From a virus (taxonomy: Duplodnaviria; Caudoviricetes), in IMG/VR virus record IMGVR_UViG_3300044856_000241, positions 96,001 to 160,000 of that record: a stretch of DNA of 64,000 bases; one strand, 5' to 3'. The notes beneath the pieces were generated by a model. That model did no database searches, was not told where the DNA came from, and was given only the letters and a program-made list of their open reading frames with translations. The position numbers were made by a program, and so were the translations under genes. How positions within the stretch are numbered: the stretch's first letter is position 1; each line of letters opens with the position of its first letter. Below, in pieces: positions 1-64,000 of this stretch.

Positions 1-215
1 ATCTATTGTATTTCATTTAATTTATCACTCCAAAACACTCATCTCATTATTCTTTAAAACGTACAATATTATTTACATCTGCTAATTGCTTGTAAGTTGG
101 TTCCCGTGAGCCTACAAGACAATCATCTAAGAAGTCACATATTTTATAATCACCAGGACACTCTGTTAAATACCTATAACAGTTAATACATTTTTCTAAA
201 ACAAGCCTATATTTA

Positions 216-521
216 TCACTCAAACACAATCACCTCTCCCACGAACTGTTGCAATTCTGCATTAATATCTGCTCCATAAAATCCAATTAGATCATAATTG
301 ATATATATATTTTCGATTACCAAATTTTCATCAAGCCAAACTTTTCCGATTTTCAGTTCTGATGAGTAGATATTAATATCTATTTTTTCATATGCAGAAA
401 ATATGGACAAATAATGTTCATTTTTTCTGCCGCAAACCTGATCCAAAAGTCTCGTGATATCACAATGATAGAAGCCTGTATGCATACTATGATCTATTTG
501 TTCTAATTTTATATTCTCCAC
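216..521 (-). CDS. hypothetical protein
   Basis: ORF in minus-strand gene block with SD. Confidence 0.6.
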   Translation of the reverse strand: MENIKLEQIDHSMHTGFYHCDITRLLDQVCGRKNEHYLSIFSAYEKIDINIYSSELKIGKVWLDENLVIENIYINYDLIGFYGADINAELQQFVGEVIVFE

Positions 522-885
522 CTCCTAACTCTTTAACTTTTGGTTCATAAGGTTTAGGTAGCTCCATCCACGCAGTTACCTTATCTGTAATCTCTGAATA
601 GGAATAATCTTCAAAGTAATCACACACTTCATACCAACCTTGCGGAATCCAATATGAATCATCCTCTTCTGAATATTCCCAATCGTTAGGAATACCATCA
701 TACATATTCCATCCCATATCCTCGATAGTGCAATGATGATGAGGAATATAAATTGCTTTAATAACTCTTCTATAAACATCCCCTAAATATCCTATGTGCT
801 CTACCGTTACCAAAACTTCATCCGAACAATTTTTATTCTCACATCTTGGTACTGTATTTCTATTCCATTGAGCCATTTTCTTCAC
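487..885 (-). CDS. hypothetical phage protein (DUF551-like C-terminus, VTAWMELPKPY)
   Basis: C-terminal 'V.AWM.LP.PY' motif. Confidence 0.55.
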   Translation of the reverse strand: MKKMAQWNRNTVPRCENKNCSDEVLVTVEHIGYLGDVYRRVIKAIYIPHHHCTIEDMGWNMYDGIPNDWEYSEEDDSYWIPQGWYEVCDYFEDYSYSEITDKVTAWMELPKPYEPKVKELGGGEYKIRTNRS

Positions 886-1285
886 CTCTCAATTCTTTCA
901 GTTTTGCTTCGGCTTCGGATTTTGTAAGGAATAATGTTTCGCCAAAATGGTGTAAAAAGCAAGAATCAAAATTTTCAAAAAATATCTGCATGGTATAAGA
1001 TGTTGCATATGCCTTATCAATTTCAAATTCTATCACTCTATGTTGTGATACTTTTTTACTTGCCTTATTAACTTTGTATACTATATCCCCTATCTTGCAA
1101 GGCAGAATAATAAGTCTGTTCTGCTCCTCTAAATCCTCATAATCGGTAAGTTTTTTAAGCACATCACTAATATATTTACATTTTCTTGGTGGAATATCAC
1201 AATTCCAACATATGCTACAAGTAGGACAATCTTCGTTTTTGTCTATACTAACTCCTAGTTCTGTTCTATATGTTAATCTCTCCAT
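860..1285 (-). CDS. hypothetical phage protein (MERLT...DYEDLE family)
   Basis: SD AAAGGAG; shares N-terminal motifs with 6905..7363. Confidence 0.7.
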   Translation of the reverse strand: MERLTYRTELGVSIDKNEDCPTCSICWNCDIPPRKCKYISDVLKKLTDYEDLEEQNRLIILPCKIGDIVYKVNKASKKVSQHRVIEFEIDKAYATSYTMQIFFENFDSCFLHHFGETLFLTKSEAEAKLKELRGEENGSME

Positions 1286-1328
1286 TACTGCTCCTTTCTA
1301 AAACGGACACTTTTCCTCCCAAACAAAA

Positions 1329-1814
1329 TTAACATTTCGTCTCCAAAATTTCTTTCGGACAATAGATAATTTTCTTACCTGCTTTCTGTGCTTTCCTTAT
1401 AGTTGACCATACACCACCAGATTTGTTTCCATCCCAAATTGCAATCAGTACATCGCAATGATCAACCATGTATTGATCCCTCACATTGTCACAACCTTTG
1501 TAAAATTCATCCGATAACTCGATCCATTCATCTGCATTTGTTTTAATCTCTTCATAATAATAATGCGATGAGTTATAATTTTTACATGGTAACACACAAT
1601 GTAATTTTGTATATTTTGTAAGCCATCCTAATATTGCAAAAAGGAAATCACTGCCAGATGCCATTCCACTATATACATGAAGTTCATCATTATCCGTTCT
1701 CAAATTAAACAAAGTGTCCTCTAACCATGTTCTGATTCTTGACCACTCTTTACTTGTTTCGTCTTCCGGAAGCCCTAATCTCTCAGGTCTATGTCCTGTT
1801 AATGCTACTCTCAT
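1329..1814 (-). CDS. SLOG-superfamily (DUF1273/YspA-like) protein
   Basis: TGHRP, SGMASGSD, RDQYMVD, AIWDG..SGG.WST motifs; start moved to MRVAL. Confidence 0.8.
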   Translation of the reverse strand: MRVALTGHRPERLGLPEDETSKEWSRIRTWLEDTLFNLRTDNDELHVYSGMASGSDFLFAILGWLTKYTKLHCVLPCKNYNSSHYYYEEIKTNADEWIELSDEFYKGCDNVRDQYMVDHCDVLIAIWDGNKSGGVWSTIRKAQKAGKKIIYCPKEILETKC

Positions 1815-2004
1815 TTCACCACCGCCAAACATCCACATTTATCACACATACATAACTTACCGGCGATTGCTACAAATCCGTTACCTGTTTTCTTATAAAT
1901 GTCACGCTCGAATTCATTGTAGTTATCTCCTGTTCTATATACAACCGGTTGCATAATCTCGTGACACACAGGACATAATCTTGTACTTTCTGCCATAATT
2001 ACAC

Positions 2005-2235
2005 CTACTTTCTATCTTCTACAGGAACAATAATTCTAATGTTTGACAGGATCTGCCGGATGTTCCACAGCTCACCATTAAACTCCTCATCCGTTTCAAT
2101 AAAATGTTCTGCCAAATCCTTAATTGACACTGTTTTATCTGTATCCAACATGTGTTCCACATGATCAAGATCCCAATCTGAACGTTCGTACAGTCCAGTA
2201 GACGCCAAATATTCTCTCATTTCTTCTTTTGTCAT
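2005..2235 (-). CDS. hypothetical protein
   Basis: ORF with SD AAAGGAG. Confidence 0.65.
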   Translation of the reverse strand: MTKEEMREYLASTGLYERSDWDLDHVEHMLDTDKTVSIKDLAEHFIETDEEFNGELWNIRQILSNIRIIVPVEDRK

Positions 2236-2493
2236 AAATTGTTGCTCCTTTGAAACTGCCGTTTCTACAGCTCATCAAATTCATTTTCTAACTTCTCAGT
2301 ATATTCATCAATCCACTTTTGTAACGCTGCCATCGTACTATTAGACATTCCGGCAGGAATTGAGATATTACTAAGAAGTTTGACGTCATAGTCGATTCTT
2401 CTTGCTTTTTCAAACGCTTCATATGTCATTTCAATTCGTCTCCTTTCAAAATAAGGGTTGGTCAGCGTGAAATTACCAACCAACCCTGTTATA

Positions 2494-2886
2494 TTATTCT
2501 CCGAGTCCTGCAATCATTTTATCTAGGTCTTCATCTGACATATTTTCTAACGCAGCGTCCTGGCGTTTTGCTTTAATCTCCAGAAGTCTCTGTTTCATTT
2601 CTTTATTCTTCTTTGCTTCTTCTCTTGCCTGCGCTTCAGCTAGTTTCACACCTACAATGTATTTCACAATCTCGATTTTCTCTGAAATTTCCTCGTCCTC
2701 TTTTGTTCTGGTATGGAGAAGGCTCTCTTCCTCTGACTTTTTCACTTCCTTATTTAATGTCTTAAATACGGAGTCAAGTCCTGTTACCGGAAGAGTCCAC
2801 AAATCAATCACATTGATCATACCTTTGTACGGGAACTGATAATTGTTACGTGTCGCTTTTTCAAATAAATCACTCATGATTTTCAT
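2494..2886 (-). CDS. conserved phage coiled-coil protein
   Basis: ORF; FPYKG...DLW motif, coiled-coil C-terminus. Confidence 0.7.
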   Translation of the reverse strand: MKIMSDLFEKATRNNYQFPYKGMINVIDLWTLPVTGLDSVFKTLNKEVKKSEEESLLHTRTKEDEEISEKIEIVKYIVGVKLAEAQAREEAKKNKEMKQRLLEIKAKRQDAALENMSDEDLDKMIAGLGE

Positions 2887-2899
2887 TCTCCTCTTTTTT

Positions 2900-4966
2900 T
2901 TAAAATTTAATCTTCATAATACGTTCTGTTGCACCTTTTACTTTGACAATCAATTCTGCTCTTTTTGTCATTGAGAAACCAAGACCAGAAAGCTGATCCT
3001 CGGTATCTTCTACATGGCATTTCGCACCAAGTGCTTCAAAGAATCTCTTATGCTGTGCTAATTTATTATCTAAATATTCATTGTAAAATCCGTTTGGATT
3101 CTCTGGATTGATACAGTCCTTCAAGAAGAAGAATAAATGTCTATGACCAATTCCATCCTGTTCGTCAAAATAATTTGGGCTATAACTAATTACTGATACA
3201 GGAACAAACTGGTTTGTATTTACACCCCAAATCTCACGACTTGAAATAGATGAACTTCCAGATAGCTTTTCCTTAATTGAGAAGTTGCCATTCTCGTCAA
3301 GTATAACTTCTGCCACCTGAACATTACCAGAAACAGGACTATTATATTCAAACGCAAAAATCTCACCATTGAATTCAATTTCTGCCTTAAATCCTTTACT
3401 TCCTCTCGCTGCATACTGATTAACAAAAAACTTATAAGCACCTGGCTTCATACGTGACATATCTGCCCATGTAATATTTTCCACAGAAGGTTTTCCTACC
3501 ATCTGCTCCATAGGATGTGTAATATCAATATCTAACTGACCGCCACATCTTGACATACTAGGTTTTCTACAATTACCGAAATAAATCTCGTTTCCATCAG
3601 GTTCTTTGCAATGTGCATCAAGGTCACTGTTGTCATTTTGTCCCTCATTCCACATAATTGAAAATCTGAGTACACCATCGACATTACCGCCGGCAGCTTT
3701 TACATTCTGCTTCATATCAGAATCAGTAATGTTTCCTGAATAAGCCCAAGATAATCCATTGTTCCATTTGAACATTGTCTTAGCATCTGGATTAACAGGT
3801 GCAATCATAGAAACAAAGTTCTTCTCATGTTTATTCTCTACAAAAGCTTCAATCTCCTTTGCAGTAGGAAGTACGTTATTAATGAAATCCTGTGCGGAAA
3901 TCTCTTCAACTCGTGAGAATTTTTTCGGACTTACAACAGCGTCCTTCTCCATCTGACCAAAGATATCATCAGCGTCCAACATTTTCCTGGCTGCATTTTT
4001 ATTAGAAAACAGCACATTATTTACGGTAATATCATTAAGATTTGCGAATCTTCTCTGTAATGAATCCATATAACCAAGTTCTGTAATTGTCTTTTTAGCA
4101 TCCTCAAGCATCTTCTTCGTAAAGATTGCCTTTGGTCTTCGATAGTTGATCGGAGCTACAATCTGCTCATATTTTTTAACTGCCAGATCAAGATCCATAT
4201 CTTTACTTACATTTACAAGCAATGTGCCGATGGAATGATTTCTAATTCTACCGATTGCCATGCCAGCTTTTACGGATTTCTCCCATGCATATAATTCTTC
4301 TTCTTCATCAGATTCCAAAAGCTCGTACTCTTTTTTGTATTTTCTAAACTCGGTCAGAACACTTTTCCATTCTTCACCTTTGTAGAGAGTATTAGAATTG
4401 ATTAACTCAAGAATTGTATCAAGAGCGTCCATAGTAATTTCATCCAGAGAACGTTTGAATACATTTCTTGTATCTCTGAACTGTCCTTTAACTTCCTCGT
4501 TAGAACGACTACTTCTATTTACGAACTTGCTTGGAAGCTCTAAGAAGAAATGATCCCACTGATGAGATTTTCCATCAATCTCTTCAAAATTGAAATCTGT
4601 TCCGATTTTATCAAATTTGCTGATATAAATATCTGTAACCGAATGAGATTTAACAAAAGCATCTAATGCATCACATACTGGCTGATAAGTAGTATCTCCA
4701 AGATTCAACTCCCAGATTGTATGCATCTGATTGTCTTTAATCATTACCGCATTACCAATTGATTTGATAAAATGACGACAGCATGAGCAATCATGCTCTG
4801 TCCGCTTTCGATATAACTTATTTGTTCCTGCTGGGAAACTGTTTAAATATGTCTCCCAAAGTTCACCTTTGTCCAGATTGACTTCAAACAAATAATCTGC
4901 TTTTTTCTGCATCTCATCAAAGTGTTTTTGAAGTTCCATTTTGAAGTTCATAAATCCATCTAACAT
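2900..4966 (-). CDS. large conserved phage protein with YfaP/DUF2135-like domain
   Basis: 688 aa; DLDAHCKEPDG.EIYF...GQLDIDI...VENITW motif; N-terminal HDCSCC. Confidence 0.6.
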   Translation of the reverse strand: MLDGFMNFKMELQKHFDEMQKKADYLFEVNLDKGELWETYLNSFPAGTNKLYRKRTEHDCSCCRHFIKSIGNAVMIKDNQMHTIWELNLGDTTYQPVCDALDAFVKSHSVTDIYISKFDKIGTDFNFEEIDGKSHQWDHFFLELPSKFVNRSSRSNEEVKGQFRDTRNVFKRSLDEITMDALDTILELINSNTLYKGEEWKSVLTEFRKYKKEYELLESDEEEELYAWEKSVKAGMAIGRIRNHSIGTLLVNVSKDMDLDLAVKKYEQIVAPINYRRPKAIFTKKMLEDAKKTITELGYMDSLQRRFANLNDITVNNVLFSNKNAARKMLDADDIFGQMEKDAVVSPKKFSRVEEISAQDFINNVLPTAKEIEAFVENKHEKNFVSMIAPVNPDAKTMFKWNNGLSWAYSGNITDSDMKQNVKAAGGNVDGVLRFSIMWNEGQNDNSDLDAHCKEPDGNEIYFGNCRKPSMSRCGGQLDIDITHPMEQMVGKPSVENITWADMSRMKPGAYKFFVNQYAARGSKGFKAEIEFNGEIFAFEYNSPVSGNVQVAEVILDENGNFSIKEKLSGSSSISSREIWGVNTNQFVPVSVISYSPNYFDEQDGIGHRHLFFFLKDCINPENPNGFYNEYLDNKLAQHKRFFEALGAKCHVEDTEDQLSGLGFSMTKRAELIVKVKGATERIMKIKF

Positions 4967-5207
4967 TGTTGTACTCTCCTTTTTCTTTATATATTAATAT
5001 TCTCTACAATCATATTGAATCCAAAAAGATAATTGCCAAAACAACCACTCAAACGTAAGCATTGCTCCGGTTCCATCTTTTAGATCATCACTGTCATATG
5101 AAAAATTGATTACCGGAAGGAAATTGAAATCTATACTGAAATAATCTTTGTTTTTATGTAGCAATCTATGTGCGTGTACACATAATCTTTTCTTTTTCTT
5201 CATAATA

Positions 5208-5531
5208 TTATTCTCTTCTGTTGATACCAAACAATTCACACATCTCTCCGCTTAACCGAGTAATTTTGAAAAATCTATGAGCAATCTCATCAAACATATT
5301 GCTTTCACAAATTGCTTTTGCTACTTTTAGTGGATTGCTTGACTCAATTACTTTTTCATACTCACGAATCATATCGTTATATGGCTCATAATCATACTCT
5401 CTTTTTGCAAGAACTCTTATGCGACTACGATAACATTTTTCAAGCTCTGTATTCGTAAGTTTGGAGAATAGATTTTTCGGTACTTCTTCGTCTTTATAAT
5501 CCCAATCTAATATTTTCATATCACACCTCAT
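5208..5531 (-). CDS. hypothetical protein
   Basis: ORF in block. Confidence 0.6.
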   Translation of the reverse strand: MRCDMKILDWDYKDEEVPKNLFSKLTNTELEKCYRSRIRVLAKREYDYEPYNDMIREYEKVIESSNPLKVAKAICESNMFDEIAHRFFKITRLSGEMCELFGINRRE

Positions 5532-5887
5532 AATTATCTACAAAACTCCACAATGATGTCTTGCACTGATTACACCTGTAACACTCTTCTCTTGTTACTT
5601 CATATCCGCCTGGACAATGAATTGTGCCAGTTTTACGTGCGTTTTCAACCATCTTGCTAATTGCTTCTTTTACATTTGTGTTCATATTTTCCTCTTGAAA
5701 TTTCGATTTCAGCGTTACTCTTCATAAACCAACTGATCATAGTTAGCTTTGATCCATACTTCATTATCAATTTTATCTTCATCTATACACAATGCTTCAT
5801 ATGAACCATTCAAAAATACGTCTGTATTTTCAATAAGTACACGCGCTTTCGGATCACATTTATTAAGTTGCGCCATCAGATCTTCTA

Positions 5888-6184
5888 CTAACATAAATCA
5901 TCTTCCAATCCGTACTCTTCCAGTGCTTTCCGCAAAATTTTCTCTTTGATAATTGGTTTAACTTCAGCTTTGATTTCATCGACTACTTCTTCATGAACCG
6001 CATCTGCAACATCATCTGGAGCAATTAAATACATTCTGCTTTCTCCAAAATCCTCTTTAATTTGGTGAACTATCACATTTACAATTTTCTTTTTAAGATC
6101 TTCCATATTTTTAGATCCTAAAAACTGCTCCAGCATAGATTCTTTTACTACATTATCCAATTTCTTACTGATTGATTTACTCAT
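5888..6184 (-). CDS. hypothetical protein
   Basis: ORF with SD AAGGAG. Confidence 0.65.
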   Translation of the reverse strand: MSKSISKKLDNVVKESMLEQFLGSKNMEDLKKKIVNVIVHQIKEDFGESRMYLIAPDDVADAVHEEVVDEIKAEVKPIIKEKILRKALEEYGLEDDLC

Positions 6185-6195
6185 TATTTTCTCCT

Positions 6196-6702
6196 TTACG
6201 GTAATCTAAATTCGTACTCAAAATACGATCTTGGCATTGCAATTAAGTATTGCCATTTATTTTCATTGCTAAATCGGTGTATATAAGACACTAATTCTGC
6301 TTTGTCTGCTCCATGTGTAATCGTTATATCTTTGTCCATATCTGTCTCCACTTCCTTAATCTGAATCCCACCATTCTCCACGGCACAATAATGATATATT
6401 GCTCTGCTATGATTATTCGAAGATATCATGAAGTAATTGCCAGAGTTATCTATTGGACATATCACTTCTGTATTATCAATGATTTTATCTTGCGGAAACA
6501 ACCATCCAACGGCGCATCCAAATGTAATCCATACCAAAATACCGATAAAAGAAAATGCATATGCTCTCCATATATAGCTCCATACTTTTTTGTATCCACA
6601 CCATCTTGTGTAAATTATGCCAAACACTACAAATCCAATTACATATAACATATCTATTCTCCATATATCCCTATAATTTCCTGTACGACGTATCCACTCC
6701 AC
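6196..6702 (-). CDS. membrane protein
   Basis: two N-terminal hydrophobic segments. Confidence 0.6.
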   Translation of the reverse strand: MEWIRRTGNYRDIWRIDMLYVIGFVVFGIIYTRWCGYKKVWSYIWRAYAFSFIGILVWITFGCAVGWLFPQDKIIDNTEVICPIDNSGNYFMISSNNHSRAIYHYCAVENGGIQIKEVETDMDKDITITHGADKAELVSYIHRFSNENKWQYLIAMPRSYFEYEFRLP

Positions 6703-6908
6703 GCAAATACAACTGCTGATGGTATTGCAAGGACAACTTTAATTACTAATAGGAATATCATCATTCCTGTGATGCCGGTTGACATGTATGCTGCATACAA
6801 ATGAAAGAATGGTTTCAACAGCAGCTGCCAGCCGCTTATGTAAATAAGACTCCAAATAGCGATTAGCAGGATTACGATCCGAACGATTGTGATTACTTTA
6901 TGTCTCAT
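6654..6908 (-). CDS. small membrane protein
   Basis: two hydrophobic helices. Confidence 0.6.
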   Translation of the reverse strand: MRHKVITIVRIVILLIAIWSLIYISGWQLLLKPFFHLYAAYMSTGITGMMIFLLVIKVVLAIPSAVVFAWSGYVVQEIIGIYGE

Positions 6909-7363
6909 TCTTCACCCGCTTTCCAATGTGCAACCATTTCATCCAATTGTTCTGGTGTAAATACAATATGTGTGCCATACTCATTGCTGAACGCATATTT
7001 ATGTAACATTTTTACAAACTCATCAATTGTTTCTTCTTTGATCTTATCGTTGTTCAGTTCAATCTCTGAAATTTTTTCATCGACCATTTTTTGCAAATCA
7101 TTTTTATCAAATGTGATATTTGCGAAACATTTTGTTGGTTCTCCATCACGAATCACCATTCCGCGCTCATCCAGATCCTCATAATCAGCAAGCTTGTCAA
7201 GACATTTTTGTGTTTGCTCAGTTGTCATACATCCAGCGTCACGTCCAAACAAATCATCTGTCTTGTATACAACAAATCTTTTTTCTTTTGTTTCTAATGT
7301 ACTGATTGCACTTGTTATTGTATGATGTCTTTCCGTTAATCGTTCCATATTTTCTCCTCTCAT
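6905..7363 (-). CDS. hypothetical phage protein (MERLT...LADYEDL family)
   Basis: motif shared with 860..1285. Confidence 0.65.
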   Translation of the reverse strand: MRGENMERLTERHHTITSAISTLETKEKRFVVYKTDDLFGRDAGCMTTEQTQKCLDKLADYEDLDERGMVIRDGEPTKCFANITFDKNDLQKMVDEKISEIELNNDKIKEETIDEFVKMLHKYAFSNEYGTHIVFTPEQLDEMVAHWKAGEE

Positions 7364-7725
7364 CGTTCTCCATTTATAATAGGAAGTAACACGTTTTCAA
7401 TGTAATTTTTTGAAATCACAGGTCTATCTGTTCCGCGACAAGTAATTTCAACTTCACATCCCCAGAATAGAATTCCATAGTAATTAAGTGGGTCATTGCA
7501 TAAAATAACATTGATTTCTCCATAGAAGTTATCGTCTTCATATTTTTCTCTGTCTTCTGGAGCAAGCCAACACCAAATTCCCTCTACATCTCTACCGTCG
7601 GGTGCAGTTAGATTGAATTTAGCAGTTCCATTTTTGAACTCTTCTTCAGTTAATGACTCTACAAAATCTCCTTTGTAGACAATACCACGTTCTTTACATA
7701 ATTTTTTGATTTCTTTCTGTTCCAT
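7360..7725 (-). CDS. hypothetical protein
   Basis: ORF with SD GAGGAG. Confidence 0.7.
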   Translation of the reverse strand: MEQKEIKKLCKERGIVYKGDFVESLTEEEFKNGTAKFNLTAPDGRDVEGIWCWLAPEDREKYEDDNFYGEINVILCNDPLNYYGILFWGCEVEITCRGTDRPVISKNYIENVLLPIINGER

Positions 7726-8115
7726 AATTTCTCCTCTCTTGAAATTCTCATTTTCTGTTAAATGCTATTAACAATCTTTAACAAATTTCGGGGAACTTTC
7801 TTGTGCTGTATTCCCATATGTTATATTGGATAATGCATCAACCATAAGTTTCATTCTCATTAGAATTTGTCTAGCTTCTTCTTTTTCACGTTCTCGCTTC
7901 TTGCGTTCATATTCTTTTACTTTTTGTTGTTCATCATCTGTCAACGAATTCCACCACTGATTATATAAAAATTCGTCGTACCACAAGATAGCGTTCCAGC
8001 CATTAAAGCAATACCAATGTCTGCGTTTTATTTCTGCGTTCCATGCCATGTTTATTCTCCTTTTGTCGGTCAACCCTACAGATTCCCATTTCTTATTCCC
8101 ACAGATTCGGCAATT

Positions 8116-8457
8116 TCAGTCCGATTGATTCTGATCCGTTAAGTATTCTTCATATGAACTGTACTGCTTATACGGTGCTTTTTTATTTTCTATGTACCAC
8201 CGGATAACTTTCTCCTGCGTTGCTTCTGTAACAGCAGTGGTTCGGTGAATGATTACCGGTGTTAGAATAATGATTAGCAGGATCAGTATGATTGCCAGAA
8301 TTGTTGTTATAATTTGTTTTTGTTTTAATTTTCTTGTATTGTTTGATTTACAAACTTCCATATAAGTATCTGTGAAGTATTCAATATCTTCATCTGAAGC
8401 ATTTTGAATCTTTTCTTTACACTTTGTAAGAAAATGCAAACTATTTTTTTGATTCAT
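8116..8457 (-). CDS. membrane-anchored hypothetical protein
   Basis: single strong TM helix. Confidence 0.55.
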   Translation of the reverse strand: MNQKNSLHFLTKCKEKIQNASDEDIEYFTDTYMEVCKSNNTRKLKQKQIITTILAIILILLIIILTPVIIHRTTAVTEATQEKVIRWYIENKKAPYKQYSSYEEYLTDQNQSD

Positions 8458-8808
8458 ATATTTTTAATTCTCCGTAAACCAGCAATAATATAAAAATTTA
8501 AATCTTATAATTTGCGTCGTGTTTTCTTTTACAACCATGTAAAAATACAATATTATAAAAACCTCAAATTTTACATGATCTTCGATGAGTCCATATCAGC
8601 TCACCATTCGGATCAAAAGTAACCCGTAGTCTATTGACTAATTTTTCCATTTCTTGTATACTGATGAAAGACATGTTCTATCATGTCCAGACATGAGTGA
8701 ATGAACCACATAAATCCATCATTCACACTTTTTATCACACAGCACAGGTTAATCTTTTATAAGACGTTCGATACACCGCTGTACTGTGTGATATTTTTAT
8801 TATGTAAA

Positions 8809-10434
8809 TTATCCAATCGCTGATACAGCACGATCAAAATCTCTTTTAAAATACAGATAGTTGACTCTCTGATTGTTGCTATAGTTATTGTCTTCATTCT
8901 CATGTTTATGAATCCATTCACTAAACTCATCATCCATTTCAGTTTCACAAGCTTCTGCCATAAGAGCAATTAATGCCTTGTAACATTTCTGATATAACGG
9001 AGATGTGATATGAATTGAATCCTCTACCATATCTTTATAGAGAGCAATATCTTCTGCATCTACATTAAGATCTGTGTTTTGATTAACAAACTCAACCAAT
9101 TCGTCCTCTGGAATACTTTCTTGAGGATCATCAATGATTGCAACATCTTCTGTTTTATTTGCATTTGATTCATCCTCTACTACAGTATTCTCTTCCGGAA
9201 CTACAACATCTTCGGTTTCATTTGTTTTCTGAGATTCAGGAATTTCAGTCATATCATCAGTAACTTCTACATTATCTGTATTCTCTTCGTCCTGATGTGT
9301 AATTTCAATTCCGTTGTCTGTCATGAATTTGTTAATAAGTGTATGTAAAATATGAAGTTTTGCATTAATTACTCCGCGATCTTTTGTATTTTTGCTTTCA
9401 TCAAACTCAGACCATGTAGTATCAAAAGTTTCATTATTATATGTAACTTCTACATCAATGCCGGAGTAATCATCGAAATTTTTAAGAAACTCGCCAAAAG
9501 TCTCTTTAGTAATATTATTCTCCAAGGAATCTTTAAAAAACTTCATCCAGATGAATGCATTTTTCGGAGCGAATAACTCTTCAGCAACTTCCATAGTAGT
9601 GATATCCATTAACTGATCTAAAAGATTTTTCATCTCTTCAAACATTTCATCAGTTGCTTTTCCGTCAAGATACTGCCCCATCTTCTTTGCATTTTTTGTC
9701 CAATCATCCCAAAAATTTAATGCCATGATATTTTCTGCAATAATCTGGTTGATTCTTCCATTTTTATGGAAAGTTGGACTATAGTTTGCTTTGTCAGACC
9801 AAAAATCATGTTCAGCTAAATTCTTAATATGATTACCAATCTGAGCCATTCTGGTAAGAAGAATCTGTGCAGGTCTCATTTTTGTTCCACGATTATACCG
9901 GCGGAGATGACGGGCAATCTGCTCTCTATCACATTTGAAATGTTTAGTAATAGGTACCGCACAATTATCAAATCTTTCCTGGAGAACTTTTGGAAGATCT
10001 TCATATCCTTTATTTTTTAATGAAAATGTAACTTTTTTATATACCGGATTACCATATTCATCTTTTACGAAAGCACCGTTTTCATCTTTTTTCGCTTCCT
10101 GATAAATAACTTCTTCCGGTTCAATATTATTTCCGATTTTAAAACCGCCTGCTTTGAATTTTCTAAGATAAGTAAAACGCTGAAGCCCATCAATAATCCA
10201 AAGCATGATACCGTAAGAAGTATATTCTTCACAGATAATTAATGGATTAAATTTTTCATTAAGTAATACGGTTACAATAAAATTATCTCTATCCTCATTA
10301 CTCCACTGCTCTGCTTCTCTCTGTAAAAAGAAATCATCTCTGATATCACCTCTTTCCGCCATTGCGCAAAGTGAGCTACATAAGATAGGTTCTGTAGTAG
10401 TATTCTCTGTAGTAATTTCCATTGTTTTAATCAT
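8809..10434 (-). CDS. DUF262 (ParB-like/GmrSD N-terminal) domain protein with acidic linker
   Basis: LQR...QWS and IIDGLQRFT motifs. Confidence 0.7.
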   Translation of the reverse strand: MIKTMEITTENTTTEPILCSSLCAMAERGDIRDDFFLQREAEQWSNEDRDNFIVTVLLNEKFNPLIICEEYTSYGIMLWIIDGLQRFTYLRKFKAGGFKIGNNIEPEEVIYQEAKKDENGAFVKDEYGNPVYKKVTFSLKNKGYEDLPKVLQERFDNCAVPITKHFKCDREQIARHLRRYNRGTKMRPAQILLTRMAQIGNHIKNLAEHDFWSDKANYSPTFHKNGRINQIIAENIMALNFWDDWTKNAKKMGQYLDGKATDEMFEEMKNLLDQLMDITTMEVAEELFAPKNAFIWMKFFKDSLENNITKETFGEFLKNFDDYSGIDVEVTYNNETFDTTWSEFDESKNTKDRGVINAKLHILHTLINKFMTDNGIEITHQDEENTDNVEVTDDMTEIPESQKTNETEDVVVPEENTVVEDESNANKTEDVAIIDDPQESIPEDELVEFVNQNTDLNVDAEDIALYKDMVEDSIHITSPLYQKCYKALIALMAEACETEMDDEFSEWIHKHENEDNNYSNNQRVNYLYFKRDFDRAVSAIG

Positions 10435-11152
10435 GATGTTTTACTCCTTTCGATAAATTCATAAGTATTTTTGTATTTTTCTCACGACAAATCCGTTTGA
10501 ATGAGTTGTCATAAGTTTTGGTTGTAATATGTAAGATTTCGCAAATCTCTTCTTTTTCATACCGATTTGCGATCATTAAAATTATCTCTCGTTGCAACGG
10601 AGACAGTTTATGTAAAAAAGCTAATGTCTCAGGATGCCATTTATTGTATTCTCCGTTATCCTGATCACAAACGAATTCTTCCATGTTAAATCCATCACCA
10701 ATTACTTCATGAACTCCAAGTTCATTTCCATCTTTATCTGTTTTAATCGGTGCATCCAATTTTACAGTTGGTAAGATAACTGGTCTCTTTTTACCATCTT
10801 CCTTATCTTTTACCTCGATGATTCCATTCTCATTACACAGATAATTTGTTCTACATTCTCTTCCTTGATCTCTTGACCAATCATAAAACGCTCGCGCCAG
10901 ATTAGATTTAAAATATCCTTCGAATCTACTGTTCTTCTCTTTTTCATATGTAAGTACGGATTCAATCAAGACAAACATAGCTTCGTCAATCAGATCATCA
11001 TAGAATTCATTTCCATCCAAATTCTTCCGTTTGATCATTTTGTAACAGGATTTTTTTAATAATTTCATGTCATTTTCGCAATATTCTTTGCAAATATCTA
11101 ATTGCCACGGCTCCAGATCAAGATTCTCATAGTTACTCAGTCGCATTGCCAT
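10427..11152 (-). CDS. phage sigma-70-like factor
   Basis: region-2-like DDLIDEAMFVLIESVLTY...FEGY and C-terminal HTH LSPLQREI...EEICEILHIT. Confidence 0.65.
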   Translation of the reverse strand: MAMRLSNYENLDLEPWQLDICKEYCENDMKLLKKSCYKMIKRKNLDGNEFYDDLIDEAMFVLIESVLTYEKEKNSRFEGYFKSNLARAFYDWSRDQGRECRTNYLCNENGIIEVKDKEDGKKRPVILPTVKLDAPIKTDKDGNELGVHEVIGDGFNMEEFVCDQDNGEYNKWHPETLAFLHKLSPLQREIILMIANRYEKEEICEILHITTKTYDNSFKRICREKNTKILMNLSKGVKHHD

Positions 11153-11768
11153 CTACCTCATTTCCTTCTTCATCTGCTACTTCAACGATTCGATATCTGT
11201 ATTTCCGCCGTTTACATTTATTAATATTTGCTTGTACACCAGCTTTTGAAATCCCTCTTTTATCAAACGACTCAATAATGTCTTCCACAATATCCATCTC
11301 GTTCTTGATATCACGTCGTTTTCTTGCATTGATCCAGAGTCGCTTACACCATTTCCATGCAATATACATGTGGAACGATTCCGTAAACTCAATCTCATGA
11401 AGAATATCCGATCTCTCTTTATCAACCGTACTTAACTCTTTTGTAAGTTCAGGTTCTCTATCAATCGCTTCCTGAAGGATTTCTCTAGCAGCACCAATTT
11501 TCCCAACCCACCTTGTTACATTATCCGACGGCTCATATCCGGTATTCTCAATCACTTTCGGCTGTACTTTCGGTTTTGGCTCTGGAATATCTGGAATCGC
11601 TTCCACGTAAAAACCCATCTTTTTGAGTTGTTTAGGCAGTGCTTGTACAATATTGCAAGCTTTACTATACTCAAAAGTCCCTTTAAATTTTTCTGAGCAC
11701 GATACAAACCGTCCATTCTCATCTAAACGGATATATGTATTTCTCTTATTTTTGATCATATACCGCAA
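11133..11768 (-). CDS. conserved hypothetical phage protein
   Basis: ORF; DILHEIE...RRDIKNE motif. Confidence 0.65.
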   Translation of the reverse strand: MRYMIKNKRNTYIRLDENGRFVSCSEKFKGTFEYSKACNIVQALPKQLKKMGFYVEAIPDIPEPKPKVQPKVIENTGYEPSDNVTRWVGKIGAAREILQEAIDREPELTKELSTVDKERSDILHEIEFTESFHMYIAWKWCKRLWINARKRRDIKNEMDIVEDIIESFDKRGISKAGVQANINKCKRRKYRYRIVEVADEEGNEVDGNATE

Positions 11769-12153
11769 TTTTTACCACTTCCTTTCTTCCCCACTGTATT
11801 CTCTACTGAATTTGGGTAAACTTAATAAACCTATTTATGTTTCAAAATAAGTATGAAAGACAAAAATTTTTGACTGTAAAAAATACACTTATTTCGTAAA
11901 AATAAGAAAATTAATTTCAATATTCAGTTTTGATTGTGTTGGATTGCCTTACGAACTGTAATTATGAAAAATATTATAAAAAATAAAATTACCAATAATT
12001 GCCAAGTGATTGACAATGTTGAATAAAATATGTAAAATGAAATTGTCGTATAGCAACCTGTTTGTTATATGATTCTGTTTGAAAACAGCTAGTGCGAGGG
12101 ATTGCCGTCCCGTTTGTAGCACTGGCTGTTTTCTTGTTTGCAAGAATAATGAT

Positions 12154-12199
12154 AGAACAAATGTTCTTATTTGTCAATAGTTTTCCGAACGTCTGTTCG
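12154..12199. promoter_or_regulatory. two LexA (SOS) boxes at a minus-strand sigma-A promoter
   Basis: AGAACaaatGTTCT 12154-12167 and CGAACgtctGTTCG 12186-12199; minus TTGACA-17-TATCAT. Confidence 0.8.
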
Positions 12200-12235
12200 T
12201 GTCTGCGTTCTGTTTTTTGTTTGATGTCACCATTA

Positions 12236-12499
12236 TCATTCCAATCTCACTTGAGGGAATGATAAATTATGAATTAACGACTCTGGTACACCGTCCACCC
12301 CACATAACGAAATCCGTGAAAAGAAATCGTTGTCTTCATAATTAATACCTGAAGCATTATGGATAATTCGTTTGCTTTCCGTTTTATTAATTCTTGCTGG
12401 TTTCGTGTGAACGTATGTAACAGTATCAATCGTATCAATCCATATAAGTCCCTGAGCTTCGTCAATCATTTTTTTTGCCGTCTCTTTGCTAACGTACAT
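12236..12499 (-). CDS. hypothetical protein
   Basis: start MYVSKE after SD GGAGG, coupled to upstream stop. Confidence 0.55.
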   Translation of the reverse strand: MYVSKETAKKMIDEAQGLIWIDTIDTVTYVHTKPARINKTESKRIIHNASGINYEDNDFFSRISLCGVDGVPESLIHNLSFPQVRLE

Positions 12500-12879
12500 T
12501 ACGCCAAGACCTCCTTCCAATTGATGTCCTCTCCGTAGAAATATGAATTGAAGCAAACTTTATTAATCATATTTCTTTCAGACTGAGAAGTAACTGAACC
12601 AATCTTTCCAATCACTTCGTCTTTTGATATTGTAAATGGCTGTTCTCCAAGAACCATAGAAAATAAATTCAGACCGTTTTCTCCATCGGCTTCCAGGCAA
12701 CCATGTACAGGCATATCTGTCTTTTTAATTTTTGAAGTCAAAGGCATAACAGTAATTATATTTGAATGACGTGTGCCAATTGCGTTGCTTACGATCACAT
12801 ATGGACGTTTCTTAGTTTGAACTGATCCATGTTCATATTTAATTTCTGCTGTGATAATATCATATCTTTTCAGATCCAT
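12499..12879 (-). CDS. PemK/MazF-family toxin (no adjacent MazE)
   Basis: GSVQ.K.RPYVIVSN...ITVMPLTS...VLGEQ motifs. Confidence 0.8.
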   Translation of the reverse strand: MDLKRYDIITAEIKYEHGSVQTKKRPYVIVSNAIGTRHSNIITVMPLTSKIKKTDMPVHGCLEADGENGLNLFSMVLGEQPFTISKDEVIGKIGSVTSQSERNMINKVCFNSYFYGEDINWKEVLA

Positions 12880-12949
12880 ATGTATCTCTCGCTCCTTCCT
12901 CTTATTATGTAAATTGCCTTTGTTTTTCTTTTCTCTTTCTATGGTTTAC

Positions 12950-13027
12950 ATTATATATCTATAGATAGTGTATGTCAAGATATATTATTGTAAAATATAT
13001 TATTTTTTGATATTATATCTATAGATA
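12950..13027. promoter_or_regulatory. divergent promoter region with two TATCTATAGATA operators
   Basis: palindrome at 12956-12967 and 13016-13027; perfect minus TTGACA-17-TATAAT (12978-12950). Confidence 0.65.
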
Positions 13028-13045
13028 TATAAGGAGAATATACCA

Positions 13046-13288
13046 ATGCTCAAATTTAAATTAAAAGAAATACTTGAAGAGGAACACAAATCAGGATACT
13101 GGTTGTCTAAATCGACTGGTATAGCCGCAAATGCAATTAGTAAAATGTGTAATCAAGAAACAACAAGCATCCGATTTGACACATTAGAAAAAATTTGTCT
13201 TGCTCTTAACTGTACTCCAGATGATTTATTCGAAAGTACTGATAAACAATTTAATATTCTTATCAATAAAGAAGACGGTACAAAATAA
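13046..13288 (+). CDS. XRE/Cro-C1 HTH transcriptional regulator
   Basis: LSKSTGIA...IRFDTLEKICLALNCTPDDL. Confidence 0.85.
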   Translation: MLKFKLKEILEEEHKSGYWLSKSTGIAANAISKMCNQETTSIRFDTLEKICLALNCTPDDLFESTDKQFNILINKEDGTK

Positions 13289-13300
13289 TGTACCGTCTCT
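13272..13300. terminator. bidirectional hairpin between convergent XRE and recombinase genes
   Basis: AGACGGTACA...TGTACCGTCT. Confidence 0.6.
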
Positions 13301-13311
13301 TCTTATTATAT

Positions 13312-14289
13312 TTATAATCCTTTTAACATCTCTTTCATACCAACGGCACCATTTGAGTAATTGTTAACTGTCGTTGTCATGGATGTATGTCGTAACTGTT
13401 GCTGTGCAAATGCAATATTACCGGTTGTTCCAAGAAATGTGGCATACCAATGTCTCATCATATGTGGTGTAATTCCGTTTCCGTTATATTTAAATAACTC
13501 TTTAATAGTACTTTCGGTAACACGACTCCCTTTCTTAGTCAAAAACAAAGCCTCGCTATCAGGTTCCATACTTGCCCTAAGTACGATCCATTCACTTAAT
13601 TTCTTTGCTGCACTGTCAGTTAGAAAAACATCCTTCTTTTCAATTTCTCTATAATCTCCTTTACCAATTACACTGATATATGGCATGTCATCATTGAGAT
13701 GGATATCTCCTAAATCTAATCCGGCACACTCAATTTCTCTTATTCCAGTCCATTTTAATGTATAGAAAATTGCTAGATTTCTAATGCGCCAAAAATCATC
13801 TTTTCTGTTAGCTAATTTCTGTTCCATAGAATCCATTTGTGAATCGGTTGGCAGTTTCTTAAATAATCCATTTCCAGTTGACACGCCTCTGTATGATACA
13901 CTTCTTACAATATTATAATCAACTGGACATTTTCTACTTCTTACTAAATACTCCCAGAAACTACTAATTCGATTCTTTTCTGTTCCAAGCGTCGTTGGGG
14001 CGATACCGTTTGTTTCTCTTTCTCTTAAATACATCGTCACATCTTCAGCCTCAATCTCCAGGAAGTCTTCCGGTTCAATTTCTGAAATACTATCCTTTTT
14101 AATCAGTTTCTTTTCAATCGACCAGTTCAATAACTGTTTAATTGTAGCCCAATATGTGATGCAACTTGATTTGCTTTCCAAATTGATAAAATACTTCTGA
14201 ATAAACTGTGGAACACTATCTTGCTCAAATCTTCGCTGTAAATTTTCTTCATTTTTCTTCTGAACTTCATCTTTGTACATTCTGATCAA
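13312..14289 (-). CDS. tyrosine recombinase (XerC/D-like), catalytic residues intact
   Basis: TGIR (R), GKG (K), HMMR (HxxR), LRH (H), NNY (Y). Confidence 0.9.
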   Translation of the reverse strand: MIRMYKDEVQKKNEENLQRRFEQDSVPQFIQKYFINLESKSSCITYWATIKQLLNWSIEKKLIKKDSISEIEPEDFLEIEAEDVTMYLRERETNGIAPTTLGTEKNRISSFWEYLVRSRKCPVDYNIVRSVSYRGVSTGNGLFKKLPTDSQMDSMEQKLANRKDDFWRIRNLAIFYTLKWTGIREIECAGLDLGDIHLNDDMPYISVIGKGDYREIEKKDVFLTDSAAKKLSEWIVLRASMEPDSEALFLTKKGSRVTESTIKELFKYNGNGITPHMMRHWYATFLGTTGNIAFAQQQLRHTSMTTTVNNYSNGAVGMKEMLKGL

Positions 14290-14475
14290 CCTACCTTTCA
14301 GTATTTCTTAATGTGATTAAAAAAGATTCACAAATTCCAAATATTTGACAAAATGCTTCGTTCTTTTCTTTCTTTGAAAATTCATTATATCCATAATCAG
14401 ATATCCTTTTTATTCTTTCAAATAAATCTACCAACAATTGAGTAGAATCATTTTTATTATTTTCTTTTGCCATAT

Positions 14476-14760
14476 TTAACCTACCTTTCTGCTATTTATG
14501 TTCTCTGTTGGATAATATTTACTTCTGATCCGACGTGCAATAACCATTTTTTCTTCAAAGTCATCACAAAATCTGACTTCTAAATTTTTAGTCGTAGAGT
14601 ATTTTTCTGAACAAATTTTATTAGCACACCATATGTCTTTAATGTGATTATTCGGTCTTTGATGTCTCCTCTGTAATCCATCTACTACAAAATTTTCCTG
14701 TAAACAATGTAAGCAAATAAATCTCGAACACTTCTTCGGATTTCCATTCTTATATCTCAT
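14476..14760 (-). CDS. Cys-rich (zinc-ribbon) hypothetical protein
   Basis: CLHC...HIKDIWC...C. Confidence 0.55.
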   Translation of the reverse strand: MRYKNGNPKKCSRFICLHCLQENFVVDGLQRRHQRPNNHIKDIWCANKICSEKYSTTKNLEVRFCDDFEEKMVIARRIRSKYYPTENINSRKVG

Positions 14761-14970
14761 ATATTCTCTCTTTTCTCCAATAAAAAAGAAGCAGAATTGA
14801 TCTGCTTCCATACTTTATACATTATTTATTTTTCTTCAATATTTCCGTTACCTGCGCTACAGGTATTTTATATATTGCAGCCACTTTCTTTTTATCTCCA
14901 ACCGTTTTATATTCATTTACTATATCCTGATCTGTAAACCCATAATCCACCGATTTGTTTATACAATTTT

Positions 14971-15285
14971 CTATTTCTCTTTCCATATCTGTATCCATGT
15001 CTCTCTACTTTTAACAGAAATATAATCGCCATACTCTTTACTCTTCACATATTCAATTGCATTATCCACCATAACAGAATATCCATATGCTAAACTTATA
15101 CAATCTTCTGCAACATTAATTCCCTTTCGCGCCATAAGACTCAGATAGTCATATGCGGTTTTCTTGCTTGTAAAAGTAACATCCGCATAATAATTCCGAT
15201 TGTCTTCTGTTATTTGTAATTCTTCCTTTCGCTTTACTTCTACTTCTTCCATTTTCTGAATTTGTGTCTGTATCCGAATCAACAT
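14971..15285 (-). CDS. hypothetical protein
   Basis: ORF with SD and upstream promoter. Confidence 0.55.
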   Translation of the reverse strand: MLIRIQTQIQKMEEVEVKRKEELQITEDNRNYYADVTFTSKKTAYDYLSLMARKGINVAEDCISLAYGYSVMVDNAIEYVKSKEYGDYISVKSRETWIQIWKEK

Positions 15286-15406
15286 ATATCTTTCCCTTCT
15301 TTCCCCATATGACAGAGTATATCACATTTCTTAACGAATAGCAAACAAATGTTTGTATAAAAATACCGCCAATGATTTCTCATTGACGGTATTAATCTTA
15401 CCAATT

Positions 15407-15853
15407 TTACATTCTTCTCTCTAATTTCAATGTGCTTATTAATGCTTCTTGTAAAACATTTGATACATTTACACCTGCTTTTTCAGCTGCGCAATTTAAC
15501 CAATTTGGCAAAGATACATTTCTTCTAACAGTTGTCATGTCAATTTGTCTTCTATAATAAAAGAAATCAACATCAACATAAGTCAAAATTCCTTGTGAAA
15601 AATCAACAATATCACTATTTTTTTTAGCCATTTCAATAGCTTTAGCTTCAGTTGAAGGCATAGGTAATTTTTCATTGTTATCTTCCATTGATATTCCAGC
15701 TACACCAATAGCATCTCTTGCCATTTCGATTGCATCTGTAAAATCGTCACCTTCAGTAAAAATATCCATATCTGGGACATATACAAGGAATGAATGCTCT
15801 GAACCATCTCTTGTATCATATATAAAAGTAGGATAAGACTGTTTCATAATCAT
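15407..15853 (-). CDS. hicB: HicB antitoxin
   Basis: VYVPD..IFTEG...AIEMARDA and VRRNVSLP..L...AEKAGVNVS.VLQ. Confidence 0.85.
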   Translation of the reverse strand: MIMKQSYPTFIYDTRDGSEHSFLVYVPDMDIFTEGDDFTDAIEMARDAIGVAGISMEDNNEKLPMPSTEAKAIEMAKKNSDIVDFSQGILTYVDVDFFYYRRQIDMTTVRRNVSLPNWLNCAAEKAGVNVSNVLQEALISTLKLERRM

Positions 15854-15863
15854 TTACCCCTTT

Positions 15864-16034
15864 CTACAAATTCCATTTCCTTATTATCATTTTTGCTAAC
15901 ATTTCATTTATTTCTTTATGTCTTGGAACTTTTTCTATATCATTCCCTCTTCTATAAATATCATGATTCCCGCCATGTCTTTCAAAAACAAACCCATTAT
16001 CTTCAAGTTTCTTAACTAAATCCCTTTGTTTCAA
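15864..16034 (-). CDS. hicA: HicA toxin (56 aa, not in ORF track)
   Basis: TTG start after GGAGG; MKQRDLVKKLEDNGFVFERHGGNHDIY...VPRHKEINE. Confidence 0.85.
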   Translation of the reverse strand: MKQRDLVKKLEDNGFVFERHGGNHDIYRRGNDIEKVPRHKEINEMLAKMIIRKWNL

Positions 16035-16114
16035 TAGTAATTATCCCTCCTTATACATATATAATACACACTATGGTGTGTATTGTCAACATGTAATAGC
16101 AAATCAATTACCAA

Positions 16115-16312
16115 TTATGCCTTTGCTTTCTCCAAGCTCTCACGAACGAGCCTCATTCCTTCTTCTTTCTCTTCTTTACTATATCCTACCGCATTAAGTG
16201 CTTCTAATGCTCCGCATTCTGGACAAATTTCAGAATTATCAATTCTGGAAATAGCCGGTATTTCCGTATATTCTTTCCCGCATTTAGGACAAATTTTTGC
16301 TATCTTATTCAT
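16115..16312 (-). CDS. zinc-ribbon protein
   Basis: CPKCG...PAISR.DN..ICPECG. Confidence 0.65.
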   Translation of the reverse strand: MNKIAKICPKCGKEYTEIPAISRIDNSEICPECGALEALNAVGYSKEEKEEGMRLVRESLEKAKA

Positions 16313-16544
16313 ATTTTTATTTTTCTCCTTTTGAAATGTCTGTTTCGTTATCTTTAATCTTATCTCTTATCATATCTATACACTCAAAAACCATATCTTC
16401 TGGAATTTGATTAGCAATTTCTTCTACGTTATCATATGTTGCTCCTATACAATAAGCAATACAGCAAGCCATTTCGCTACACATCTCGATTGGATGTATT
16501 TTAATTTTATCTATTTCCATAATATATTCCTCATGAAAACAATT

Positions 16545-17078
16545 TTATCTATCCAAATATTTTACAGGTACTTCTTTAGTAAGCCAAACATTATTTACAG
16601 ACAAGAAAAATTTATACCCATCTTTATACATTTGACCTGCGTTTACTTGATATACAATTTCTTTTCCATGTCTTTTACCAACCTGTTCTGCTGTAGTTAT
16701 ATCTTTTGAGAGATGAACATACAACCTACTCTTTGGAATTAATCCAATCTTATCAATTGATTCGATATACTTCTCACCAGTTCCATGATACAAGAATTCC
16801 GGTGGACACTTCTCTTCTAATTCTACATCTACAGGAATAGAATGTCCTTGATTAGCACGAATTAATGTCATGTTATCATTGAAAGAATAACGCTGTTTGT
16901 TATCTGTCTTTACAATTTCTTCCAACAATTCAAAATTAAATCCATGATTATCTTTTTCGATTCCGCTTATCAAGTCATTTACATTTGCCCATCCATGCTC
17001 ATCAAGTTCAATTCCAATAACATCTGGTTTGTGTCTTAGAATTAAACTCATATATTTACTAATACTATTTAAATCCAT
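16545..17078 (-). CDS. kptA: RNA 2'-phosphotransferase (Tpt1/KptA)
   Basis: LSLILRH-like MSLILRH, KQRY, IRANQGHS, LYHGT, RLYVHLS, VWLT motifs. Confidence 0.92.
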   Translation of the reverse strand: MDLNSISKYMSLILRHKPDVIGIELDEHGWANVNDLISGIEKDNHGFNFELLEEIVKTDNKQRYSFNDNMTLIRANQGHSIPVDVELEEKCPPEFLYHGTGEKYIESIDKIGLIPKSRLYVHLSKDITTAEQVGKRHGKEIVYQVNAGQMYKDGYKFFLSVNNVWLTKEVPVKYLDR

Positions 17079-17119
17079 TTGTATCTCCCTTTTCTCTTCC
17101 TATTTATGAAAACAATCTT

Positions 17120-17416
17120 TCATTTATAATAAAGTCTACTATGTACTTCGCTACATGGAAAATTTTTTCTTATTGACTTTACCATTAATTTCGCATAAGT
17201 CTTTAGTCTTATTATATCATCAATGTCATCAGCTTTAGCAGAACAGATATGAATAACTTTATGTTGTCCTAAGTGACAACTTTCTTCTTTATTAACTGTA
17301 ACTACAACTTGTATCTCACATTGAGACATTTCCCATATTTCAATCCATATCCAATTTGGAGTAGGATACATTTTTATTTCTTGTATAACCTTATCATCAG
17401 ATAGCAATATATTCAT
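17120..17416 (-). CDS. hypothetical protein
   Basis: start MNILL after SD, bounded by junction motifs on both sides. Confidence 0.6.
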   Translation of the reverse strand: MNILLSDDKVIQEIKMYPTPNWIWIEIWEMSQCEIQVVVTVNKEESCHLGQHKVIHICSAKADDIDDIIRLKTYAKLMVKSIRKNFPCSEVHSRLYYK

Positions 17417-17448
17417 AATACCACTCTCCCCATGAAAGCAATTTTTCA

Positions 17449-18034
17449 TTATGCTAATCTTCTTCCACTTTTTGCTTGATATTCAGCCCAACATTCATTA
17501 AATCTATTTGGGTTTATATCCTTGCTTCTAAGAAATCTTGCATATTTCCTTTTTCAATGGCTGCATTTCTTCTTTATAGATATCTTCATTGATCCAATTC
17601 CAAATATCCATATATGACATGTCATATTTCACGCCACGTTCAGGTTCCCATTCAAAAACATCAGCACATATAATATTGACCTTTTCGTTAAAATTAAGTT
17701 GCGATGCAACCAAATCAATTACTTCTTGATTCTTTTCGATCACAGTAATACTTTTTACTTCCGGCTTATCCTGAATTGCCATGATAATCATTCCAATTCC
17801 AAGACCACCAATAATAATATCTCCATATGCTTTTGAACAAAATTTTCTATTTGTATTCTTTTCCATATCTGTGTCTGACATAACACATTCTCCATTGTGT
17901 GTTAATCTAATATATGTCCCAGGCATAATCCCATCTAACATTGCTCTGAAATTGTCTTGTTTTATTTCAAATTTCTCTAATTTCCAGCCGTTATTTTCTC
18001 TTTCTTCTAGTAACTCTGACATATTTTTATACAT
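17449..18034 (-). pseudogene. SAM-dependent methyltransferase (spermidine-synthase-like), probable 1-nt frameshift near C-terminus
   Basis: IIIGGLGIG, VIEKN, ADVF motifs; removing one A near 17552 extends frame to stop at 17449-17451. Confidence 0.65.
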
Positions 18035-18500
18035 TCAATCACCTACTTTTTTAATCAAGTTTAAACCTCATTCCCATACATCATCATTATCAGCCAAAGA
18101 AGCATCAAATTTAAAATTATAACCTGTTTTATTCTTAACTATTTCTATTGCTTCATCATAACTTGTTGCTCTGATTACATAACAATAACTTGATGTGTCT
18201 TCTGCGTATTGCGGAATGTCCTTTACGATATATAAGTTCTTCTTCGTTTATTTTTCCTCCATCCAACGATCAGCAATAGTTTCCAATAAATCTGTTGTAA
18301 ATGGAACTGTCCAAGCACCAGAAATTCTATTGATATATTCATCTGCTGCCTTTCTCAACTCGCATCCTTCCGGAATAACACCTGTCTGTTGAAAATCTTT
18401 ATATTGCTGATAATACGTCTTTAATTCACTGTCCGTTGCGTTTTCAAAATAATTATAAAAATAAATTTGTTCTCCCATTCATTTCTCCTTTAATTATTAA

Positions 18501-18761
18501 TTACTTAGCTAATAACAAGATATCATCCCTATTAAATTCTACTAATCCATCAGCTTCTATAATATCTGCTAATTTGCAAACGATTTCTTTTTTCGCTTCA
18601 GAATTCCAATTTAAAAGTTCTCTCTTTATCCGCTCTTTTCCATCCATCTTACCAATATAATAATCTTCTAAAGTCATGAAGAAAAAATCATACTGATTGC
18701 CAAACATAGATGGTTTATTCTTCATATCGTTCAGATCCTTTAAAGTCTTTTTGTTTTTCAT
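18501..18761 (-). CDS. hypothetical protein
   Basis: ORF with SD AGGTGA. Confidence 0.6.
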   Translation of the reverse strand: MKNKKTLKDLNDMKNKPSMFGNQYDFFFMTLEDYYIGKMDGKERIKRELLNWNSEAKKEIVCKLADIIEADGLVEFNRDDILLLAK

Positions 18762-19027
18762 CTAATCACCTACCTGTTGAAATCGTTATTTCTTAGTTGA
18801 AAATAAACTGAAAGTCTCTATCATTTATTTCCACTGTAACAAGTTGTTTATTGTTGTCAAGAATATCTACAACCGCACTTTCATATTTTGCATATGCTGA
18901 TGTGCATTTATATTCCTTACCCTCTGTAAAGTGGTCGTCTGTTTTTCTACAAATAGCTTTATTATTTTCCATTTTTCTATCTCCAATCATCGCAAGAAAG
19001 TCGAATTTCCAATTATTTAAACTGCTT

Positions 19028-19276
19028 TTATTCTTCCTCTTCTCCATTCATAATTTCTATAATATCATCTAAATAACACGTATCTTCAACACATGGTTCA
19101 TTAGAAATTTCAAGTTCTTTATTGTTAAAATCAAAATTAAGATACATTCCATAATTGACACCACCTGTATTCACGGTTACATTCCAATCCCACATATCCA
19201 CGTCTGAATTTAACTTCTCAAAGCAATATGCCAATGCATTAACTGTATTATCAACATCTACTGAATATTTTTTCAT
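19028..19276 (-). CDS. hypothetical protein
   Basis: SD AAGGAGG. Confidence 0.65.
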   Translation of the reverse strand: MKKYSVDVDNTVNALAYCFEKLNSDVDMWDWNVTVNTGGVNYGMYLNFDFNNKELEISNEPCVEDTCYLDDIIEIMNGEEEE

Positions 19277-19558
19277 AATAATCTGCCTCCTTTTAAGACA
19301 TGAAAGTTAAATTTCAACACATTTAAAATTTAAAATATTGACCAGGATAAGCATCCATATGTCCGAAACATACATTATCAAACCAAAGATATCCTTGATT
19401 ATCCCATGTAATTGTTTCCCCTTTTTCGATATGGACTTCTTTATTTACATTATTATTCTCTTTAGTAAATCCAATACCATCAAAATCTTCTATACATACT
19501 GCTGTACTCATTTTTACAGTCTCCTCTCATAATCATCTGAAAGTTAAATTCCTTTGCC

Positions 19559-20254
19559 TTATTCACTCTCAATATCAACTGGATTTTCCAATTTTAGAAA
19601 CTCATCTCTATGTTCTACCAATAATGCACTAGCAATTGCATTGATTTTGTTCTGGCAAAAGGACTCAATTTCTCCTTTTGCCTCCATGACCGTTTTGTCC
19701 ATCTGTTCATTAAACTGATCTGCAATAAATCCAATATTACTTCCAATATCATAATTTAAGATATTGAGCTTTTTTAAAATATTTTCTTTATCTGCCTTTG
19801 TAAGTGTCTTTTTTGATGAAAACAATTCAGCAACTTCATTTATTAATTCTTTTGACTTTTCCATTGCCTTATCTGTCTGCTCTTTAAATTCTCCTGTAAA
19901 TTGTTCTCTCTTGCTAACAAAATCACACGGAGGTATTTTCCCATCTTTCTCAGTATAGCGAATTGTTACTGGAATTCCTGTTCCTTGTCCAAAAGATGTA
20001 ATTGCCTCAGCAAATTGTGAATAACTCATTTCGACTTTTACAATAGGCTTGTCGCCAAAAATATCGTCACGATTTAACTCTCTTGTAATATCAGCATGTC
20101 TAAGTTCCATTGTAATCACATTACTATGTTCAATACTACTTCCGAATAATGGTGTCTTTCCGCCATAAGCTCTGTTAAATAACAATGTACCATAACTAGG
20201 ATGGCTTGTTTTTGTTCCAAATTTTGTTTCTTCTACTTTATATTCGTTTTTCAT
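19559..20254 (-). CDS. conserved hypothetical phage protein
   Basis: SD GGAGG; LFGSSI...VEMSYSQFAEAITS...G.PVT motif. Confidence 0.75.
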   Translation of the reverse strand: MKNEYKVEETKFGTKTSHPSYGTLLFNRAYGGKTPLFGSSIEHSNVITMELRHADITRELNRDDIFGDKPIVKVEMSYSQFAEAITSFGQGTGIPVTIRYTEKDGKIPPCDFVSKREQFTGEFKEQTDKAMEKSKELINEVAELFSSKKTLTKADKENILKKLNILNYDIGSNIGFIADQFNEQMDKTVMEAKGEIESFCQNKINAIASALLVEHRDEFLKLENPVDIESE

Positions 20255-20274
20255 GTTTTTACACCTCCACAAAA

Positions 20275-20321
20275 ACACTATATATAGCGCATAATTTAAT
20301 TTGTTGCACTATATATAGTTT
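20275..20321. promoter_or_regulatory. tandem NrdR boxes
   Basis: ACACTATATATAGCGC and GCACTATATATAGTTT, 31 bp apart. Confidence 0.7.
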
Positions 20322-20921
20322 GTAAACTATGATAAAACTTTATATTTCATGTTTCTTTACATATGACCATGTAATATATTCTGGCGGTTGACCACAGATT
20401 TTAAACATTGTTACATTCTTACACCCAGATCTGATCAATCCATTTGCCTTTATTCTACCCTGACTTATATCATCAAAGTCGTCAAAAATCCAAGGTTCCG
20501 TTTCCGTAAATCCATTTCCGATTTTATCATTATAAGCAACTGCATACCTTTCGTTTTTCATAATTTATTTTCCATTCCATTTTTAAAACCTAGATTTCTT
20601 CTAAAATTGTCGCCACTCTGCTCATAATTATTTGTCTTTTATGGTTCTCAAAATCATTTTCTGCTCCTGTATAGCTATAATCTGGCAACCATCCTCTAGC
20701 AATATTTCTGATTTCTTGTGCTAATTCATCATTTGTCATTTCTGAAATTTCTTTTGATTGAGCATCATAATCTTCTTTATCATATTCCGTTACTGTATAT
20801 GTTCTCATATTTTATTATCTCCCTTCGAAAACTTGGTTTCAATCTATTATTTTATATTACATTATTCTCTGTCTACTTGCAAGAAAACGGTCTGCCAAAA
20901 ATAAGGCAGACCGTTTTATAT

Positions 20922-21536
20922 TTAATGTAAACTATAAGCTAAAGAAAGATAATAATTATCTGGAGACTCATCTTTAAATTTCTGAATATCACGTTTTAAT
21001 TCTTCATAATATTCATCTGAAATCTCTTTTCTTGTATCCCAGTCATACTTATCTCTATCTACACGATAAATACCACCACGCTGACTCTCATCAAAATAAG
21101 CAAGATAACAACGGTTTGATTTACTATCCCATTCAAGTAAAGCAATCTGCCGATTAGTTTTGGTCTCAAAAAACGCTGGTGCCCCATATGGATATGTTCT
21201 TGGGTTAACTTTCAAATACACAGAACGTTTCTCTTCTGGCTTACTCTGATCAAGCATTTTCTGACTATGTTTTGCTTTTTCTGCAAATTCATCATACACT
21301 ACTTTATAAGGGCAAGAAGTAACATCTAACCACTTACCTCCGTCCGGCATAATTATATGATTATTACTACATAAACGAGATTTTCCATTTACATCAAAAT
21401 AATAACGCTCAGTTGTATAATTACCTAACGGATATGTCGTATTATAATTTGTTCTTGTTCTCTGATTCTGAATTGCTGCTCCTGCTTTAAGTCCACCTTT
21501 TGCTGCTAATGCTGCTAAAAAGAATAATCCTGCCAT
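20922..21536 (-). CDS. hypothetical protein with N-terminal hydrophobic segment
   Basis: MAGLFFLAALAAKGG; followed by hairpin terminator 20884-20918. Confidence 0.65.
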   Translation of the reverse strand: MAGLFFLAALAAKGGLKAGAAIQNQRTRTNYNTTYPLGNYTTERYYFDVNGKSRLCSNNHIIMPDGGKWLDVTSCPYKVVYDEFAEKAKHSQKMLDQSKPEEKRSVYLKVNPRTYPYGAPAFFETKTNRQIALLEWDSKSNRCYLAYFDESQRGGIYRVDRDKYDWDTRKEISDEYYEELKRDIQKFKDESPDNYYLSLAYSLH

Positions 21537-21915
21537 AATATTTGTCCTCTCTTTCTTATCTTATACTTTCTTATCTTGTTAACTTCTCTAATTTATTTTG
21601 ATATCTTGTTACCCAACGTCGGGCACTTATAAATGTTTTACATTCCACAAAATATGGTATATTCGGATCTAATGTATTAGACACTCCGTACTTGCCTTTA
21701 TAATTCTTTTCAATATAAACTAATTTTTCTCCAAATTTAGCACACCATGTAGTATGTTCTCCATTTTCGTCAAATTCTGTCATTACGTCCCAATCAAATT
21801 TCATTTATATCACCCATTTTCTTAATTATACATCGAATGTTGTCTAATTTCAATACTTTTCCCATCTAATTATCAGACAATATAAGCTAAATTTCCATTT
21901 GAAATTCATCTTTCA

Positions 21916-22266
21916 TCAGTTCCATCGATTTCTAATTTTTCCGTAATCAATTTGCCCCATAACCTGTTCTCTGTACCACTCCAACTCATGTGCTTGGCTG
22001 CACTGGTCACAATAATCATCCAGATCATCATAAAATTCTTCATCATCTTCCAGATACCAATCCATCCATTCGTTTTCCGTTTCATCAAACATCTGAAGTC
22101 CACCGGTATTTGCAAAATCTGGTTTAAGATTTTCCTGTAACTGGAACATATCGTATGCTGCTAACATATCAATTACTTTTTTACCCTCTTCCGGTGACTC
22201 AACCGGAACATAAAATGTTTTGCTTGCTCCTACCTGTGGAATCCACCATACTCTCAATTTACTCAT
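21916..22266 (-). CDS. superinfection-exclusion gp17-like protein
   Basis: KLRVWWIPQV...FYVPV.SPEEG...LAAYDMFQ motif. Confidence 0.6.
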   Translation of the reverse strand: MSKLRVWWIPQVGASKTFYVPVESPEEGKKVIDMLAAYDMFQLQENLKPDFANTGGLQMFDETENEWMDWYLEDDEEFYDDLDDYCDQCSQAHELEWYREQVMGQIDYGKIRNRWN

Positions 22267-22663
22267 TATACTCTACCTCTCTTTCTTATCCACAATATGC
22301 TACATCGCAATGATCAAACACTTTTATCATATTAACATTATAATGCTCTACTTCATCTGCCGTAATCAAAGGTTCTTTATATTGATGATAGTCGAACTGC
22401 CGGAATCCATATCTCGGATCATACTCACCAGCATACCATCCATCATCAATTTTGTCGACCTCTAACTCACAATTACAACTCACCCATGATTTTGCTTCAT
22501 TAATAATACTAATAAGTTGAAGCTCTTTTCTGTTGAATTTTTTATTTGTCATTATAATACCACCTTTCGTGTACAACAAAACGCCCACCTTAGTATTCTC
22601 TATACCAAAGTGGACGTTCCAGTTTTAATTTATTGTTCTTTTTAAATTTCAATGTAGTCTTTT

Positions 22664-22963
22664 TCAGGAAGAAAAATCTGCGAATTCCCAAATATCACCA
22701 CCAGAAATCCATTCTCCTTCATCATCGTATTCGTTTTCTTCTACGTAATATTCAGTCACCTCATAATATCTTCCATCACTGTCTCTTTCATAAAATGTGG
22801 ATTTGAAATCTTTTAATGCATCTAATGCATCTTCTTTTTTGTCAAAAGTCTTTAATATACATGGACTTAATACAAATCGTTCGTCAATATTTAACGTGCA
22901 TCCAGGTTTAATATCTTCTTTTTTATCAATAGCAACTGTATTTCTTCTTAATTCATATACCAT
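22664..22963 (-). CDS. hypothetical acidic protein
   Basis: SD GAGGAGG. Confidence 0.6.
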   Translation of the reverse strand: MVYELRRNTVAIDKKEDIKPGCTLNIDERFVLSPCILKTFDKKEDALDALKDFKSTFYERDSDGRYYEVTEYYVEENEYDDEGEWISGGDIWEFADFSS

Positions 22964-23035
22964 TATACTACCTCCTCTGCTTTATAATTATATAACTATT
23001 TATGTTTTTCCACAACAAAAAAATGTTAAATTTCA

Positions 23036-23587
23036 TCACTGATAAATCGTCCTGCAATAGTGCTTGATACCTTCGTAAGTTCTTCCCATAGTTTCAGCAA
23101 TCTGTCTATATGACATTCCCTTCCGCAACATTCCTAACATTAGGGTTCGATCCTGTTCTGTAAATTTCTTTCTGTGGTTTCTGATCTTGTAATTCAGTTT
23201 CTGCTCACGCACCCATTCTGGTTGCGGAACAATAAAATTTTCCTGGAAGTTAGCCCAATTAATTTTATCCTTATATTTCTCAGCCCATTCCCAAAAATCT
23301 TCAGAATCAATCAAGTATCTTGTTTGCGTTTCACACACTACTTTCTTAGCAGGAAGTCCAAGTTTCTCAATCCATCTAATCGGAACTGTTGTATCTACGC
23401 AAAAACATTTTGCAATCATTTTAGCACTTAGATAATCAGTGTAATAATGCTTTAATCCTATTTTAGCAGCCTTTTTCTGCACAGATTGTTTAGTTCGATT
23501 TAACTTTTCGGCAGTCACAATCACCGGTTGCTTCAGATATCTGCTTTTCAGATAATTTACTTCCTGTTCTGTCCACTCTCTTCTCAT
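23036..23587 (-). CDS. Myb/HTH-like DNA-binding protein
   Basis: WTEQE..YL...A..LNRT..SV and FTEQD...SYRQIAETMGRT repeats. Confidence 0.65.
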   Translation of the reverse strand: MRREWTEQEVNYLKSRYLKQPVIVTAEKLNRTKQSVQKKAAKIGLKHYYTDYLSAKMIAKCFCVDTTVPIRWIEKLGLPAKKVVCETQTRYLIDSEDFWEWAEKYKDKINWANFQENFIVPQPEWVREQKLNYKIRNHRKKFTEQDRTLMLGMLRKGMSYRQIAETMGRTYEGIKHYCRTIYQ

Positions 23588-23811
23588 TTACACACCTAAT
23601 AACTTTCTTATGAACTGTTTAATATTTACAGAACCTTCAGATACTTCACGTTGTTCTTTCCGTTTCTGAATTTTCATATAATTCAGTTGTACGTCAGCTT
23701 CCATATACTCTTGCATCTGAACAGGAGTTAAACTACTATACGGTGTGCTCATTGATGTGTCAAATATATCTACATCTCCATTATGAATAATTCTAAATCC
23801 AAACATTTCCA

Positions 23812-24120
23812 TTATACAATCTCCTTTGCAATACTGTCATCCAAGTAATCTTCCTGTCGTTCTCCAAATGGAATATGCAGATCGCCAACAACCTGGAACG
23901 GAATATTATTTGATTTTAGCAGCTGTTCAAAATAATCTCCAATGCACAATGTATTATCTTCAGCCTCCAGGAACATTATGCTTGCTAACCGCGCATATCT
24001 GAATACTGCTGTTTCGCTTTCTTTAGGAATCATATATACAACCGGCTCTACACCATATTCATCTTCCGGTTCCAAATCATATGTACCATCAAAATCTAAT
24101 ACAAAAAATGTTCTGATCAT
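23812..24120 (-). CDS. hypothetical protein
   Basis: ORF, translationally coupled. Confidence 0.6.
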   Translation of the reverse strand: MIRTFFVLDFDGTYDLEPEDEYGVEPVVYMIPKESETAVFRYARLASIMFLEAEDNTLCIGDYFEQLLKSNNIPFQVVGDLHIPFGERQEDYLDDSIAKEIV

Positions 24121-24749
24121 TATTCATCTACCTCACTTTCCATTCCTTCAACTACAAGATCTAACAGTTCATATACTTCATCTTCGTGTTCTGTCATATA
24201 TTTTGCAAAACAATCATAATCTGGTTTCTCATTATTTTCTTCACAATACTCATTGTATCTTTCCCACATTGTATCTTCTACAATATGTGAATTGAATTCT
24301 TTTCCTTTATATTCCAATTCAGGATCTGCCCATGCGCCATGCCAAATAAATCCTACTTCCGGTAATCCATACCAATCTGGATATTCAACCGGTACGATTA
24401 AATGTATTCCTTGTTTTGTTATAATTGTTTTTCTTAATGTACTAAACGTAATTATCAACCTCGCTTTCTTCCAATAAAATAAGAGACCGGATATTTCCAG
24501 TCCCTTATATATTCTCTTTTGAAACCTTGCATTCATTATTCCTCAACCTCAATACAAATTCTGTCTCCATCTAAGGGGAATATATATGTTAATTCTTTAT
24601 CTCCATATTCTTCAATCTTTTTCCATATATCGTCTGCGTTTCCATCATAATAGATTGAAGCCTTGTAACCACTTCCGCAACTCTGAATTCTGACACAACC
24701 TTGTACGGTTACATTTTCTAATAAATCACGTAATGTCATCTTAACAACC

Positions 24750-25160
24750 TCACTTCCGTTCTTTGAATTTAATTCCGTTCTCTTTTAAGTATCTAATTAG
24801 AGGTTGAAAATATGCCTCTGGCTCCAGAATGTTCGGAACATTTTCTCTTGCCCATTTCAGTTTCTTTGATGTTATTTTACCTTCGTTAATTAAATAATCC
24901 AGTTCCATCATATGCAACTTATCAGCAATTTCCAAGTCGTATTCTTTATACAAATAAGTTGATGGAAGATATGTAGCCCACGTATCAATGTTTTCTAATC
25001 TTAGTTTGAGCTTCGCTACTTTAGATTCGCTTAACTCAGCAAGCATCTGAATTGCTTCTTCTTCCAGATTATTTTCTGTAAAATACCGTTTAATAATACT
25101 AATATCTGACGGACGTTCTATATATGGAGCATTCACCAATTCTTTTAATGTTACTGCCAT
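24750..25160 (-). CDS. hypothetical protein
   Basis: ORF with SD. Confidence 0.6.
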   Translation of the reverse strand: MAVTLKELVNAPYIERPSDISIIKRYFTENNLEEEAIQMLAELSESKVAKLKLRLENIDTWATYLPSTYLYKEYDLEIADKLHMMELDYLINEGKITSKKLKWARENVPNILEPEAYFQPLIRYLKENGIKFKERK

Positions 25161-25468
25161 TTTTATCTACCTGCCTTTCACTGATATATTCTCTTCGCTT
25201 CCAATACGAAAAGCAGACAACCTAAGTCATCTGCTTTTCATTAATACATATAATCAAGTAAGTTATTTACTTCACTTGCTGCCGTTTCAATACTGTTAAT
25301 AGAGGTCACTGCATATGGTTCAGTTTCTCTTAAATAATCCGCAAGTGCTTCTAACATATCCGCTACAGCATTCACAACATCATCGACACCACATTCGATG
25401 TCATTGTCTTTTAAAATCTGTTCATATTTTTCTTTCATAATTTTCTCCCTTCGAAACACAATTTTCAT

Positions 25469-25903
25469 TTACTTTGTAACTTTGTATCCTCTTTTTTCAA
25501 TTTCTGTAATCAAATCTTCGTCGGTGTATGATTCAAAATTATAATCAACAATTCCGCTTTCTTCCAACCAGCATTCATTTTCTGGATCAAAAACAAATCG
25601 CCAATTACAATTATCATCGCCAGAATATGTCATTTTACCTTCTTTGATATATGGTACCAAAGCATTTAAAAATATAAGTGTTTCATCTTCATGATATTTA
25701 TCCGTATCATAAATAGAAATCTCATTTTCATTAACAATATCAAATTCAAATTCAATTGCACACAACTCGTCCAATATATCGTTAAGTATTTCTTCAACTT
25801 GTCTAATATTTACGCCATCTTTAAATGTTGCAATTCCATCTCCATTTGCATAATATCCTACGATCTTATCCTCTCTTTCTACCATCTGAAATGCAGTTTT
25901 CAT
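25469..25903 (-). CDS. hypothetical protein (true start probably downstream of junction motif at 25888)
   Basis: ORF bounded by junction motifs. Confidence 0.6.
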   Translation of the reverse strand: MKTAFQMVEREDKIVGYYANGDGIATFKDGVNIRQVEEILNDILDELCAIEFEFDIVNENEISIYDTDKYHEDETLIFLNALVPYIKEGKMTYSGDDNCNWRFVFDPENECWLEESGIVDYNFESYTDEDLITEIEKRGYKVTK

Positions 25904-26452
25904 TTCCTACATTTTTATATTAAATGTCCTATTACTGCAGGAAACACATCAAATTTTGTACCTAAAACTGTTTTGATTTTATAATTTTTATTTTTTAAGA
26001 AGTTTATTAAAAATTGCAATTTGTCTTCTTTCTTAATATTTTTTATTCTTTCATCTAATTCTTCATAATGAGTTTTTTCTAAATATCCATAAAAGACGAC
26101 AGCAGTTTTAAGTTCTAAGATTTCAATTGCATCAATCATAATGTTCACCTCCCAAAAAATATGTTTTCATTCTTTCTTCACTTCAACTACTAACATATAT
26201 TCTTCATAATCACGAAAAACAACATAATGTTCGCATCTATCAATATTAAAATATTGTGCCATCCTTTCGTCTATTTCTGTTCCATCAAGTTCTTGCGAAT
26301 ATGATTCCGCATAATAAAAGCCACCTTTTTGTTTGACCAAATATAGCGAATTATTATCAAGAAGATTTCGCAACGTCTCTTCCGCTTCTTCTTTAGTTAA
26401 AAGCCATGAATTTTGCTTTATCATAATTTTCTACCTCCTTGAAATGTGCTTT

Positions 26453-26935
26453 TCATTTGTTTTTATTCAATATTACTTTTGCCATGCTCCAATCTTCACT
26501 ATTGATTAGCTTGACAACTTTTTGAATTATACATGCTAACTCTATATCATAAATTCTATAATGGAAAGCTGCACTGACTTCATTTCTATTACCATGGAAA
26601 TCTATATATCTATTTATATCTAAATTACCATAGTACATGTCCTTTGGTGTTGTAAAATGATGTTTTCTTTCAATAATCTCCTTCAACATTTCTAGTGGAT
26701 TATTATAAAATCCGTTAAACTTAAAATATTTCCCTTCGTTTTCTATCAACTGATCCTTTCTTGTTTTGTTCTCTTCTATCTTCCATTTATCGTCAGGCTC
26801 TCTTCGATTGAATACAAAGAATTCTTCTCCATCTTTTACCATATATGTAGGGTAATAATAGCAACTTCCTGTATATGGACTATCATCATAATATCTTTCT
26901 TTTTCTATAAATTTAATCATAAAACCGTCCTCCAA
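26453..26935 (-). CDS. hypothetical protein
   Basis: DFHGN..EVSAAFHYRIYD motif; stop overlaps junction motif. Confidence 0.65.
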   Translation of the reverse strand: MEDGFMIKFIEKERYYDDSPYTGSCYYYPTYMVKDGEEFFVFNRREPDDKWKIEENKTRKDQLIENEGKYFKFNGFYNNPLEMLKEIIERKHHFTTPKDMYYGNLDINRYIDFHGNRNEVSAAFHYRIYDIELACIIQKVVKLINSEDWSMAKVILNKNK

Positions 26936-28179
26936 TTTTTAATTTATTAGTTTGTCAAATCCTATCTTATTATTCTCTATTATGTTGTACGAAAAAAGCA
27001 GATATCGTTTTGATATCTGCTTAATTACCATCTGCTTTTATTTTTTTTTCTTTTCTATCCCTTAACAACTGTTACTCTAAAAGGTGATCCATTAGGCAAT
27101 AATGTATGACCTAAATTAATTTGCATTACCTTTTCGCTCGCTTCAGATTTCTTTTTGAAGCATATAAGTTTATCTATTTCTTGATCTGGGTTTTTAGAAA
27201 CTGTATTATCTGTCCGTAAATATCCAATACATCTACCATCATTTTCACAAGCTGCTAAATAATACATAATTAATTCTTCCTATCTTTCTCTATATCTTAG
27301 ATAATTCATATCATCAAAGTGACATCCTGCCATTGCTTCAGGTGTATCTAAATCATCATATTCAATTTCTGCATATGTTCGTGGAAGGAAACTGTCACTC
27401 TCACTTTCAAAGTCATCCCAATAAGGACATCCTTCTTCGTCATTTACATAGTATCTTTCGGTTTCTTCTTCCGTCATATCATTGTATCTTGCACACTCTG
27501 ACGTTCCTGTTGAGTAATCGTGACAAAAATATTTGCAGTTTTTACATTTTCTCATTATGCAACCCTCCATCCGATTTCTTTTTTCAACCGCTCTAATTTT
27601 GCATTTATCCAGGATTTCTTTTAGTTTTCCGTTGATAAACTCCGGTTTCTCTTTCCGCACCAGTGCATTGTATATTCTAACACATTCCTTTATATCAATC
27701 AACGATACTTTAATGCCTTTTATATTTTGTCCGTCTAACCATTTTTCAATCTACCCTCTTAATTTTTTCATATAACTCATCTCCAAATCAACTTAAATTT
27801 TCCGTTTCATAGATTTATCTTGTCCTTACACAAGTTGTAGATAATCCCCTGCAATTCTTCCATTTCCGTTTCTGAAAGATATTCACTTCTGCTAGATTCT
27901 GGAATGTCATAGATGTTGCAACTATCATTTTCAAACCAAATTTCAAAAACATAATGCCACATTCCATTATTACAATTGTATTCACAGTGGATAAAATACG
28001 GATCATCTTCTTTGTCAACCAGTTCTCCATCTCCAATATCTAAAGCAAATGAAGTATCGTCATTCCAATATGAATTACATTTAAATTTTCTTCCATTATC
28101 CCAATCTATCTCATTGAGCATATTTTCAGTTTCTATATATTTCACTTCTATCACTCCCAATTTTGAAATTTTAGATTCA

Positions 28180-28437
28180 TCAGAATTCGATAGTTGCATC
28201 TTCTGAAATATTGTCACACATGTATCCTTCGGATTCTAAATGCTCACATACTACACCAACAATACTGTCAGTATCATACTCTCCGTCATTTTCTTTCTTG
28301 TATTTTTCAATTGCATCTTTTGTTCTTTGAATGATTCCATTCGTTAATTCCTGTTTACCTTCAACTTGAATCATTGTTTCTACGTTTGTACCACAACCAT
28401 CCACATCTACATCAATAAGTTTAATAATCTGTTTCAT
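28180..28437 (-). CDS. hypothetical protein
   Basis: SD GAGG. Confidence 0.6.
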   Translation of the reverse strand: MKQIIKLIDVDVDGCGTNVETMIQVEGKQELTNGIIQRTKDAIEKYKKENDGEYDTDSIVGVVCEHLESEGYMCDNISEDATIEF

Positions 28438-28699
28438 AATATTTGCCTCTTTTTCTAATTTTGAAATCTACGTTTCAACCTATGTATATCCTTACAACCC
28501 AGTCATTAATCTCGACTGCATTTGGTGTTTGTTTCAAGTTGTTTTCTGTAAGCGGCAACTCACCCCATACGCCATATTCGTCTAACAAATGAACCTCTTT
28601 ACCTTTATTTTCTTCTATAATCTGTTTAACTGTTTTTTCTACCATATTTCCTGCCTTTCTAATCTAAAGGAATGCGAATTTCAAATACTACTTCCATTC

Positions 28700-29317
28700 T
28701 TACATATATTCGTTCATTTCGCGTTCCATATCTTTTTCATATTGTTCATTCCACCATGCAGCATCTTCTTCCCATTCCTTTTCCCTTGTTTCCTTTTCCT
28801 GTTCAAGATTTTTAATCTTACCTTTTATAAAATCTGGAATATAAATGTGCTTATATATCGTAAGTGGATTATCAAATCTTGTATAATCATCATCTGTCCA
28901 TATAATGAAACCACCAAAAGGAAGAAACTGTACCTTATCTCCTTCACTAATTACTAAAGCACACGAAGCTGATAAATCAAGGTGAATTAAACTCTTCATT
29001 TTAGGATACATATATTTTGCATTATATGATTCCTTATCAGTTTCATAATCTCTTCTAAAATGATGTTTTGTAACACAGACATACTTGCTATACATAAAGA
29101 ATTTCTTTTTTACCTTGTACTTATATTCTCCATTCTCATCTCTCCATTCTTTATCAAGCTCACTTCGAAATCCCATTGGATTAGTCTTACATTTTACTTC
29201 TGTAAGATCTTCCGATAAAGCTCTGTAGAACTCAAGCATTTTGTATTTATCGCACATTTTACGTAATTTTTCTAAGACTTTTTCAAAATTGTCTTCTGTT
29301 ACAGTAATTTTTCTCAT
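28700..29317 (-). CDS. hypothetical protein
   Basis: start MRKIT after GGAGG, bounded by junction motifs. Confidence 0.65.
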   Translation of the reverse strand: MRKITVTEDNFEKVLEKLRKMCDKYKMLEFYRALSEDLTEVKCKTNPMGFRSELDKEWRDENGEYKYKVKKKFFMYSKYVCVTKHHFRRDYETDKESYNAKYMYPKMKSLIHLDLSASCALVISEGDKVQFLPFGGFIIWTDDDYTRFDNPLTIYKHIYIPDFIKGKIKNLEQEKETREKEWEEDAAWWNEQYEKDMEREMNEYM

Positions 29318-29814
29318 ATCTGTTACCTCCGTTTCTTCTAATGAAACACGCATTTACTGCGTAATCTTTCCATTATTTTTCATTTCTTTTAATTCGGACA
29401 AAGCTGAAATCATCGTTTTATGCTATTTTTTGTCTTTACTTAATTGTGTTATATATTTCATCTCTTTTATCCCATGCAAAAATTAGAATATTTAACAATT
29501 CTTCTGGTAATTCAGATATATCCTTTATATTCATACCTGTCAGCATAAATTCGTTTTGCTTTAGCCATCTAACCACCTCATTCTGTTAAAATATATCCAT
29601 TTTCTAACATTTCTTTGATTACTATCTGTGCATATTCATCGGTCTTTGCATCTTCATCAATATATTCCACTGTACCATTTGCTAAATCTAATTTTGCAAT
29701 AACCATACCTTCTTCACTATCGTTATTTGTTTTCCATGCATTGACTATATACTTTTCTTCCTCTTCATTGAAGAAGTCGCATCTAATATCTCTCCATTTA
29801 CCCATAATTTTGTC

Positions 29815-30120
29815 TCACTTTCTAAAACATTTTTGTGTCATTACATTAAATAAATCTGAAATATTATTAACCGATTCCTTTGATTTAATTAATGTTTTAA
29901 CATCATCAACGCTCATTTCTTTTATTTCCATAAGAACCTCGTTTTGCTGTTTTAAATATTCATTTTCCATTTGCAACTTTTCTATTTCATCACAGTTATC
30001 ACAAATTTTCTTGTGTAAGATTTTATTAGCTTGTTCCAATTCTCTAATTTTCTTTCTCCACTCAATACATTTATTTTCAAAATGCTTTTCGGCAGCATCA
30101 AATTTCTTTCCTTTTGGCAT
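29815..30120 (-). CDS. coiled-coil hypothetical protein
   Basis: heptad-rich ORF. Confidence 0.6.
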   Translation of the reverse strand: MPKGKKFDAAEKHFENKCIEWRKKIRELEQANKILHKKICDNCDEIEKLQMENEYLKQQNEVLMEIKEMSVDDVKTLIKSKESVNNISDLFNVMTQKCFRK

Positions 30121-30595
30121 ATACTTTCCTCATAAACTTATCGTTTCATCATTACAAAATATATTCTCCTGTTTCTAACGATTGTGGTATTAACTGCACA
30201 TAATCTGGATGGCTTACAAATTTTACATATTTCAATATGTATTCCTCTACATTGTTGAATTCCTCTTCGTCCATTTCATTCGCATCTTTCAATCCAAGTT
30301 TGAATTTTTGTGAAACATTATTTACTGCATCCTCAATTGGATAATATTTTTTACTCATGATATTCCCTCCATTTTCCATTTGAAAATCTTGTTTCATACT
30401 TCTATTCTGAAATCTCTTCCGTAAAACAACCGGACTGATAACAATTACTCGGTGCTTCTCTTCTGCCTTCAAAAATGTCATTCTTTACAATTTCCTCAGC
30501 CTCTTCTTTATTATTTGCTTCTACTTCATAATTTCCACTGTAACATTCGCTATAAGTAACTAAATATTTTTCATGTTCAACACAATCCTTTCTAA

Positions 30596-30877
30596 TTAAT
30601 CTCTCAAATGATCACTACCGGTGGAAATATTCTCGTTTTCCATTCCATAACAGCCTTTAATTTTCTTTGTATCTCCATTATCTTTCCATGAAATATATCC
30701 ACCATAATGATATTTAACTGCTTTTACTGCTTTTTCCCATGAATACTGTACCTTCTCATGAGTTTCAACATACTCGTCCCATAATTCTTTTGCCTTATCT
30801 AATGATTCAGCAACAACTATATAATGGAACACAACACAATATCCATCAGCTGTCCATCTAACTATGAATTCTCTCAT
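30596..30877 (-). CDS. hypothetical protein
   Basis: ORF coupled to upstream gene. Confidence 0.6.
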   Translation of the reverse strand: MREFIVRWTADGYCVVFHYIVVAESLDKAKELWDEYVETHEKVQYSWEKAVKAVKYHYGGYISWKDNGDTKKIKGCYGMENENISTGSDHLRD

Positions 30878-31215
30878 TGTTCTTCACCCCACAATGCTTT
30901 ATATGCTTTAATAGCAGCTTCTCTTAATTTCACTTCCCAATTTTCATCTGAGAAATCAATCTCATATTCGTACCATTCCTGACAACCGTCGTGTTGCCAA
31001 TATCCGTTTTCATTTATAGACAATCTATAAAATGCACTACAATATTCTGTTTCTTCCGTTGAGTTATCAATACAGATATTATAATCAACCGCCTGTTTAT
31101 CGTTTCCATATTCTACATCACCCCAAGAATCATAATCTTCATGATTTATTATGGTTTCTATAATTTCATCTTTATTTACATCGCATCTATATGTAAATTC
31201 ACTCACAATACTCAC
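30874..31215 (-). CDS. hypothetical protein
   Basis: ORF in block. Confidence 0.6.
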   Translation of the reverse strand: MSIVSEFTYRCDVNKDEIIETIINHEDYDSWGDVEYGNDKQAVDYNICIDNSTEETEYCSAFYRLSINENGYWQHDGCQEWYEYEIDFSDENWEVKLREAAIKAYKALWGEEQ

Positions 31216-31442
31216 CTCGCTTTACCACGGAAAACAGTTGTACAATTCATTATTTTTAACTTCATCCATCTCAAATAAATACGCACCACTATCCCAATAG
31301 TCTTCGTCATTATCAACAATCGTCCGTTTTGGATATTCTTTTTTGAAAATTACTTTTGCTTCGTCATAAGATTTTGCAATGATAATTCCTTTATCACCTT
31401 CACTGTTCTCATATGCAAATACTTTCTTCTTTTTAAACATAA

Positions 31443-31706
31443 TCATACCTCCACAAAATCTTCGCCAAGTTTTAATCCCAACGGATACTCTGAATCATAA
31501 TGATCCGTTATACCCCATCCATTGTAATAATCATCTTCGACTACATCTTGCCAATTAATATCATTTTCTATATCCTGAACTGTCGGAAGATTTGTTTCAT
31601 CCGCAGTATCAATCCCCGCATCCAGAATTTCTTTCCGTTTCGCTTTTAATTCTGTAATGTACATTTCGCACAATTCTTTACCGCGTTCTGTAAGTTTGAA
31701 TTTCAT
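31443..31706 (-). CDS. hypothetical protein
   Basis: SD AAGGAG directly after junction motif. Confidence 0.65.
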   Translation of the reverse strand: MKFKLTERGKELCEMYITELKAKRKEILDAGIDTADETNLPTVQDIENDINWQDVVEDDYYNGWGITDHYDSEYPLGLKLGEDFVEV

Positions 31707-31797
31707 ATTGTTACTCCTTTGAAAGTTTTATTTCTACTGTATTATTCTCCATAAAAAATAAGACATTAGCGATTTGCTAATGCCTTATTTTTGGGAA

Positions 31798-32124
31798 TTA
31801 TAAGAAACTGATTATCAATTCTTTTGCTTCTTTCCATATGTATTCTGGACATTCTTCCAAAAATCTTGCGTTTCTTGCTCCTACATCAAGCATTTTTGCT
31901 TGATCACACAGTATAACGCCAGTTGTCTTTGTAGTATCATCCAGTTCTATATGGAATGGGTGTGACTTATTTCTTGTTGTAATCGGACACACAAGAACCA
32001 ATGAACTATGTTCATTTAATATGTTATTACTTAATACGATAGCAGGTCTTCTCCCATCCTGCTCATGTCCTTGTTGTGGATTAAAATCCATTAAAATAAT
32101 GTCACCTTGTTTATAATTTACCAA
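31798..32124 (-). CDS. mazF: MazF/PemK toxin
   Basis: GDII.MDFNPQ.GHEQ.GRRPAIVLS...CPITT...ILCDQ. Confidence 0.9.
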   Translation of the reverse strand: MVNYKQGDIILMDFNPQQGHEQDGRRPAIVLSNNILNEHSSLVLVCPITTRNKSHPFHIELDDTTKTTGVILCDQAKMLDVGARNARFLEECPEYIWKEAKELIISFL

Positions 32125-32438
32125 ATTTCATCACCTTTTGGAGTTCCAACATCTACTTCTTGAGTCCCTTCTACATAAATTTCATCAATCGGTTTCTGAT
32201 AGAAAGCTTCCAACCTTTCTTTTAAATTTTTGTAAACTGGATAACTGATTTTTTCAACTACCATTTTCCCGTCGTATACATTGATTTTTACTTCATCGTT
32301 TTCCTTTAGTCCCATTAATGTAATTATTTCTTTTGATAATCTAATTCCTTGGCTGTTTCCCCATTTTTTTACTGCTGTTTGTGTAGTAAATGTTTTTCTT
32401 TGAGCCAATGCGTTTGTCATAGTGCTTATATCCTCCAT
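32118..32438 (-). CDS. mazE: MazE/AbrB antitoxin
   Basis: VKKWGNSQGIRL and C-terminal G.P.G.EIW. Confidence 0.9.
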   Translation of the reverse strand: MEDISTMTNALAQRKTFTTQTAVKKWGNSQGIRLSKEIITLMGLKENDEVKINVYDGKMVVEKISYPVYKNLKERLEAFYQKPIDEIYVEGTQEVDVGTPKGDEIW

Positions 32439-33248
32439 TTAAAAGTATATACAACGGGATATACTTTCTATATTTAGTATATACATAAGTATATCCATTG
32501 TCAACATTTTTTTAATTTCTAACAAATTCCGTTCTCTCTGAACTCAGCAAGCAATCCGTATCGTTTGCCCAATGTTCTGAAATAACTCTGCCAATACCCA
32601 AGTTCCATCCAGGAATAATTGTGATTTTTAAAATCAAGCTGCCATTCGATAGCCTGATTTCTAAGTTCCTGTTTCCGTTTTTGATATGTATTCATTTACA
32701 TCAGCCATCCTTTTCTACAATAATTCAGTCAATACTTCCATTCGTTCGTGCTTAAAACCAATACACGCAAGTGTTTGAGCAATTCTTTCCGCATATCCTT
32801 GATGATTCTGTGCAAATGCCAGCTTCATACATTTTTCAACAATATTATCCATGGATTCAGCTTTATCAAATTCCTCTTTTGCATTTTCAGCATTTCTAAT
32901 AGCTTCTTCCATAAGTTTTTCACATCTTGTATATTCTACTTTTGTCATACTTCCCCTCCTAATGAAATTGCTATTTCAGAATAATTTAGAGATGCCTCGG
33001 ATAAGTAAGCATCTCTAATATCGTTATTCCACTTCTATATTCTCTTACAAATTGTCCAAGATCCATCGCTCTGCAAAATCCAGAACTAACTCTGGAAAAT
33101 TACATGCATTTTCATCATAATTGAATGTATTCCCAACAAGTGTTGTCTCAATACTTTCGCTTTCTTCATAGATAATTTTGTATTTTTTTAAATTACCGAC
33201 TTCTCCTACCAATTCAATTCTTAATACGTTCATAAGTACCTTTCTTTC

Positions 33249-33644
33249 TTAAACATCTATATAAACCGTGTGGTATACCCACCATCTGCCGTTCCGTTCC
33301 ACAAATGTTGTACCGCCAGTAAATCTCTGTCCTGTACAATCATACATCGATGGTCTACATACTCTCAGTTCATTTGTATTAAACCATATTTTTGCAATTT
33401 CTAAAGTTTTCACTTCTTCCGGAAGTTGCAACAATTCAATATATTCATCACAATCAGCATGAATTATTCTACGTTCCAATTCCGCATCTTTTCTCTTGAA
33501 ATAATCACGGATGCCGCGTTTGTATGCATCTAGTAAATCCTTCGGTTTCTTCATTTTTTCTTTGTTGTATATATTATTAATTACTTTTATTGCACCGTAA
33601 TTATTTCGAACATCATTCATGTCATAACAAGGATATCTTTCCAT
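33249..33644 (-). CDS. hypothetical protein
   Basis: PSMYDCTGQ motif. Confidence 0.6.
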   Translation of the reverse strand: MERYPCYDMNDVRNNYGAIKVINNIYNKEKMKKPKDLLDAYKRGIRDYFKRKDAELERRIIHADCDEYIELLQLPEEVKTLEIAKIWFNTNELRVCRPSMYDCTGQRFTGGTTFVERNGRWWVYHTVYIDV

Positions 33645-34097
33645 TACTTACACCTCCTCAATAATCACCTCGAACAGTTCTCTTTCGTATTCACATCCGT
33701 CCATCTCCCAATCATCAATGTAAGACTCAATATCAGCATTCGCTTCTTCATGGGCTTCTTCTTCCGTTCCATAACCACCGGTTGTTCTTAACCAACCACC
33801 GTCATAGTACAATCTAACTGTATACATATTAATTATCCCTCTTCATTTTCTCTAAAATACATACTATATTTGATACACGCTTCTTTCAGTTTCCATCCAA
33901 TCCAATCTCCATAAGCCCAACATTCTTCTTCAACTTTTGGATCGTTCCAAAAATCATCGAATGCCTTTTCTGTTACTATCTTTGCTTTATCAAAATCTTC
34001 ATCATTTACTAATAAAATCAAATCCATCCACGGGTTCATATCAGAATAAAGATTGATACATCTACGTTCGTTTACCATACCAACCACTCTCCTTCAA

Positions 34098-34451
34098 TTA
34101 AGCTACTTCTTTTGATATTTTTTCGACCTCATCCATTGTAAGCTCCCTTATAATTTTCATTCGTTGTGCTAAAATCCAACTACCTCCCTGACTTTCTGGA
34201 CAACTGTAACTATCCCAATCTTCAACTTCGCACTCACACCATATTCTCTGTTCCCCATTTGCAAGCCGCATTGAAAGATGAGGTGCTATAGGGCGAAAAC
34301 AGCAGTGCCACCCTTTTCGTATCGCAAATCCCTTAGTTGGATAACATTCTGCTTTCATCCATTCGCCAATTGGCGTTGAATATGTTTTATGAATGAATAA
34401 TGGATATAAATTTCCGTCTGATAATTTCCGTAATAATTTATATGCTTTCAT
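34098..34451 (-). CDS. conserved hypothetical phage protein
   Basis: AYKL...LYPLF...GFA.R.GWHC...APHL motif. Confidence 0.65.
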   Translation of the reverse strand: MKAYKLLRKLSDGNLYPLFIHKTYSTPIGEWMKAECYPTKGFAIRKGWHCCFRPIAPHLSMRLANGEQRIWCECEVEDWDSYSCPESQGGSWILAQRMKIIRELTMDEVEKISKEVA

Positions 34452-34519
34452 ATGTATTCTCCTTTCGTAATAAAAGAGAGTAGATTTCTCTACTCCCTTA
34501 AAATAATTCTTTCAACTGG

Positions 34520-35422
34520 CTATGCAACTCTTGCGTCATTCAAAACATCATATAATGTTTCGCTTACTCCAAAATCTAAAGCAACATCTTTGATAAGTTC
34601 ATCACCCCACTTGTCACTGAAGAATCCCCAACACGAATCCTTTTCTTCCCAGTCATCACTATCTGTATCATATTCTTCTGTGATAATTCCATATACTTCG
34701 CCCTGGAGATACTGGTCGTATACCTCAACTTCTCCTTCCATCCACTGATAAGCTGCCTTTTTCCAATTTCTATCAGTAATTTTCACATAGTTTCCTTTTT
34801 CGTTTTGCAGCATTCCACCAGTTTCCATAATTGTCTTTTTATCTGTATAAATATAACCAACTTGACCAGAATCCCAACGACAACTATGACCGCAAGTGTT
34901 CATAGTAATTCCACTGTGGTCATATAAAAATAATGGCATGAATATAATCTGTGCATGTTTTTCAAGTAATTTCCATTTGTCTTTCTGTGGAAGTGCCTCA
35001 ATAATTTCATCAACAAGCCATGTTATATCTTCATATTCCTCAATGATTCCAAATTTTGCATCCTTGGAATTTCCAATTGGAAACCAATAATAAGTTCCCC
35101 ATAATTGCCACATTTTTTCATGCTTGTCATATTTTAATTCAAGACCGTTAGATGCTTTCTTTCCCTTCACATAATTAATGATTGATTTCTCTTTTACGTT
35201 ATTACGAATCAAATCGTTTAAAAAATCTTCATTGTCAGAGAAATTGTTTTCTTTATAATCACCAAGGCTATAATATCTATGCCAACACATCATTTTGCCT
35301 ATATTTCCATCCCAATCATAACGTGGATCTAATGGCTCCTCTTCCTGTTCGATATGTAATCTCATCAGTTTTCCGTCTCTTTTGTAATATTTATATTCAC
35401 TTGTCATATTAATCAACCTCAC
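34520..35422 (-). CDS. conserved hypothetical phage protein
   Basis: LYDHSGITM...WDSGQVGYIY...EVEVYDQYLQGEVYG...DSCWGF. Confidence 0.75.
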   Translation of the reverse strand: MRLINMTSEYKYYKRDGKLMRLHIEQEEEPLDPRYDWDGNIGKMMCWHRYYSLGDYKENNFSDNEDFLNDLIRNNVKEKSIINYVKGKKASNGLELKYDKHEKMWQLWGTYYWFPIGNSKDAKFGIIEEYEDITWLVDEIIEALPQKDKWKLLEKHAQIIFMPLFLYDHSGITMNTCGHSCRWDSGQVGYIYTDKKTIMETGGMLQNEKGNYVKITDRNWKKAAYQWMEGEVEVYDQYLQGEVYGIITEEYDTDSDDWEEKDSCWGFFSDKWGDELIKDVALDFGVSETLYDVLNDARVA

Positions 35423-35993
35423 TTATAAACCAACCATTCCGATTTCCTTCTTCAATTACATCATCTTCAAAATCTCTTTGACACCTTGCTATTTCATCTT
35501 CTCCAAATTCCTGTTCAAATATTTTCATTATTATCATTGAAATTGCACGACTTAAATCCAAGTCGGATGTTTTTAATGCCATTTCAAACTGCTGCCTTTC
35601 ATACGGAAAGAAAGAAATAAAACCATCATATGAACCATAATTTCTTTTTGACCATTTAAAAAACTCATCATCATATTCTGTATTTCTAAATTTTTCTATT
35701 GTTTCTTCTGGTATAATTAAATCAAATTCTATTGAATCATTCTCATAATTATAAAATTGAGGACTGTTTAAACTTGCGTTCTCTACCTTACATACTCCTA
35801 ATGATTCAATGATAGAATCTTCTGACAACATTTCATTTATTTTATCAACCCCATATAATACAATTGCATTCTTAAAATCATCAATATATTCATCTGCAAG
35901 TTGATACATAAATTCACCAAGATTAGTCCCGTACATTCCAGGTTCTATTAAATGCAAAAAATCTGTTGTCATATGTAACATCATATCAATCAA
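35409..35993 (-). CDS. hypothetical protein
   Basis: SPQFYNY..D and SYDGFISF motifs. Confidence 0.65.
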   Translation of the reverse strand: MIDMMLHMTTDFLHLIEPGMYGTNLGEFMYQLADEYIDDFKNAIVLYGVDKINEMLSEDSIIESLGVCKVENASLNSPQFYNYENDSIEFDLIIPEETIEKFRNTEYDDEFFKWSKRNYGSYDGFISFFPYERQQFEMALKTSDLDLSRAISMIIMKIFEQEFGEDEIARCQRDFEDDVIEEGNRNGWFISEVD

Positions 35994-36469
35994 CGCTCCC
36001 TTCTAATAAAATCATCGAACATATCTCTATACTGCTGTGGCAAATTGCTAATGAATACATTCATCAGTTTATTCTGATGTTCAAGTTCCTTCACTTCTCG
36101 ATCATAATTTTCCAACCGTTCATAAGTTCCTTTATCAATCATTCGGCGCATTTCGCTTCTTGTTGTACATGCCGGTTCACAATATCCTTCATAAACCATT
36201 TCGTCATCCAGATAAATCTGTTGCCACATTTTAATATCATAGCAACTATCGCTTACATACCAGACCATGTAATACTCCATTGCTTTTTCAAAAGAATCAA
36301 AATCTTTGTTCGTATACAATTCCCATGGCGCATCACCATGAGGTGCCTTAATATTTTCCGTTGCCTTTACAAACTTGTCCCATGTTTTATCATCATTAAT
36401 AAGTTCAATGTGATAATTAATCCGTAAATATTTCATGTTATCCATCAAATCATCTCCATTACATGGCAT
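35990..36469 (-). CDS. hypothetical protein
   Basis: ORF coupled to neighbours. Confidence 0.6.
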   Translation of the reverse strand: MPCNGDDLMDNMKYLRINYHIELINDDKTWDKFVKATENIKAPHGDAPWELYTNKDFDSFEKAMEYYMVWYVSDSCYDIKMWQQIYLDDEMVYEGYCEPACTTRSEMRRMIDKGTYERLENYDREVKELEHQNKLMNVFISNLPQQYRDMFDDFIRRER

Positions 36470-36893
36470 TTAATACTTTCGCCATTTGTCTGCATTTATT
36501 TGCTGCGTTTGAATATTTATCAAACATCTCCATTGCGGCAATGTGAATACCTGAAATATTATTACATCCCATCAGATAATTTTTGTTTGATATTTTCATA
36601 TCAATATCAGCAAATCTGTTTTTCATACATGCTTTCTGGATTTCTTCATCGTCATAATAGTGATGCGAATTATTAAATTTCTCTTTTTCTTTATCATGCA
36701 GTGATGATAATTCCCGGTGAGCTCGATCATAAAACATCATTTCATCTTTGTACCAGTCAAATGCCTGTTGTAATTCTGATTTCCGTGTTTTTAATTTATC
36801 TCTTGTGCCATCTGGAAACCTGAACACAACATAATCAACGCTGACGTGTTCAATATATTCTTTATCTCCATAGATGCTTATTGCTTTTCTCAT
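36459..36893 (-). CDS. hypothetical protein
   Basis: SD GAGGAG. Confidence 0.6.
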   Translation of the reverse strand: MRKAISIYGDKEYIEHVSVDYVVFRFPDGTRDKLKTRKSELQQAFDWYKDEMMFYDRAHRELSSLHDKEKEKFNNSHHYYDDEEIQKACMKNRFADIDMKISNKNYLMGCNNISGIHIAAMEMFDKYSNAANKCRQMAKVLNAM

Positions 36894-36908
36894 TTCACAT
36901 TCTCCTCT

Positions 36909-37217
36909 CTATAAACTTTTTAATTCATCATTAGAATATTTACTCCATTTACCAGTTGTCGCACCATTCATTCTTTCTTCAAAAGTTCTCTTTCGCATTC
37001 CATACATTTCTGTTGCGACTTTGTACATGTCGTATACAAGACCTTTTTTCGTATCAATAATCATAAAATCTTCTGGATTATTCACATTGTCTAATACATA
37101 TTGCATAAAATCTCTGAATGTAATTAGCTTGTTTGTGGTACACCATACAAGAATTTTGTTTTCATTTTTAGTATCTTTTGTTACAAATCTTACAAGTTGC
37201 ATTTGCATTTCCCTCAA
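36909..37217 (-). CDS. hypothetical protein
   Basis: ORF in block. Confidence 0.6.
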   Translation of the reverse strand: MREMQMQLVRFVTKDTKNENKILVWCTTNKLITFRDFMQYVLDNVNNPEDFMIIDTKKGLVYDMYKVATEMYGMRKRTFEERMNGATTGKWSKYSNDELKSL

Positions 37218-37464
37218 TTTTAATAAGGCAGATACATTTCTGTACCTGCCTTATGTATTCTCTGCGTTAAAATTACAATTTCAACGACTCCATTCACCAA
37301 CTTTATTTCCGTTTATGTCCATAATGGAACCGCTTGTATGTCCTGCCTCTAACCTCTCACAGACATCTTCTAATACTCGTTTTAATTCAATCGCTTCCCA
37401 AAATTCACTTTCATCTCCTGTATCTGGATCACAAAATGCTGCGTTTCCTGTTTTGATTTCACAT

Positions 37465-37977
37465 TTAAACATAACTTTCCACCTCATCACTTTCTAAATT
37501 TAATATCAAATCAAGTACTTTATCTCTCCATTTGATATTCTGAATTGCCTTACGCAATGTTTCTTTTTCTGGAATATCTGGCATAATATCAATTCCGTAC
37601 TCTACCAGCTGTTTTGTAGCTTCGTGGTATAATTCCTTTGACTGTGCATCAGGGCAATATCCCTTTCCTCGTGGATCTGCAATACCCGCCTTGACATATT
37701 CTGGATAACATAAGTCAATGAACCGTGGCAACTCATTGTCCAAATCCATCATATAAGTCATACTCGGCTCAAGAATCCGTTTTTGCTTTCCGTCTCCGCC
37801 TCTTTTCTCCATCATTTCTGCCACTTCTTCTGTTTCATAAAACTCGTTTTCTGAAAGAATTTTTCTTTCGATTTTTTCTGCATTCTCTTTAATTGTTTCA
37901 TATAATACTTTTGCATTGAAATAATTGCTCTTTAACTTTCCAAGCAATGCTTTATCATAATTAATCTGTGGTAACAT
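37465..37977 (-). CDS. hypothetical protein
   Basis: SD GAGGAGG. Confidence 0.65.
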   Translation of the reverse strand: MLPQINYDKALLGKLKSNYFNAKVLYETIKENAEKIERKILSENEFYETEEVAEMMEKRGGDGKQKRILEPSMTYMMDLDNELPRFIDLCYPEYVKAGIADPRGKGYCPDAQSKELYHEATKQLVEYGIDIMPDIPEKETLRKAIQNIKWRDKVLDLILNLESDEVESYV

Positions 37978-37978
37978 G

Positions 37979-38413
37979 TTATTTCCTCCTCGCTTTCATC
38001 ATTTTTTCTCTGTATTCTTTGATCTGCTCCATTGATAACCACTCAGGTTTATCTTCTAGCGAATTCCAAATCCGTTCCATTTCATCACAGATTACTTCTA
38101 CACTTCCGCCCCATAAGTGTCCCTCGTAACCATTCCCATTCCCTAAGAAATAATTGCAATCCGATCTCAATCTATCAAGCATCATATAATCAAACTCTCT
38201 TGGATGACGAATAAATGGATCATCACACTCAATCGGCTCTGTCACTCTTGTGTTTGGTTCGCCGCAAATTTCACCACATTCTGTTCTGTAAGCACCTGTA
38301 TATAGATTTAAACCATTGCGACCATCATTTTCATCGAAATATAACTTTCCATTTTCATCTTCATAGCAAGGAACTTCCATGTATCCTCCAAAACCAACAT
38401 ATTTAACTTTCAT
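37979..38413 (-). CDS. LPD11 (large polyvalent protein domain 11) protein
   Basis: YMMLDRLRSDCNYFLGNG...LW...KPEWLSMEQI. Confidence 0.7.
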   Translation of the reverse strand: MKVKYVGFGGYMEVPCYEDENGKLYFDENDGRNGLNLYTGAYRTECGEICGEPNTRVTEPIECDDPFIRHPREFDYMMLDRLRSDCNYFLGNGNGYEGHLWGGSVEVICDEMERIWNSLEDKPEWLSMEQIKEYREKMMKARRK

Positions 38414-38699
38414 ATTAGCAACCTGCCTTTCCTAATTCTTTTACTACCATGTATGCTCCATACAAAATATCTTTGCATGTAGTTGCATTGATATAACCAA
38501 TTTTTCTTTTACCATCTCTCAAAATGTGGAACTGATTACCGCTCTCGATGCTGACTTCTACCGAAATGTCGAAACCGTTTTCTCTGATTTTTTCTAAATA
38601 ACTGTCAATCATTTTGCATTTCTCTTTTTCAATGTCATCTAAATAACCGGTAACTCCGTACTGCCATTTGATATATTTTAATTCCATGATTACTCCTTC

Positions 38700-39191
38700 T
38701 TAACAATACTGTCTCTCTTTACCACGCATTATATTTTCACCTCTGAAACAATCACCGCAATATTCCCATACACCTTCAGATACTTTCTTGAATGTTGCAA
38801 ATGTGGATTTCCATTTACCGATTTTATCATCATATCTCTGTGTGCTTGGCTCACCAATCTGCGAGCAATCTCTTCTCATACAAGCCGGCGGTAAACAATC
38901 CATTAAATCGTCAACTATATCTTCTTCAACATAGTCACCAATTTCTAATGCATTAATTCCAAAATACCAAGAATTGTTATACACTGGTTTTCCGTTATAT
39001 TCTCTGCATGGTTCTAATTCTTTTCCCTTATATTCACGTTCTGTAATATAAAGTTCTTTATCAAACCACGGATACTTTGCATAATTCCGTAAATACTTTT
39101 CTGCTAATTCCTTAACTGGGAAAATTGTCGGATTTCCAGCAGATAACTCATTTCCATTGTGTTTGTATACAACCATATATCCTGTTTTCAT
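38700..39191 (-). CDS. hypothetical protein
   Basis: CLPP...QIGEP...TFATF...WEYCGDCFRG motif. Confidence 0.65.
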   Translation of the reverse strand: MKTGYMVVYKHNGNELSAGNPTIFPVKELAEKYLRNYAKYPWFDKELYITEREYKGKELEPCREYNGKPVYNNSWYFGINALEIGDYVEEDIVDDLMDCLPPACMRRDCSQIGEPSTQRYDDKIGKWKSTFATFKKVSEGVWEYCGDCFRGENIMRGKERQYC

Positions 39192-39487
39192 ATCAATTTC
39201 CATCCTTTCCAATAAAATAAGCAGATACAAGAATATTCTCTGTATCTGCTTTGGGTTTACAAATTAATTGCGTTTCCGTTATCATCATATTCAATCGGTA
39301 CAATATGAACGGCATACCCGATTTCTTTTTCTTTGTCGTAAATTTCCATCGTGCCGCTAACTGCAAATTCAAAATTGAATCGTTCATTATTTTTCTCTAC
39401 TAAGTCAACAATATAATCGACTAATTCATTCAAATTCTGCGCATCTCGTTGCTGTTTTTCAATATCTGTCATTTTTATTCACCATAC

Positions 39488-39535
39488 ATACTATATATAG
39501 TGTGTATACAATCACACAGCCACTACATATAGTTT
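39488..39535. promoter_or_regulatory. tandem NrdR boxes
   Basis: ATACTATATATAGTGT and CCACTACATATAGTTT, 32 bp apart. Confidence 0.7.
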
Positions 39536-39761
39536 TATTTTGCTTATGAAATATCTCATTCATTTACCTAACATTTTTTCAATGAATCACGTTCTTTTCT
39601 TAATCTTGCAACCTGGCTCATTAATTTTTTATTCCCATCAAGTAACACCTTTACATTATTCTGTAATGCTTTCCGTGATTGTTTCATTCTAAGCAATTCA
39701 TCTTCAAGTTGCTCAATGTAATGGTTCGCTTCTTCGAGTTCGTTATACAAAAAATCACCTC

Positions 39762-40082
39762 CTACTCTACAACAATATTTCCATACAATTCCTGATACTC
39801 AGCTAAACATTCTGGTGTTGGTTCGCCAAGCAGATCACTTCTCCTTAAACTGTATTTAGTTCGCTTTTTACCGTCGTTTCGCTCTGGGAATACTTCTTTT
39901 ACAAACACTTTCTTTTCTCTACCATTACCGGCATTGCATCCAAAACCGCCGATTGCCTTTACTAACTGGTATCTGGCTTCTTTGTATACTTCGTCAAAGT
40001 ATTCTTCCTTTACAACCACCAGTTTATCTGTAATATCATTACTCAATGGTACTGTATCTGCCTTTGTCATAAGAATTACCAT
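39762..40082 (-). CDS. hypothetical protein
   Basis: YQLVKA.GGFGC motif. Confidence 0.6.
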   Translation of the reverse strand: MVILMTKADTVPLSNDITDKLVVVKEEYFDEVYKEARYQLVKAIGGFGCNAGNGREKKVFVKEVFPERNDGKKRTKYSLRRSDLLGEPTPECLAEYQELYGNIVVE

Positions 40083-40441
40083 TTCCCTATACCTCCCGTA
40101 TACACATTATGTTTCCGTTTTCTAAATGCATGAGCCATTTTGTCCCGCAATACTGAAACACCATCACTCTCCATTCCCCGGAATACCCGGAACCGGATAC
40201 ATCTGCCTTAATATGTCCGTATCTTTTAAGTTCGTGATACTGTTCTTCTGTTGTCATACTCCGTAAATCTTCTACAAATTTTTCTCGCATATCTACTCTC
40301 CAATTTCTCCAGACCAACAATTGAATATTGGTCGGTTATCATTTTCTTTGTCAATTACTTCACACTGAAATTCAATTGCATCTCGTTTCGCTTGCTCAAG
40401 ATCATCAGTGTCTCTCAATCCTTTTGGCAGACCAAACCAGT

Positions 40442-40834
40442 CTACAAATTTGTATCTCCCGGAAATCCTAACCACTCCCTTTCATACGGCTCTAATTCGA
40501 ATTCCTCTAATTCGTACTCGATTCCCTCACCTGTCAAGCCATCTTCTTCTAATAACTCGATTGCCTTGTCTTTGAATCTTGTACACAACTCTTCCAGCCG
40601 TTCACGAGAAATATAATTCTCTTCTGTTCTTTCTCTATATAAATCAACCATGACTGCCAATCCGCCCGCTGTATCAATTGCATACCCAACAGTGCCACCC
40701 CAATCATTCCCTTCAAATTTCCGTTCCGTCTCTGGTTTTAATCCCCATACGACTGCATACTCTGGATATTTTGTTCCTCTTTTAATAAGTGCGTATCCTT
40801 TATTTTCCATAATTACTTCATAATCTAATCTCAT
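40442..40834 (-). CDS. hypothetical protein
   Basis: ORF with SD. Confidence 0.6.
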   Translation of the reverse strand: MRLDYEVIMENKGYALIKRGTKYPEYAVVWGLKPETERKFEGNDWGGTVGYAIDTAGGLAVMVDLYRERTEENYISRERLEELCTRFKDKAIELLEEDGLTGEGIEYELEEFELEPYEREWLGFPGDTNL

Positions 40835-41091
40835 TTCTTTTACCTATCCTTTCCTTATTATAATGTGTCACAAAGAACACTTACGACATTAAGTACTTTC
40901 ATCATTGCGCCGTATTCATTAAATCCTTTTACATTAACAGTTGCTGTTGTATCAAACACTTTGATAAAAATACGCTCTGCATTTTCACAGTAATCTACCG
41001 TCACACGCTTATCATCTGTGTATGCATTATTCTCGAACATCTCGTTCATATTTTTAAGCCATTTCATTTCCATAATTTATACCTGTCCTTT

Positions 41092-41286
41092 CTACATTAC
41101 TAAATCGTTTTCTTTTACAATGCGTCTTACAATTACACCCTGCACATCTCCATGAGCAGGAATTGTAATCTGGCTGTTTAGCTTTCGCCAGATTTCATGA
41201 CCACCTTTTGATCTGATTCTTTTGTAACTGTTTTTCCGTAGCATTTTTTCTACTTTATGGTACGGAACTGGATTACATTTACTCAT
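41092..41286 (-). CDS. orphan HicA-like toxin
   Basis: VEKML.KN.Y.RIRSKGGHEIW...ITIPAH. Confidence 0.7.
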   Translation of the reverse strand: MSKCNPVPYHKVEKMLRKNSYKRIRSKGGHEIWRKLNSQITIPAHGDVQGVIVRRIVKENDLVM

Positions 41287-41391
41287 GTATTCTCTCTCCT
41301 TTCGTTTGCGTTTTAATTTGCGTTTAGTGACTGCCCGTATAGCCGATAGCACAGCTTATATGTAAAAAATGGATTGTGGATTACTATGTAA

Positions 41392-42504
41392 TTATTTTGC
41401 AATCTCTTCCGCAAGAATGTCATACACTTCTGCATTACTCTTTACTGGGAAGATTTTGCTTTCGTAGTACACTGCACCTTTACAGTTAGCCAACAGTTTT
41501 TCATTTACCTTTTCAATTCCAAAATTTGAATACAATTTCTTGATTGTCTGGAAGTTTCTCAAGATAAATGCACTCTTATCAGAACCAGACCAATGAAGCT
41601 TTTTCATCAGGCAAATGATATTCTCAAGCATTTCCCTGTTGTTTTCAGTCAATCTCATTATTGCTGAAGACGGTGTTACTTTGCCTACCGGATTATCAAG
41701 TAAATGATTTTCAGCAGAAATCTGGATATTGTACTTTTCAAACAATTCCTTAAAGTGTACATATTCCGGAACATTTGCCTTAATTCCTGCTCTGTACATA
41801 TCGTTTGCGGTCATATTCTTTTTACCTGATTTCTGACCTAAAAAGATTCGAGCTGCTTCAAGTTCATCACAGTCCAGAACTTCAACCAGAATTTTCATCT
41901 GTTCATCAGCAGGAAGCAACAGATTCATTTTGATAACTGCGATTACTCTGTGTGCTCCATCAGCTACAAACAGCATTTCGTTTACGACATACACTTTGAT
42001 CGGATCGAACTTCGCATTTTCAAAATTCTCTGCAATCTCCGTTGTCTTTGCATTGTCTGTATCTCTCTGCCAGTCCGGAATATTAATGTATGTCGGGTTA
42101 ATCTGGATGTATTTCTTTCCTGCAAATGAAAACATTGAATTAAATGCATTCTTAATTTCTGTTTTCATTTTCTGCTCGCTGTCTTTCCGTTTGCTTTCAA
42201 TCCATTTCTGTGTCAACTCCGGAGAAGTATAACGGATAAATCCATCTTTTCTACGCAATACTGATGTGAGTTTGCCTTCTGAATCCAGAAAATTGTAATC
42301 TGTTTCAAACATTTCAATCTCACCCTGTTTAATTTTCAAAATCATACAGATCTTTTTGAGATTTTCCGGAGATGGCTCATTCCGTTCCTGCTCATAGAAA
42401 CCAATCATCGTTTCAGAGATACCTGCTTTCTTTGCAAGCTGCGCCTGAGTTAATCCGTTCTCTTTTCTAATTTCTGCTAATTTCTTTCCATTGATTTTAC
42501 ACAT
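41392..42504 (-). CDS. XRE-HTH + ParB-like domain protein
   Basis: N-terminal GLTQAQLAKKAGIS...YE; IPDWQR...FDPIKV...ADGAHR. Confidence 0.7.
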   Translation of the reverse strand: MCKINGKKLAEIRKENGLTQAQLAKKAGISETMIGFYEQERNEPSPENLKKICMILKIKQGEIEMFETDYNFLDSEGKLTSVLRRKDGFIRYTSPELTQKWIESKRKDSEQKMKTEIKNAFNSMFSFAGKKYIQINPTYINIPDWQRDTDNAKTTEIAENFENAKFDPIKVYVVNEMLFVADGAHRVIAVIKMNLLLPADEQMKILVEVLDCDELEAARIFLGQKSGKKNMTANDMYRAGIKANVPEYVHFKELFEKYNIQISAENHLLDNPVGKVTPSSAIMRLTENNREMLENIICLMKKLHWSGSDKSAFILRNFQTIKKLYSNFGIEKVNEKLLANCKGAVYYESKIFPVKSNAEVYDILAEEIAK

Positions 42505-42682
42505 AATTCATCTACCTACCTTTTCTTATTTCGTTTTTAGTTATTTTGTGTATCAAAAAAGCACCTATCATTTCTGATAGATGCTCTTGATTTGCCTATA
42601 GTTTACCCTCCACATAGCTATTCCCATGCAGAGTATTTCCGTTGTTTATTCATATATTTTAATACGCAATGTTATATTTAAA

Positions 42683-42973
42683 TTATTTCATTGGGACTAC
42701 TCTCAATGTTTTACCTAAAGAATTTAACACTTTTAAAACAGTTGATAACTGAGGATCAGTTGTTCCTTTTTCCATTCTGGAAATAACCGGCTGTTTTATT
42801 CCACTCATTTCTTCGAGTTGCTTTTGTGTAATACCACTCTCCTCTCTTGCCTTTATCATTTCGCTAATAATTGCTACACGTACATTACTTTCTTCAATTT
42901 CTTCCGGAGTAAACAATTCTTTTTCGAGTTCGTCCCAGGTTGTTCCCCTGGGACTGATTTTCTTTTTACTCAT
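42683..42973 (-). CDS. HigA-like XRE antitoxin
   Basis: GITQKQLEEMSGIKQPVISRMEKG. Confidence 0.85.
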   Translation of the reverse strand: MSKKKISPRGTTWDELEKELFTPEEIEESNVRVAIISEMIKAREESGITQKQLEEMSGIKQPVISRMEKGTTDPQLSTVLKVLNSLGKTLRVVPMK

Positions 42974-43329
42974 TCCTTTGCCCTCCTTTTTATATAATCT
43001 TTCATTCGTTTTTCAGCCTTTTTGATTTCTCTTTTTGGCGTCTTTTGTGTTTCTTTTTGGAACTGGGACAAAAATACAATGTCATTACCATCATATGTAA
43101 AAAATAAGATTCTATCCCTTAACGGTCTCAACTCCCAGATATCATCCTCTAAATGTTTTACATACGGAACTCCTAACATTGTGCCATGAATCCTAAGCAG
43201 TTTAATATAATCCTGTATTTTTTGTAATTTTACAGCATTATCTTTCCCTTTCTTAGTTTTTAAAGAAACAAGATAATCCTTTACTGGTTCCTTGCCTCTT
43301 TTGTCTTGATAAAATACTATATTGAACAT
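42970..43329 (-). CDS. RelE/HigB-like (Gp49) toxin
   Basis: PYVKHL...IWELRP...RILFF...F.K.TQKTP.REI. Confidence 0.85.
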   Translation of the reverse strand: MFNIVFYQDKRGKEPVKDYLVSLKTKKGKDNAVKLQKIQDYIKLLRIHGTMLGVPYVKHLEDDIWELRPLRDRILFFTYDGNDIVFLSQFQKETQKTPKREIKKAEKRMKDYIKRRAKE

Positions 43330-43727
43330 TGCGTCTCTCCTTTCTTGATTACAATATAACTTAAATGCATATTTTTGTCAAGAAAAAGTTTTGCATCACT
43401 TCAACCGCTTGTCAATTTCCATACGTTTACGTCTCCGTTTGCGTTGTCGACGCAGTTCTCTTCTATACTCTTTCCCCGCAAGCCGTCTATATTCATCTCT
43501 ATGATTATCCCATGCATCCCGAAACTCCGGATCAGATTCTCTGCGTTTCTGAATTTCTTCTTCTACATTTACCTTTACAAATGGCATTGTATCACTTCCT
43601 TTCCTGTTATTCTCAGCTATATAATATGTAGGTGCAGCCATACCTTTACGTTCCGTCAAAGGTACATTTTCCTTTTCAATCTCGATTGCCTGCGTCAGAC
43701 TACGCATTGTGTCATTGAAAAATTCAC

Positions 43728-44072
43728 TCATTTGCCTAACGCCCACCTCACAAATTCCTGATATCTTATATCATCTTTCGCTTTAAATTCGCTAATCAGA
43801 TGAAGTTCATTACAACATAAATCCCATAACCAGTCTTCAACTTCTGTGTTTCCGTCAGAATCATTGTACCAATCATCAATTAACAATTCAATCAACCGCT
43901 GGATGACTTCTGTAACAACTCCCTTTACCTTTGAATATTCGTAATCTGACCAGTAATCAAACGCATTACATGCAATTTCTTTCTGTGAAAAGTTCCCTTT
44001 CCAGTTTTCGTTTCCATACACAGCAATGTCATAGAAATCCGCATACTCCATTTGCCTACACCTCACTTCCAT
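43728..44072 (-). CDS. hypothetical protein
   Basis: ORF in block. Confidence 0.55.
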   Translation of the reverse strand: MEVRCRQMEYADFYDIAVYGNENWKGNFSQKEIACNAFDYWSDYEYSKVKGVVTEVIQRLIELLIDDWYNDSDGNTEVEDWLWDLCCNELHLISEFKAKDDIRYQEFVRWALGK

Positions 44073-44170
44073 TTTCTAATAAGTATTCCCAGTATTCAGT
44101 TTCGCTTGGGAATAACATGTACTTTCCCTTTACATATCCCATGTACCCGTTTGGTACATCAAATCCCTTT

Positions 44171-44440
44171 TTAATCATCCAGTAACACCTCCCTTGACAC
44201 CAGACCAACTCCACCAGCTAATAGGAAGAATACTCCGACTGTTGCTAAGTGACACAGGAAGAACACCAGACCAACTGCAATGATTGCCATTGCAATTCTA
44301 CGCTGTTTCCGTAACTTTGCCTGACGTTTTGCTTTCCGTTTTGGCACATTCGGATTGATCACATGCAGTTTTCTTTCTGGTGAAATCACTTCAATCTGTT
44401 TTGCGTTGTTACCGTTTACTGTTGCATTTGCGTTTTCCAT
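44171..44440 (-). CDS. membrane protein
   Basis: basic stretch then two TM helices. Confidence 0.6.
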   Translation of the reverse strand: MENANATVNGNNAKQIEVISPERKLHVINPNVPKRKAKRQAKLRKQRRIAMAIIAVGLVFFLCHLATVGVFFLLAGGVGLVSREVLLDD

Positions 44441-44476
44441 TGCTTTATCCTCTCTTTCTTTTACATTTGCCTATAT

Positions 44477-44809
44477 TTATCTATTCTCTTCGATTGTGTA
44501 CACATTTCCATCTTTTGTGATGATCTCATTTCCGTTTGCGGATTCGATTTCATCAAAACTCACATACTGTTTGCGTTCTGCCGGATAGATACTTTCGCTT
44601 TTATAAGCATAGATTTCCGTTCCGTCAGACAAAAACATTGCTAGTTCCGAACCATCTGTGTTCCAATCTGTGATTGTCAGATTGGATTTGCAGTAATTGT
44701 CTGCCCAGTTTGCGTTGTTTCTGCCAATTAAAAAAGCACCCATTACGAGTGCTACTGTTACGATGCCGTATAAGATTTTCTTTTTCATTTTGTGTTCCCT
44801 TTCTAACAT
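44477..44809 (-). CDS. exported/membrane-anchored protein
   Basis: MKKKILYGIVTVALVMGAF signal-like segment. Confidence 0.6.
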   Translation of the reverse strand: MLEREHKMKKKILYGIVTVALVMGAFLIGRNNANWADNYCKSNLTITDWNTDGSELAMFLSDGTEIYAYKSESIYPAERKQYVSFDEIESANGNEIITKDGNVYTIEENR

Positions 44810-45808
44810 GCTATAAACTCTAAACTACAAAGACATTCATTTGTCTTTCGCATTTCTAATGCCTTTTCCAGTGCATAACGGTAACATTCATTCCCAGTAT
44901 TGAAAAAGTTATCACCGTCAAATTCTATTTTACGTTTTACGGACTTGATGGAACTATTGCAGTCCATATTTTCATATCTCGCTTCAAATAGCCACATTAC
45001 TTTGCGTTTCCCTCCTGTTATATTTACCTTTCTATGTCGTTTCTAGTTTATTTGCCTAAAATTTAGGCAAAAGTTAAAGTTCCTTCCAACTGGTTTCCGT
45101 TCCATAGTGAAACAATCTCCGGTCGATTCCGTAATAACCAAATGATACAACGCAGTCCACCTGTTGCGATTGGTCTGCCTTCAGATGTAAAAATCGCAGT
45201 GCGATCATTGTGATCTGGGCGCATTGTGTATGTCTGGTTTGCGTTGTTGCGGGTTGTGAATGTGAAGTATTCTCTTTTCATGACGCATTTTTCCTTTCTG
45301 TTTGATTTGCGTTTAATACAGTGAATTTATCATTTTGAGATATTTCGCGATCTCTTTTCTGCATTTATCAACTTCTTCCAGATCTAATAATGATATTGTT
45401 TGCATTAGGTATAATCTCCCTTCTTTTTATAGAATATTCTCTGCGTTATTGCGAAAACTATTCTGTTTTTGGGTATAAAAATAGCACCTACTGTTTGTAG
45501 ATGCTATGGTTTACATTTTATTCTGCCAGTTCAAAAGTTCCTTCTTGATCTGCGTTTGCAATCCAGCGGTCAAAGTCCACCTGAGTTACCTTTTGTCCGG
45601 ACGCTGTATGTCCGCCAACTGTAACGCTACCCCAATCACCTGTATTTCTAGCGATTGTGTACATAGTTGCGTTTTTGAATAAGTAGATGAAGTTGTCATC
45701 TGCATAGTATTTGCCTGTGATTTTCATAGTTTCTCTTCTCCTTTTTCTGTTTTTTTCTTTGTGAAATTTAAAAATAGCACCCTACTTTGCGTTGGGTGCT
45801 ATTTATGG

Positions 45809-46072
45809 TTACATGTTATTTAGTTTTTTTTGTAATGCATCAATTTGCGCTTGAATTTTTGCACGTTCTTCTTCCTTTTCATCTACCCACTCCATTATAT
45901 CTCCAGGCTGAACGTTTAAATATTCGCACACTTTATCCAAAGTGTCAGTTGACACATTTTTATTTTGTGAAAATTTTTGTGGTGTATTTACTGAAATACC
46001 AGCTTCGCACAAATCCTTCCAATTCATATTGCGCTCTTTTAGAAGGTTCGCGAGTTTATAATATACAATCAT
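45809..46072 (-). CDS. XRE/Cro-C1 HTH regulator (candidate repressor)
   Basis: MIVYYKL..LLKER...VSTDTLDKVCEYLNVQPGDIME. Confidence 0.85.
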   Translation of the reverse strand: MIVYYKLANLLKERNMNWKDLCEAGISVNTPQKFSQNKNVSTDTLDKVCEYLNVQPGDIMEWVDEKEEERAKIQAQIDALQKKLNNM

Positions 46073-46178
46073 CCAGTTATCGCCTCCTCTTTTTTTATAA
46101 ATCTATCACATTAATTTGTGATTGTCAATTAGTACATACTACAAAAGGGCGGATTAATCCGCCCCTAAATACTGTGTA

Positions 46179-46331
46179 CTAATCCTGTAATGATGCATTA
46201 ATCCGTGTGATGTTATCCTGAAATTTTTTCTTAAGCTTTTCATGCTCGCCATTCTCAAGAAGTTCCAGATAGTCCTCATACATCATTAACTCTTTTCTAA
46301 GATCATCCTTGAACTGGATATCAGTTGGCAT
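46179..46331 (-). CDS. small hypothetical protein (50 aa, not in ORF track)
   Basis: MPTDIQFKDDLRKEL...; own TTGTAA-17-TATAAT promoter and hairpin. Confidence 0.55.
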   Translation of the reverse strand: MPTDIQFKDDLRKELMMYEDYLELLENGEHEKLKKKFQDNITRINASLQD

Positions 46332-46398
46332 ATGTTCCATCCTTCCCACCGCCTTTTTTATTTAATTATAGCGGATTTATTGCGTGTTTACAAGTTAC

Positions 46399-46989
46399 TT
46401 ATTTAATATACATATCACAGAAAACAGCCATGAACAATTTATTAAATGCCTGTTTGCTGATTGATGTATGCATAACACCATCGTTTACAATCTTTTTACT
46501 GGTAGCGTATCTTGCACCAAACATGTCAGACATATTCTCTGCAAGTTTGCTAATCTGACCCTGTGTGCAATCTTCAATACCAAGATTTTCTAAGAACAGT
46601 TTAATAGCTGTGAGAAAATCTCCGCGTTTATGCTCGTCAATCTTTTTAACGTATGCGGTGTGCATAGTTTCTGGCACAAACGCATAAGTATCTTTCATGC
46701 TTTTATTGAATGGCTCAACAATAGCCTTGTGCTGTGCTTCACATTTACGGATGGCATTGTCAATTTCTGTGCGTGGGAATTTCTGTGCTACTTCATCGAC
46801 AGACATACCCTGTTTAATGTCGTTGTCTCGGTTCGCAAGGATAGACTCTAACTGAGCCTTTAGTGGTTTTAATTCTGCTTTAAATCGCAAATCCTCTTTT
46901 GCGATTTCAAGTGCGGACTCTTTGAAAATCCGTAACTGCTCTTTTGCTGTTTCGCTAATTTTTGTGAAATTAATCTGATTTCTTGCCAT
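46399..46989 (-). CDS. first gene of the leftward early arm, helical hypothetical protein
   Basis: 196 aa ORF with SD GGAG. Confidence 0.7.
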   Translation of the reverse strand: MARNQINFTKISETAKEQLRIFKESALEIAKEDLRFKAELKPLKAQLESILANRDNDIKQGMSVDEVAQKFPRTEIDNAIRKCEAQHKAIVEPFNKSMKDTYAFVPETMHTAYVKKIDEHKRGDFLTAIKLFLENLGIEDCTQGQISKLAENMSDMFGARYATSKKIVNDGVMHTSISKQAFNKLFMAVFCDMYIK

Positions 46990-47633
46990 AATATGCTCCT
47001 GTTCTCTGCATCTTTTAAATTTTGCGGGAATTTATGCAGTCCGCTTTTATTTTTTATTTTTTTGTTATTAGTGTTATACACACTATAAAGGACTAGAAAT
47101 CGTTTTTAGATAGACTTCTAGCCCTCAAACTATGTATAACTTTTAGATCTGAATAAACTACACCTGTAATTTCACCTCCTTGTTGGGTATTTATCCAGTT
47201 TTTAAGTCTGTGAAGGATTCCCACCTTTGCACTAGCCTGTCGCACTCTGTCACCTATCATGTCAATCATTGTTTGCAGTAGTTTCTTTGCAGACTTTCTG
47301 CGTATAACTGACCCTGAATTGCTTACTACTATTACCATAGTTCGCATTGAGCTTTGACCGTAGACCCATTGTTTCCAATGTCCGACGTCACCGCCGTACT
47401 CTTTCGAGATTTATAGTTTTCTGACAAAACTATCAAAATATTCAGTTGTCAATGTGCTAACTGCAAATGCGTGGGTGCAATACCCGACATCCTAATAAAA
47501 GTGTTATGCAGTTCAAAAAATGTGGACTTTTTCACTGAATTGTGATAGAATAAAGACTGGAAGGTACTTTATTCTATAAAGTCCTCGTTGTGTGGGTGTT
47601 GGTAGCACCTGCACAACTTTTTTTGTTGTGATA

Positions 47634-47791
47634 ACTATATCACACTATCTTGTGGTTGTCAACACTTTTTTGTGATTGTTTTGAACTTCCAGACCTAACA
47701 AAGAGGCTCGTTTTACAGGTTATTCAAATCACTATTTTGTTGTCGTCCTTTTGACGTGTTTTATATTATCACACTATTATTGTATTGTCAA
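47634..47791 (-). promoter_or_regulatory. two tandem sigma-A promoters driving the leftward arm
   Basis: minus TTGACA at 47657-47662 and 47786-47791, each with 17-bp spacer containing ATCACA operator half-site. Confidence 0.65.
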
Positions 47792-47936
47792 CATAAAATT
47801 GTTATTTTTTACGATATTCTTTTGTGCTATCCTATATATAACAAAAATACCACTTCCAGAAAGTATTTTCTAACTATAATTCAGTCTACTAAACAATAGT
47901 TGTATTTCACTAACAGTTTTCCGGCTCTGAATAAAT

Positions 47937-47988
47937 CGAACACATGTTTGTATCTTGTATTGTACTACTATTAGCGAACGTATGTTCG
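47937..47988. promoter_or_regulatory. two LexA (SOS) boxes
   Basis: CGAACacatGTTTG 47937-47950; CGAACgtatGTTCG 47975-47988. Confidence 0.75.
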
Positions 47989-48461
47989 GTAGGGGCACTT
48001 AAAACTAAAAATATCATTTTATTTTTTCAAAAACGCTAAAGCTGATTCACCTACACACACACTCCAATTTAAAACCACCCACAAAAATACCCTCTCACCT
48101 CTCCATCCCCTCAATCCCAGTCCACACCTACCTTTCACCCAAATTACACTCTTCTAACCACTTATCGTACCCTTTATCGTAAATCTCCAGTAAATTCCTA
48201 CTTTCCACTCCTCTCACGCCCAAAAAATTTCCACCCTCTCACACTAATTTCCAGTAACCAAAATACCACTTCTTCCTTATATAATAAGGCTTTTTCACGA
48301 TTCCACATTTTTGATCAAAAATCATAAAAATTTATCCCAATATCCTCACTCTCTCATCTCCAAATTCCAAATCATAAAACTCATCACTCCAGCAAGAGAA
48401 TATATAAGGTAGAAAATAATAAAACATCAACTACAAAACAATCACAAAGGAGAACAAAAAC

Positions 48462-48650
48462 ATGGCAAAATTATCAATTATACCACAGCAATTTTCATTC
48501 AACACACCGACTATTACAGATGCAAAAGGAGACACCATCCGACCAGGATTAGACGTAACAATACGTGTAGATGTTTATAAAGCAGATAAAGAGCAATTAA
48601 AAAAGGACTTAGCAGCTATTTTTGCTGAAGTCCTTGAATACTTTGATTAA
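48462..48650 (+). CDS. hypothetical protein
   Basis: SD AAGGAG. Confidence 0.6.
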   Translation: MAKLSIIPQQFSFNTPTITDAKGDTIRPGLDVTIRVDVYKADKEQLKKDLAAIFAEVLEYFD

Positions 48651-49164
48651 TTTTATTTAATATTTTAACTGGATCTATTCCGTTGTTTTCTGTTTCTATT
48701 TGTCCTTCTATAAACTTATAATTTATATGACAAATTTTTTTAATAACTTTACCCATTGCCCTGTATGTTATAGCAACATCAAATTTTTCTAATGGTACAC
48801 TTTCCATAGATAATTTACAAAATACATTGGTATATGATTGTCCTGGTGCAATAGATAAATCAGAATAATAATCAAATGGATTATTTATAATGTCATCTTT
48901 TGGAATTGGTGGATTAATTTGTATCTCCATAATAGTAGCTGATGTGTTCCCAAAATTTTGAATTTTAATTCTTGGAACAGGATCACCATAAAATTTAAAA
49001 GGAAATACTTCTATTTGAGCCATATTACTTTCTTTTATTATTTTCGAATTCTGCCGTAACGAAACAACCGAAATAATGATTGAAATAATACCTGTTGTTA
49101 ATGCTACAATAATTCCAATAATTTGAATTATATCCGATGTACTAAGTTTCATAACTACCTCCAA
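48616..49164 (-). CDS. membrane-anchored protein (moron-like, opposite strand)
   Basis: N-terminal TM helix; very AT-rich. Confidence 0.65.
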   Translation of the reverse strand: MEVVMKLSTSDIIQIIGIIVALTTGIISIIISVVSLRQNSKIIKESNMAQIEVFPFKFYGDPVPRIKIQNFGNTSATIMEIQINPPIPKDDIINNPFDYYSDLSIAPGQSYTNVFCKLSMESVPLEKFDVAITYRAMGKVIKKICHINYKFIEGQIETENNGIDPVKILNKINQSIQGLQQK

Positions 49165-49672
49165 GTATTTTTATAATTATTTTAACACATTATTTACCAT
49201 TTTTTGTACTTAATTTATCATAGAAATAAAATAATCAAATCAAATAAACCACCTCATAAAAGACATCCATAATCACATGGGTGTCTTTTTTATTCTATAT
49301 TCTTACCTTCCACACCATCTCCAAAATCAATCATTTACAAAAAACACCATTCCAGAGAGTAAATCAAGTTCATAATCTCTTACCCTACCAACTTATCCTC
49401 TGATCAATAAAAATTGAAATTTGCTCTCTCAACTCATTTAAACTCTCCAAACAGCACTTTTAAAATTATCTCCACTCCGTATCCTGAAACAAAACTTTCT
49501 TATCCGGTGCTACCGGATAAATAAATAACCTATTACAACCAACAGGTAGATAGATTGGGGGCTACTTTTAAACTTCACACAAATCCATGGAGAATACTAA
49601 TGTAGGAACCAGTATATACGACAAAATATTTTTACGGCAATAAATTACTCTTGCTGCCAGAAGGAGGAAATC

Positions 49673-49903
49673 ATGAACAAACCAGAACATGCACACTGGG
49701 AACCTGTACATTTAACTAGATCTATGTCGCCTAGAACAAAACGTGAATTTAACAACACCCGCCTCGATGAATTGAATGAGTTAAATAAAATCCCTGACCA
49801 ATTAGCAAAGAAAGCTATAGATAGAATGGATTGGCATATATATTGTTACCTATGTGCTAATTTGTTCAACCAAAGATTATATTACAAAGGAGACAATGAA
49901 TAA
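49673..49903 (+). CDS. hypothetical protein
   Basis: SD AAGGAGG. Confidence 0.6.
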   Translation: MNKPEHAHWEPVHLTRSMSPRTKREFNNTRLDELNELNKIPDQLAKKAIDRMDWHIYCYLCANLFNQRLYYKGDNE

Positions 49904-50361
49904 TGTTATTCAGAAAGAAAAACAAAAACACTAACTTACAAAATATACCAACACAGAATAATGTATTCATTTTTATCTACAAAGGAATCGGAGAAGATCT
50001 AATGGAGACTGACACGATCGTAGCAAAATATGAACATGAGGCTATTGAGCAATTTAAAACCAAACATCCGAATAATGAATTATTTGCATACAAATATGAT
50101 TTTGTTGATCCGGATACCGGTAATATATATACATTCAGAAAAAATTGGGAATATGCAGAATATTTGTATCGAATATACGGATCAAAAACTATTAAATCCA
50201 TCAAGCAAACTGTAGATAAGAAGCAACATGAATCAGACTCAGATATCAATCTTAAACCACTCTATTATAAAGAGAATGGTGATTACCACAAGACAGGATT
50301 ATATGTTGACCCGTCTAAATTACATGAACTGTTTTCTAATCTTACAAAAGAGACAGACTGA
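49903..50361 (+). CDS. hypothetical protein
   Basis: SD AAGGAG. Confidence 0.6.
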   Translation: MLFRKKNKNTNLQNIPTQNNVFIFIYKGIGEDLMETDTIVAKYEHEAIEQFKTKHPNNELFAYKYDFVDPDTGNIYTFRKNWEYAEYLYRIYGSKTIKSIKQTVDKKQHESDSDINLKPLYYKENGDYHKTGLYVDPSKLHELFSNLTKETD

Positions 50362-50677
50362 GCCAAAATCTAAATATGTTATCTAGGGATTTATTTTAAG
50401 AAAATGATACCAAATCCTCTTTAGAATGAATTAGATGGTAACTTATTCACCTAAGAATAAAAAATCCATTATTGGTCTGTGGATGTAATTTTAATGAAGT
50501 ATATATGAGGAGAGATTTTTAACGTATGTAATAAAAACATTTTTTAGAACTGTTTTATTCTGAGAGAATAATTATAATATGATACACGCTACTTTGAGAT
50601 GAATCAAAATTGAGATGAATAAATAAAACAAAAAAAAAGAAAAGTAACACTCTGAAAGGAGTGTTATTAAACTCATT

Positions 50678-50782
50678 GTAATTGAATTATCATAGTAATT
50701 GAATTATCTATAAAAAGTGACAGATTTTTGTCACTTTTTTCCGTCACACTCTAGGATAGCGTGACAAAAACTTGTCACTTTT
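50678..50782. repeat. cluster of GTGAC/GTCAC inverted repeats and a GTAATTGAATTATC direct repeat
   Basis: AAAAGTGACA..TGTCACTTTT 50713-50738; GTCAC 50743; GTGACAA..TTGTCAC 50761-50778. Confidence 0.6.
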
Positions 50783-50863
50783 TACATAATGGTGTTTTTA
50801 TCTCCTTATATTATCTGGTCAAAATCTATCTGTACCTAAAGAGAATATAAAAAATGGAAGGAA

Positions 50864-51817
50864 GTGATAAAAATTCAAATCTGGCTAAATGAGGAAATTT
50901 ACAAATCATCATCTATTACAATGTACGGACTTGCTGCGTATTGTGCTATAAAATCATTGTTGTTTACTGAGGAACATAAAGAAATATGCATCACCACAGA
51001 ATTACTCTCCTATCAGCTCTCAAAAAGTCTCCATACTAAGCGCAGGTTTCTGGAGAATATTGAAACGGGATATGGCGAATTGATTGATCAACTTTTTATA
51101 AAAGAAATAGATGTGAAGTCAAAATACCGCGTGATTGACTGCTCTAAGTTATTTATCAACGGTGATAATGATTATTTTACAATTGTTACTTATGAAGAAA
51201 TTCTAAAAATATTTCATATTAAATCCGTCAATAGCTTTGTTTTATTAAGATACTTTGTGTTCCTGATAGGAACAATCTCTTCTTCTATCGATGTTTGGTT
51301 AGATGCATTTCAGCATAAATGTCGTGTGGTTGGGAATCTTACAATTCCATACTTATCTCAAATATCTGGTATTTCAGAGAAATCCATTAATGAGTACAAC
51401 AAAATATTGGAGAACGCTGGACTTATTTATATCAACCGTCCAAACGACATTATTATTAATGAATCATCCGGCGAGATTAAGAGAATGACTAATATATATG
51501 GTCGCCCAGCGGACAAATTATATATTGATGCTTTCGCTGCTAATCAGAAAAAATACGAAAAATCTTACAGGTACGTGGAGAACAATCTTAATAAGGCTAA
51601 TTCGAAACGCCGGTTGGCACAAATATATATTCAGCTTCAGCGAGGTAATGATCAGAAATATACAATTGCAGAAATTAAAAGTGTATTTGCGTATGTACTC
51701 GCGGAGAATAAAAAATATGAAGCACTATATGAAAAAAATCATGACGATCGGTGTCTGGATAAGATCCGTGATACTGATGTATTTAAAAAATATGATTTTT
51801 ATGAGGAGAATATATAA
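50864..51817 (+). CDS. HTH-containing protein, possible replication initiator
   Basis: TIPYLSQISGISEKSINEYNKILENAGLIYI winged-helix-like segment. Confidence 0.5.
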   Translation: MIKIQIWLNEEIYKSSSITMYGLAAYCAIKSLLFTEEHKEICITTELLSYQLSKSLHTKRRFLENIETGYGELIDQLFIKEIDVKSKYRVIDCSKLFINGDNDYFTIVTYEEILKIFHIKSVNSFVLLRYFVFLIGTISSSIDVWLDAFQHKCRVVGNLTIPYLSQISGISEKSINEYNKILENAGLIYINRPNDIIINESSGEIKRMTNIYGRPADKLYIDAFAANQKKYEKSYRYVENNLNKANSKRRLAQIYIQLQRGNDQKYTIAEIKSVFAYVLAENKKYEALYEKNHDDRCLDKIRDTDVFKKYDFYEENI

Positions 51818-51886
51818 ATATATCACTTCACATACTCTTACAAAATTATGTAACTTAAAAAATTTTTAATTTAGGAAAGGACAGAA

Positions 51887-52930
51887 ATGCAACAGATTAA
51901 TATTAATGAACTAAAACCTCATCCGCGTAATAATGAATTTTTTGATGATATGATGGGTGATGCTTGGGATGCGTTTAAGGAGTCTATTGAAACATCTGGA
52001 ATTATTGAGCCAATTGTAGTAACTAAAGATATGATTATTGTCTCTGGGCATCAAAGAGTCCGTGCTGCAAAAGAACTTGGGTTAGTTTCTGTAATGATAG
52101 ATATTAGGAAGTATGACAGCGAAGATAATATATTAAAAGATCTTATAGAAACAAATATTCGACAAAGAGGTATTGGAAATCCAAATCCCATAAAACTTGG
52201 TAGATGTATTAAGGAATTAGAACGTATATATGGAATACATCAAGGAAATGGTTCAAATCAGTATGAGCAAAATCCGAAAGTTTCGGATAAAGCAACTGTT
52301 AATCAATCAGATATTGCTAAAATGGTTGGTATTTCAGTTGATACACTTAATAATTATAAAAAACTTACAGAACTTATCCCAGAGTTAGAAGATCTTGTAG
52401 AAACAGGTATGGTAGCACCAACTACCGCAGCAGCCATTGTAAAATATATGTCCCCTGAAGAACAGGAAGAATTCATTACCTCTATGGATACAACGAAGAG
52501 AATTACTAAGAAGGAAGTACAGAAATATATTGATGAAATTAATTATCTCAAAGCTAACCCTATTGTAGAAAAAGTTGTTGAAAAACCAGACGACTACGAC
52601 AAAACCAAAAAAGATTTGCAGAATTATAAAAAAGAATATTCTAATCTTGAAGCACAGTACAAAAACAAAGTATCAGAACTTCAAGATTTGCGAAAGCAAG
52701 TGGAGAATATGAAAGAAACGGAATCAACTGAGCAATATAATAAAAAATTAAAAGATTCTACTATCTTTTTCTGTTCAAAAGTAGCTTCTTTTATTGAACA
52801 AGTCGGTGGTTATGTTTGGTTGGCGGATCATCTGAATGAATTACCAGATTATGAAAAAAAGTCCTATGTTAGTGCAGTTAATGCTGTATATGCATGGGCA
52901 GAAACTTTATTAAATAATATTAATAATTAA
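51887..52930 (+). CDS. ParB/Srx N-terminal domain protein with HTH and coiled coil
   Basis: LKPHPRN, GIIEPIVV, IVSGHQRVRA, LIETNIRQR. Confidence 0.85.
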   Translation: MQQININELKPHPRNNEFFDDMMGDAWDAFKESIETSGIIEPIVVTKDMIIVSGHQRVRAAKELGLVSVMIDIRKYDSEDNILKDLIETNIRQRGIGNPNPIKLGRCIKELERIYGIHQGNGSNQYEQNPKVSDKATVNQSDIAKMVGISVDTLNNYKKLTELIPELEDLVETGMVAPTTAAAIVKYMSPEEQEEFITSMDTTKRITKKEVQKYIDEINYLKANPIVEKVVEKPDDYDKTKKDLQNYKKEYSNLEAQYKNKVSELQDLRKQVENMKETESTEQYNKKLKDSTIFFCSKVASFIEQVGGYVWLADHLNELPDYEKKSYVSAVNAVYAWAETLLNNINN

Positions 52931-52951
52931 AATTACGGAGGAAGTATTTTT

Positions 52952-53449
52952 ATGAACGATTTAACAGGAACAATGAATGAAAATTTTGATATGCAGCAGT
53001 TAATGAATATCACAGGACAGATTGGTATGAATGTAAACAATATTAGCAAACAGGTTGGTATTGTAACAACTGCTGTTGCCAATATTCGCACAGATGTAAA
53101 TCAGCTTACTGATCGCATGGATCAGCTTGAATTAAAAGAAGAAGTTACAACCGAACAGGCGGCGACAATTAATAGAACTATTCATAGAAGAGTATATGAA
53201 ATTCTTGGTGATAATAAAGATGATTTGGCAAAATATACGAAAATTTTTAGTCAACGTCTTTACACAGACGCAAGAAGAAACGCTGGACTTGGTAATACAT
53301 ATCACGCAACTAAGAAAGAAAACTTCCAAAGAGTGCTCGATTATGCAGAATCTTGGACTCCTTCTGGTGGAATTTTAAAATTAAAAGAAAGAGCCGATAG
53401 AATGGCTGAAGCTAGAAGAAAAGCAAAGGAACAAGGATACGACAAATAA
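52952..53449 (+). CDS. ORF6C-domain-like phage protein
   Basis: coiled coil then TTEQAATI...RV...TY...K.ENFQRVL.YAESW.P. Confidence 0.5.
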   Translation: MNDLTGTMNENFDMQQLMNITGQIGMNVNNISKQVGIVTTAVANIRTDVNQLTDRMDQLELKEEVTTEQAATINRTIHRRVYEILGDNKDDLAKYTKIFSQRLYTDARRNAGLGNTYHATKKENFQRVLDYAESWTPSGGILKLKERADRMAEARRKAKEQGYDK

Positions 53450-53879
53450 TTTTATTTACATAATGCTTATGACACATATTTTGTGTCATAAGCAAATAAT
53501 CTAATTTTCAATTCTATTAAATCTATATAAACCCACTTTTTCATTGTAACTCATAACAACAGCACCTATATAAAGGAGTGAACGCTATGACAGAAAAATT
53601 ATTAAACATCAAAGGAGAACTAACTATTGGAGACAAAAAACAAAACAGTAAAAATTGTATCAAGAAACCATAAATATGCAAATACATGGGGAGGAAGTAT
53701 CTGGGAAGGTGATTTTTGCACATCTTCACCGCAAGAATGTACTGTAGATAAAATCATAAATGCTTGGAACTTTGATAAACAATGTAAGAAAAATTTGAAA
53801 AAACGAGCAATGACATATGGTTATGATCTCAAATAGACAGAGAATGTATAAATATAAAGTATTTTAGGAGAACAAAATT

Positions 53880-54239
53880 ATGAAATATGTAGTAAAAGGC
53901 ACCACAATGGAGATCAAACTGCCACGAAGCATTGGATACAAAGGATATTCAGTTGAATGTACATACAAACCGGCAGATGAAGAAGATAAATATTGGTTAT
54001 CCATGTGGCTAAAACGTTCTGATATTGATGATAAATTCAAAATCGACAGTCAAGAAATTGATACTCAACTTATCTCCGGGACAAAAGAAAACATCAGAAA
54101 CAACATTTGCTCTATTGTTGAGTATGCTTGTAGATCAGGATTTTTTGCAGAATATATTCAGAGATTCAAATATACATATGAGTGCTTTGCAAAAGGCAAT
54201 GAGATTCTGGAAAGTGAGCGTCTTGATGACAAAGACTGA
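53880..54239 (+). CDS. hypothetical protein
   Basis: SD AGGAG. Confidence 0.6.
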   Translation: MKYVVKGTTMEIKLPRSIGYKGYSVECTYKPADEEDKYWLSMWLKRSDIDDKFKIDSQEIDTQLISGTKENIRNNICSIVEYACRSGFFAEYIQRFKYTYECFAKGNEILESERLDDKD

Positions 54240-54657
54240 TCAGAAATTCTTTCAGAAAGCCCGCCAGATAGCAAGTATATCAGATTTTAAAAAAATTCAT
54301 GTTGGCTGTGTAGCCGTATACCAAGGAAATATTATTGGAATTGGATGTAATACAAACAAAACACATCCAATGCAGAAATATTACAATCGTTACCGTGTAG
54401 TTGATGATTCATATGAATACAACGACACTCTTCTACCAAAACTTCATGCTGAGATGAATTGTCTCAACAGTATCCGTCATTTCGACATTAAATTCTCAAA
54501 AGTAAAATTATATATCTTCCGCTCCAGAACTACAAAGGCTCATGGTATGGCACGTCCGTGTCCATCATGTATGGCTGCTATCAAGGATATGGGTATCAGA
54601 AATGTGTATTACACCACGGATGATGGCTTCGCGTATGAAAGTGTAGGTGTTTCATAA
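54226..54657 (+). CDS. cytidine/dCMP-deaminase-family protein
   Basis: HVGCVAV, LHAE and PCPSC zinc motifs; start MTKTD. Confidence 0.85.
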   Translation: MTKTDQKFFQKARQIASISDFKKIHVGCVAVYQGNIIGIGCNTNKTHPMQKYYNRYRVVDDSYEYNDTLLPKLHAEMNCLNSIRHFDIKFSKVKLYIFRSRTTKAHGMARPCPSCMAAIKDMGIRNVYYTTDDGFAYESVGVS

Positions 54658-54881
54658 TGTGTGAATACTGTTTGATGATCGGTGGAAAACATGATTGCCG
54701 GTGTCCAAACGCTCCAGATATAGTGTCAGATAAAACCTGTGGTTCTTGCGGTCTGGAGATAATGCCGTGGGAAGAATATGTCGAGAATGATGATGGAGAA
54801 TATATACATATAGAATGTGTTGACGGAATTTATGATCTATTGGATTGGTTGGGATATGAAGTTAAGACTGATACGGATTAA
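54657..54881 (+). CDS. Cys-rich small protein
   Basis: CEYC...CPNA...CGSC...HIEC. Confidence 0.6.
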   Translation: MCEYCLMIGGKHDCRCPNAPDIVSDKTCGSCGLEIMPWEEYVENDDGEYIHIECVDGIYDLLDWLGYEVKTDTD

Positions 54882-54905
54882 TAAGAATTAAATACGGAGG
54901 CAATT

Positions 54906-55301
54906 ATGAATATTGTGAAATTCAAATGGAATTTTGAAAACTTGACACTGGATGATTTTGGATTAGACCCGGAATTAAATATGCTATCCGCTCCTACTTG
55001 TGATTGTGGGTGTGGTGAGAAAGCAAAAGTTTGCCTGGAAAACAGAGAGGATATTTTTGAATTCTGCTGTGGAATGTTATGTGAAATGGACTGTGGATGG
55101 TGTGCTATTTTTGCTATCGATCAGGATAATAAAATGATTGGCGTTATCAAGGACGGTGAAGAATTCAAAAGTATTGGAACAAAGGAACCGATTGATGATG
55201 ATTATGACATGATTGGTGATTTGTTTTACGGGATGGAGTTACATATGTATGGATTGATTGTCAGTGCCGGTGACGGTCTGTATAAGATTGTGGAGGAATA
55301 A
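54906..55301 (+). CDS. Cys-rich hypothetical protein
   Basis: CDCGCG motif; SD GGAGG. Confidence 0.6.
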   Translation: MNIVKFKWNFENLTLDDFGLDPELNMLSAPTCDCGCGEKAKVCLENREDIFEFCCGMLCEMDCGWCAIFAIDQDNKMIGVIKDGEEFKSIGTKEPIDDDYDMIGDLFYGMELHMYGLIVSAGDGLYKIVEE

Positions 55302-55376
55302 AGCTCGTATTAAAATTCGTAATTCTCCACGGAGAATACGTATATATAGATAAAATTTATTTTAGGAGGACACTAT

Positions 55377-56822
55377 ATGGCAAATTATGAACCAGAGTTA
55401 ATGTACGCATTGGATTCTAAAAGTGAATATGCCGATTGGAAGAATGTTTACAATGTTAGTGGCAGTGACGTACTATATTGTCCTATTTGCTTAGGAAGAG
55501 TGAAACTTTGGAATGGACAAGACCCAGAAAGAACTTATAAGAAGCAAAAATGTTTTCATCATATTGATGGAATGTGTTCACAAGAAAGTCGAATCCACTT
55601 TGCTTACAAAACATGGTTACTTAAAGCTGGGAGTAAAATCAAAGTTGGTGAAAAGACATATGAGGTAGTAAATGCAGAAATTGAGAAAACTTTGCATACT
55701 TCATATGGAGACTATAGACCAGACATTATTATTGATACTTCAGACAATAAAAAATTTTTTGTAGAAATCGCTCACACAAATAAGAAAACTGAAGACTATG
55801 TTTTGAAATGGGACAAACTTGGTTGTACTGTACTCGAATTAGATGTCAATGAACAACTACTTACAGCAAAAATCGACGGAGTGCCAGAATTTAAAGTAAT
55901 CTACTCTTCTATTACTGGAGAATGTTATATTAAGCAGTACATTCATTCTGAATATGATGACATGATTACAGAAAGAAAAGTGTTCTGGAAACGTAATGAG
56001 TTAATGAATTATAAATTGCAATGGGAAAAGCTTGATCAGTTTTGGAGGAAGCTTCAAATTTTTTACTCTGGTAAATCGGACATTAACCCTGTTGTTGATG
56101 CTTTTAAAGAAATGGAACCGTCTGATCAGCGTTTTGTTTGTAATAAAATGCGTGGAAAACATTCTATTGTAAAATATGAACTCGAAAATAATTATACAGA
56201 CGTAAAAGATATTGAAAAAAGCCATTTGCAGCATATCAGTAGAATAATTCGGAAACTCAACAAAGAATTTGGTTATAGTAGTTGCAATCCACTGGATGAT
56301 ACTTATATATTCAGAAAAAATCGACATGTAATATTTAAAGATTCTGTTGATTGGGAAAAGCGTTCACATATGTATGTTGATGATGATGTGACAGAAAAAG
56401 ATATATATGAACATTTTCATCCAATTATGGAGAAGTATTATCAGGAACACACCGTTCCTTTAAGAGAACGACTAAAAAATGAAGAACTAGAACGTAATAA
56501 AATTAAATGTTATATAAATTCTCAAATTGTTCCCCAATTAGAGAAGGTTAAAAATAGTATAAATAACTGTCCAAACAATATGTGGAAGATGTCTTATTTT
56601 GTAGACGAATACTATTTAGATTGCGAAATTGAATTATACTTATTAGACGAATGGTATAAACGTTTATATATTTCAAAAGAAGAAATGTGTGAAGAAACTT
56701 ATGACATTCGGAAAGTAGTAACTAATGAAATGAATAGAATGATCGAATTAGGTAAAAGAGGCTCTGACCCAGATTATCCTAGAATCTACTATACAGATAT
56801 CAGAATTATGGAGGACAGATAA
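55377..56822 (+). CDS. CoiA-like PD-(D/E)xK nuclease
   Basis: YCPIC...FHH...ES.IH...K; YRPDI...FVEIAHT. Confidence 0.65.
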   Translation: MANYEPELMYALDSKSEYADWKNVYNVSGSDVLYCPICLGRVKLWNGQDPERTYKKQKCFHHIDGMCSQESRIHFAYKTWLLKAGSKIKVGEKTYEVVNAEIEKTLHTSYGDYRPDIIIDTSDNKKFFVEIAHTNKKTEDYVLKWDKLGCTVLELDVNEQLLTAKIDGVPEFKVIYSSITGECYIKQYIHSEYDDMITERKVFWKRNELMNYKLQWEKLDQFWRKLQIFYSGKSDINPVVDAFKEMEPSDQRFVCNKMRGKHSIVKYELENNYTDVKDIEKSHLQHISRIIRKLNKEFGYSSCNPLDDTYIFRKNRHVIFKDSVDWEKRSHMYVDDDVTEKDIYEHFHPIMEKYYQEHTVPLRERLKNEELERNKIKCYINSQIVPQLEKVKNSINNCPNNMWKMSYFVDEYYLDCEIELYLLDEWYKRLYISKEEMCEETYDIRKVVTNEMNRMIELGKRGSDPDYPRIYYTDIRIMEDR

Positions 56823-56823
56823 T

Positions 56824-59694
56824 ATGATTAAAAATACAGGTGTATACATTCCAAGTATTGATGCGAAGGACATTTATTTGTCCTCACATTATCAAAATAA
56901 AAATGCGGAAGGTTATAGTTTAAAATTAAAAGATGGGAAATATAATCTTCGGAAATTTATAAACACATTTGATTTTAGTCTGGATATAATTGAAATAAGA
57001 GAGATATATTTTAAGAAATTCAGAAAACACGATTTTCAGTTTAGAGTGAAACGACATGACTATTGTGCGAATATCATCAATGTTACTTTTAAATATTCTG
57101 TAAAAGAATGGAACCAGATGAATAAAAATACTTTCGTAAAGTTTGGCTATGATTATAGAGAGTTGGTATTTGATGATGGAATTGCTAAGAATCAAGATGG
57201 AGAAATTGTTGGTATTAAAATTAATGAAAAAATTGACATTCCTCTTGCTACTCTCCCGTCTCCTTTCGTAAAAAAAGAAGTTCAGATTTTTGATAAAAAA
57301 GATAAAAGTTTATTAAAAGAGGTTCAGATCCAGTATGATAAAAAAGGAGAACCTAAGACACTAAAAACAAATGCAGAACTTCGTAAGGAATTATATAAAA
57401 CTGGATTTGTGTGTGACGGCTTTAAATTCTGTCGTATGAAAAGATCGGCAGGATCTGCAAGGGTTGGAAAATGTTTATTCGTTAGAGAAGAATTAGCAGA
57501 ACCAATGCTTTCTTTTAGTTCGGGTGGAATAAAATATGAATATGGAGACCCTATTGATTTAGCCGGTTATGAAAGTTATATTTCTCTTACCTCTAGTAGC
57601 ATTATTGGATTATTACCAATTAAACCAGAGAATATATTGTTAATTGATGATTATGACAGTATTTTTAACGAAGACGTTGTTGAAACACATGATGAAAATA
57701 AATGGTTAGTAACAACAGAGAAAAATTGTACAATTTCAAATACGATTTGGGATGGTCAGTCATTAATGGACGTATCATTGTTTGGCGAGTACTCTGAATA
57801 TGGTATGGTTTTACTTCGGAACCTTATGTTTAAATCATGTTGTTTTAATTGTAATATCCAGCAATGGTTCAAAGATAATGGAATTACAGATATATCTCAG
57901 CTAAATGGTAAGACACGCGCAACAAAAATTGAAGATGTGAAGCTTATCACCACGTCGAACAGTATTAAATATCTAAAATTCAGTAATTTTAATGAATGGC
58001 TTGATTATTTGTATCCGAATTTCGGCGTTGTAAAACATGACAAGAAAACTCATTTCTTCGGCGGTCGTTTGGTGCAAACTCATTACCAGTTGCTTAACAC
58101 TTTGCAAATGACTCAAGATGAAGTTGCGGAATTTTTGCAGGAATCATTAAAATTTGCTCAAATGCTTAGAGATAAACCAGAAGTGGTTCGTCATTACATT
58201 AAATATCCAGACGTTGATGAAATGGACCCGCTGAGTAGACCGATGAATAGTAAAAGTGATGTTGTTTACAATTTATTGTGTATCAATGATGATTTTGTTA
58301 AAACTAAGTATTATCAGGAATTTTTACATGATCTTTTAGCTTCCTACTATAAAAATTTAAAGAACGGACATGTCTATGTGAATGGCAATTATTCTACTCT
58401 CTTAGGAAACCCGATTGAGATGTTACAGCAGTCTATTGGAAAATTTAATGGAGAAAGCCAGATTGGAATTGGTAATATTCATAGTACACGCTTTAGATAT
58501 AATCAGACACTTCTAGGAAGTCGTTCTCCTCATGTTACAATTGGTAATATTTGGCTTCCATATAATACCGAAAATGAAATGATTGATCGTTATGTTAATG
58601 CAACAAACGAGATTGTTTGTATCAATTCAATTGGCGAAAATGTTTTACAAAGACTTTCTGGTGCAGATTTCGATAGCGATACTGTAATGCTTACAGATAA
58701 CAAATATCTTATCACTGCGGCGCAGAAAAACTATCATGTATTCAAAACACCAACTGCTTGTGTTGGTTCATATAAAGTGGAAAGATATTATACACCAGAA
58801 CAACAGGCAGATCTTGATATTGTTACATCTGTAAATAAAATTGGAGAAATTGTAAATTTATCACAAGAGTTAAACTCTTTGCTTTGGGATAGTATATATC
58901 ACGGTGCGACCTATGATGATATTAAAGATTTATATTATGATATTTGTCAGTTAGATGTAATGTCTGGGATAGAAATTGATAAAGCAAAAAAAGAATTTGA
59001 CATCGATAATAAAAAAGAATTGGACAAACTTCGTAAAAAGTATGATGAATTTGTAAGGGAATATGAAACAGATGAAGATGGAAATACAATTAGAGGAAAA
59101 AAGAAAATGCCGCATTTCTTCTCTCATATCTCCAAGCAGAAAGGTTATTACAATCCTGATAAAAAACATTATTGCAAATATCATACAACAATGGATTACT
59201 TGCAGACTGTTGTTAATGGATTTCGAATTAAAAATCCATATAAAAAAGATTGGCAGCCGTTTGTATCAATTTTAGACAGTACATTTTTCAGAACATCTAG
59301 TGTTAATCAGAAGCAGATCAATAAAATTTATAGTATTTTGAAAAGATATATTAATGATAGAAAAAATATTTATGCTTCTGAAACTGATACAAAAGAAGAA
59401 CGAGCGATACGAGTATTAAAATTAAAAGAAGATTTAATATCTGATATTGAATCTGAAACAATAGGCTTTTCTACATTGTATCGTTTATTATCATCTCTTG
59501 AAGACAAAGAAAATACAAAAATCAAAAATCTTCTTATGGAAATCTTATCCCTTTGTGGAAATGAAAGTTTCAACAAAGCAATTCTTCAATCCAAAAAATC
59601 AATTAAACAAATTGAAGAGGACGGAAAAGACATTGAGATGTTCGGAATCGGATATAAAATTGCAGAAAAACAAAGAAATTCGGCGTTGAAGTAG
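56824..59694 (+). CDS. YonO-like single-subunit RNA polymerase (RdRP-like double-psi beta-barrel)
   Basis: RSAGSARVGKCLF, DGQSL, LLRN.MFK, GSRSPH, catalytic GADFDSD, EIDKAKK. Confidence 0.88.
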   Translation: MIKNTGVYIPSIDAKDIYLSSHYQNKNAEGYSLKLKDGKYNLRKFINTFDFSLDIIEIREIYFKKFRKHDFQFRVKRHDYCANIINVTFKYSVKEWNQMNKNTFVKFGYDYRELVFDDGIAKNQDGEIVGIKINEKIDIPLATLPSPFVKKEVQIFDKKDKSLLKEVQIQYDKKGEPKTLKTNAELRKELYKTGFVCDGFKFCRMKRSAGSARVGKCLFVREELAEPMLSFSSGGIKYEYGDPIDLAGYESYISLTSSSIIGLLPIKPENILLIDDYDSIFNEDVVETHDENKWLVTTEKNCTISNTIWDGQSLMDVSLFGEYSEYGMVLLRNLMFKSCCFNCNIQQWFKDNGITDISQLNGKTRATKIEDVKLITTSNSIKYLKFSNFNEWLDYLYPNFGVVKHDKKTHFFGGRLVQTHYQLLNTLQMTQDEVAEFLQESLKFAQMLRDKPEVVRHYIKYPDVDEMDPLSRPMNSKSDVVYNLLCINDDFVKTKYYQEFLHDLLASYYKNLKNGHVYVNGNYSTLLGNPIEMLQQSIGKFNGESQIGIGNIHSTRFRYNQTLLGSRSPHVTIGNIWLPYNTENEMIDRYVNATNEIVCINSIGENVLQRLSGADFDSDTVMLTDNKYLITAAQKNYHVFKTPTACVGSYKVERYYTPEQQADLDIVTSVNKIGEIVNLSQELNSLLWDSIYHGATYDDIKDLYYDICQLDVMSGIEIDKAKKEFDIDNKKELDKLRKKYDEFVREYETDEDGNTIRGKKKMPHFFSHISKQKGYYNPDKKHYCKYHTTMDYLQTVVNGFRIKNPYKKDWQPFVSILDSTFFRTSSVNQKQINKIYSILKRYINDRKNIYASETDTKEERAIRVLKLKEDLISDIESETIGFSTLYRLLSSLEDKENTKIKNLLMEILSLCGNESFNKAILQSKKSIKQIEEDGKDIEMFGIGYKIAEKQRNSALK

Positions 59695-59815
59695 CTCTTA
59701 GATTACGGGTTTCGTGACCAAATTTATTTTACATAGGAGAGGGTGGTTTTCATCTATTATTTTACTGACTACTACCCTACTCTTATTGTGAATTTCGGAG
59801 AAGGAGTGATTTACA

Positions 59816-60136
59816 ATACACGATAAAACATATTATAACCAACAATTTGTTATAAATCAAATTCAAAATGATACTGGCTGCTCCGCAAGAGATGTGAATA
59901 AAATATTGTCATCTCTTCGAAATGTGGTAAAGGATAAACTTAGTGATGGGGAAAATGTTGAACTAAAATTATTTCCTGGACTAAAGGTAACTTCAAAGTA
60001 TATACCATCTGAGCAGTCAAATCTTAATCTTTGTAATAACGGTACTATTACTTCTGACTATCTATTATATCTTAATGGCGAATTCAGCCACAGGTTCAAA
60101 GAAGAAATAAAACAATTACATAAACAGAAAGTATAA
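59816..60136 (+). CDS. HU/IHF-like DNA-binding protein (probable ATA start)
   Basis: helix-helix then VELKLFPGLKV beta-arm; position after YonO-like gene; SD AAGGAG 9 nt before ATA. Confidence 0.5.
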   Translation: MHDKTYYNQQFVINQIQNDTGCSARDVNKILSSLRNVVKDKLSDGENVELKLFPGLKVTSKYIPSEQSNLNLCNNGTITSDYLLYLNGEFSHRFKEEIKQLHKQKV

Positions 60137-60269
60137 TCTAATTTTGGATTTTTTCTATCATACCTCCATATGATTTTCATATGATACTCTCCTCTTCTTT
60201 TGTCAGTGACTGCACTGCAGTTCTTGTGGTGTGGTTACTGATATCAGTGTAGAGAGAATAAAATATTAC

Positions 60270-60345
60270 AGCGGAATGACGAGCAATTTGGAAGCTCACC
60301 TGTCTCATAATCAGGAGTATGTGGGATCGTGCCCCACTTCCGCTA
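60270..60345 (+). tRNA. atypical tRNA with CAT anticodon (Met/Ile2-like, possibly pseudo)
   Basis: AGCGGAA/TTCCGCT acceptor, GAGC/GCTC D-stem, CTCATAA loop, GTGGG/CCCAC T-stem with ATCGTGC loop. Confidence 0.6.
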
Positions 60346-60402
60346 TTTTCCTGTATTTACAGGCGGCTGATTTCGGGTCGTTAAATAAGCGTAGTGATAC
60401 GT

Positions 60403-60690
60403 GTGAGTTACCACAAACTATATAAGTTTGCGGTTTCTGTTAAATAGCTCACCAGACTAAGTTGTTAGAAATGGCAACTACGATATTTAGGTCATGATAC
60501 CCTCGGTTGACGCAACAGACCGTCGCTCTATCATACATATTTAAGTTAGGTCAGAGTAAGAACAGCCTTGTGATATGTATGCGAAAAGCTTTTATATCAT
60601 TGTCGAGTTGAAGTCGGAACAGCTGTGTGGTAACAGTACAGCAAAGTACGCATCACCTGCCATTTGGTAGAGTATTTATAAGGAGGAACT
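60403..60690 (+). ncRNA. omegaRNA (HEARO-like) scaffold of IscB
   Basis: GTGAGTTA..TAGCTCAC first stem followed by CAGACTAAG, CTACG, CATTGTCGA motifs directly upstream of iscB. Confidence 0.7.
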
Positions 60691-61965
60691 TATTTATGGT
60701 TTATGTGATTTCACAAGATAGTAAACCATTAATGCCCTGCAGTAATCCAATTGCAAGATTATTACTTAATCAAGGCAAAGCAAAAGTTAAGAGACGTGAG
60801 CCATTCACAATTAAATTGATTTATGAAACAACAGATTACACTCAAGACTTAACTCTTGGTGTAGATACTGGAAGCGGAACTATTGGTACTGCTGTAAGTA
60901 AAGACAATGGAGATATCGTCTATATGTCAGAAATTGCTGTAAGAAACGACATTACTGACAAAATGACACGAAGAGCAAAGTATCGCAGGAATAGACGAAA
61001 TCGTAAAACTCGTTACAGGAAAGTAAGATGGCTTAATCGTGCTAATTCTATACGAACCGATAGGTTTAGTCCTACAATGCAGAGCAAACTTCACAGCCAT
61101 GTAAAGGAGATAGAATACATTAAGTCTATTCTTCCGATCACAACAATGGCGTTTGAAGCAGGACAGTTTGACACGCACTTAATGAAAAATCCAATCTTGC
61201 TAACCCAAAAGTGAGACTATGGGGATACCAAAAAGGTGCTAATTATGGATTTGAAAATACTAAAGCAATGGTACTTAACAGAGATAATTACACCTGTCAG
61301 TGTTGTAAGGGTAAACACAAAGACAGTAAGCTGGAAGTGCATCACATAGTATTTCGTAGTCAATGTGGCTCTGATGAAGCGAGCAATCTTATTACTCTGT
61401 GTCATACCTGTCACAAAGACTTGCATAGTGGAAAGATTAATTTTAAATTGAAAGGCAAATTGAAAGGCAATCTTAAATATGCTACACAAATGAACTCTAT
61501 CCGTAAACAGCTTTTCAAATTATATCCAGATGCTATTGAAACTTTCGGATATGTAACAAAAGTAAACCGTTTGCATTTAGGCGTAGCCAAAGAACATTAT
61601 TATGATGCCTGTGTGATTGCAACACAAGGCAGTATATTTACCGTAAAATCTAATCTTTACAAAAAGAAATGTGTTTCTGATGGTGATTTTCAAAAGACTA
61701 AAGGTATTCGTTCTGAACAACCTATTGTTACAAATAAAATTTGTGGCTTTAGAAAATTTGATAAGGTTCGATATTTTGGGAATGATTACTTTATCAAAGG
61801 AAGAATGTCTACTGGATACACAATTCTTATGGATATTGACGGTAACAAAGTTGACTTTTCGGAGATGCCTAAGGGTTACAAAACACCAAAAATGATAAAT
61901 TTAAAAAGAGTGAAAGCTCGTTCCTCATGGATGGTCACGACGATAACAACTGTCCAAAATATAGT
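60403..61965 (+). mobile_element. IS200/IS605-family IscB (OMEGA) element, non-autonomous
   Basis: omegaRNA plus iscB, no tnpA in the window. Confidence 0.65.
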
Positions 61966-61969
61966 ATGA
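60696..61969 (+). pseudogene. iscB: IscB RNA-guided nuclease split by a 1-nt deletion near 61194
   Basis: PLMP, RuvC-I LGVDTG, RRxRR bridge helix, RuvC-II E, HNH (CQCC..HHI..NLITLC..CH), RuvC-III HYYDA. Confidence 0.85.
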
Positions 61970-62083
61970 AAATACATGCTGTACTTGTGGAAAATATAGA
62001 AAGAAAATTTTAAAATTAAATAAACAAGCTTATAGTATTAATATTTTGAAAAGTCTCATGCTCTGGCATGGGATTTTTTATTT

Positions 62084-62158
62084 TGGCTAATAGCTCAGTC
62101 CGGTTAGAGCACATGTTTGTTAAACATGGGGTCGTAGGTTCGAAGCCTACTTAGCCAG
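62084..62158 (+). tRNA. tRNA-Asn(GTT)
   Basis: TGGCTAA/TTAGCCA acceptor, GCTC/GAGC, CATGT-TTGTTAA-ACATG, GTAGG-TTCGAAG-CCTAC; no encoded CCA. Confidence 0.9.
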
Positions 62159-62207
62159 TTACTCTCCCGCCGTGCGGGAAATTTTAATGAAATGGATGTG
62201 AATTATT

Positions 62208-62384
62208 ATTTTATCTATCAATAGAAAAGAACGCGATGAGTTACTTAAAATGGGGGTTAGATTAGGTTCTGGCGGAATCAGTTGTACTCATAGTAGACAT
62301 TCCGGAATTTCATATTTTCTTTGCGAATCCGAGTGGAATGTTTGTAAATTGGAGAAAATTCGTGATCGCGTGAAAATTAAATAA
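62208..62384 (+). CDS. small hypothetical protein with probable ATT start
   Basis: open frame ILSINRKERDELLKMGV...; SD-like GGATGTGA; in-frame TGA just upstream. Confidence 0.45.
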   Translation: MLSINRKERDELLKMGVRLGSGGISCTHSRHSGISYFLCESEWNVCKLEKIRDRVKIK

Positions 62385-62401
62385 AAAATACATAATGAAA
62401 G

Positions 62402-63856
62402 GTGGTTTCACCCATCAGTAAGAAGAAAAAAGAAATATCTCTTGAAGTAATCGGCGGTAACGCCGAAGGAGTAACAGGGTCTTGTACAAAAATAGAATTC
62501 TTTGGCAGAACAATCCTATTTGAACTAGGTATGGTTCAGGACAATACTACGGTATTAGAAAATTATAAAGCAAATTGTGCCATTATGAATAAAGTAAAAG
62601 CTAGGTCAATAGAAATGGTTGTTGTAGGACACAATCATTGTGATCACATTGCTTTAATCCCAATGCTATTTGCTCGCGGAAATACTGATGTAAGAATTAT
62701 TGTTCCGAAAAACAGTACGTCTATCATTAGAGAAATGTGGCTGGATTGTTGCTATATTAATACAAGAGATATTGAGGCTTTAAATAGAAAAGGTGATAAA
62801 TCTTATACTCCACTTTATACAGAATATGAAGTTGAACAGGCTTTATCACATATAGAAGAAATACCAGTTGGCGAAGTAGTTACATTGGATGAAAATGTAG
62901 CAATCAGATATACACCAGCAGGTCATATTTTATGTTCTTGTCAGACGGAATTATATATCAATGGTGGTTCTCACACTAAAAAAATCTTATTTACGTCTGA
63001 TCTTGGCAATCGAATGATTGAAGATAGAAAATTCTTTGTAGAACCGTTTGAACCAGTAGCAAATGCTCAGATTGTACTTGGCGAATGCACTTACGGCAGA
63101 CGAAAAGGTTCTATGTCAAAAAAGGATATCCAGTTAGATAAAGATAAAATGAAAACTGTAATTGAGCAGTATTGTGTTGATAATAAGCATCGTGTACTAA
63201 TCCCGACGTTTTCTCTCGATCGCACCCCTTTTATTATATGGGAATTATATAAATTATTTGGAAAAGATGAGAATTTTAAAGTACCGGTGTTGGTTGACAG
63301 TCCTTTAGCAAACAGACTGCTGGATTGTTACTCTTCTATTCTTGAAGGAGAAGCGAAAGAACAATTCGATGAGATGATGTCTTGGAGTAATCTGAGGAGA
63401 ATTGTTAGCCCAGAAGAAAGTAAGGCTGCAGTTGCGGATAAAAGTGCAAAGGTTATTTTGAGTTCATCCGGGATGATTTCTGCGGGGAGATCGGTGAAGT
63501 GGTCGCAAAACATTTTGCCGAACGAAAATGATTGTATTCTCTTTATCGGATATGCTGGTGTTGATACTTTGGCATGGAAAATAAAAAACTGCCAGGATCA
63601 GAAGACAATTAATATCTGTGGGAAGCCATATGCGAATAAATGTGCAATTGTTGATTTACATTCATATTCTTCTCATATGCAGCGACAGGATTTATTGAAT
63701 TACTATAAATCTATCAACACAGAAAAAATTTATCTAATTCATGGTGACAAACAGGCACGTTTGGAATTTAAGGAGGATCTTGAAAATGAACTTGAGAAAA
63801 GCTTATCTTCTGCTCGTGTTGTGATTGTCAACAAAGGAACAAAAATTAAATTATAA
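62402..63856 (+). CDS. MBL-fold beta-CASP ribonuclease
   Basis: VTGSC, HNHCDH, AGHIL, TSDLG, ECTYG, PTFSLDR, SSGM...GR, SSH motifs. Confidence 0.88.
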   Translation: MVSPISKKKKEISLEVIGGNAEGVTGSCTKIEFFGRTILFELGMVQDNTTVLENYKANCAIMNKVKARSIEMVVVGHNHCDHIALIPMLFARGNTDVRIIVPKNSTSIIREMWLDCCYINTRDIEALNRKGDKSYTPLYTEYEVEQALSHIEEIPVGEVVTLDENVAIRYTPAGHILCSCQTELYINGGSHTKKILFTSDLGNRMIEDRKFFVEPFEPVANAQIVLGECTYGRRKGSMSKKDIQLDKDKMKTVIEQYCVDNKHRVLIPTFSLDRTPFIIWELYKLFGKDENFKVPVLVDSPLANRLLDCYSSILEGEAKEQFDEMMSWSNLRRIVSPEESKAAVADKSAKVILSSSGMISAGRSVKWSQNILPNENDCILFIGYAGVDTLAWKIKNCQDQKTINICGKPYANKCAIVDLHSYSSHMQRQDLLNYYKSINTEKIYLIHGDKQARLEFKEDLENELEKSLSSARVVIVNKGTKIKL

Positions 63857-63898
63857 TCCCAAATGGGAAATTTATAGAATTATGGAGGCTTTTAGCCT

Positions 63899-64000
63899 AT
63901 GGAGAAAAAGGAAAATAGTGCAGATACATTTATTTTTGCAACAGAAGTTGAACCAATTCAAGATTTAGCAGATTTAAAACTGCCGGATCCGACATTATTG
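63899..64000 (+). CDS. partial CDS, possibly ClpP-like protease N-terminus
   Basis: SD GGAGG; MEKKENS...LKLPDPTLL, truncated by window end. Confidence 0.35.
   Translation, partial: MEKKENSADTFIFATEVEPIQDLADLKLPDPTLL

Follow-up and report, generated by a model that had tools for sequence, protein, structure and literature searches.

The palindrome TGAAA-N6-TTTCA, which lies between many small early genes of a 204-kb gut phage genome (G000) and is also present in six related phage records, most likely provides fixed crossover points for slot-by-slot gene swapping among phages. Copies of this site share a strict core and are enriched at gene junctions, and they coincide with the positions at which relatives diverge. 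Because relatives have the same six-base centres in an unchanged order, with different genes between them, the sites would act as address-coded crossover points, with strand exchange by a phage-encoded recombinase as the favoured route. We give this complete reading a probability of about 0.4; a genuine role of the sites as crossover joints, whatever the mechanism, is probable in its own right.

A strict palindrome in front of early genes

The window analysed here comprises 64,000 nucleotides of the genome (positions 96,001 to 160,000 of IMG/VR record IMGVR_UViG_3300044856_000241). It contains 23 copies of GAAA-N6-TTTC, compared with 3.98 ± 2.16 (maximum 10) in 100 shuffled sequences. In the whole genome, the six-base spacer yields 43 copies versus 4 to 17 for the other spacers between N0 and N12, and the extended form TGAAA-N6-TTTCA occurs 26 times, but only zero to one time with N4, N5, N7 or N8. 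Pooling the exact cores at junctions of seven genomes gives 123 for N6, 12 for N5 and 11 for N7. Exact N6 copies are thus enriched over both shuffled sequence and the neighbouring spacers. All 17 exact copies named in a preliminary description of this DNA were recovered, together with six others, three within the range it covered (6803, 25716 and 38336) and three outside (49486, 57571 and 59558); these six are mostly found in coding sequence or in the divergent region and could have arisen by chance. The 14 near-exact copies that it added fared less uniformly. Ten contain a single mismatch and four contain two, and seven (19539, 20585, 28669, 29343, 29406, 34500 and 37269) were validated by comparison across genomes, whereas one-mismatch copies as a class stay at background level, with no enrichment over N5/N7.

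On the coding (minus) strand, most copies are located behind a stop codon or overlap with it, as had been described, and they end 1 to 8 nt before the SD; no junction copy was found in the plus-strand arm of the window. This fixed position just before the SD is also compatible with a role in gene expression, which counts against the crossover reading. The flanks of the core are symmetric, with A preceding T and T following A. The elements are dyad-symmetric DNA sites of roughly 16 to 18 bp, (A)TGAAA-N6-TTTCA(T), placed at about 20-30 gene junctions in the early/accessory arm. The strict core, the symmetric flanks and a stem of only about -0.1 kcal/mol argue, at the level of sequence, for a DNA site that is recognised by a sequence-specific protein.

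Breakpoints, slots and six-base centres

The gene content of related phages changes at these sites, and homology starts or stops inside the motif. When the relatives were aligned, a check that the preliminary description had proposed, 83 of 1450 distinct breakpoints fell within 3 nt of a site, while 7.4 were expected. A breakpoint is carried by 42 of 91 motif junctions versus 236 of 1126 other junctions (odds ratio 3.2, p = 4e-7), which corresponds to an about twofold higher frequency. In 221 context pairs, the same centre is retained although both flanks are unrelated, a 32-fold excess over the 6.9 pairs expected, and identity in these pairs is restricted to positions -1 to +21. Other short conserved elements, namely a promoter-like box and a terminator, likewise recur in unrelated contexts.

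Each centre is unique within its genome, with no duplicate in any of six genomes, which argues against single genes being excised as circles between adjacent sites. The centres are nevertheless collinear across 25 sources, even though the core proteins of these phages are only 21-54% identical. They are kept despite a change of the upstream gene (109 v 3 pairs) or of the downstream gene (293 v 2 pairs); a centre that stays when either neighbour is replaced is a fixed slot marker rather than a tag carried by a cassette. The independent GenBank record MT835469.1, from another country, contains 25 sites versus none in the control, with the common centres in the same order.

In the following, centres are written on the coding strand, and the compared sources are G001-G005, L010, L017, L026, L028 and MT835469.1. 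The junction site at 2252..2265 has an exact core located after a stop codon and before the SD (centre CGGCAG); it forms a homology boundary between G000 and G001, in which its counterpart is worn. The exact junction site at 5697..5710 (TCGAAA) recurs as an identical 14-mer in G001 and G004, and that at 16333..16346 (CAGACA, common to G001) is followed by an SD and ATG. The single-gene unit kptA/Tpt1 (16545..17078, minus strand; PF01885, E = 3.8e-46) has an exact junction site upstream, at 17108..17121 (GATTGT, common to G001 and MT835469.1), and a two-mismatch copy (16535) on its other side, so that the bracketing reported for this gene is exact on one side only. By comparison, the gene at 17120-17416 is indeed flanked by two exact sites. 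The junction site at 17434..17447 has the exact core and the centre AATTGC, which is common to G002, G003, G005 and MT835469.1 with its order kept.

A 230-bp exchanged segment with 96.5% identity in distant relatives runs between the exact junction sites at 18779..18792 (TAACGA) and 18996..19009 (TTCGAC). The next exact junction site, at 19302..19315, has a centre (TTTAAC) common to G003, G004, G005 and MT835469.1. Two worn junction sites with one mismatch each are located at 19539..19552, the end of a 716-bp segment with 93.9% identity in L028, and at 20585..20598 (TCTAGG, also in G001), a boundary of replacement between G000 and G001. A breakpoint between the same two genomes falls on the exact junction site at 20827..20840, whose centre CCAAGT is common to G001, G002, G003 and G005 and was found in eight different contexts. 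Exact cores are also present at 21901..21914 (GATGAA, overlapping a stop codon and kept in G001), at the junction 25453..25466 (ATTGTG, between stop codon and SD), at 25888..25901 (ACTGCA, a junction or not depending on the start codon chosen), and at the junctions 26441..26454 (AGCACA, common to G001, with its TGA as the stop codon) and 28463..28476 (CGTAGA, closing the equivalent G001 slot, which has a different content).

The clearest example of an exchanged module is gene X (28700..29353, minus strand), which encodes 217 amino acids and has no Pfam or PHROG match and no known family. It recurs with 91-99% protein and 88-98% nucleotide identity in 23 records, whose remaining sequence around the gene is barely alignable to the window. 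Homology with these relatives begins at the worn upstream joint at 29343..29356 (TGCGTG), the left arm of which is overlapped by the stop codons (TGA, TAA or TAG) of the upstream genes, and stops right after the worn downstream joint at 28669..28682 (TTCGCA). The slot itself is opened by a further worn junction site at 29406..29419 (CGATGA, common to G001 and G004) and is occupied by gene X in G000 and by another gene in G001. The slot between the centres TTCGCA and CTAAGA has eight different contents in eight genomes. Directly after the exact junction site at 30382..30395 (CAAGAT, in relatives CAAGAG), G001 contains an additional gene. Exact junction sites follow at 31721..31734 (TAAAAC, before the SD) and 32964..32977 (TAGCAA), the latter as a 14-mer with 21 occurrences across sources in 15 contexts (8 upstream, 12 downstream). 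The worn junction sites at 34500..34513 (GAATTA, also in G001) and 37269..37282 (TTGTAA, common to G004, L010, L017 and L026) complete the series, and the former delimits a replacement of 3.6 kb v 0.9 kb. Many of the units in these slots are single genes, and five of six ends of recently exchanged segments fall on a site.

Mechanism of exchange and alternative explanations

If two related phages were present in one cell, DNA could be exchanged inside a site, with partners restricted to sites of the same centre. A single event would swap everything on one side of the site and two events would swap one slot, while gene order would be kept and no deletion within the genome would result. The favoured chemistry would be that a phage tyrosine recombinase exchanges strands conservatively across the 6-bp centre, as is the case for sites whose overlap regions are identical, although same-centre exchange between co-infecting relatives could alternatively proceed by short-identity recombination. 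We infer that exchange needs identical centres and that a recombinase is the agent; catalysis by such an enzyme is a tentative proposal. The geometry, with inverted arms separated by a 6-bp centre of constant length, supports the initial comparison with tyrosine recombinase core sites, and the recombinase gene noted in the window is present with its catalytic residues kept. This candidate enzyme is a Xer-like protein of 325 amino acids (13312..14289, minus strand; PF00589, E = 4.7e-18) resembling XerA and XerH in the PDB; in alignment with XerH, the R..E, K, H..R and H positions match and a Tyr is near the aligned position. Two to four PF00589 genes were found in every motif-bearing record searched. 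However, homologues of this particular protein are present in G001, G004 and G005 only, searches in G002, G003 and MT835469.1 yielded none, and no recombinase orthologue common to all motif-bearing records was found. Characterised simple tyrosine recombinase sites have arms of 11-13 bp. The conserved arms of 5-6 bp are shorter than these, which counts against recombinase chemistry, and no 11-6-11 site containing the motif core was found in G000.

It is possible that the sites are bound by a regulator, as an operator or roadblock silencing the early arm, and became module joints only as a by-product of short-identity recombination and selection. Site, leader and SD would be the only stretches common to unrelated genes, and rare recombination would therefore leave its breakpoints there. 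Many breakpoints do fall on motif-less junctions or just past the SD/start codon, which indicates that gene-boundary recombination occurs without sites; moreover, the identity islands weakly continue into the leader, and the recurrence of promoter-like box and terminator in unrelated contexts fits the same explanation. With 14 bp in total, arms of 4 bp and a centre of 6 bp, the site matches in geometry an operator for Cro/CI-type helix-turn-helix dimers, as in phage 434, and an HTH_3 protein is kept in six of seven genomes. Joints at promoter-early stem-loops (PeSLs) of T4-type phages offer a precedent (PMC2839356, PMC4122927). Yet a stretch of 14 identical bp is very short for homologous recombination, and searches of G000 for RecA, RecT and Erf found none. 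A regulator reading the arms alone would leave unexplained why identical centres persist when both flanks are replaced, no overlap of sites with recognisable promoters was found, and MT835469.1 has sites but yielded no HTH_3 homologue.

Repressor-like binding in a lysogenic or plasmid state, with stoperator-like blocks and no recombination role, is an unlikely explanation, in which the link to mosaic boundaries would arise because surviving recombinants all break at gene borders. The ParB-like, MazF-like and HicB-like genes of the phage point to maintenance as a prophage or plasmid, and the location of the sites in narrow gaps between genes, frequently on a stop codon, resembles that of Cluster A stoperators (PMC9283540, PMC6550527). 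Such binding alone does not account for the doubled breakpoint frequency at motif junctions, for the 32-fold excess of 14-bp islands with unrelated flanks or for the collinear centres in phages with such divergent core proteins, and in SPbeta the palindromes are separate from the MrpR-bound SPBRE.

It is more doubtful still that the motif acts in mRNA, as an intercistronic hairpin or as a site for protein binding or processing, for example by a MazF-like RNase, that affects translation or stability of the cistrons. The motif is always part of the transcript and directly 5' of the SD, and a MazF/PemK-like nuclease is kept in seven of seven genomes. However, the mean hairpin energy is -0.12 kcal/mol and the centre contributes no extra pairs, neither G·U-tolerant nor compensatory arm variants were seen, one-mismatch copies remain at background, and dyad symmetry is meaningless to a nuclease with single-stranded RNA as its substrate. 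The weak stem and the lack of compensatory variants thus make the RNA hairpin considered in the preliminary description unlikely. Finally, a true integron-like system, with excised circles of single-gene cassettes that carry their own site and an integron-type integrase acting at a primary site, can be practically discarded despite common single-gene units and some gene-plus-site indels (e.g., the extra G001 gene with its own worn site after CAAGAG), since this part of the original proposal is contradicted by the linkage of the centre to neither neighbour gene, the centres are unique within a genome, the 14-18-bp sites have neither attC-type double boxes nor an attC-like 57-141-bp structure, there is no IntI-type integrase, attI or Pc arrangement, and the recombinase scores 82 v 220 bits, far under the integron/XerA model cut-off.

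Relation to known systems

The closest analogues of the proposed crossover sites are the PeSLs of T4-type phages and the pdif modules of Acinetobacter. PeSLs are composites of a sigma-70 promoter and a terminator that are alike throughout the genome, and homology recombination among them leads to deletions and mini-circles (PMC2839356, PMC4122927). In both cases, short repeated intergenic elements populate the hypervariable early part of a large phage genome, and relatives differ by insertions, deletions and replacements that end at these elements. Different from PeSLs, the 14-18-bp sites have no promoter and no stable stem, and the unique centre of each copy would block exchange within a genome. 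Acinetobacter pdif sites are 28 bp long, with distinct 11-bp XerC/XerD arms in alternating orientation, and are served by host enzymes (PMC6449649, PMC13141974, PMC7399989). They share with the phage sites the inverted arms around a 6-bp central region, the many copies per replicon, gene modules that are found in different surroundings and lose their homology at the sites, and a suspected tyrosine (Xer) recombinase. The phage sites differ in their symmetric arms of only 5-6 bp, in the replicon being a phage, in the ordered set of centres common to relatives and in an enzyme that is only a candidate. The inner arms of difH and difSL (GAAAA..TTTTC around the central region) are similar to the motif arms (PMC5357621).

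Cluster A mycobacteriophage stoperators are likewise tens of short protein-binding sites in short intergenic spaces within operons, often at stop codons; they are asymmetric, 13 bp long and oriented with transcription, with no variable centre and a known repressor (PMC9283540, PMC6550527), whereas the site described here is dyad-symmetric and its binder putative. In SPbeta, about ten promoter regions contain the SPBRE, the operator to which the repressor MrpR binds (PMC10516654). Like the palindrome described here, it is a repeated intergenic element of an SPbeta-type phage, and its binder has a tyrosine recombinase fold. We found 36 TRAAA-N6-TTTYA sites in SPbeta that form a set separate from this operator; the common repeat of the four SPBRE promoter regions examined is a AAAAATATGTATATA-like box and not the palindrome, and the palindromes have no annotation in the record stretches examined.

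Integron attC arrays also consist of mostly promoterless single-gene units between imperfect palindromes and are accompanied by a tyrosine recombinase gene, but the phage sites are far shorter, have no IntI, attI or Pc, and do not travel with the upstream ORF. Heterospecific lox or FRT sites for Cre and Flp are a laboratory design with identical 13-bp arms and differing 8-bp spacers; recombination does not take place between sites whose spacers differ, and the segment between two such sites can therefore be swapped without deletion. By analogy, the phage sites would follow the same logic in a natural, multi-slot version of such cassette exchange.

A fixed-spacing palindrome at gene junctions

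The element reads (A)TGAAA-N6-TTTCA(T), with GAAA-N6-TTTC as its core and the N6 as its centre. All of the 17 exact copies listed in the preliminary description are present in the window, and the enrichment it proposed to test against shuffled sequence and N5 and N7 spacers was borne out: the window contains 23 cores versus 3.98±2.16 in shuffles, and a count of the exact cores that lead into a SD and start codon gave 123 in seven genomes, as compared to 12 with an N5 and 11 with an N7 spacer. Across the whole genome, the core occurs 43 times with N6 and 4-17 times with other spacings, while the longer form TGAAA-N6-TTTCA is found 26 times versus 0-1 times. The near-exact copies fared less uniformly, because the one-mismatch class is not enriched, although several of its members are real sites by comparison with relatives.

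The described placement also held. On the coding strand, the motif overlaps or follows a stop codon, with 1-8 nt between its end and the SD, and its left arm often supplies the TGA, TAA or TAG of the preceding gene. Junctions of 28-55 nt contain only the site and the SD. At window 29357-29405, about 49 nt between two sites hold an open frame that ends in TAA and resembles the 3'-terminal part of a gene since lost; this stretch looks like a scar left where a deletion terminated at a site.

A free-standing RNA hairpin, one of the alternatives considered initially, was rejected, because the 5-bp stem with its 6-nt loop has a mean energy of -0.12 kcal/mol, the centre contributes no extra pairs, and no G·U-tolerant (wobble) or compensatory arm variants were found. 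The flanks prolong the dyad symmetry by an A before TGAAA and a T after TTTCA. The strict, dyad-symmetric core of fixed spacing suggests that the site is read by a sequence-specific DNA-binding protein that is dimeric or acts in pairs. The conserved island comprises 14-18 bp, and identity is near background outside the 14-bp core. An extended dif-like site was rejected, since no 11-6-11 dyad with the motif core is present in the genome; its long dyads are terminators.

Centres, slots and breakpoints in related phages

Five relatives, taken whole, and the GenBank record MT835469.1 were compared. The motif is present in 24-33 copies in the relatives versus 1-7 in the control, and MT835469.1 holds 25 versus 0; TGAAA-N6-TTTCA was not found in Enterocloster phage PMBT24 and Bacillus phage BUCT082. 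The exchange of single genes is exemplified by a 217-aa gene of no known family, gene X (window 28700-29353, minus strand), which shows 91-99% protein identity in 23 IMG/VR records with surroundings that barely align. Its nucleotide identity is 88-98% in phages that otherwise share little alignable DNA with the window, and the gene seems to have spread recently. In these 23 records, homology starts at the upstream site (centre TGCGTG), where the stops of differing upstream genes overlap the left arm, and it ends just past the downstream site (centre TTCGCA) or past the SD that follows it.

The centres behave as addresses. Among 272 junction sites, the same centre was retained despite a different upstream gene in 109 versus 3 pairs, and despite a different downstream gene in 293 versus 2 pairs. 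The same centre was also found in 221 context pairs that are unrelated on both flanks, as compared to 6.9 expected, with identity limited to positions -1..+21; the site with the centre TAGCAA alone occurs in 15 contexts. Shared centres are collinear in 25 sources, including AAGATA, TGCGTG, TTCGCA, CTAAGA, GAACTG, TAGCAA, CAAGAG, CCAAGT, TTTAAC, AATTGC and GTTCGA, and duplicated centres are absent from each of six genomes (18-32 junction sites apiece). The slots between consecutive shared sites differ in gene content from phage to phage. The slot TTCGCA>CTAAGA has eight contents of 182-554 bp in eight genomes, and CGATGA>CGTAGA holds gene X and a small gene in the window phage and another gene in its closest relative. 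When recent exchange segments between the window phage and a distant group were delimited, five of six ends fell on a site. Usable data for comparing the centres with the neutral rate at orthologous junctions amount to 21 pairs and 10 sites only. Assembly chimeras are an unlikely explanation, because the shared islands are 14-22 bp long and the same joints recur across records of several metagenomes and once in a GenBank record.

The idea that breakpoints between relatives fall at the motif was supported by 83 of 1450 breakpoints lying within 3 nt of a site, versus 7.4 expected. Junctions with the motif carry a breakpoint in 42 of 91 cases and those without it in 236 of 1126 (odds ratio 3.2). 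Nevertheless, the majority of breakpoints are not at sites and typically fall at gene borders elsewhere, downstream of the SD or on the start codon. The sites are thus favoured joints, yet not the sole ones. An unbiased survey of 14-mers revealed two word classes that recur in unrelated contexts, namely site-plus-centre words and a promoter-like box with a terminator.

The phage, SPbeta and the tyrosine recombinases

The source record is 203,624 bp long (window, bases 96001-160000), with a terminal redundancy of about 1.9 kb. According to our rough gene call, a minus-strand arm of 120 kb with about 234 mostly small genes is bordered by plus-strand arms on either side. Megablast of the region returned no match among GenBank phages. 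A protein of 956 aa (window 56824-59694, plus strand), for which no Pfam family was found, matches the single-chain RNA polymerase region, of YonO or 'RdRp-like' type, in Enterocloster phages and a Spbetavirus. Its counterpart in MT835469.1, a phage record of 176 kb that derives from human faeces, is 76% identical, and all seven related records keep the protein, with identities of 21-76%. The source is therefore a large gut phage of distant SPbeta type.

Within the variable arm, a conserved minus-strand block (window 8809-15853) encodes a 541-aa protein whose GmrSD_N/DUF262-like resemblance is no more than a lead, a sigma-70-like factor (10427-11152), a MazF/PemK-like RNase (12499-12879), a HicB-like antitoxin (15407-15853) and the recombinase described below, all on the minus strand. 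Together with a ParB-like gene (window 51887-52930), this block suggests that the phage is maintained as a plasmid or prophage. On the plus strand, a beta-CASP/RMMBL (RNase J-like) gene (window 62402-63856) adjoins a tRNA-Asn gene (62083-62159).

SPbeta (NC_001884) contains 36 TRAAA-N6-TTTYA sites versus 3 in the control, and in a stretch inspected 10 of 12 are located at gene junctions, e.g. yoqC/yoqD and yoqD/yoqE. Within the stretches of NC_001884 inspected (81500-100000 among them), no such palindrome is annotated. Sites of equal 5-6-5 geometry are plentiful in a laboratory phage of Bacillus subtilis, which opens the idea to ordinary genetics. The palindromes are not SPBRE, the operator of MrpR, which is a repressor with a recombinase fold (PMC10516654): the regions upstream of aimR, yorE, yopV and yopM share a AAAAATATGTATATA-like box instead. 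No significant similarity to YopR/MrpR was seen for the window's recombinase, and two unassigned proteins of about 300 aa, considered as possible MrpR-like proteins, gave no PDB match. SPbeta's second tyrosine recombinase gene, yopP, is a core gene of the group (PMC10516654). In the gut phage, a second recurrent box, (C)AGAGAATA(T)ATAAA-like, is found 15-30 nt upstream of start codons, often behind a terminator, and precedes the genes starting at window 45281, 37208, 26920, 25160, 22552, 11768 and 4966. It occurs in up to 10 unrelated contexts among relatives and may be a phage-specific promoter or operator and correspond to SPBRE of SPbeta.

The window's recombinase (325 aa, window 13312-14289, minus strand) is Xer-like, is encoded mid-arm and scores 82 bits on the XerA/integron-integrase model, whose cut-off is 220 bits. 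Alignment with XerH, with the catalytic positions judged against the residue table in PMC10516654, placed R..E, K, H..R and H in register and a Tyr near the aligned position. Each motif-bearing record searched has 2-4 PF00589 genes, and those of the source genome are located at genome positions 24865-25365 (minus), 109351-109815 (minus, inside the window) and 167721-168293 (plus). Three such genes here and 2-4 in each relative are an unusually high number for a phage. RecA, RecT and Erf were not found in the source genome.

The site has the geometry typical of tyrosine-recombinase cores, and the motif resembles the inner arms of difH (AGTTATGAAAA ... ) and difSL (PMC5357621). We propose, with a probability of roughly 35%, that SPbeta-type phages, including the gut phage of the window, hold a natural system of recombinase-mediated cassette exchange. 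A phage tyrosine recombinase would exchange strands solely between junction sites of equal 6-bp centre. Tyrosine recombinases need identical overlap regions, and we infer the restriction to identical spacers from the collinear shared centres. With dozens of uniquely addressed sites, co-infecting relatives could swap accessory and anti-defence genes slot by slot, and such trade would keep gene order and delete none of the phage's own genes.

Several findings argue against a dedicated enzyme. The recombinases split into several groups without a single one common to all motif genomes, the window's enzyme has no homologue in three motif-bearing records, the conserved arms are merely 5-6 bp long, and joints without a site are common. 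For these reasons, we consider it probable that the sites are true crossover joints, whereas catalysis by a tyrosine recombinase has somewhat less than an even chance. Recombination through short identity at the binding sites of a regulator, similar to the PeSLs of T4-type phages, is an alternative of only slightly lower probability.

Linkers, cassettes and known exchange systems

The origin of phage mosaicism is an old debate, in which one side sees exchange as guided by special linker sequences at module borders and the other attributes it to random illegitimate recombination sorted by selection. The phage described here supplies countable candidate linkers, with a strict core, a unique address per position and exchange footprints in many natural genomes. 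Should a recombinase take part, tyrosine recombinases would have a novel use in nature, and orthogonal site sets a new source. Otherwise, the phage would add to the T4-type PeSLs a clean second case in which gene exchange is channelled by short conserved elements.

The initial interpretation as an integron-like cassette array did not hold. There is no IntI beside attI and Pc, the recombinase being the mid-arm Xer-like protein with its 82 of 220 bits, and there is no attC. An attC site spans 57-141 bp with paired R and L boxes, whereas the island here has 14-18 bp and extended arms were not found. An integron site also moves with its upstream ORF, while here the centre stays constant whichever neighbouring gene differs, upstream or downstream, and the site is thus carried by neither. 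Stoperators are asymmetric, have a fixed orientation to transcription and are bound by the immunity repressor; in contrast, the site and its flanks are dyad-symmetric.

Heterospecific recombinase sites share their arms and have a distinct spacer at every site of a genome, as was observed here in six genomes. The literature searched held no described natural counterpart of unique, ordered centres, and no relevant paper on the motif string or on the SPbeta palindromes. In its working, the element is akin to T4-type PeSLs and to the dif modules that Acinetobacter plasmids carry (PMC6449649, PMC13141974). In the dif modules as in the phage, a 6-bp central region lies between inverted arms, here seen as N6-specific enrichment, and modules recur in varied contexts with homology ending at the sites. 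Recombination at pdif sites is ascribed to Xer recombinases, and Xer-like genes, as candidates for such a role, are present here. However, pdif is a 28-bp site with 11-bp XerC and XerD arms, and no site of this kind with the motif core was found in this phage. T4-type PeSLs (PMC2839356, PMC4122927) are similar in that the element marks the ends of indels and replacements between relatives, but a PeSL is a composite of a sigma-70 promoter and a stem-loop terminator, whereas the window's sites lack a promoter-terminator unit and have a stem of about -0.1 kcal/mol. The element thus resembles both PeSLs and dif modules but lacks defining features of each.
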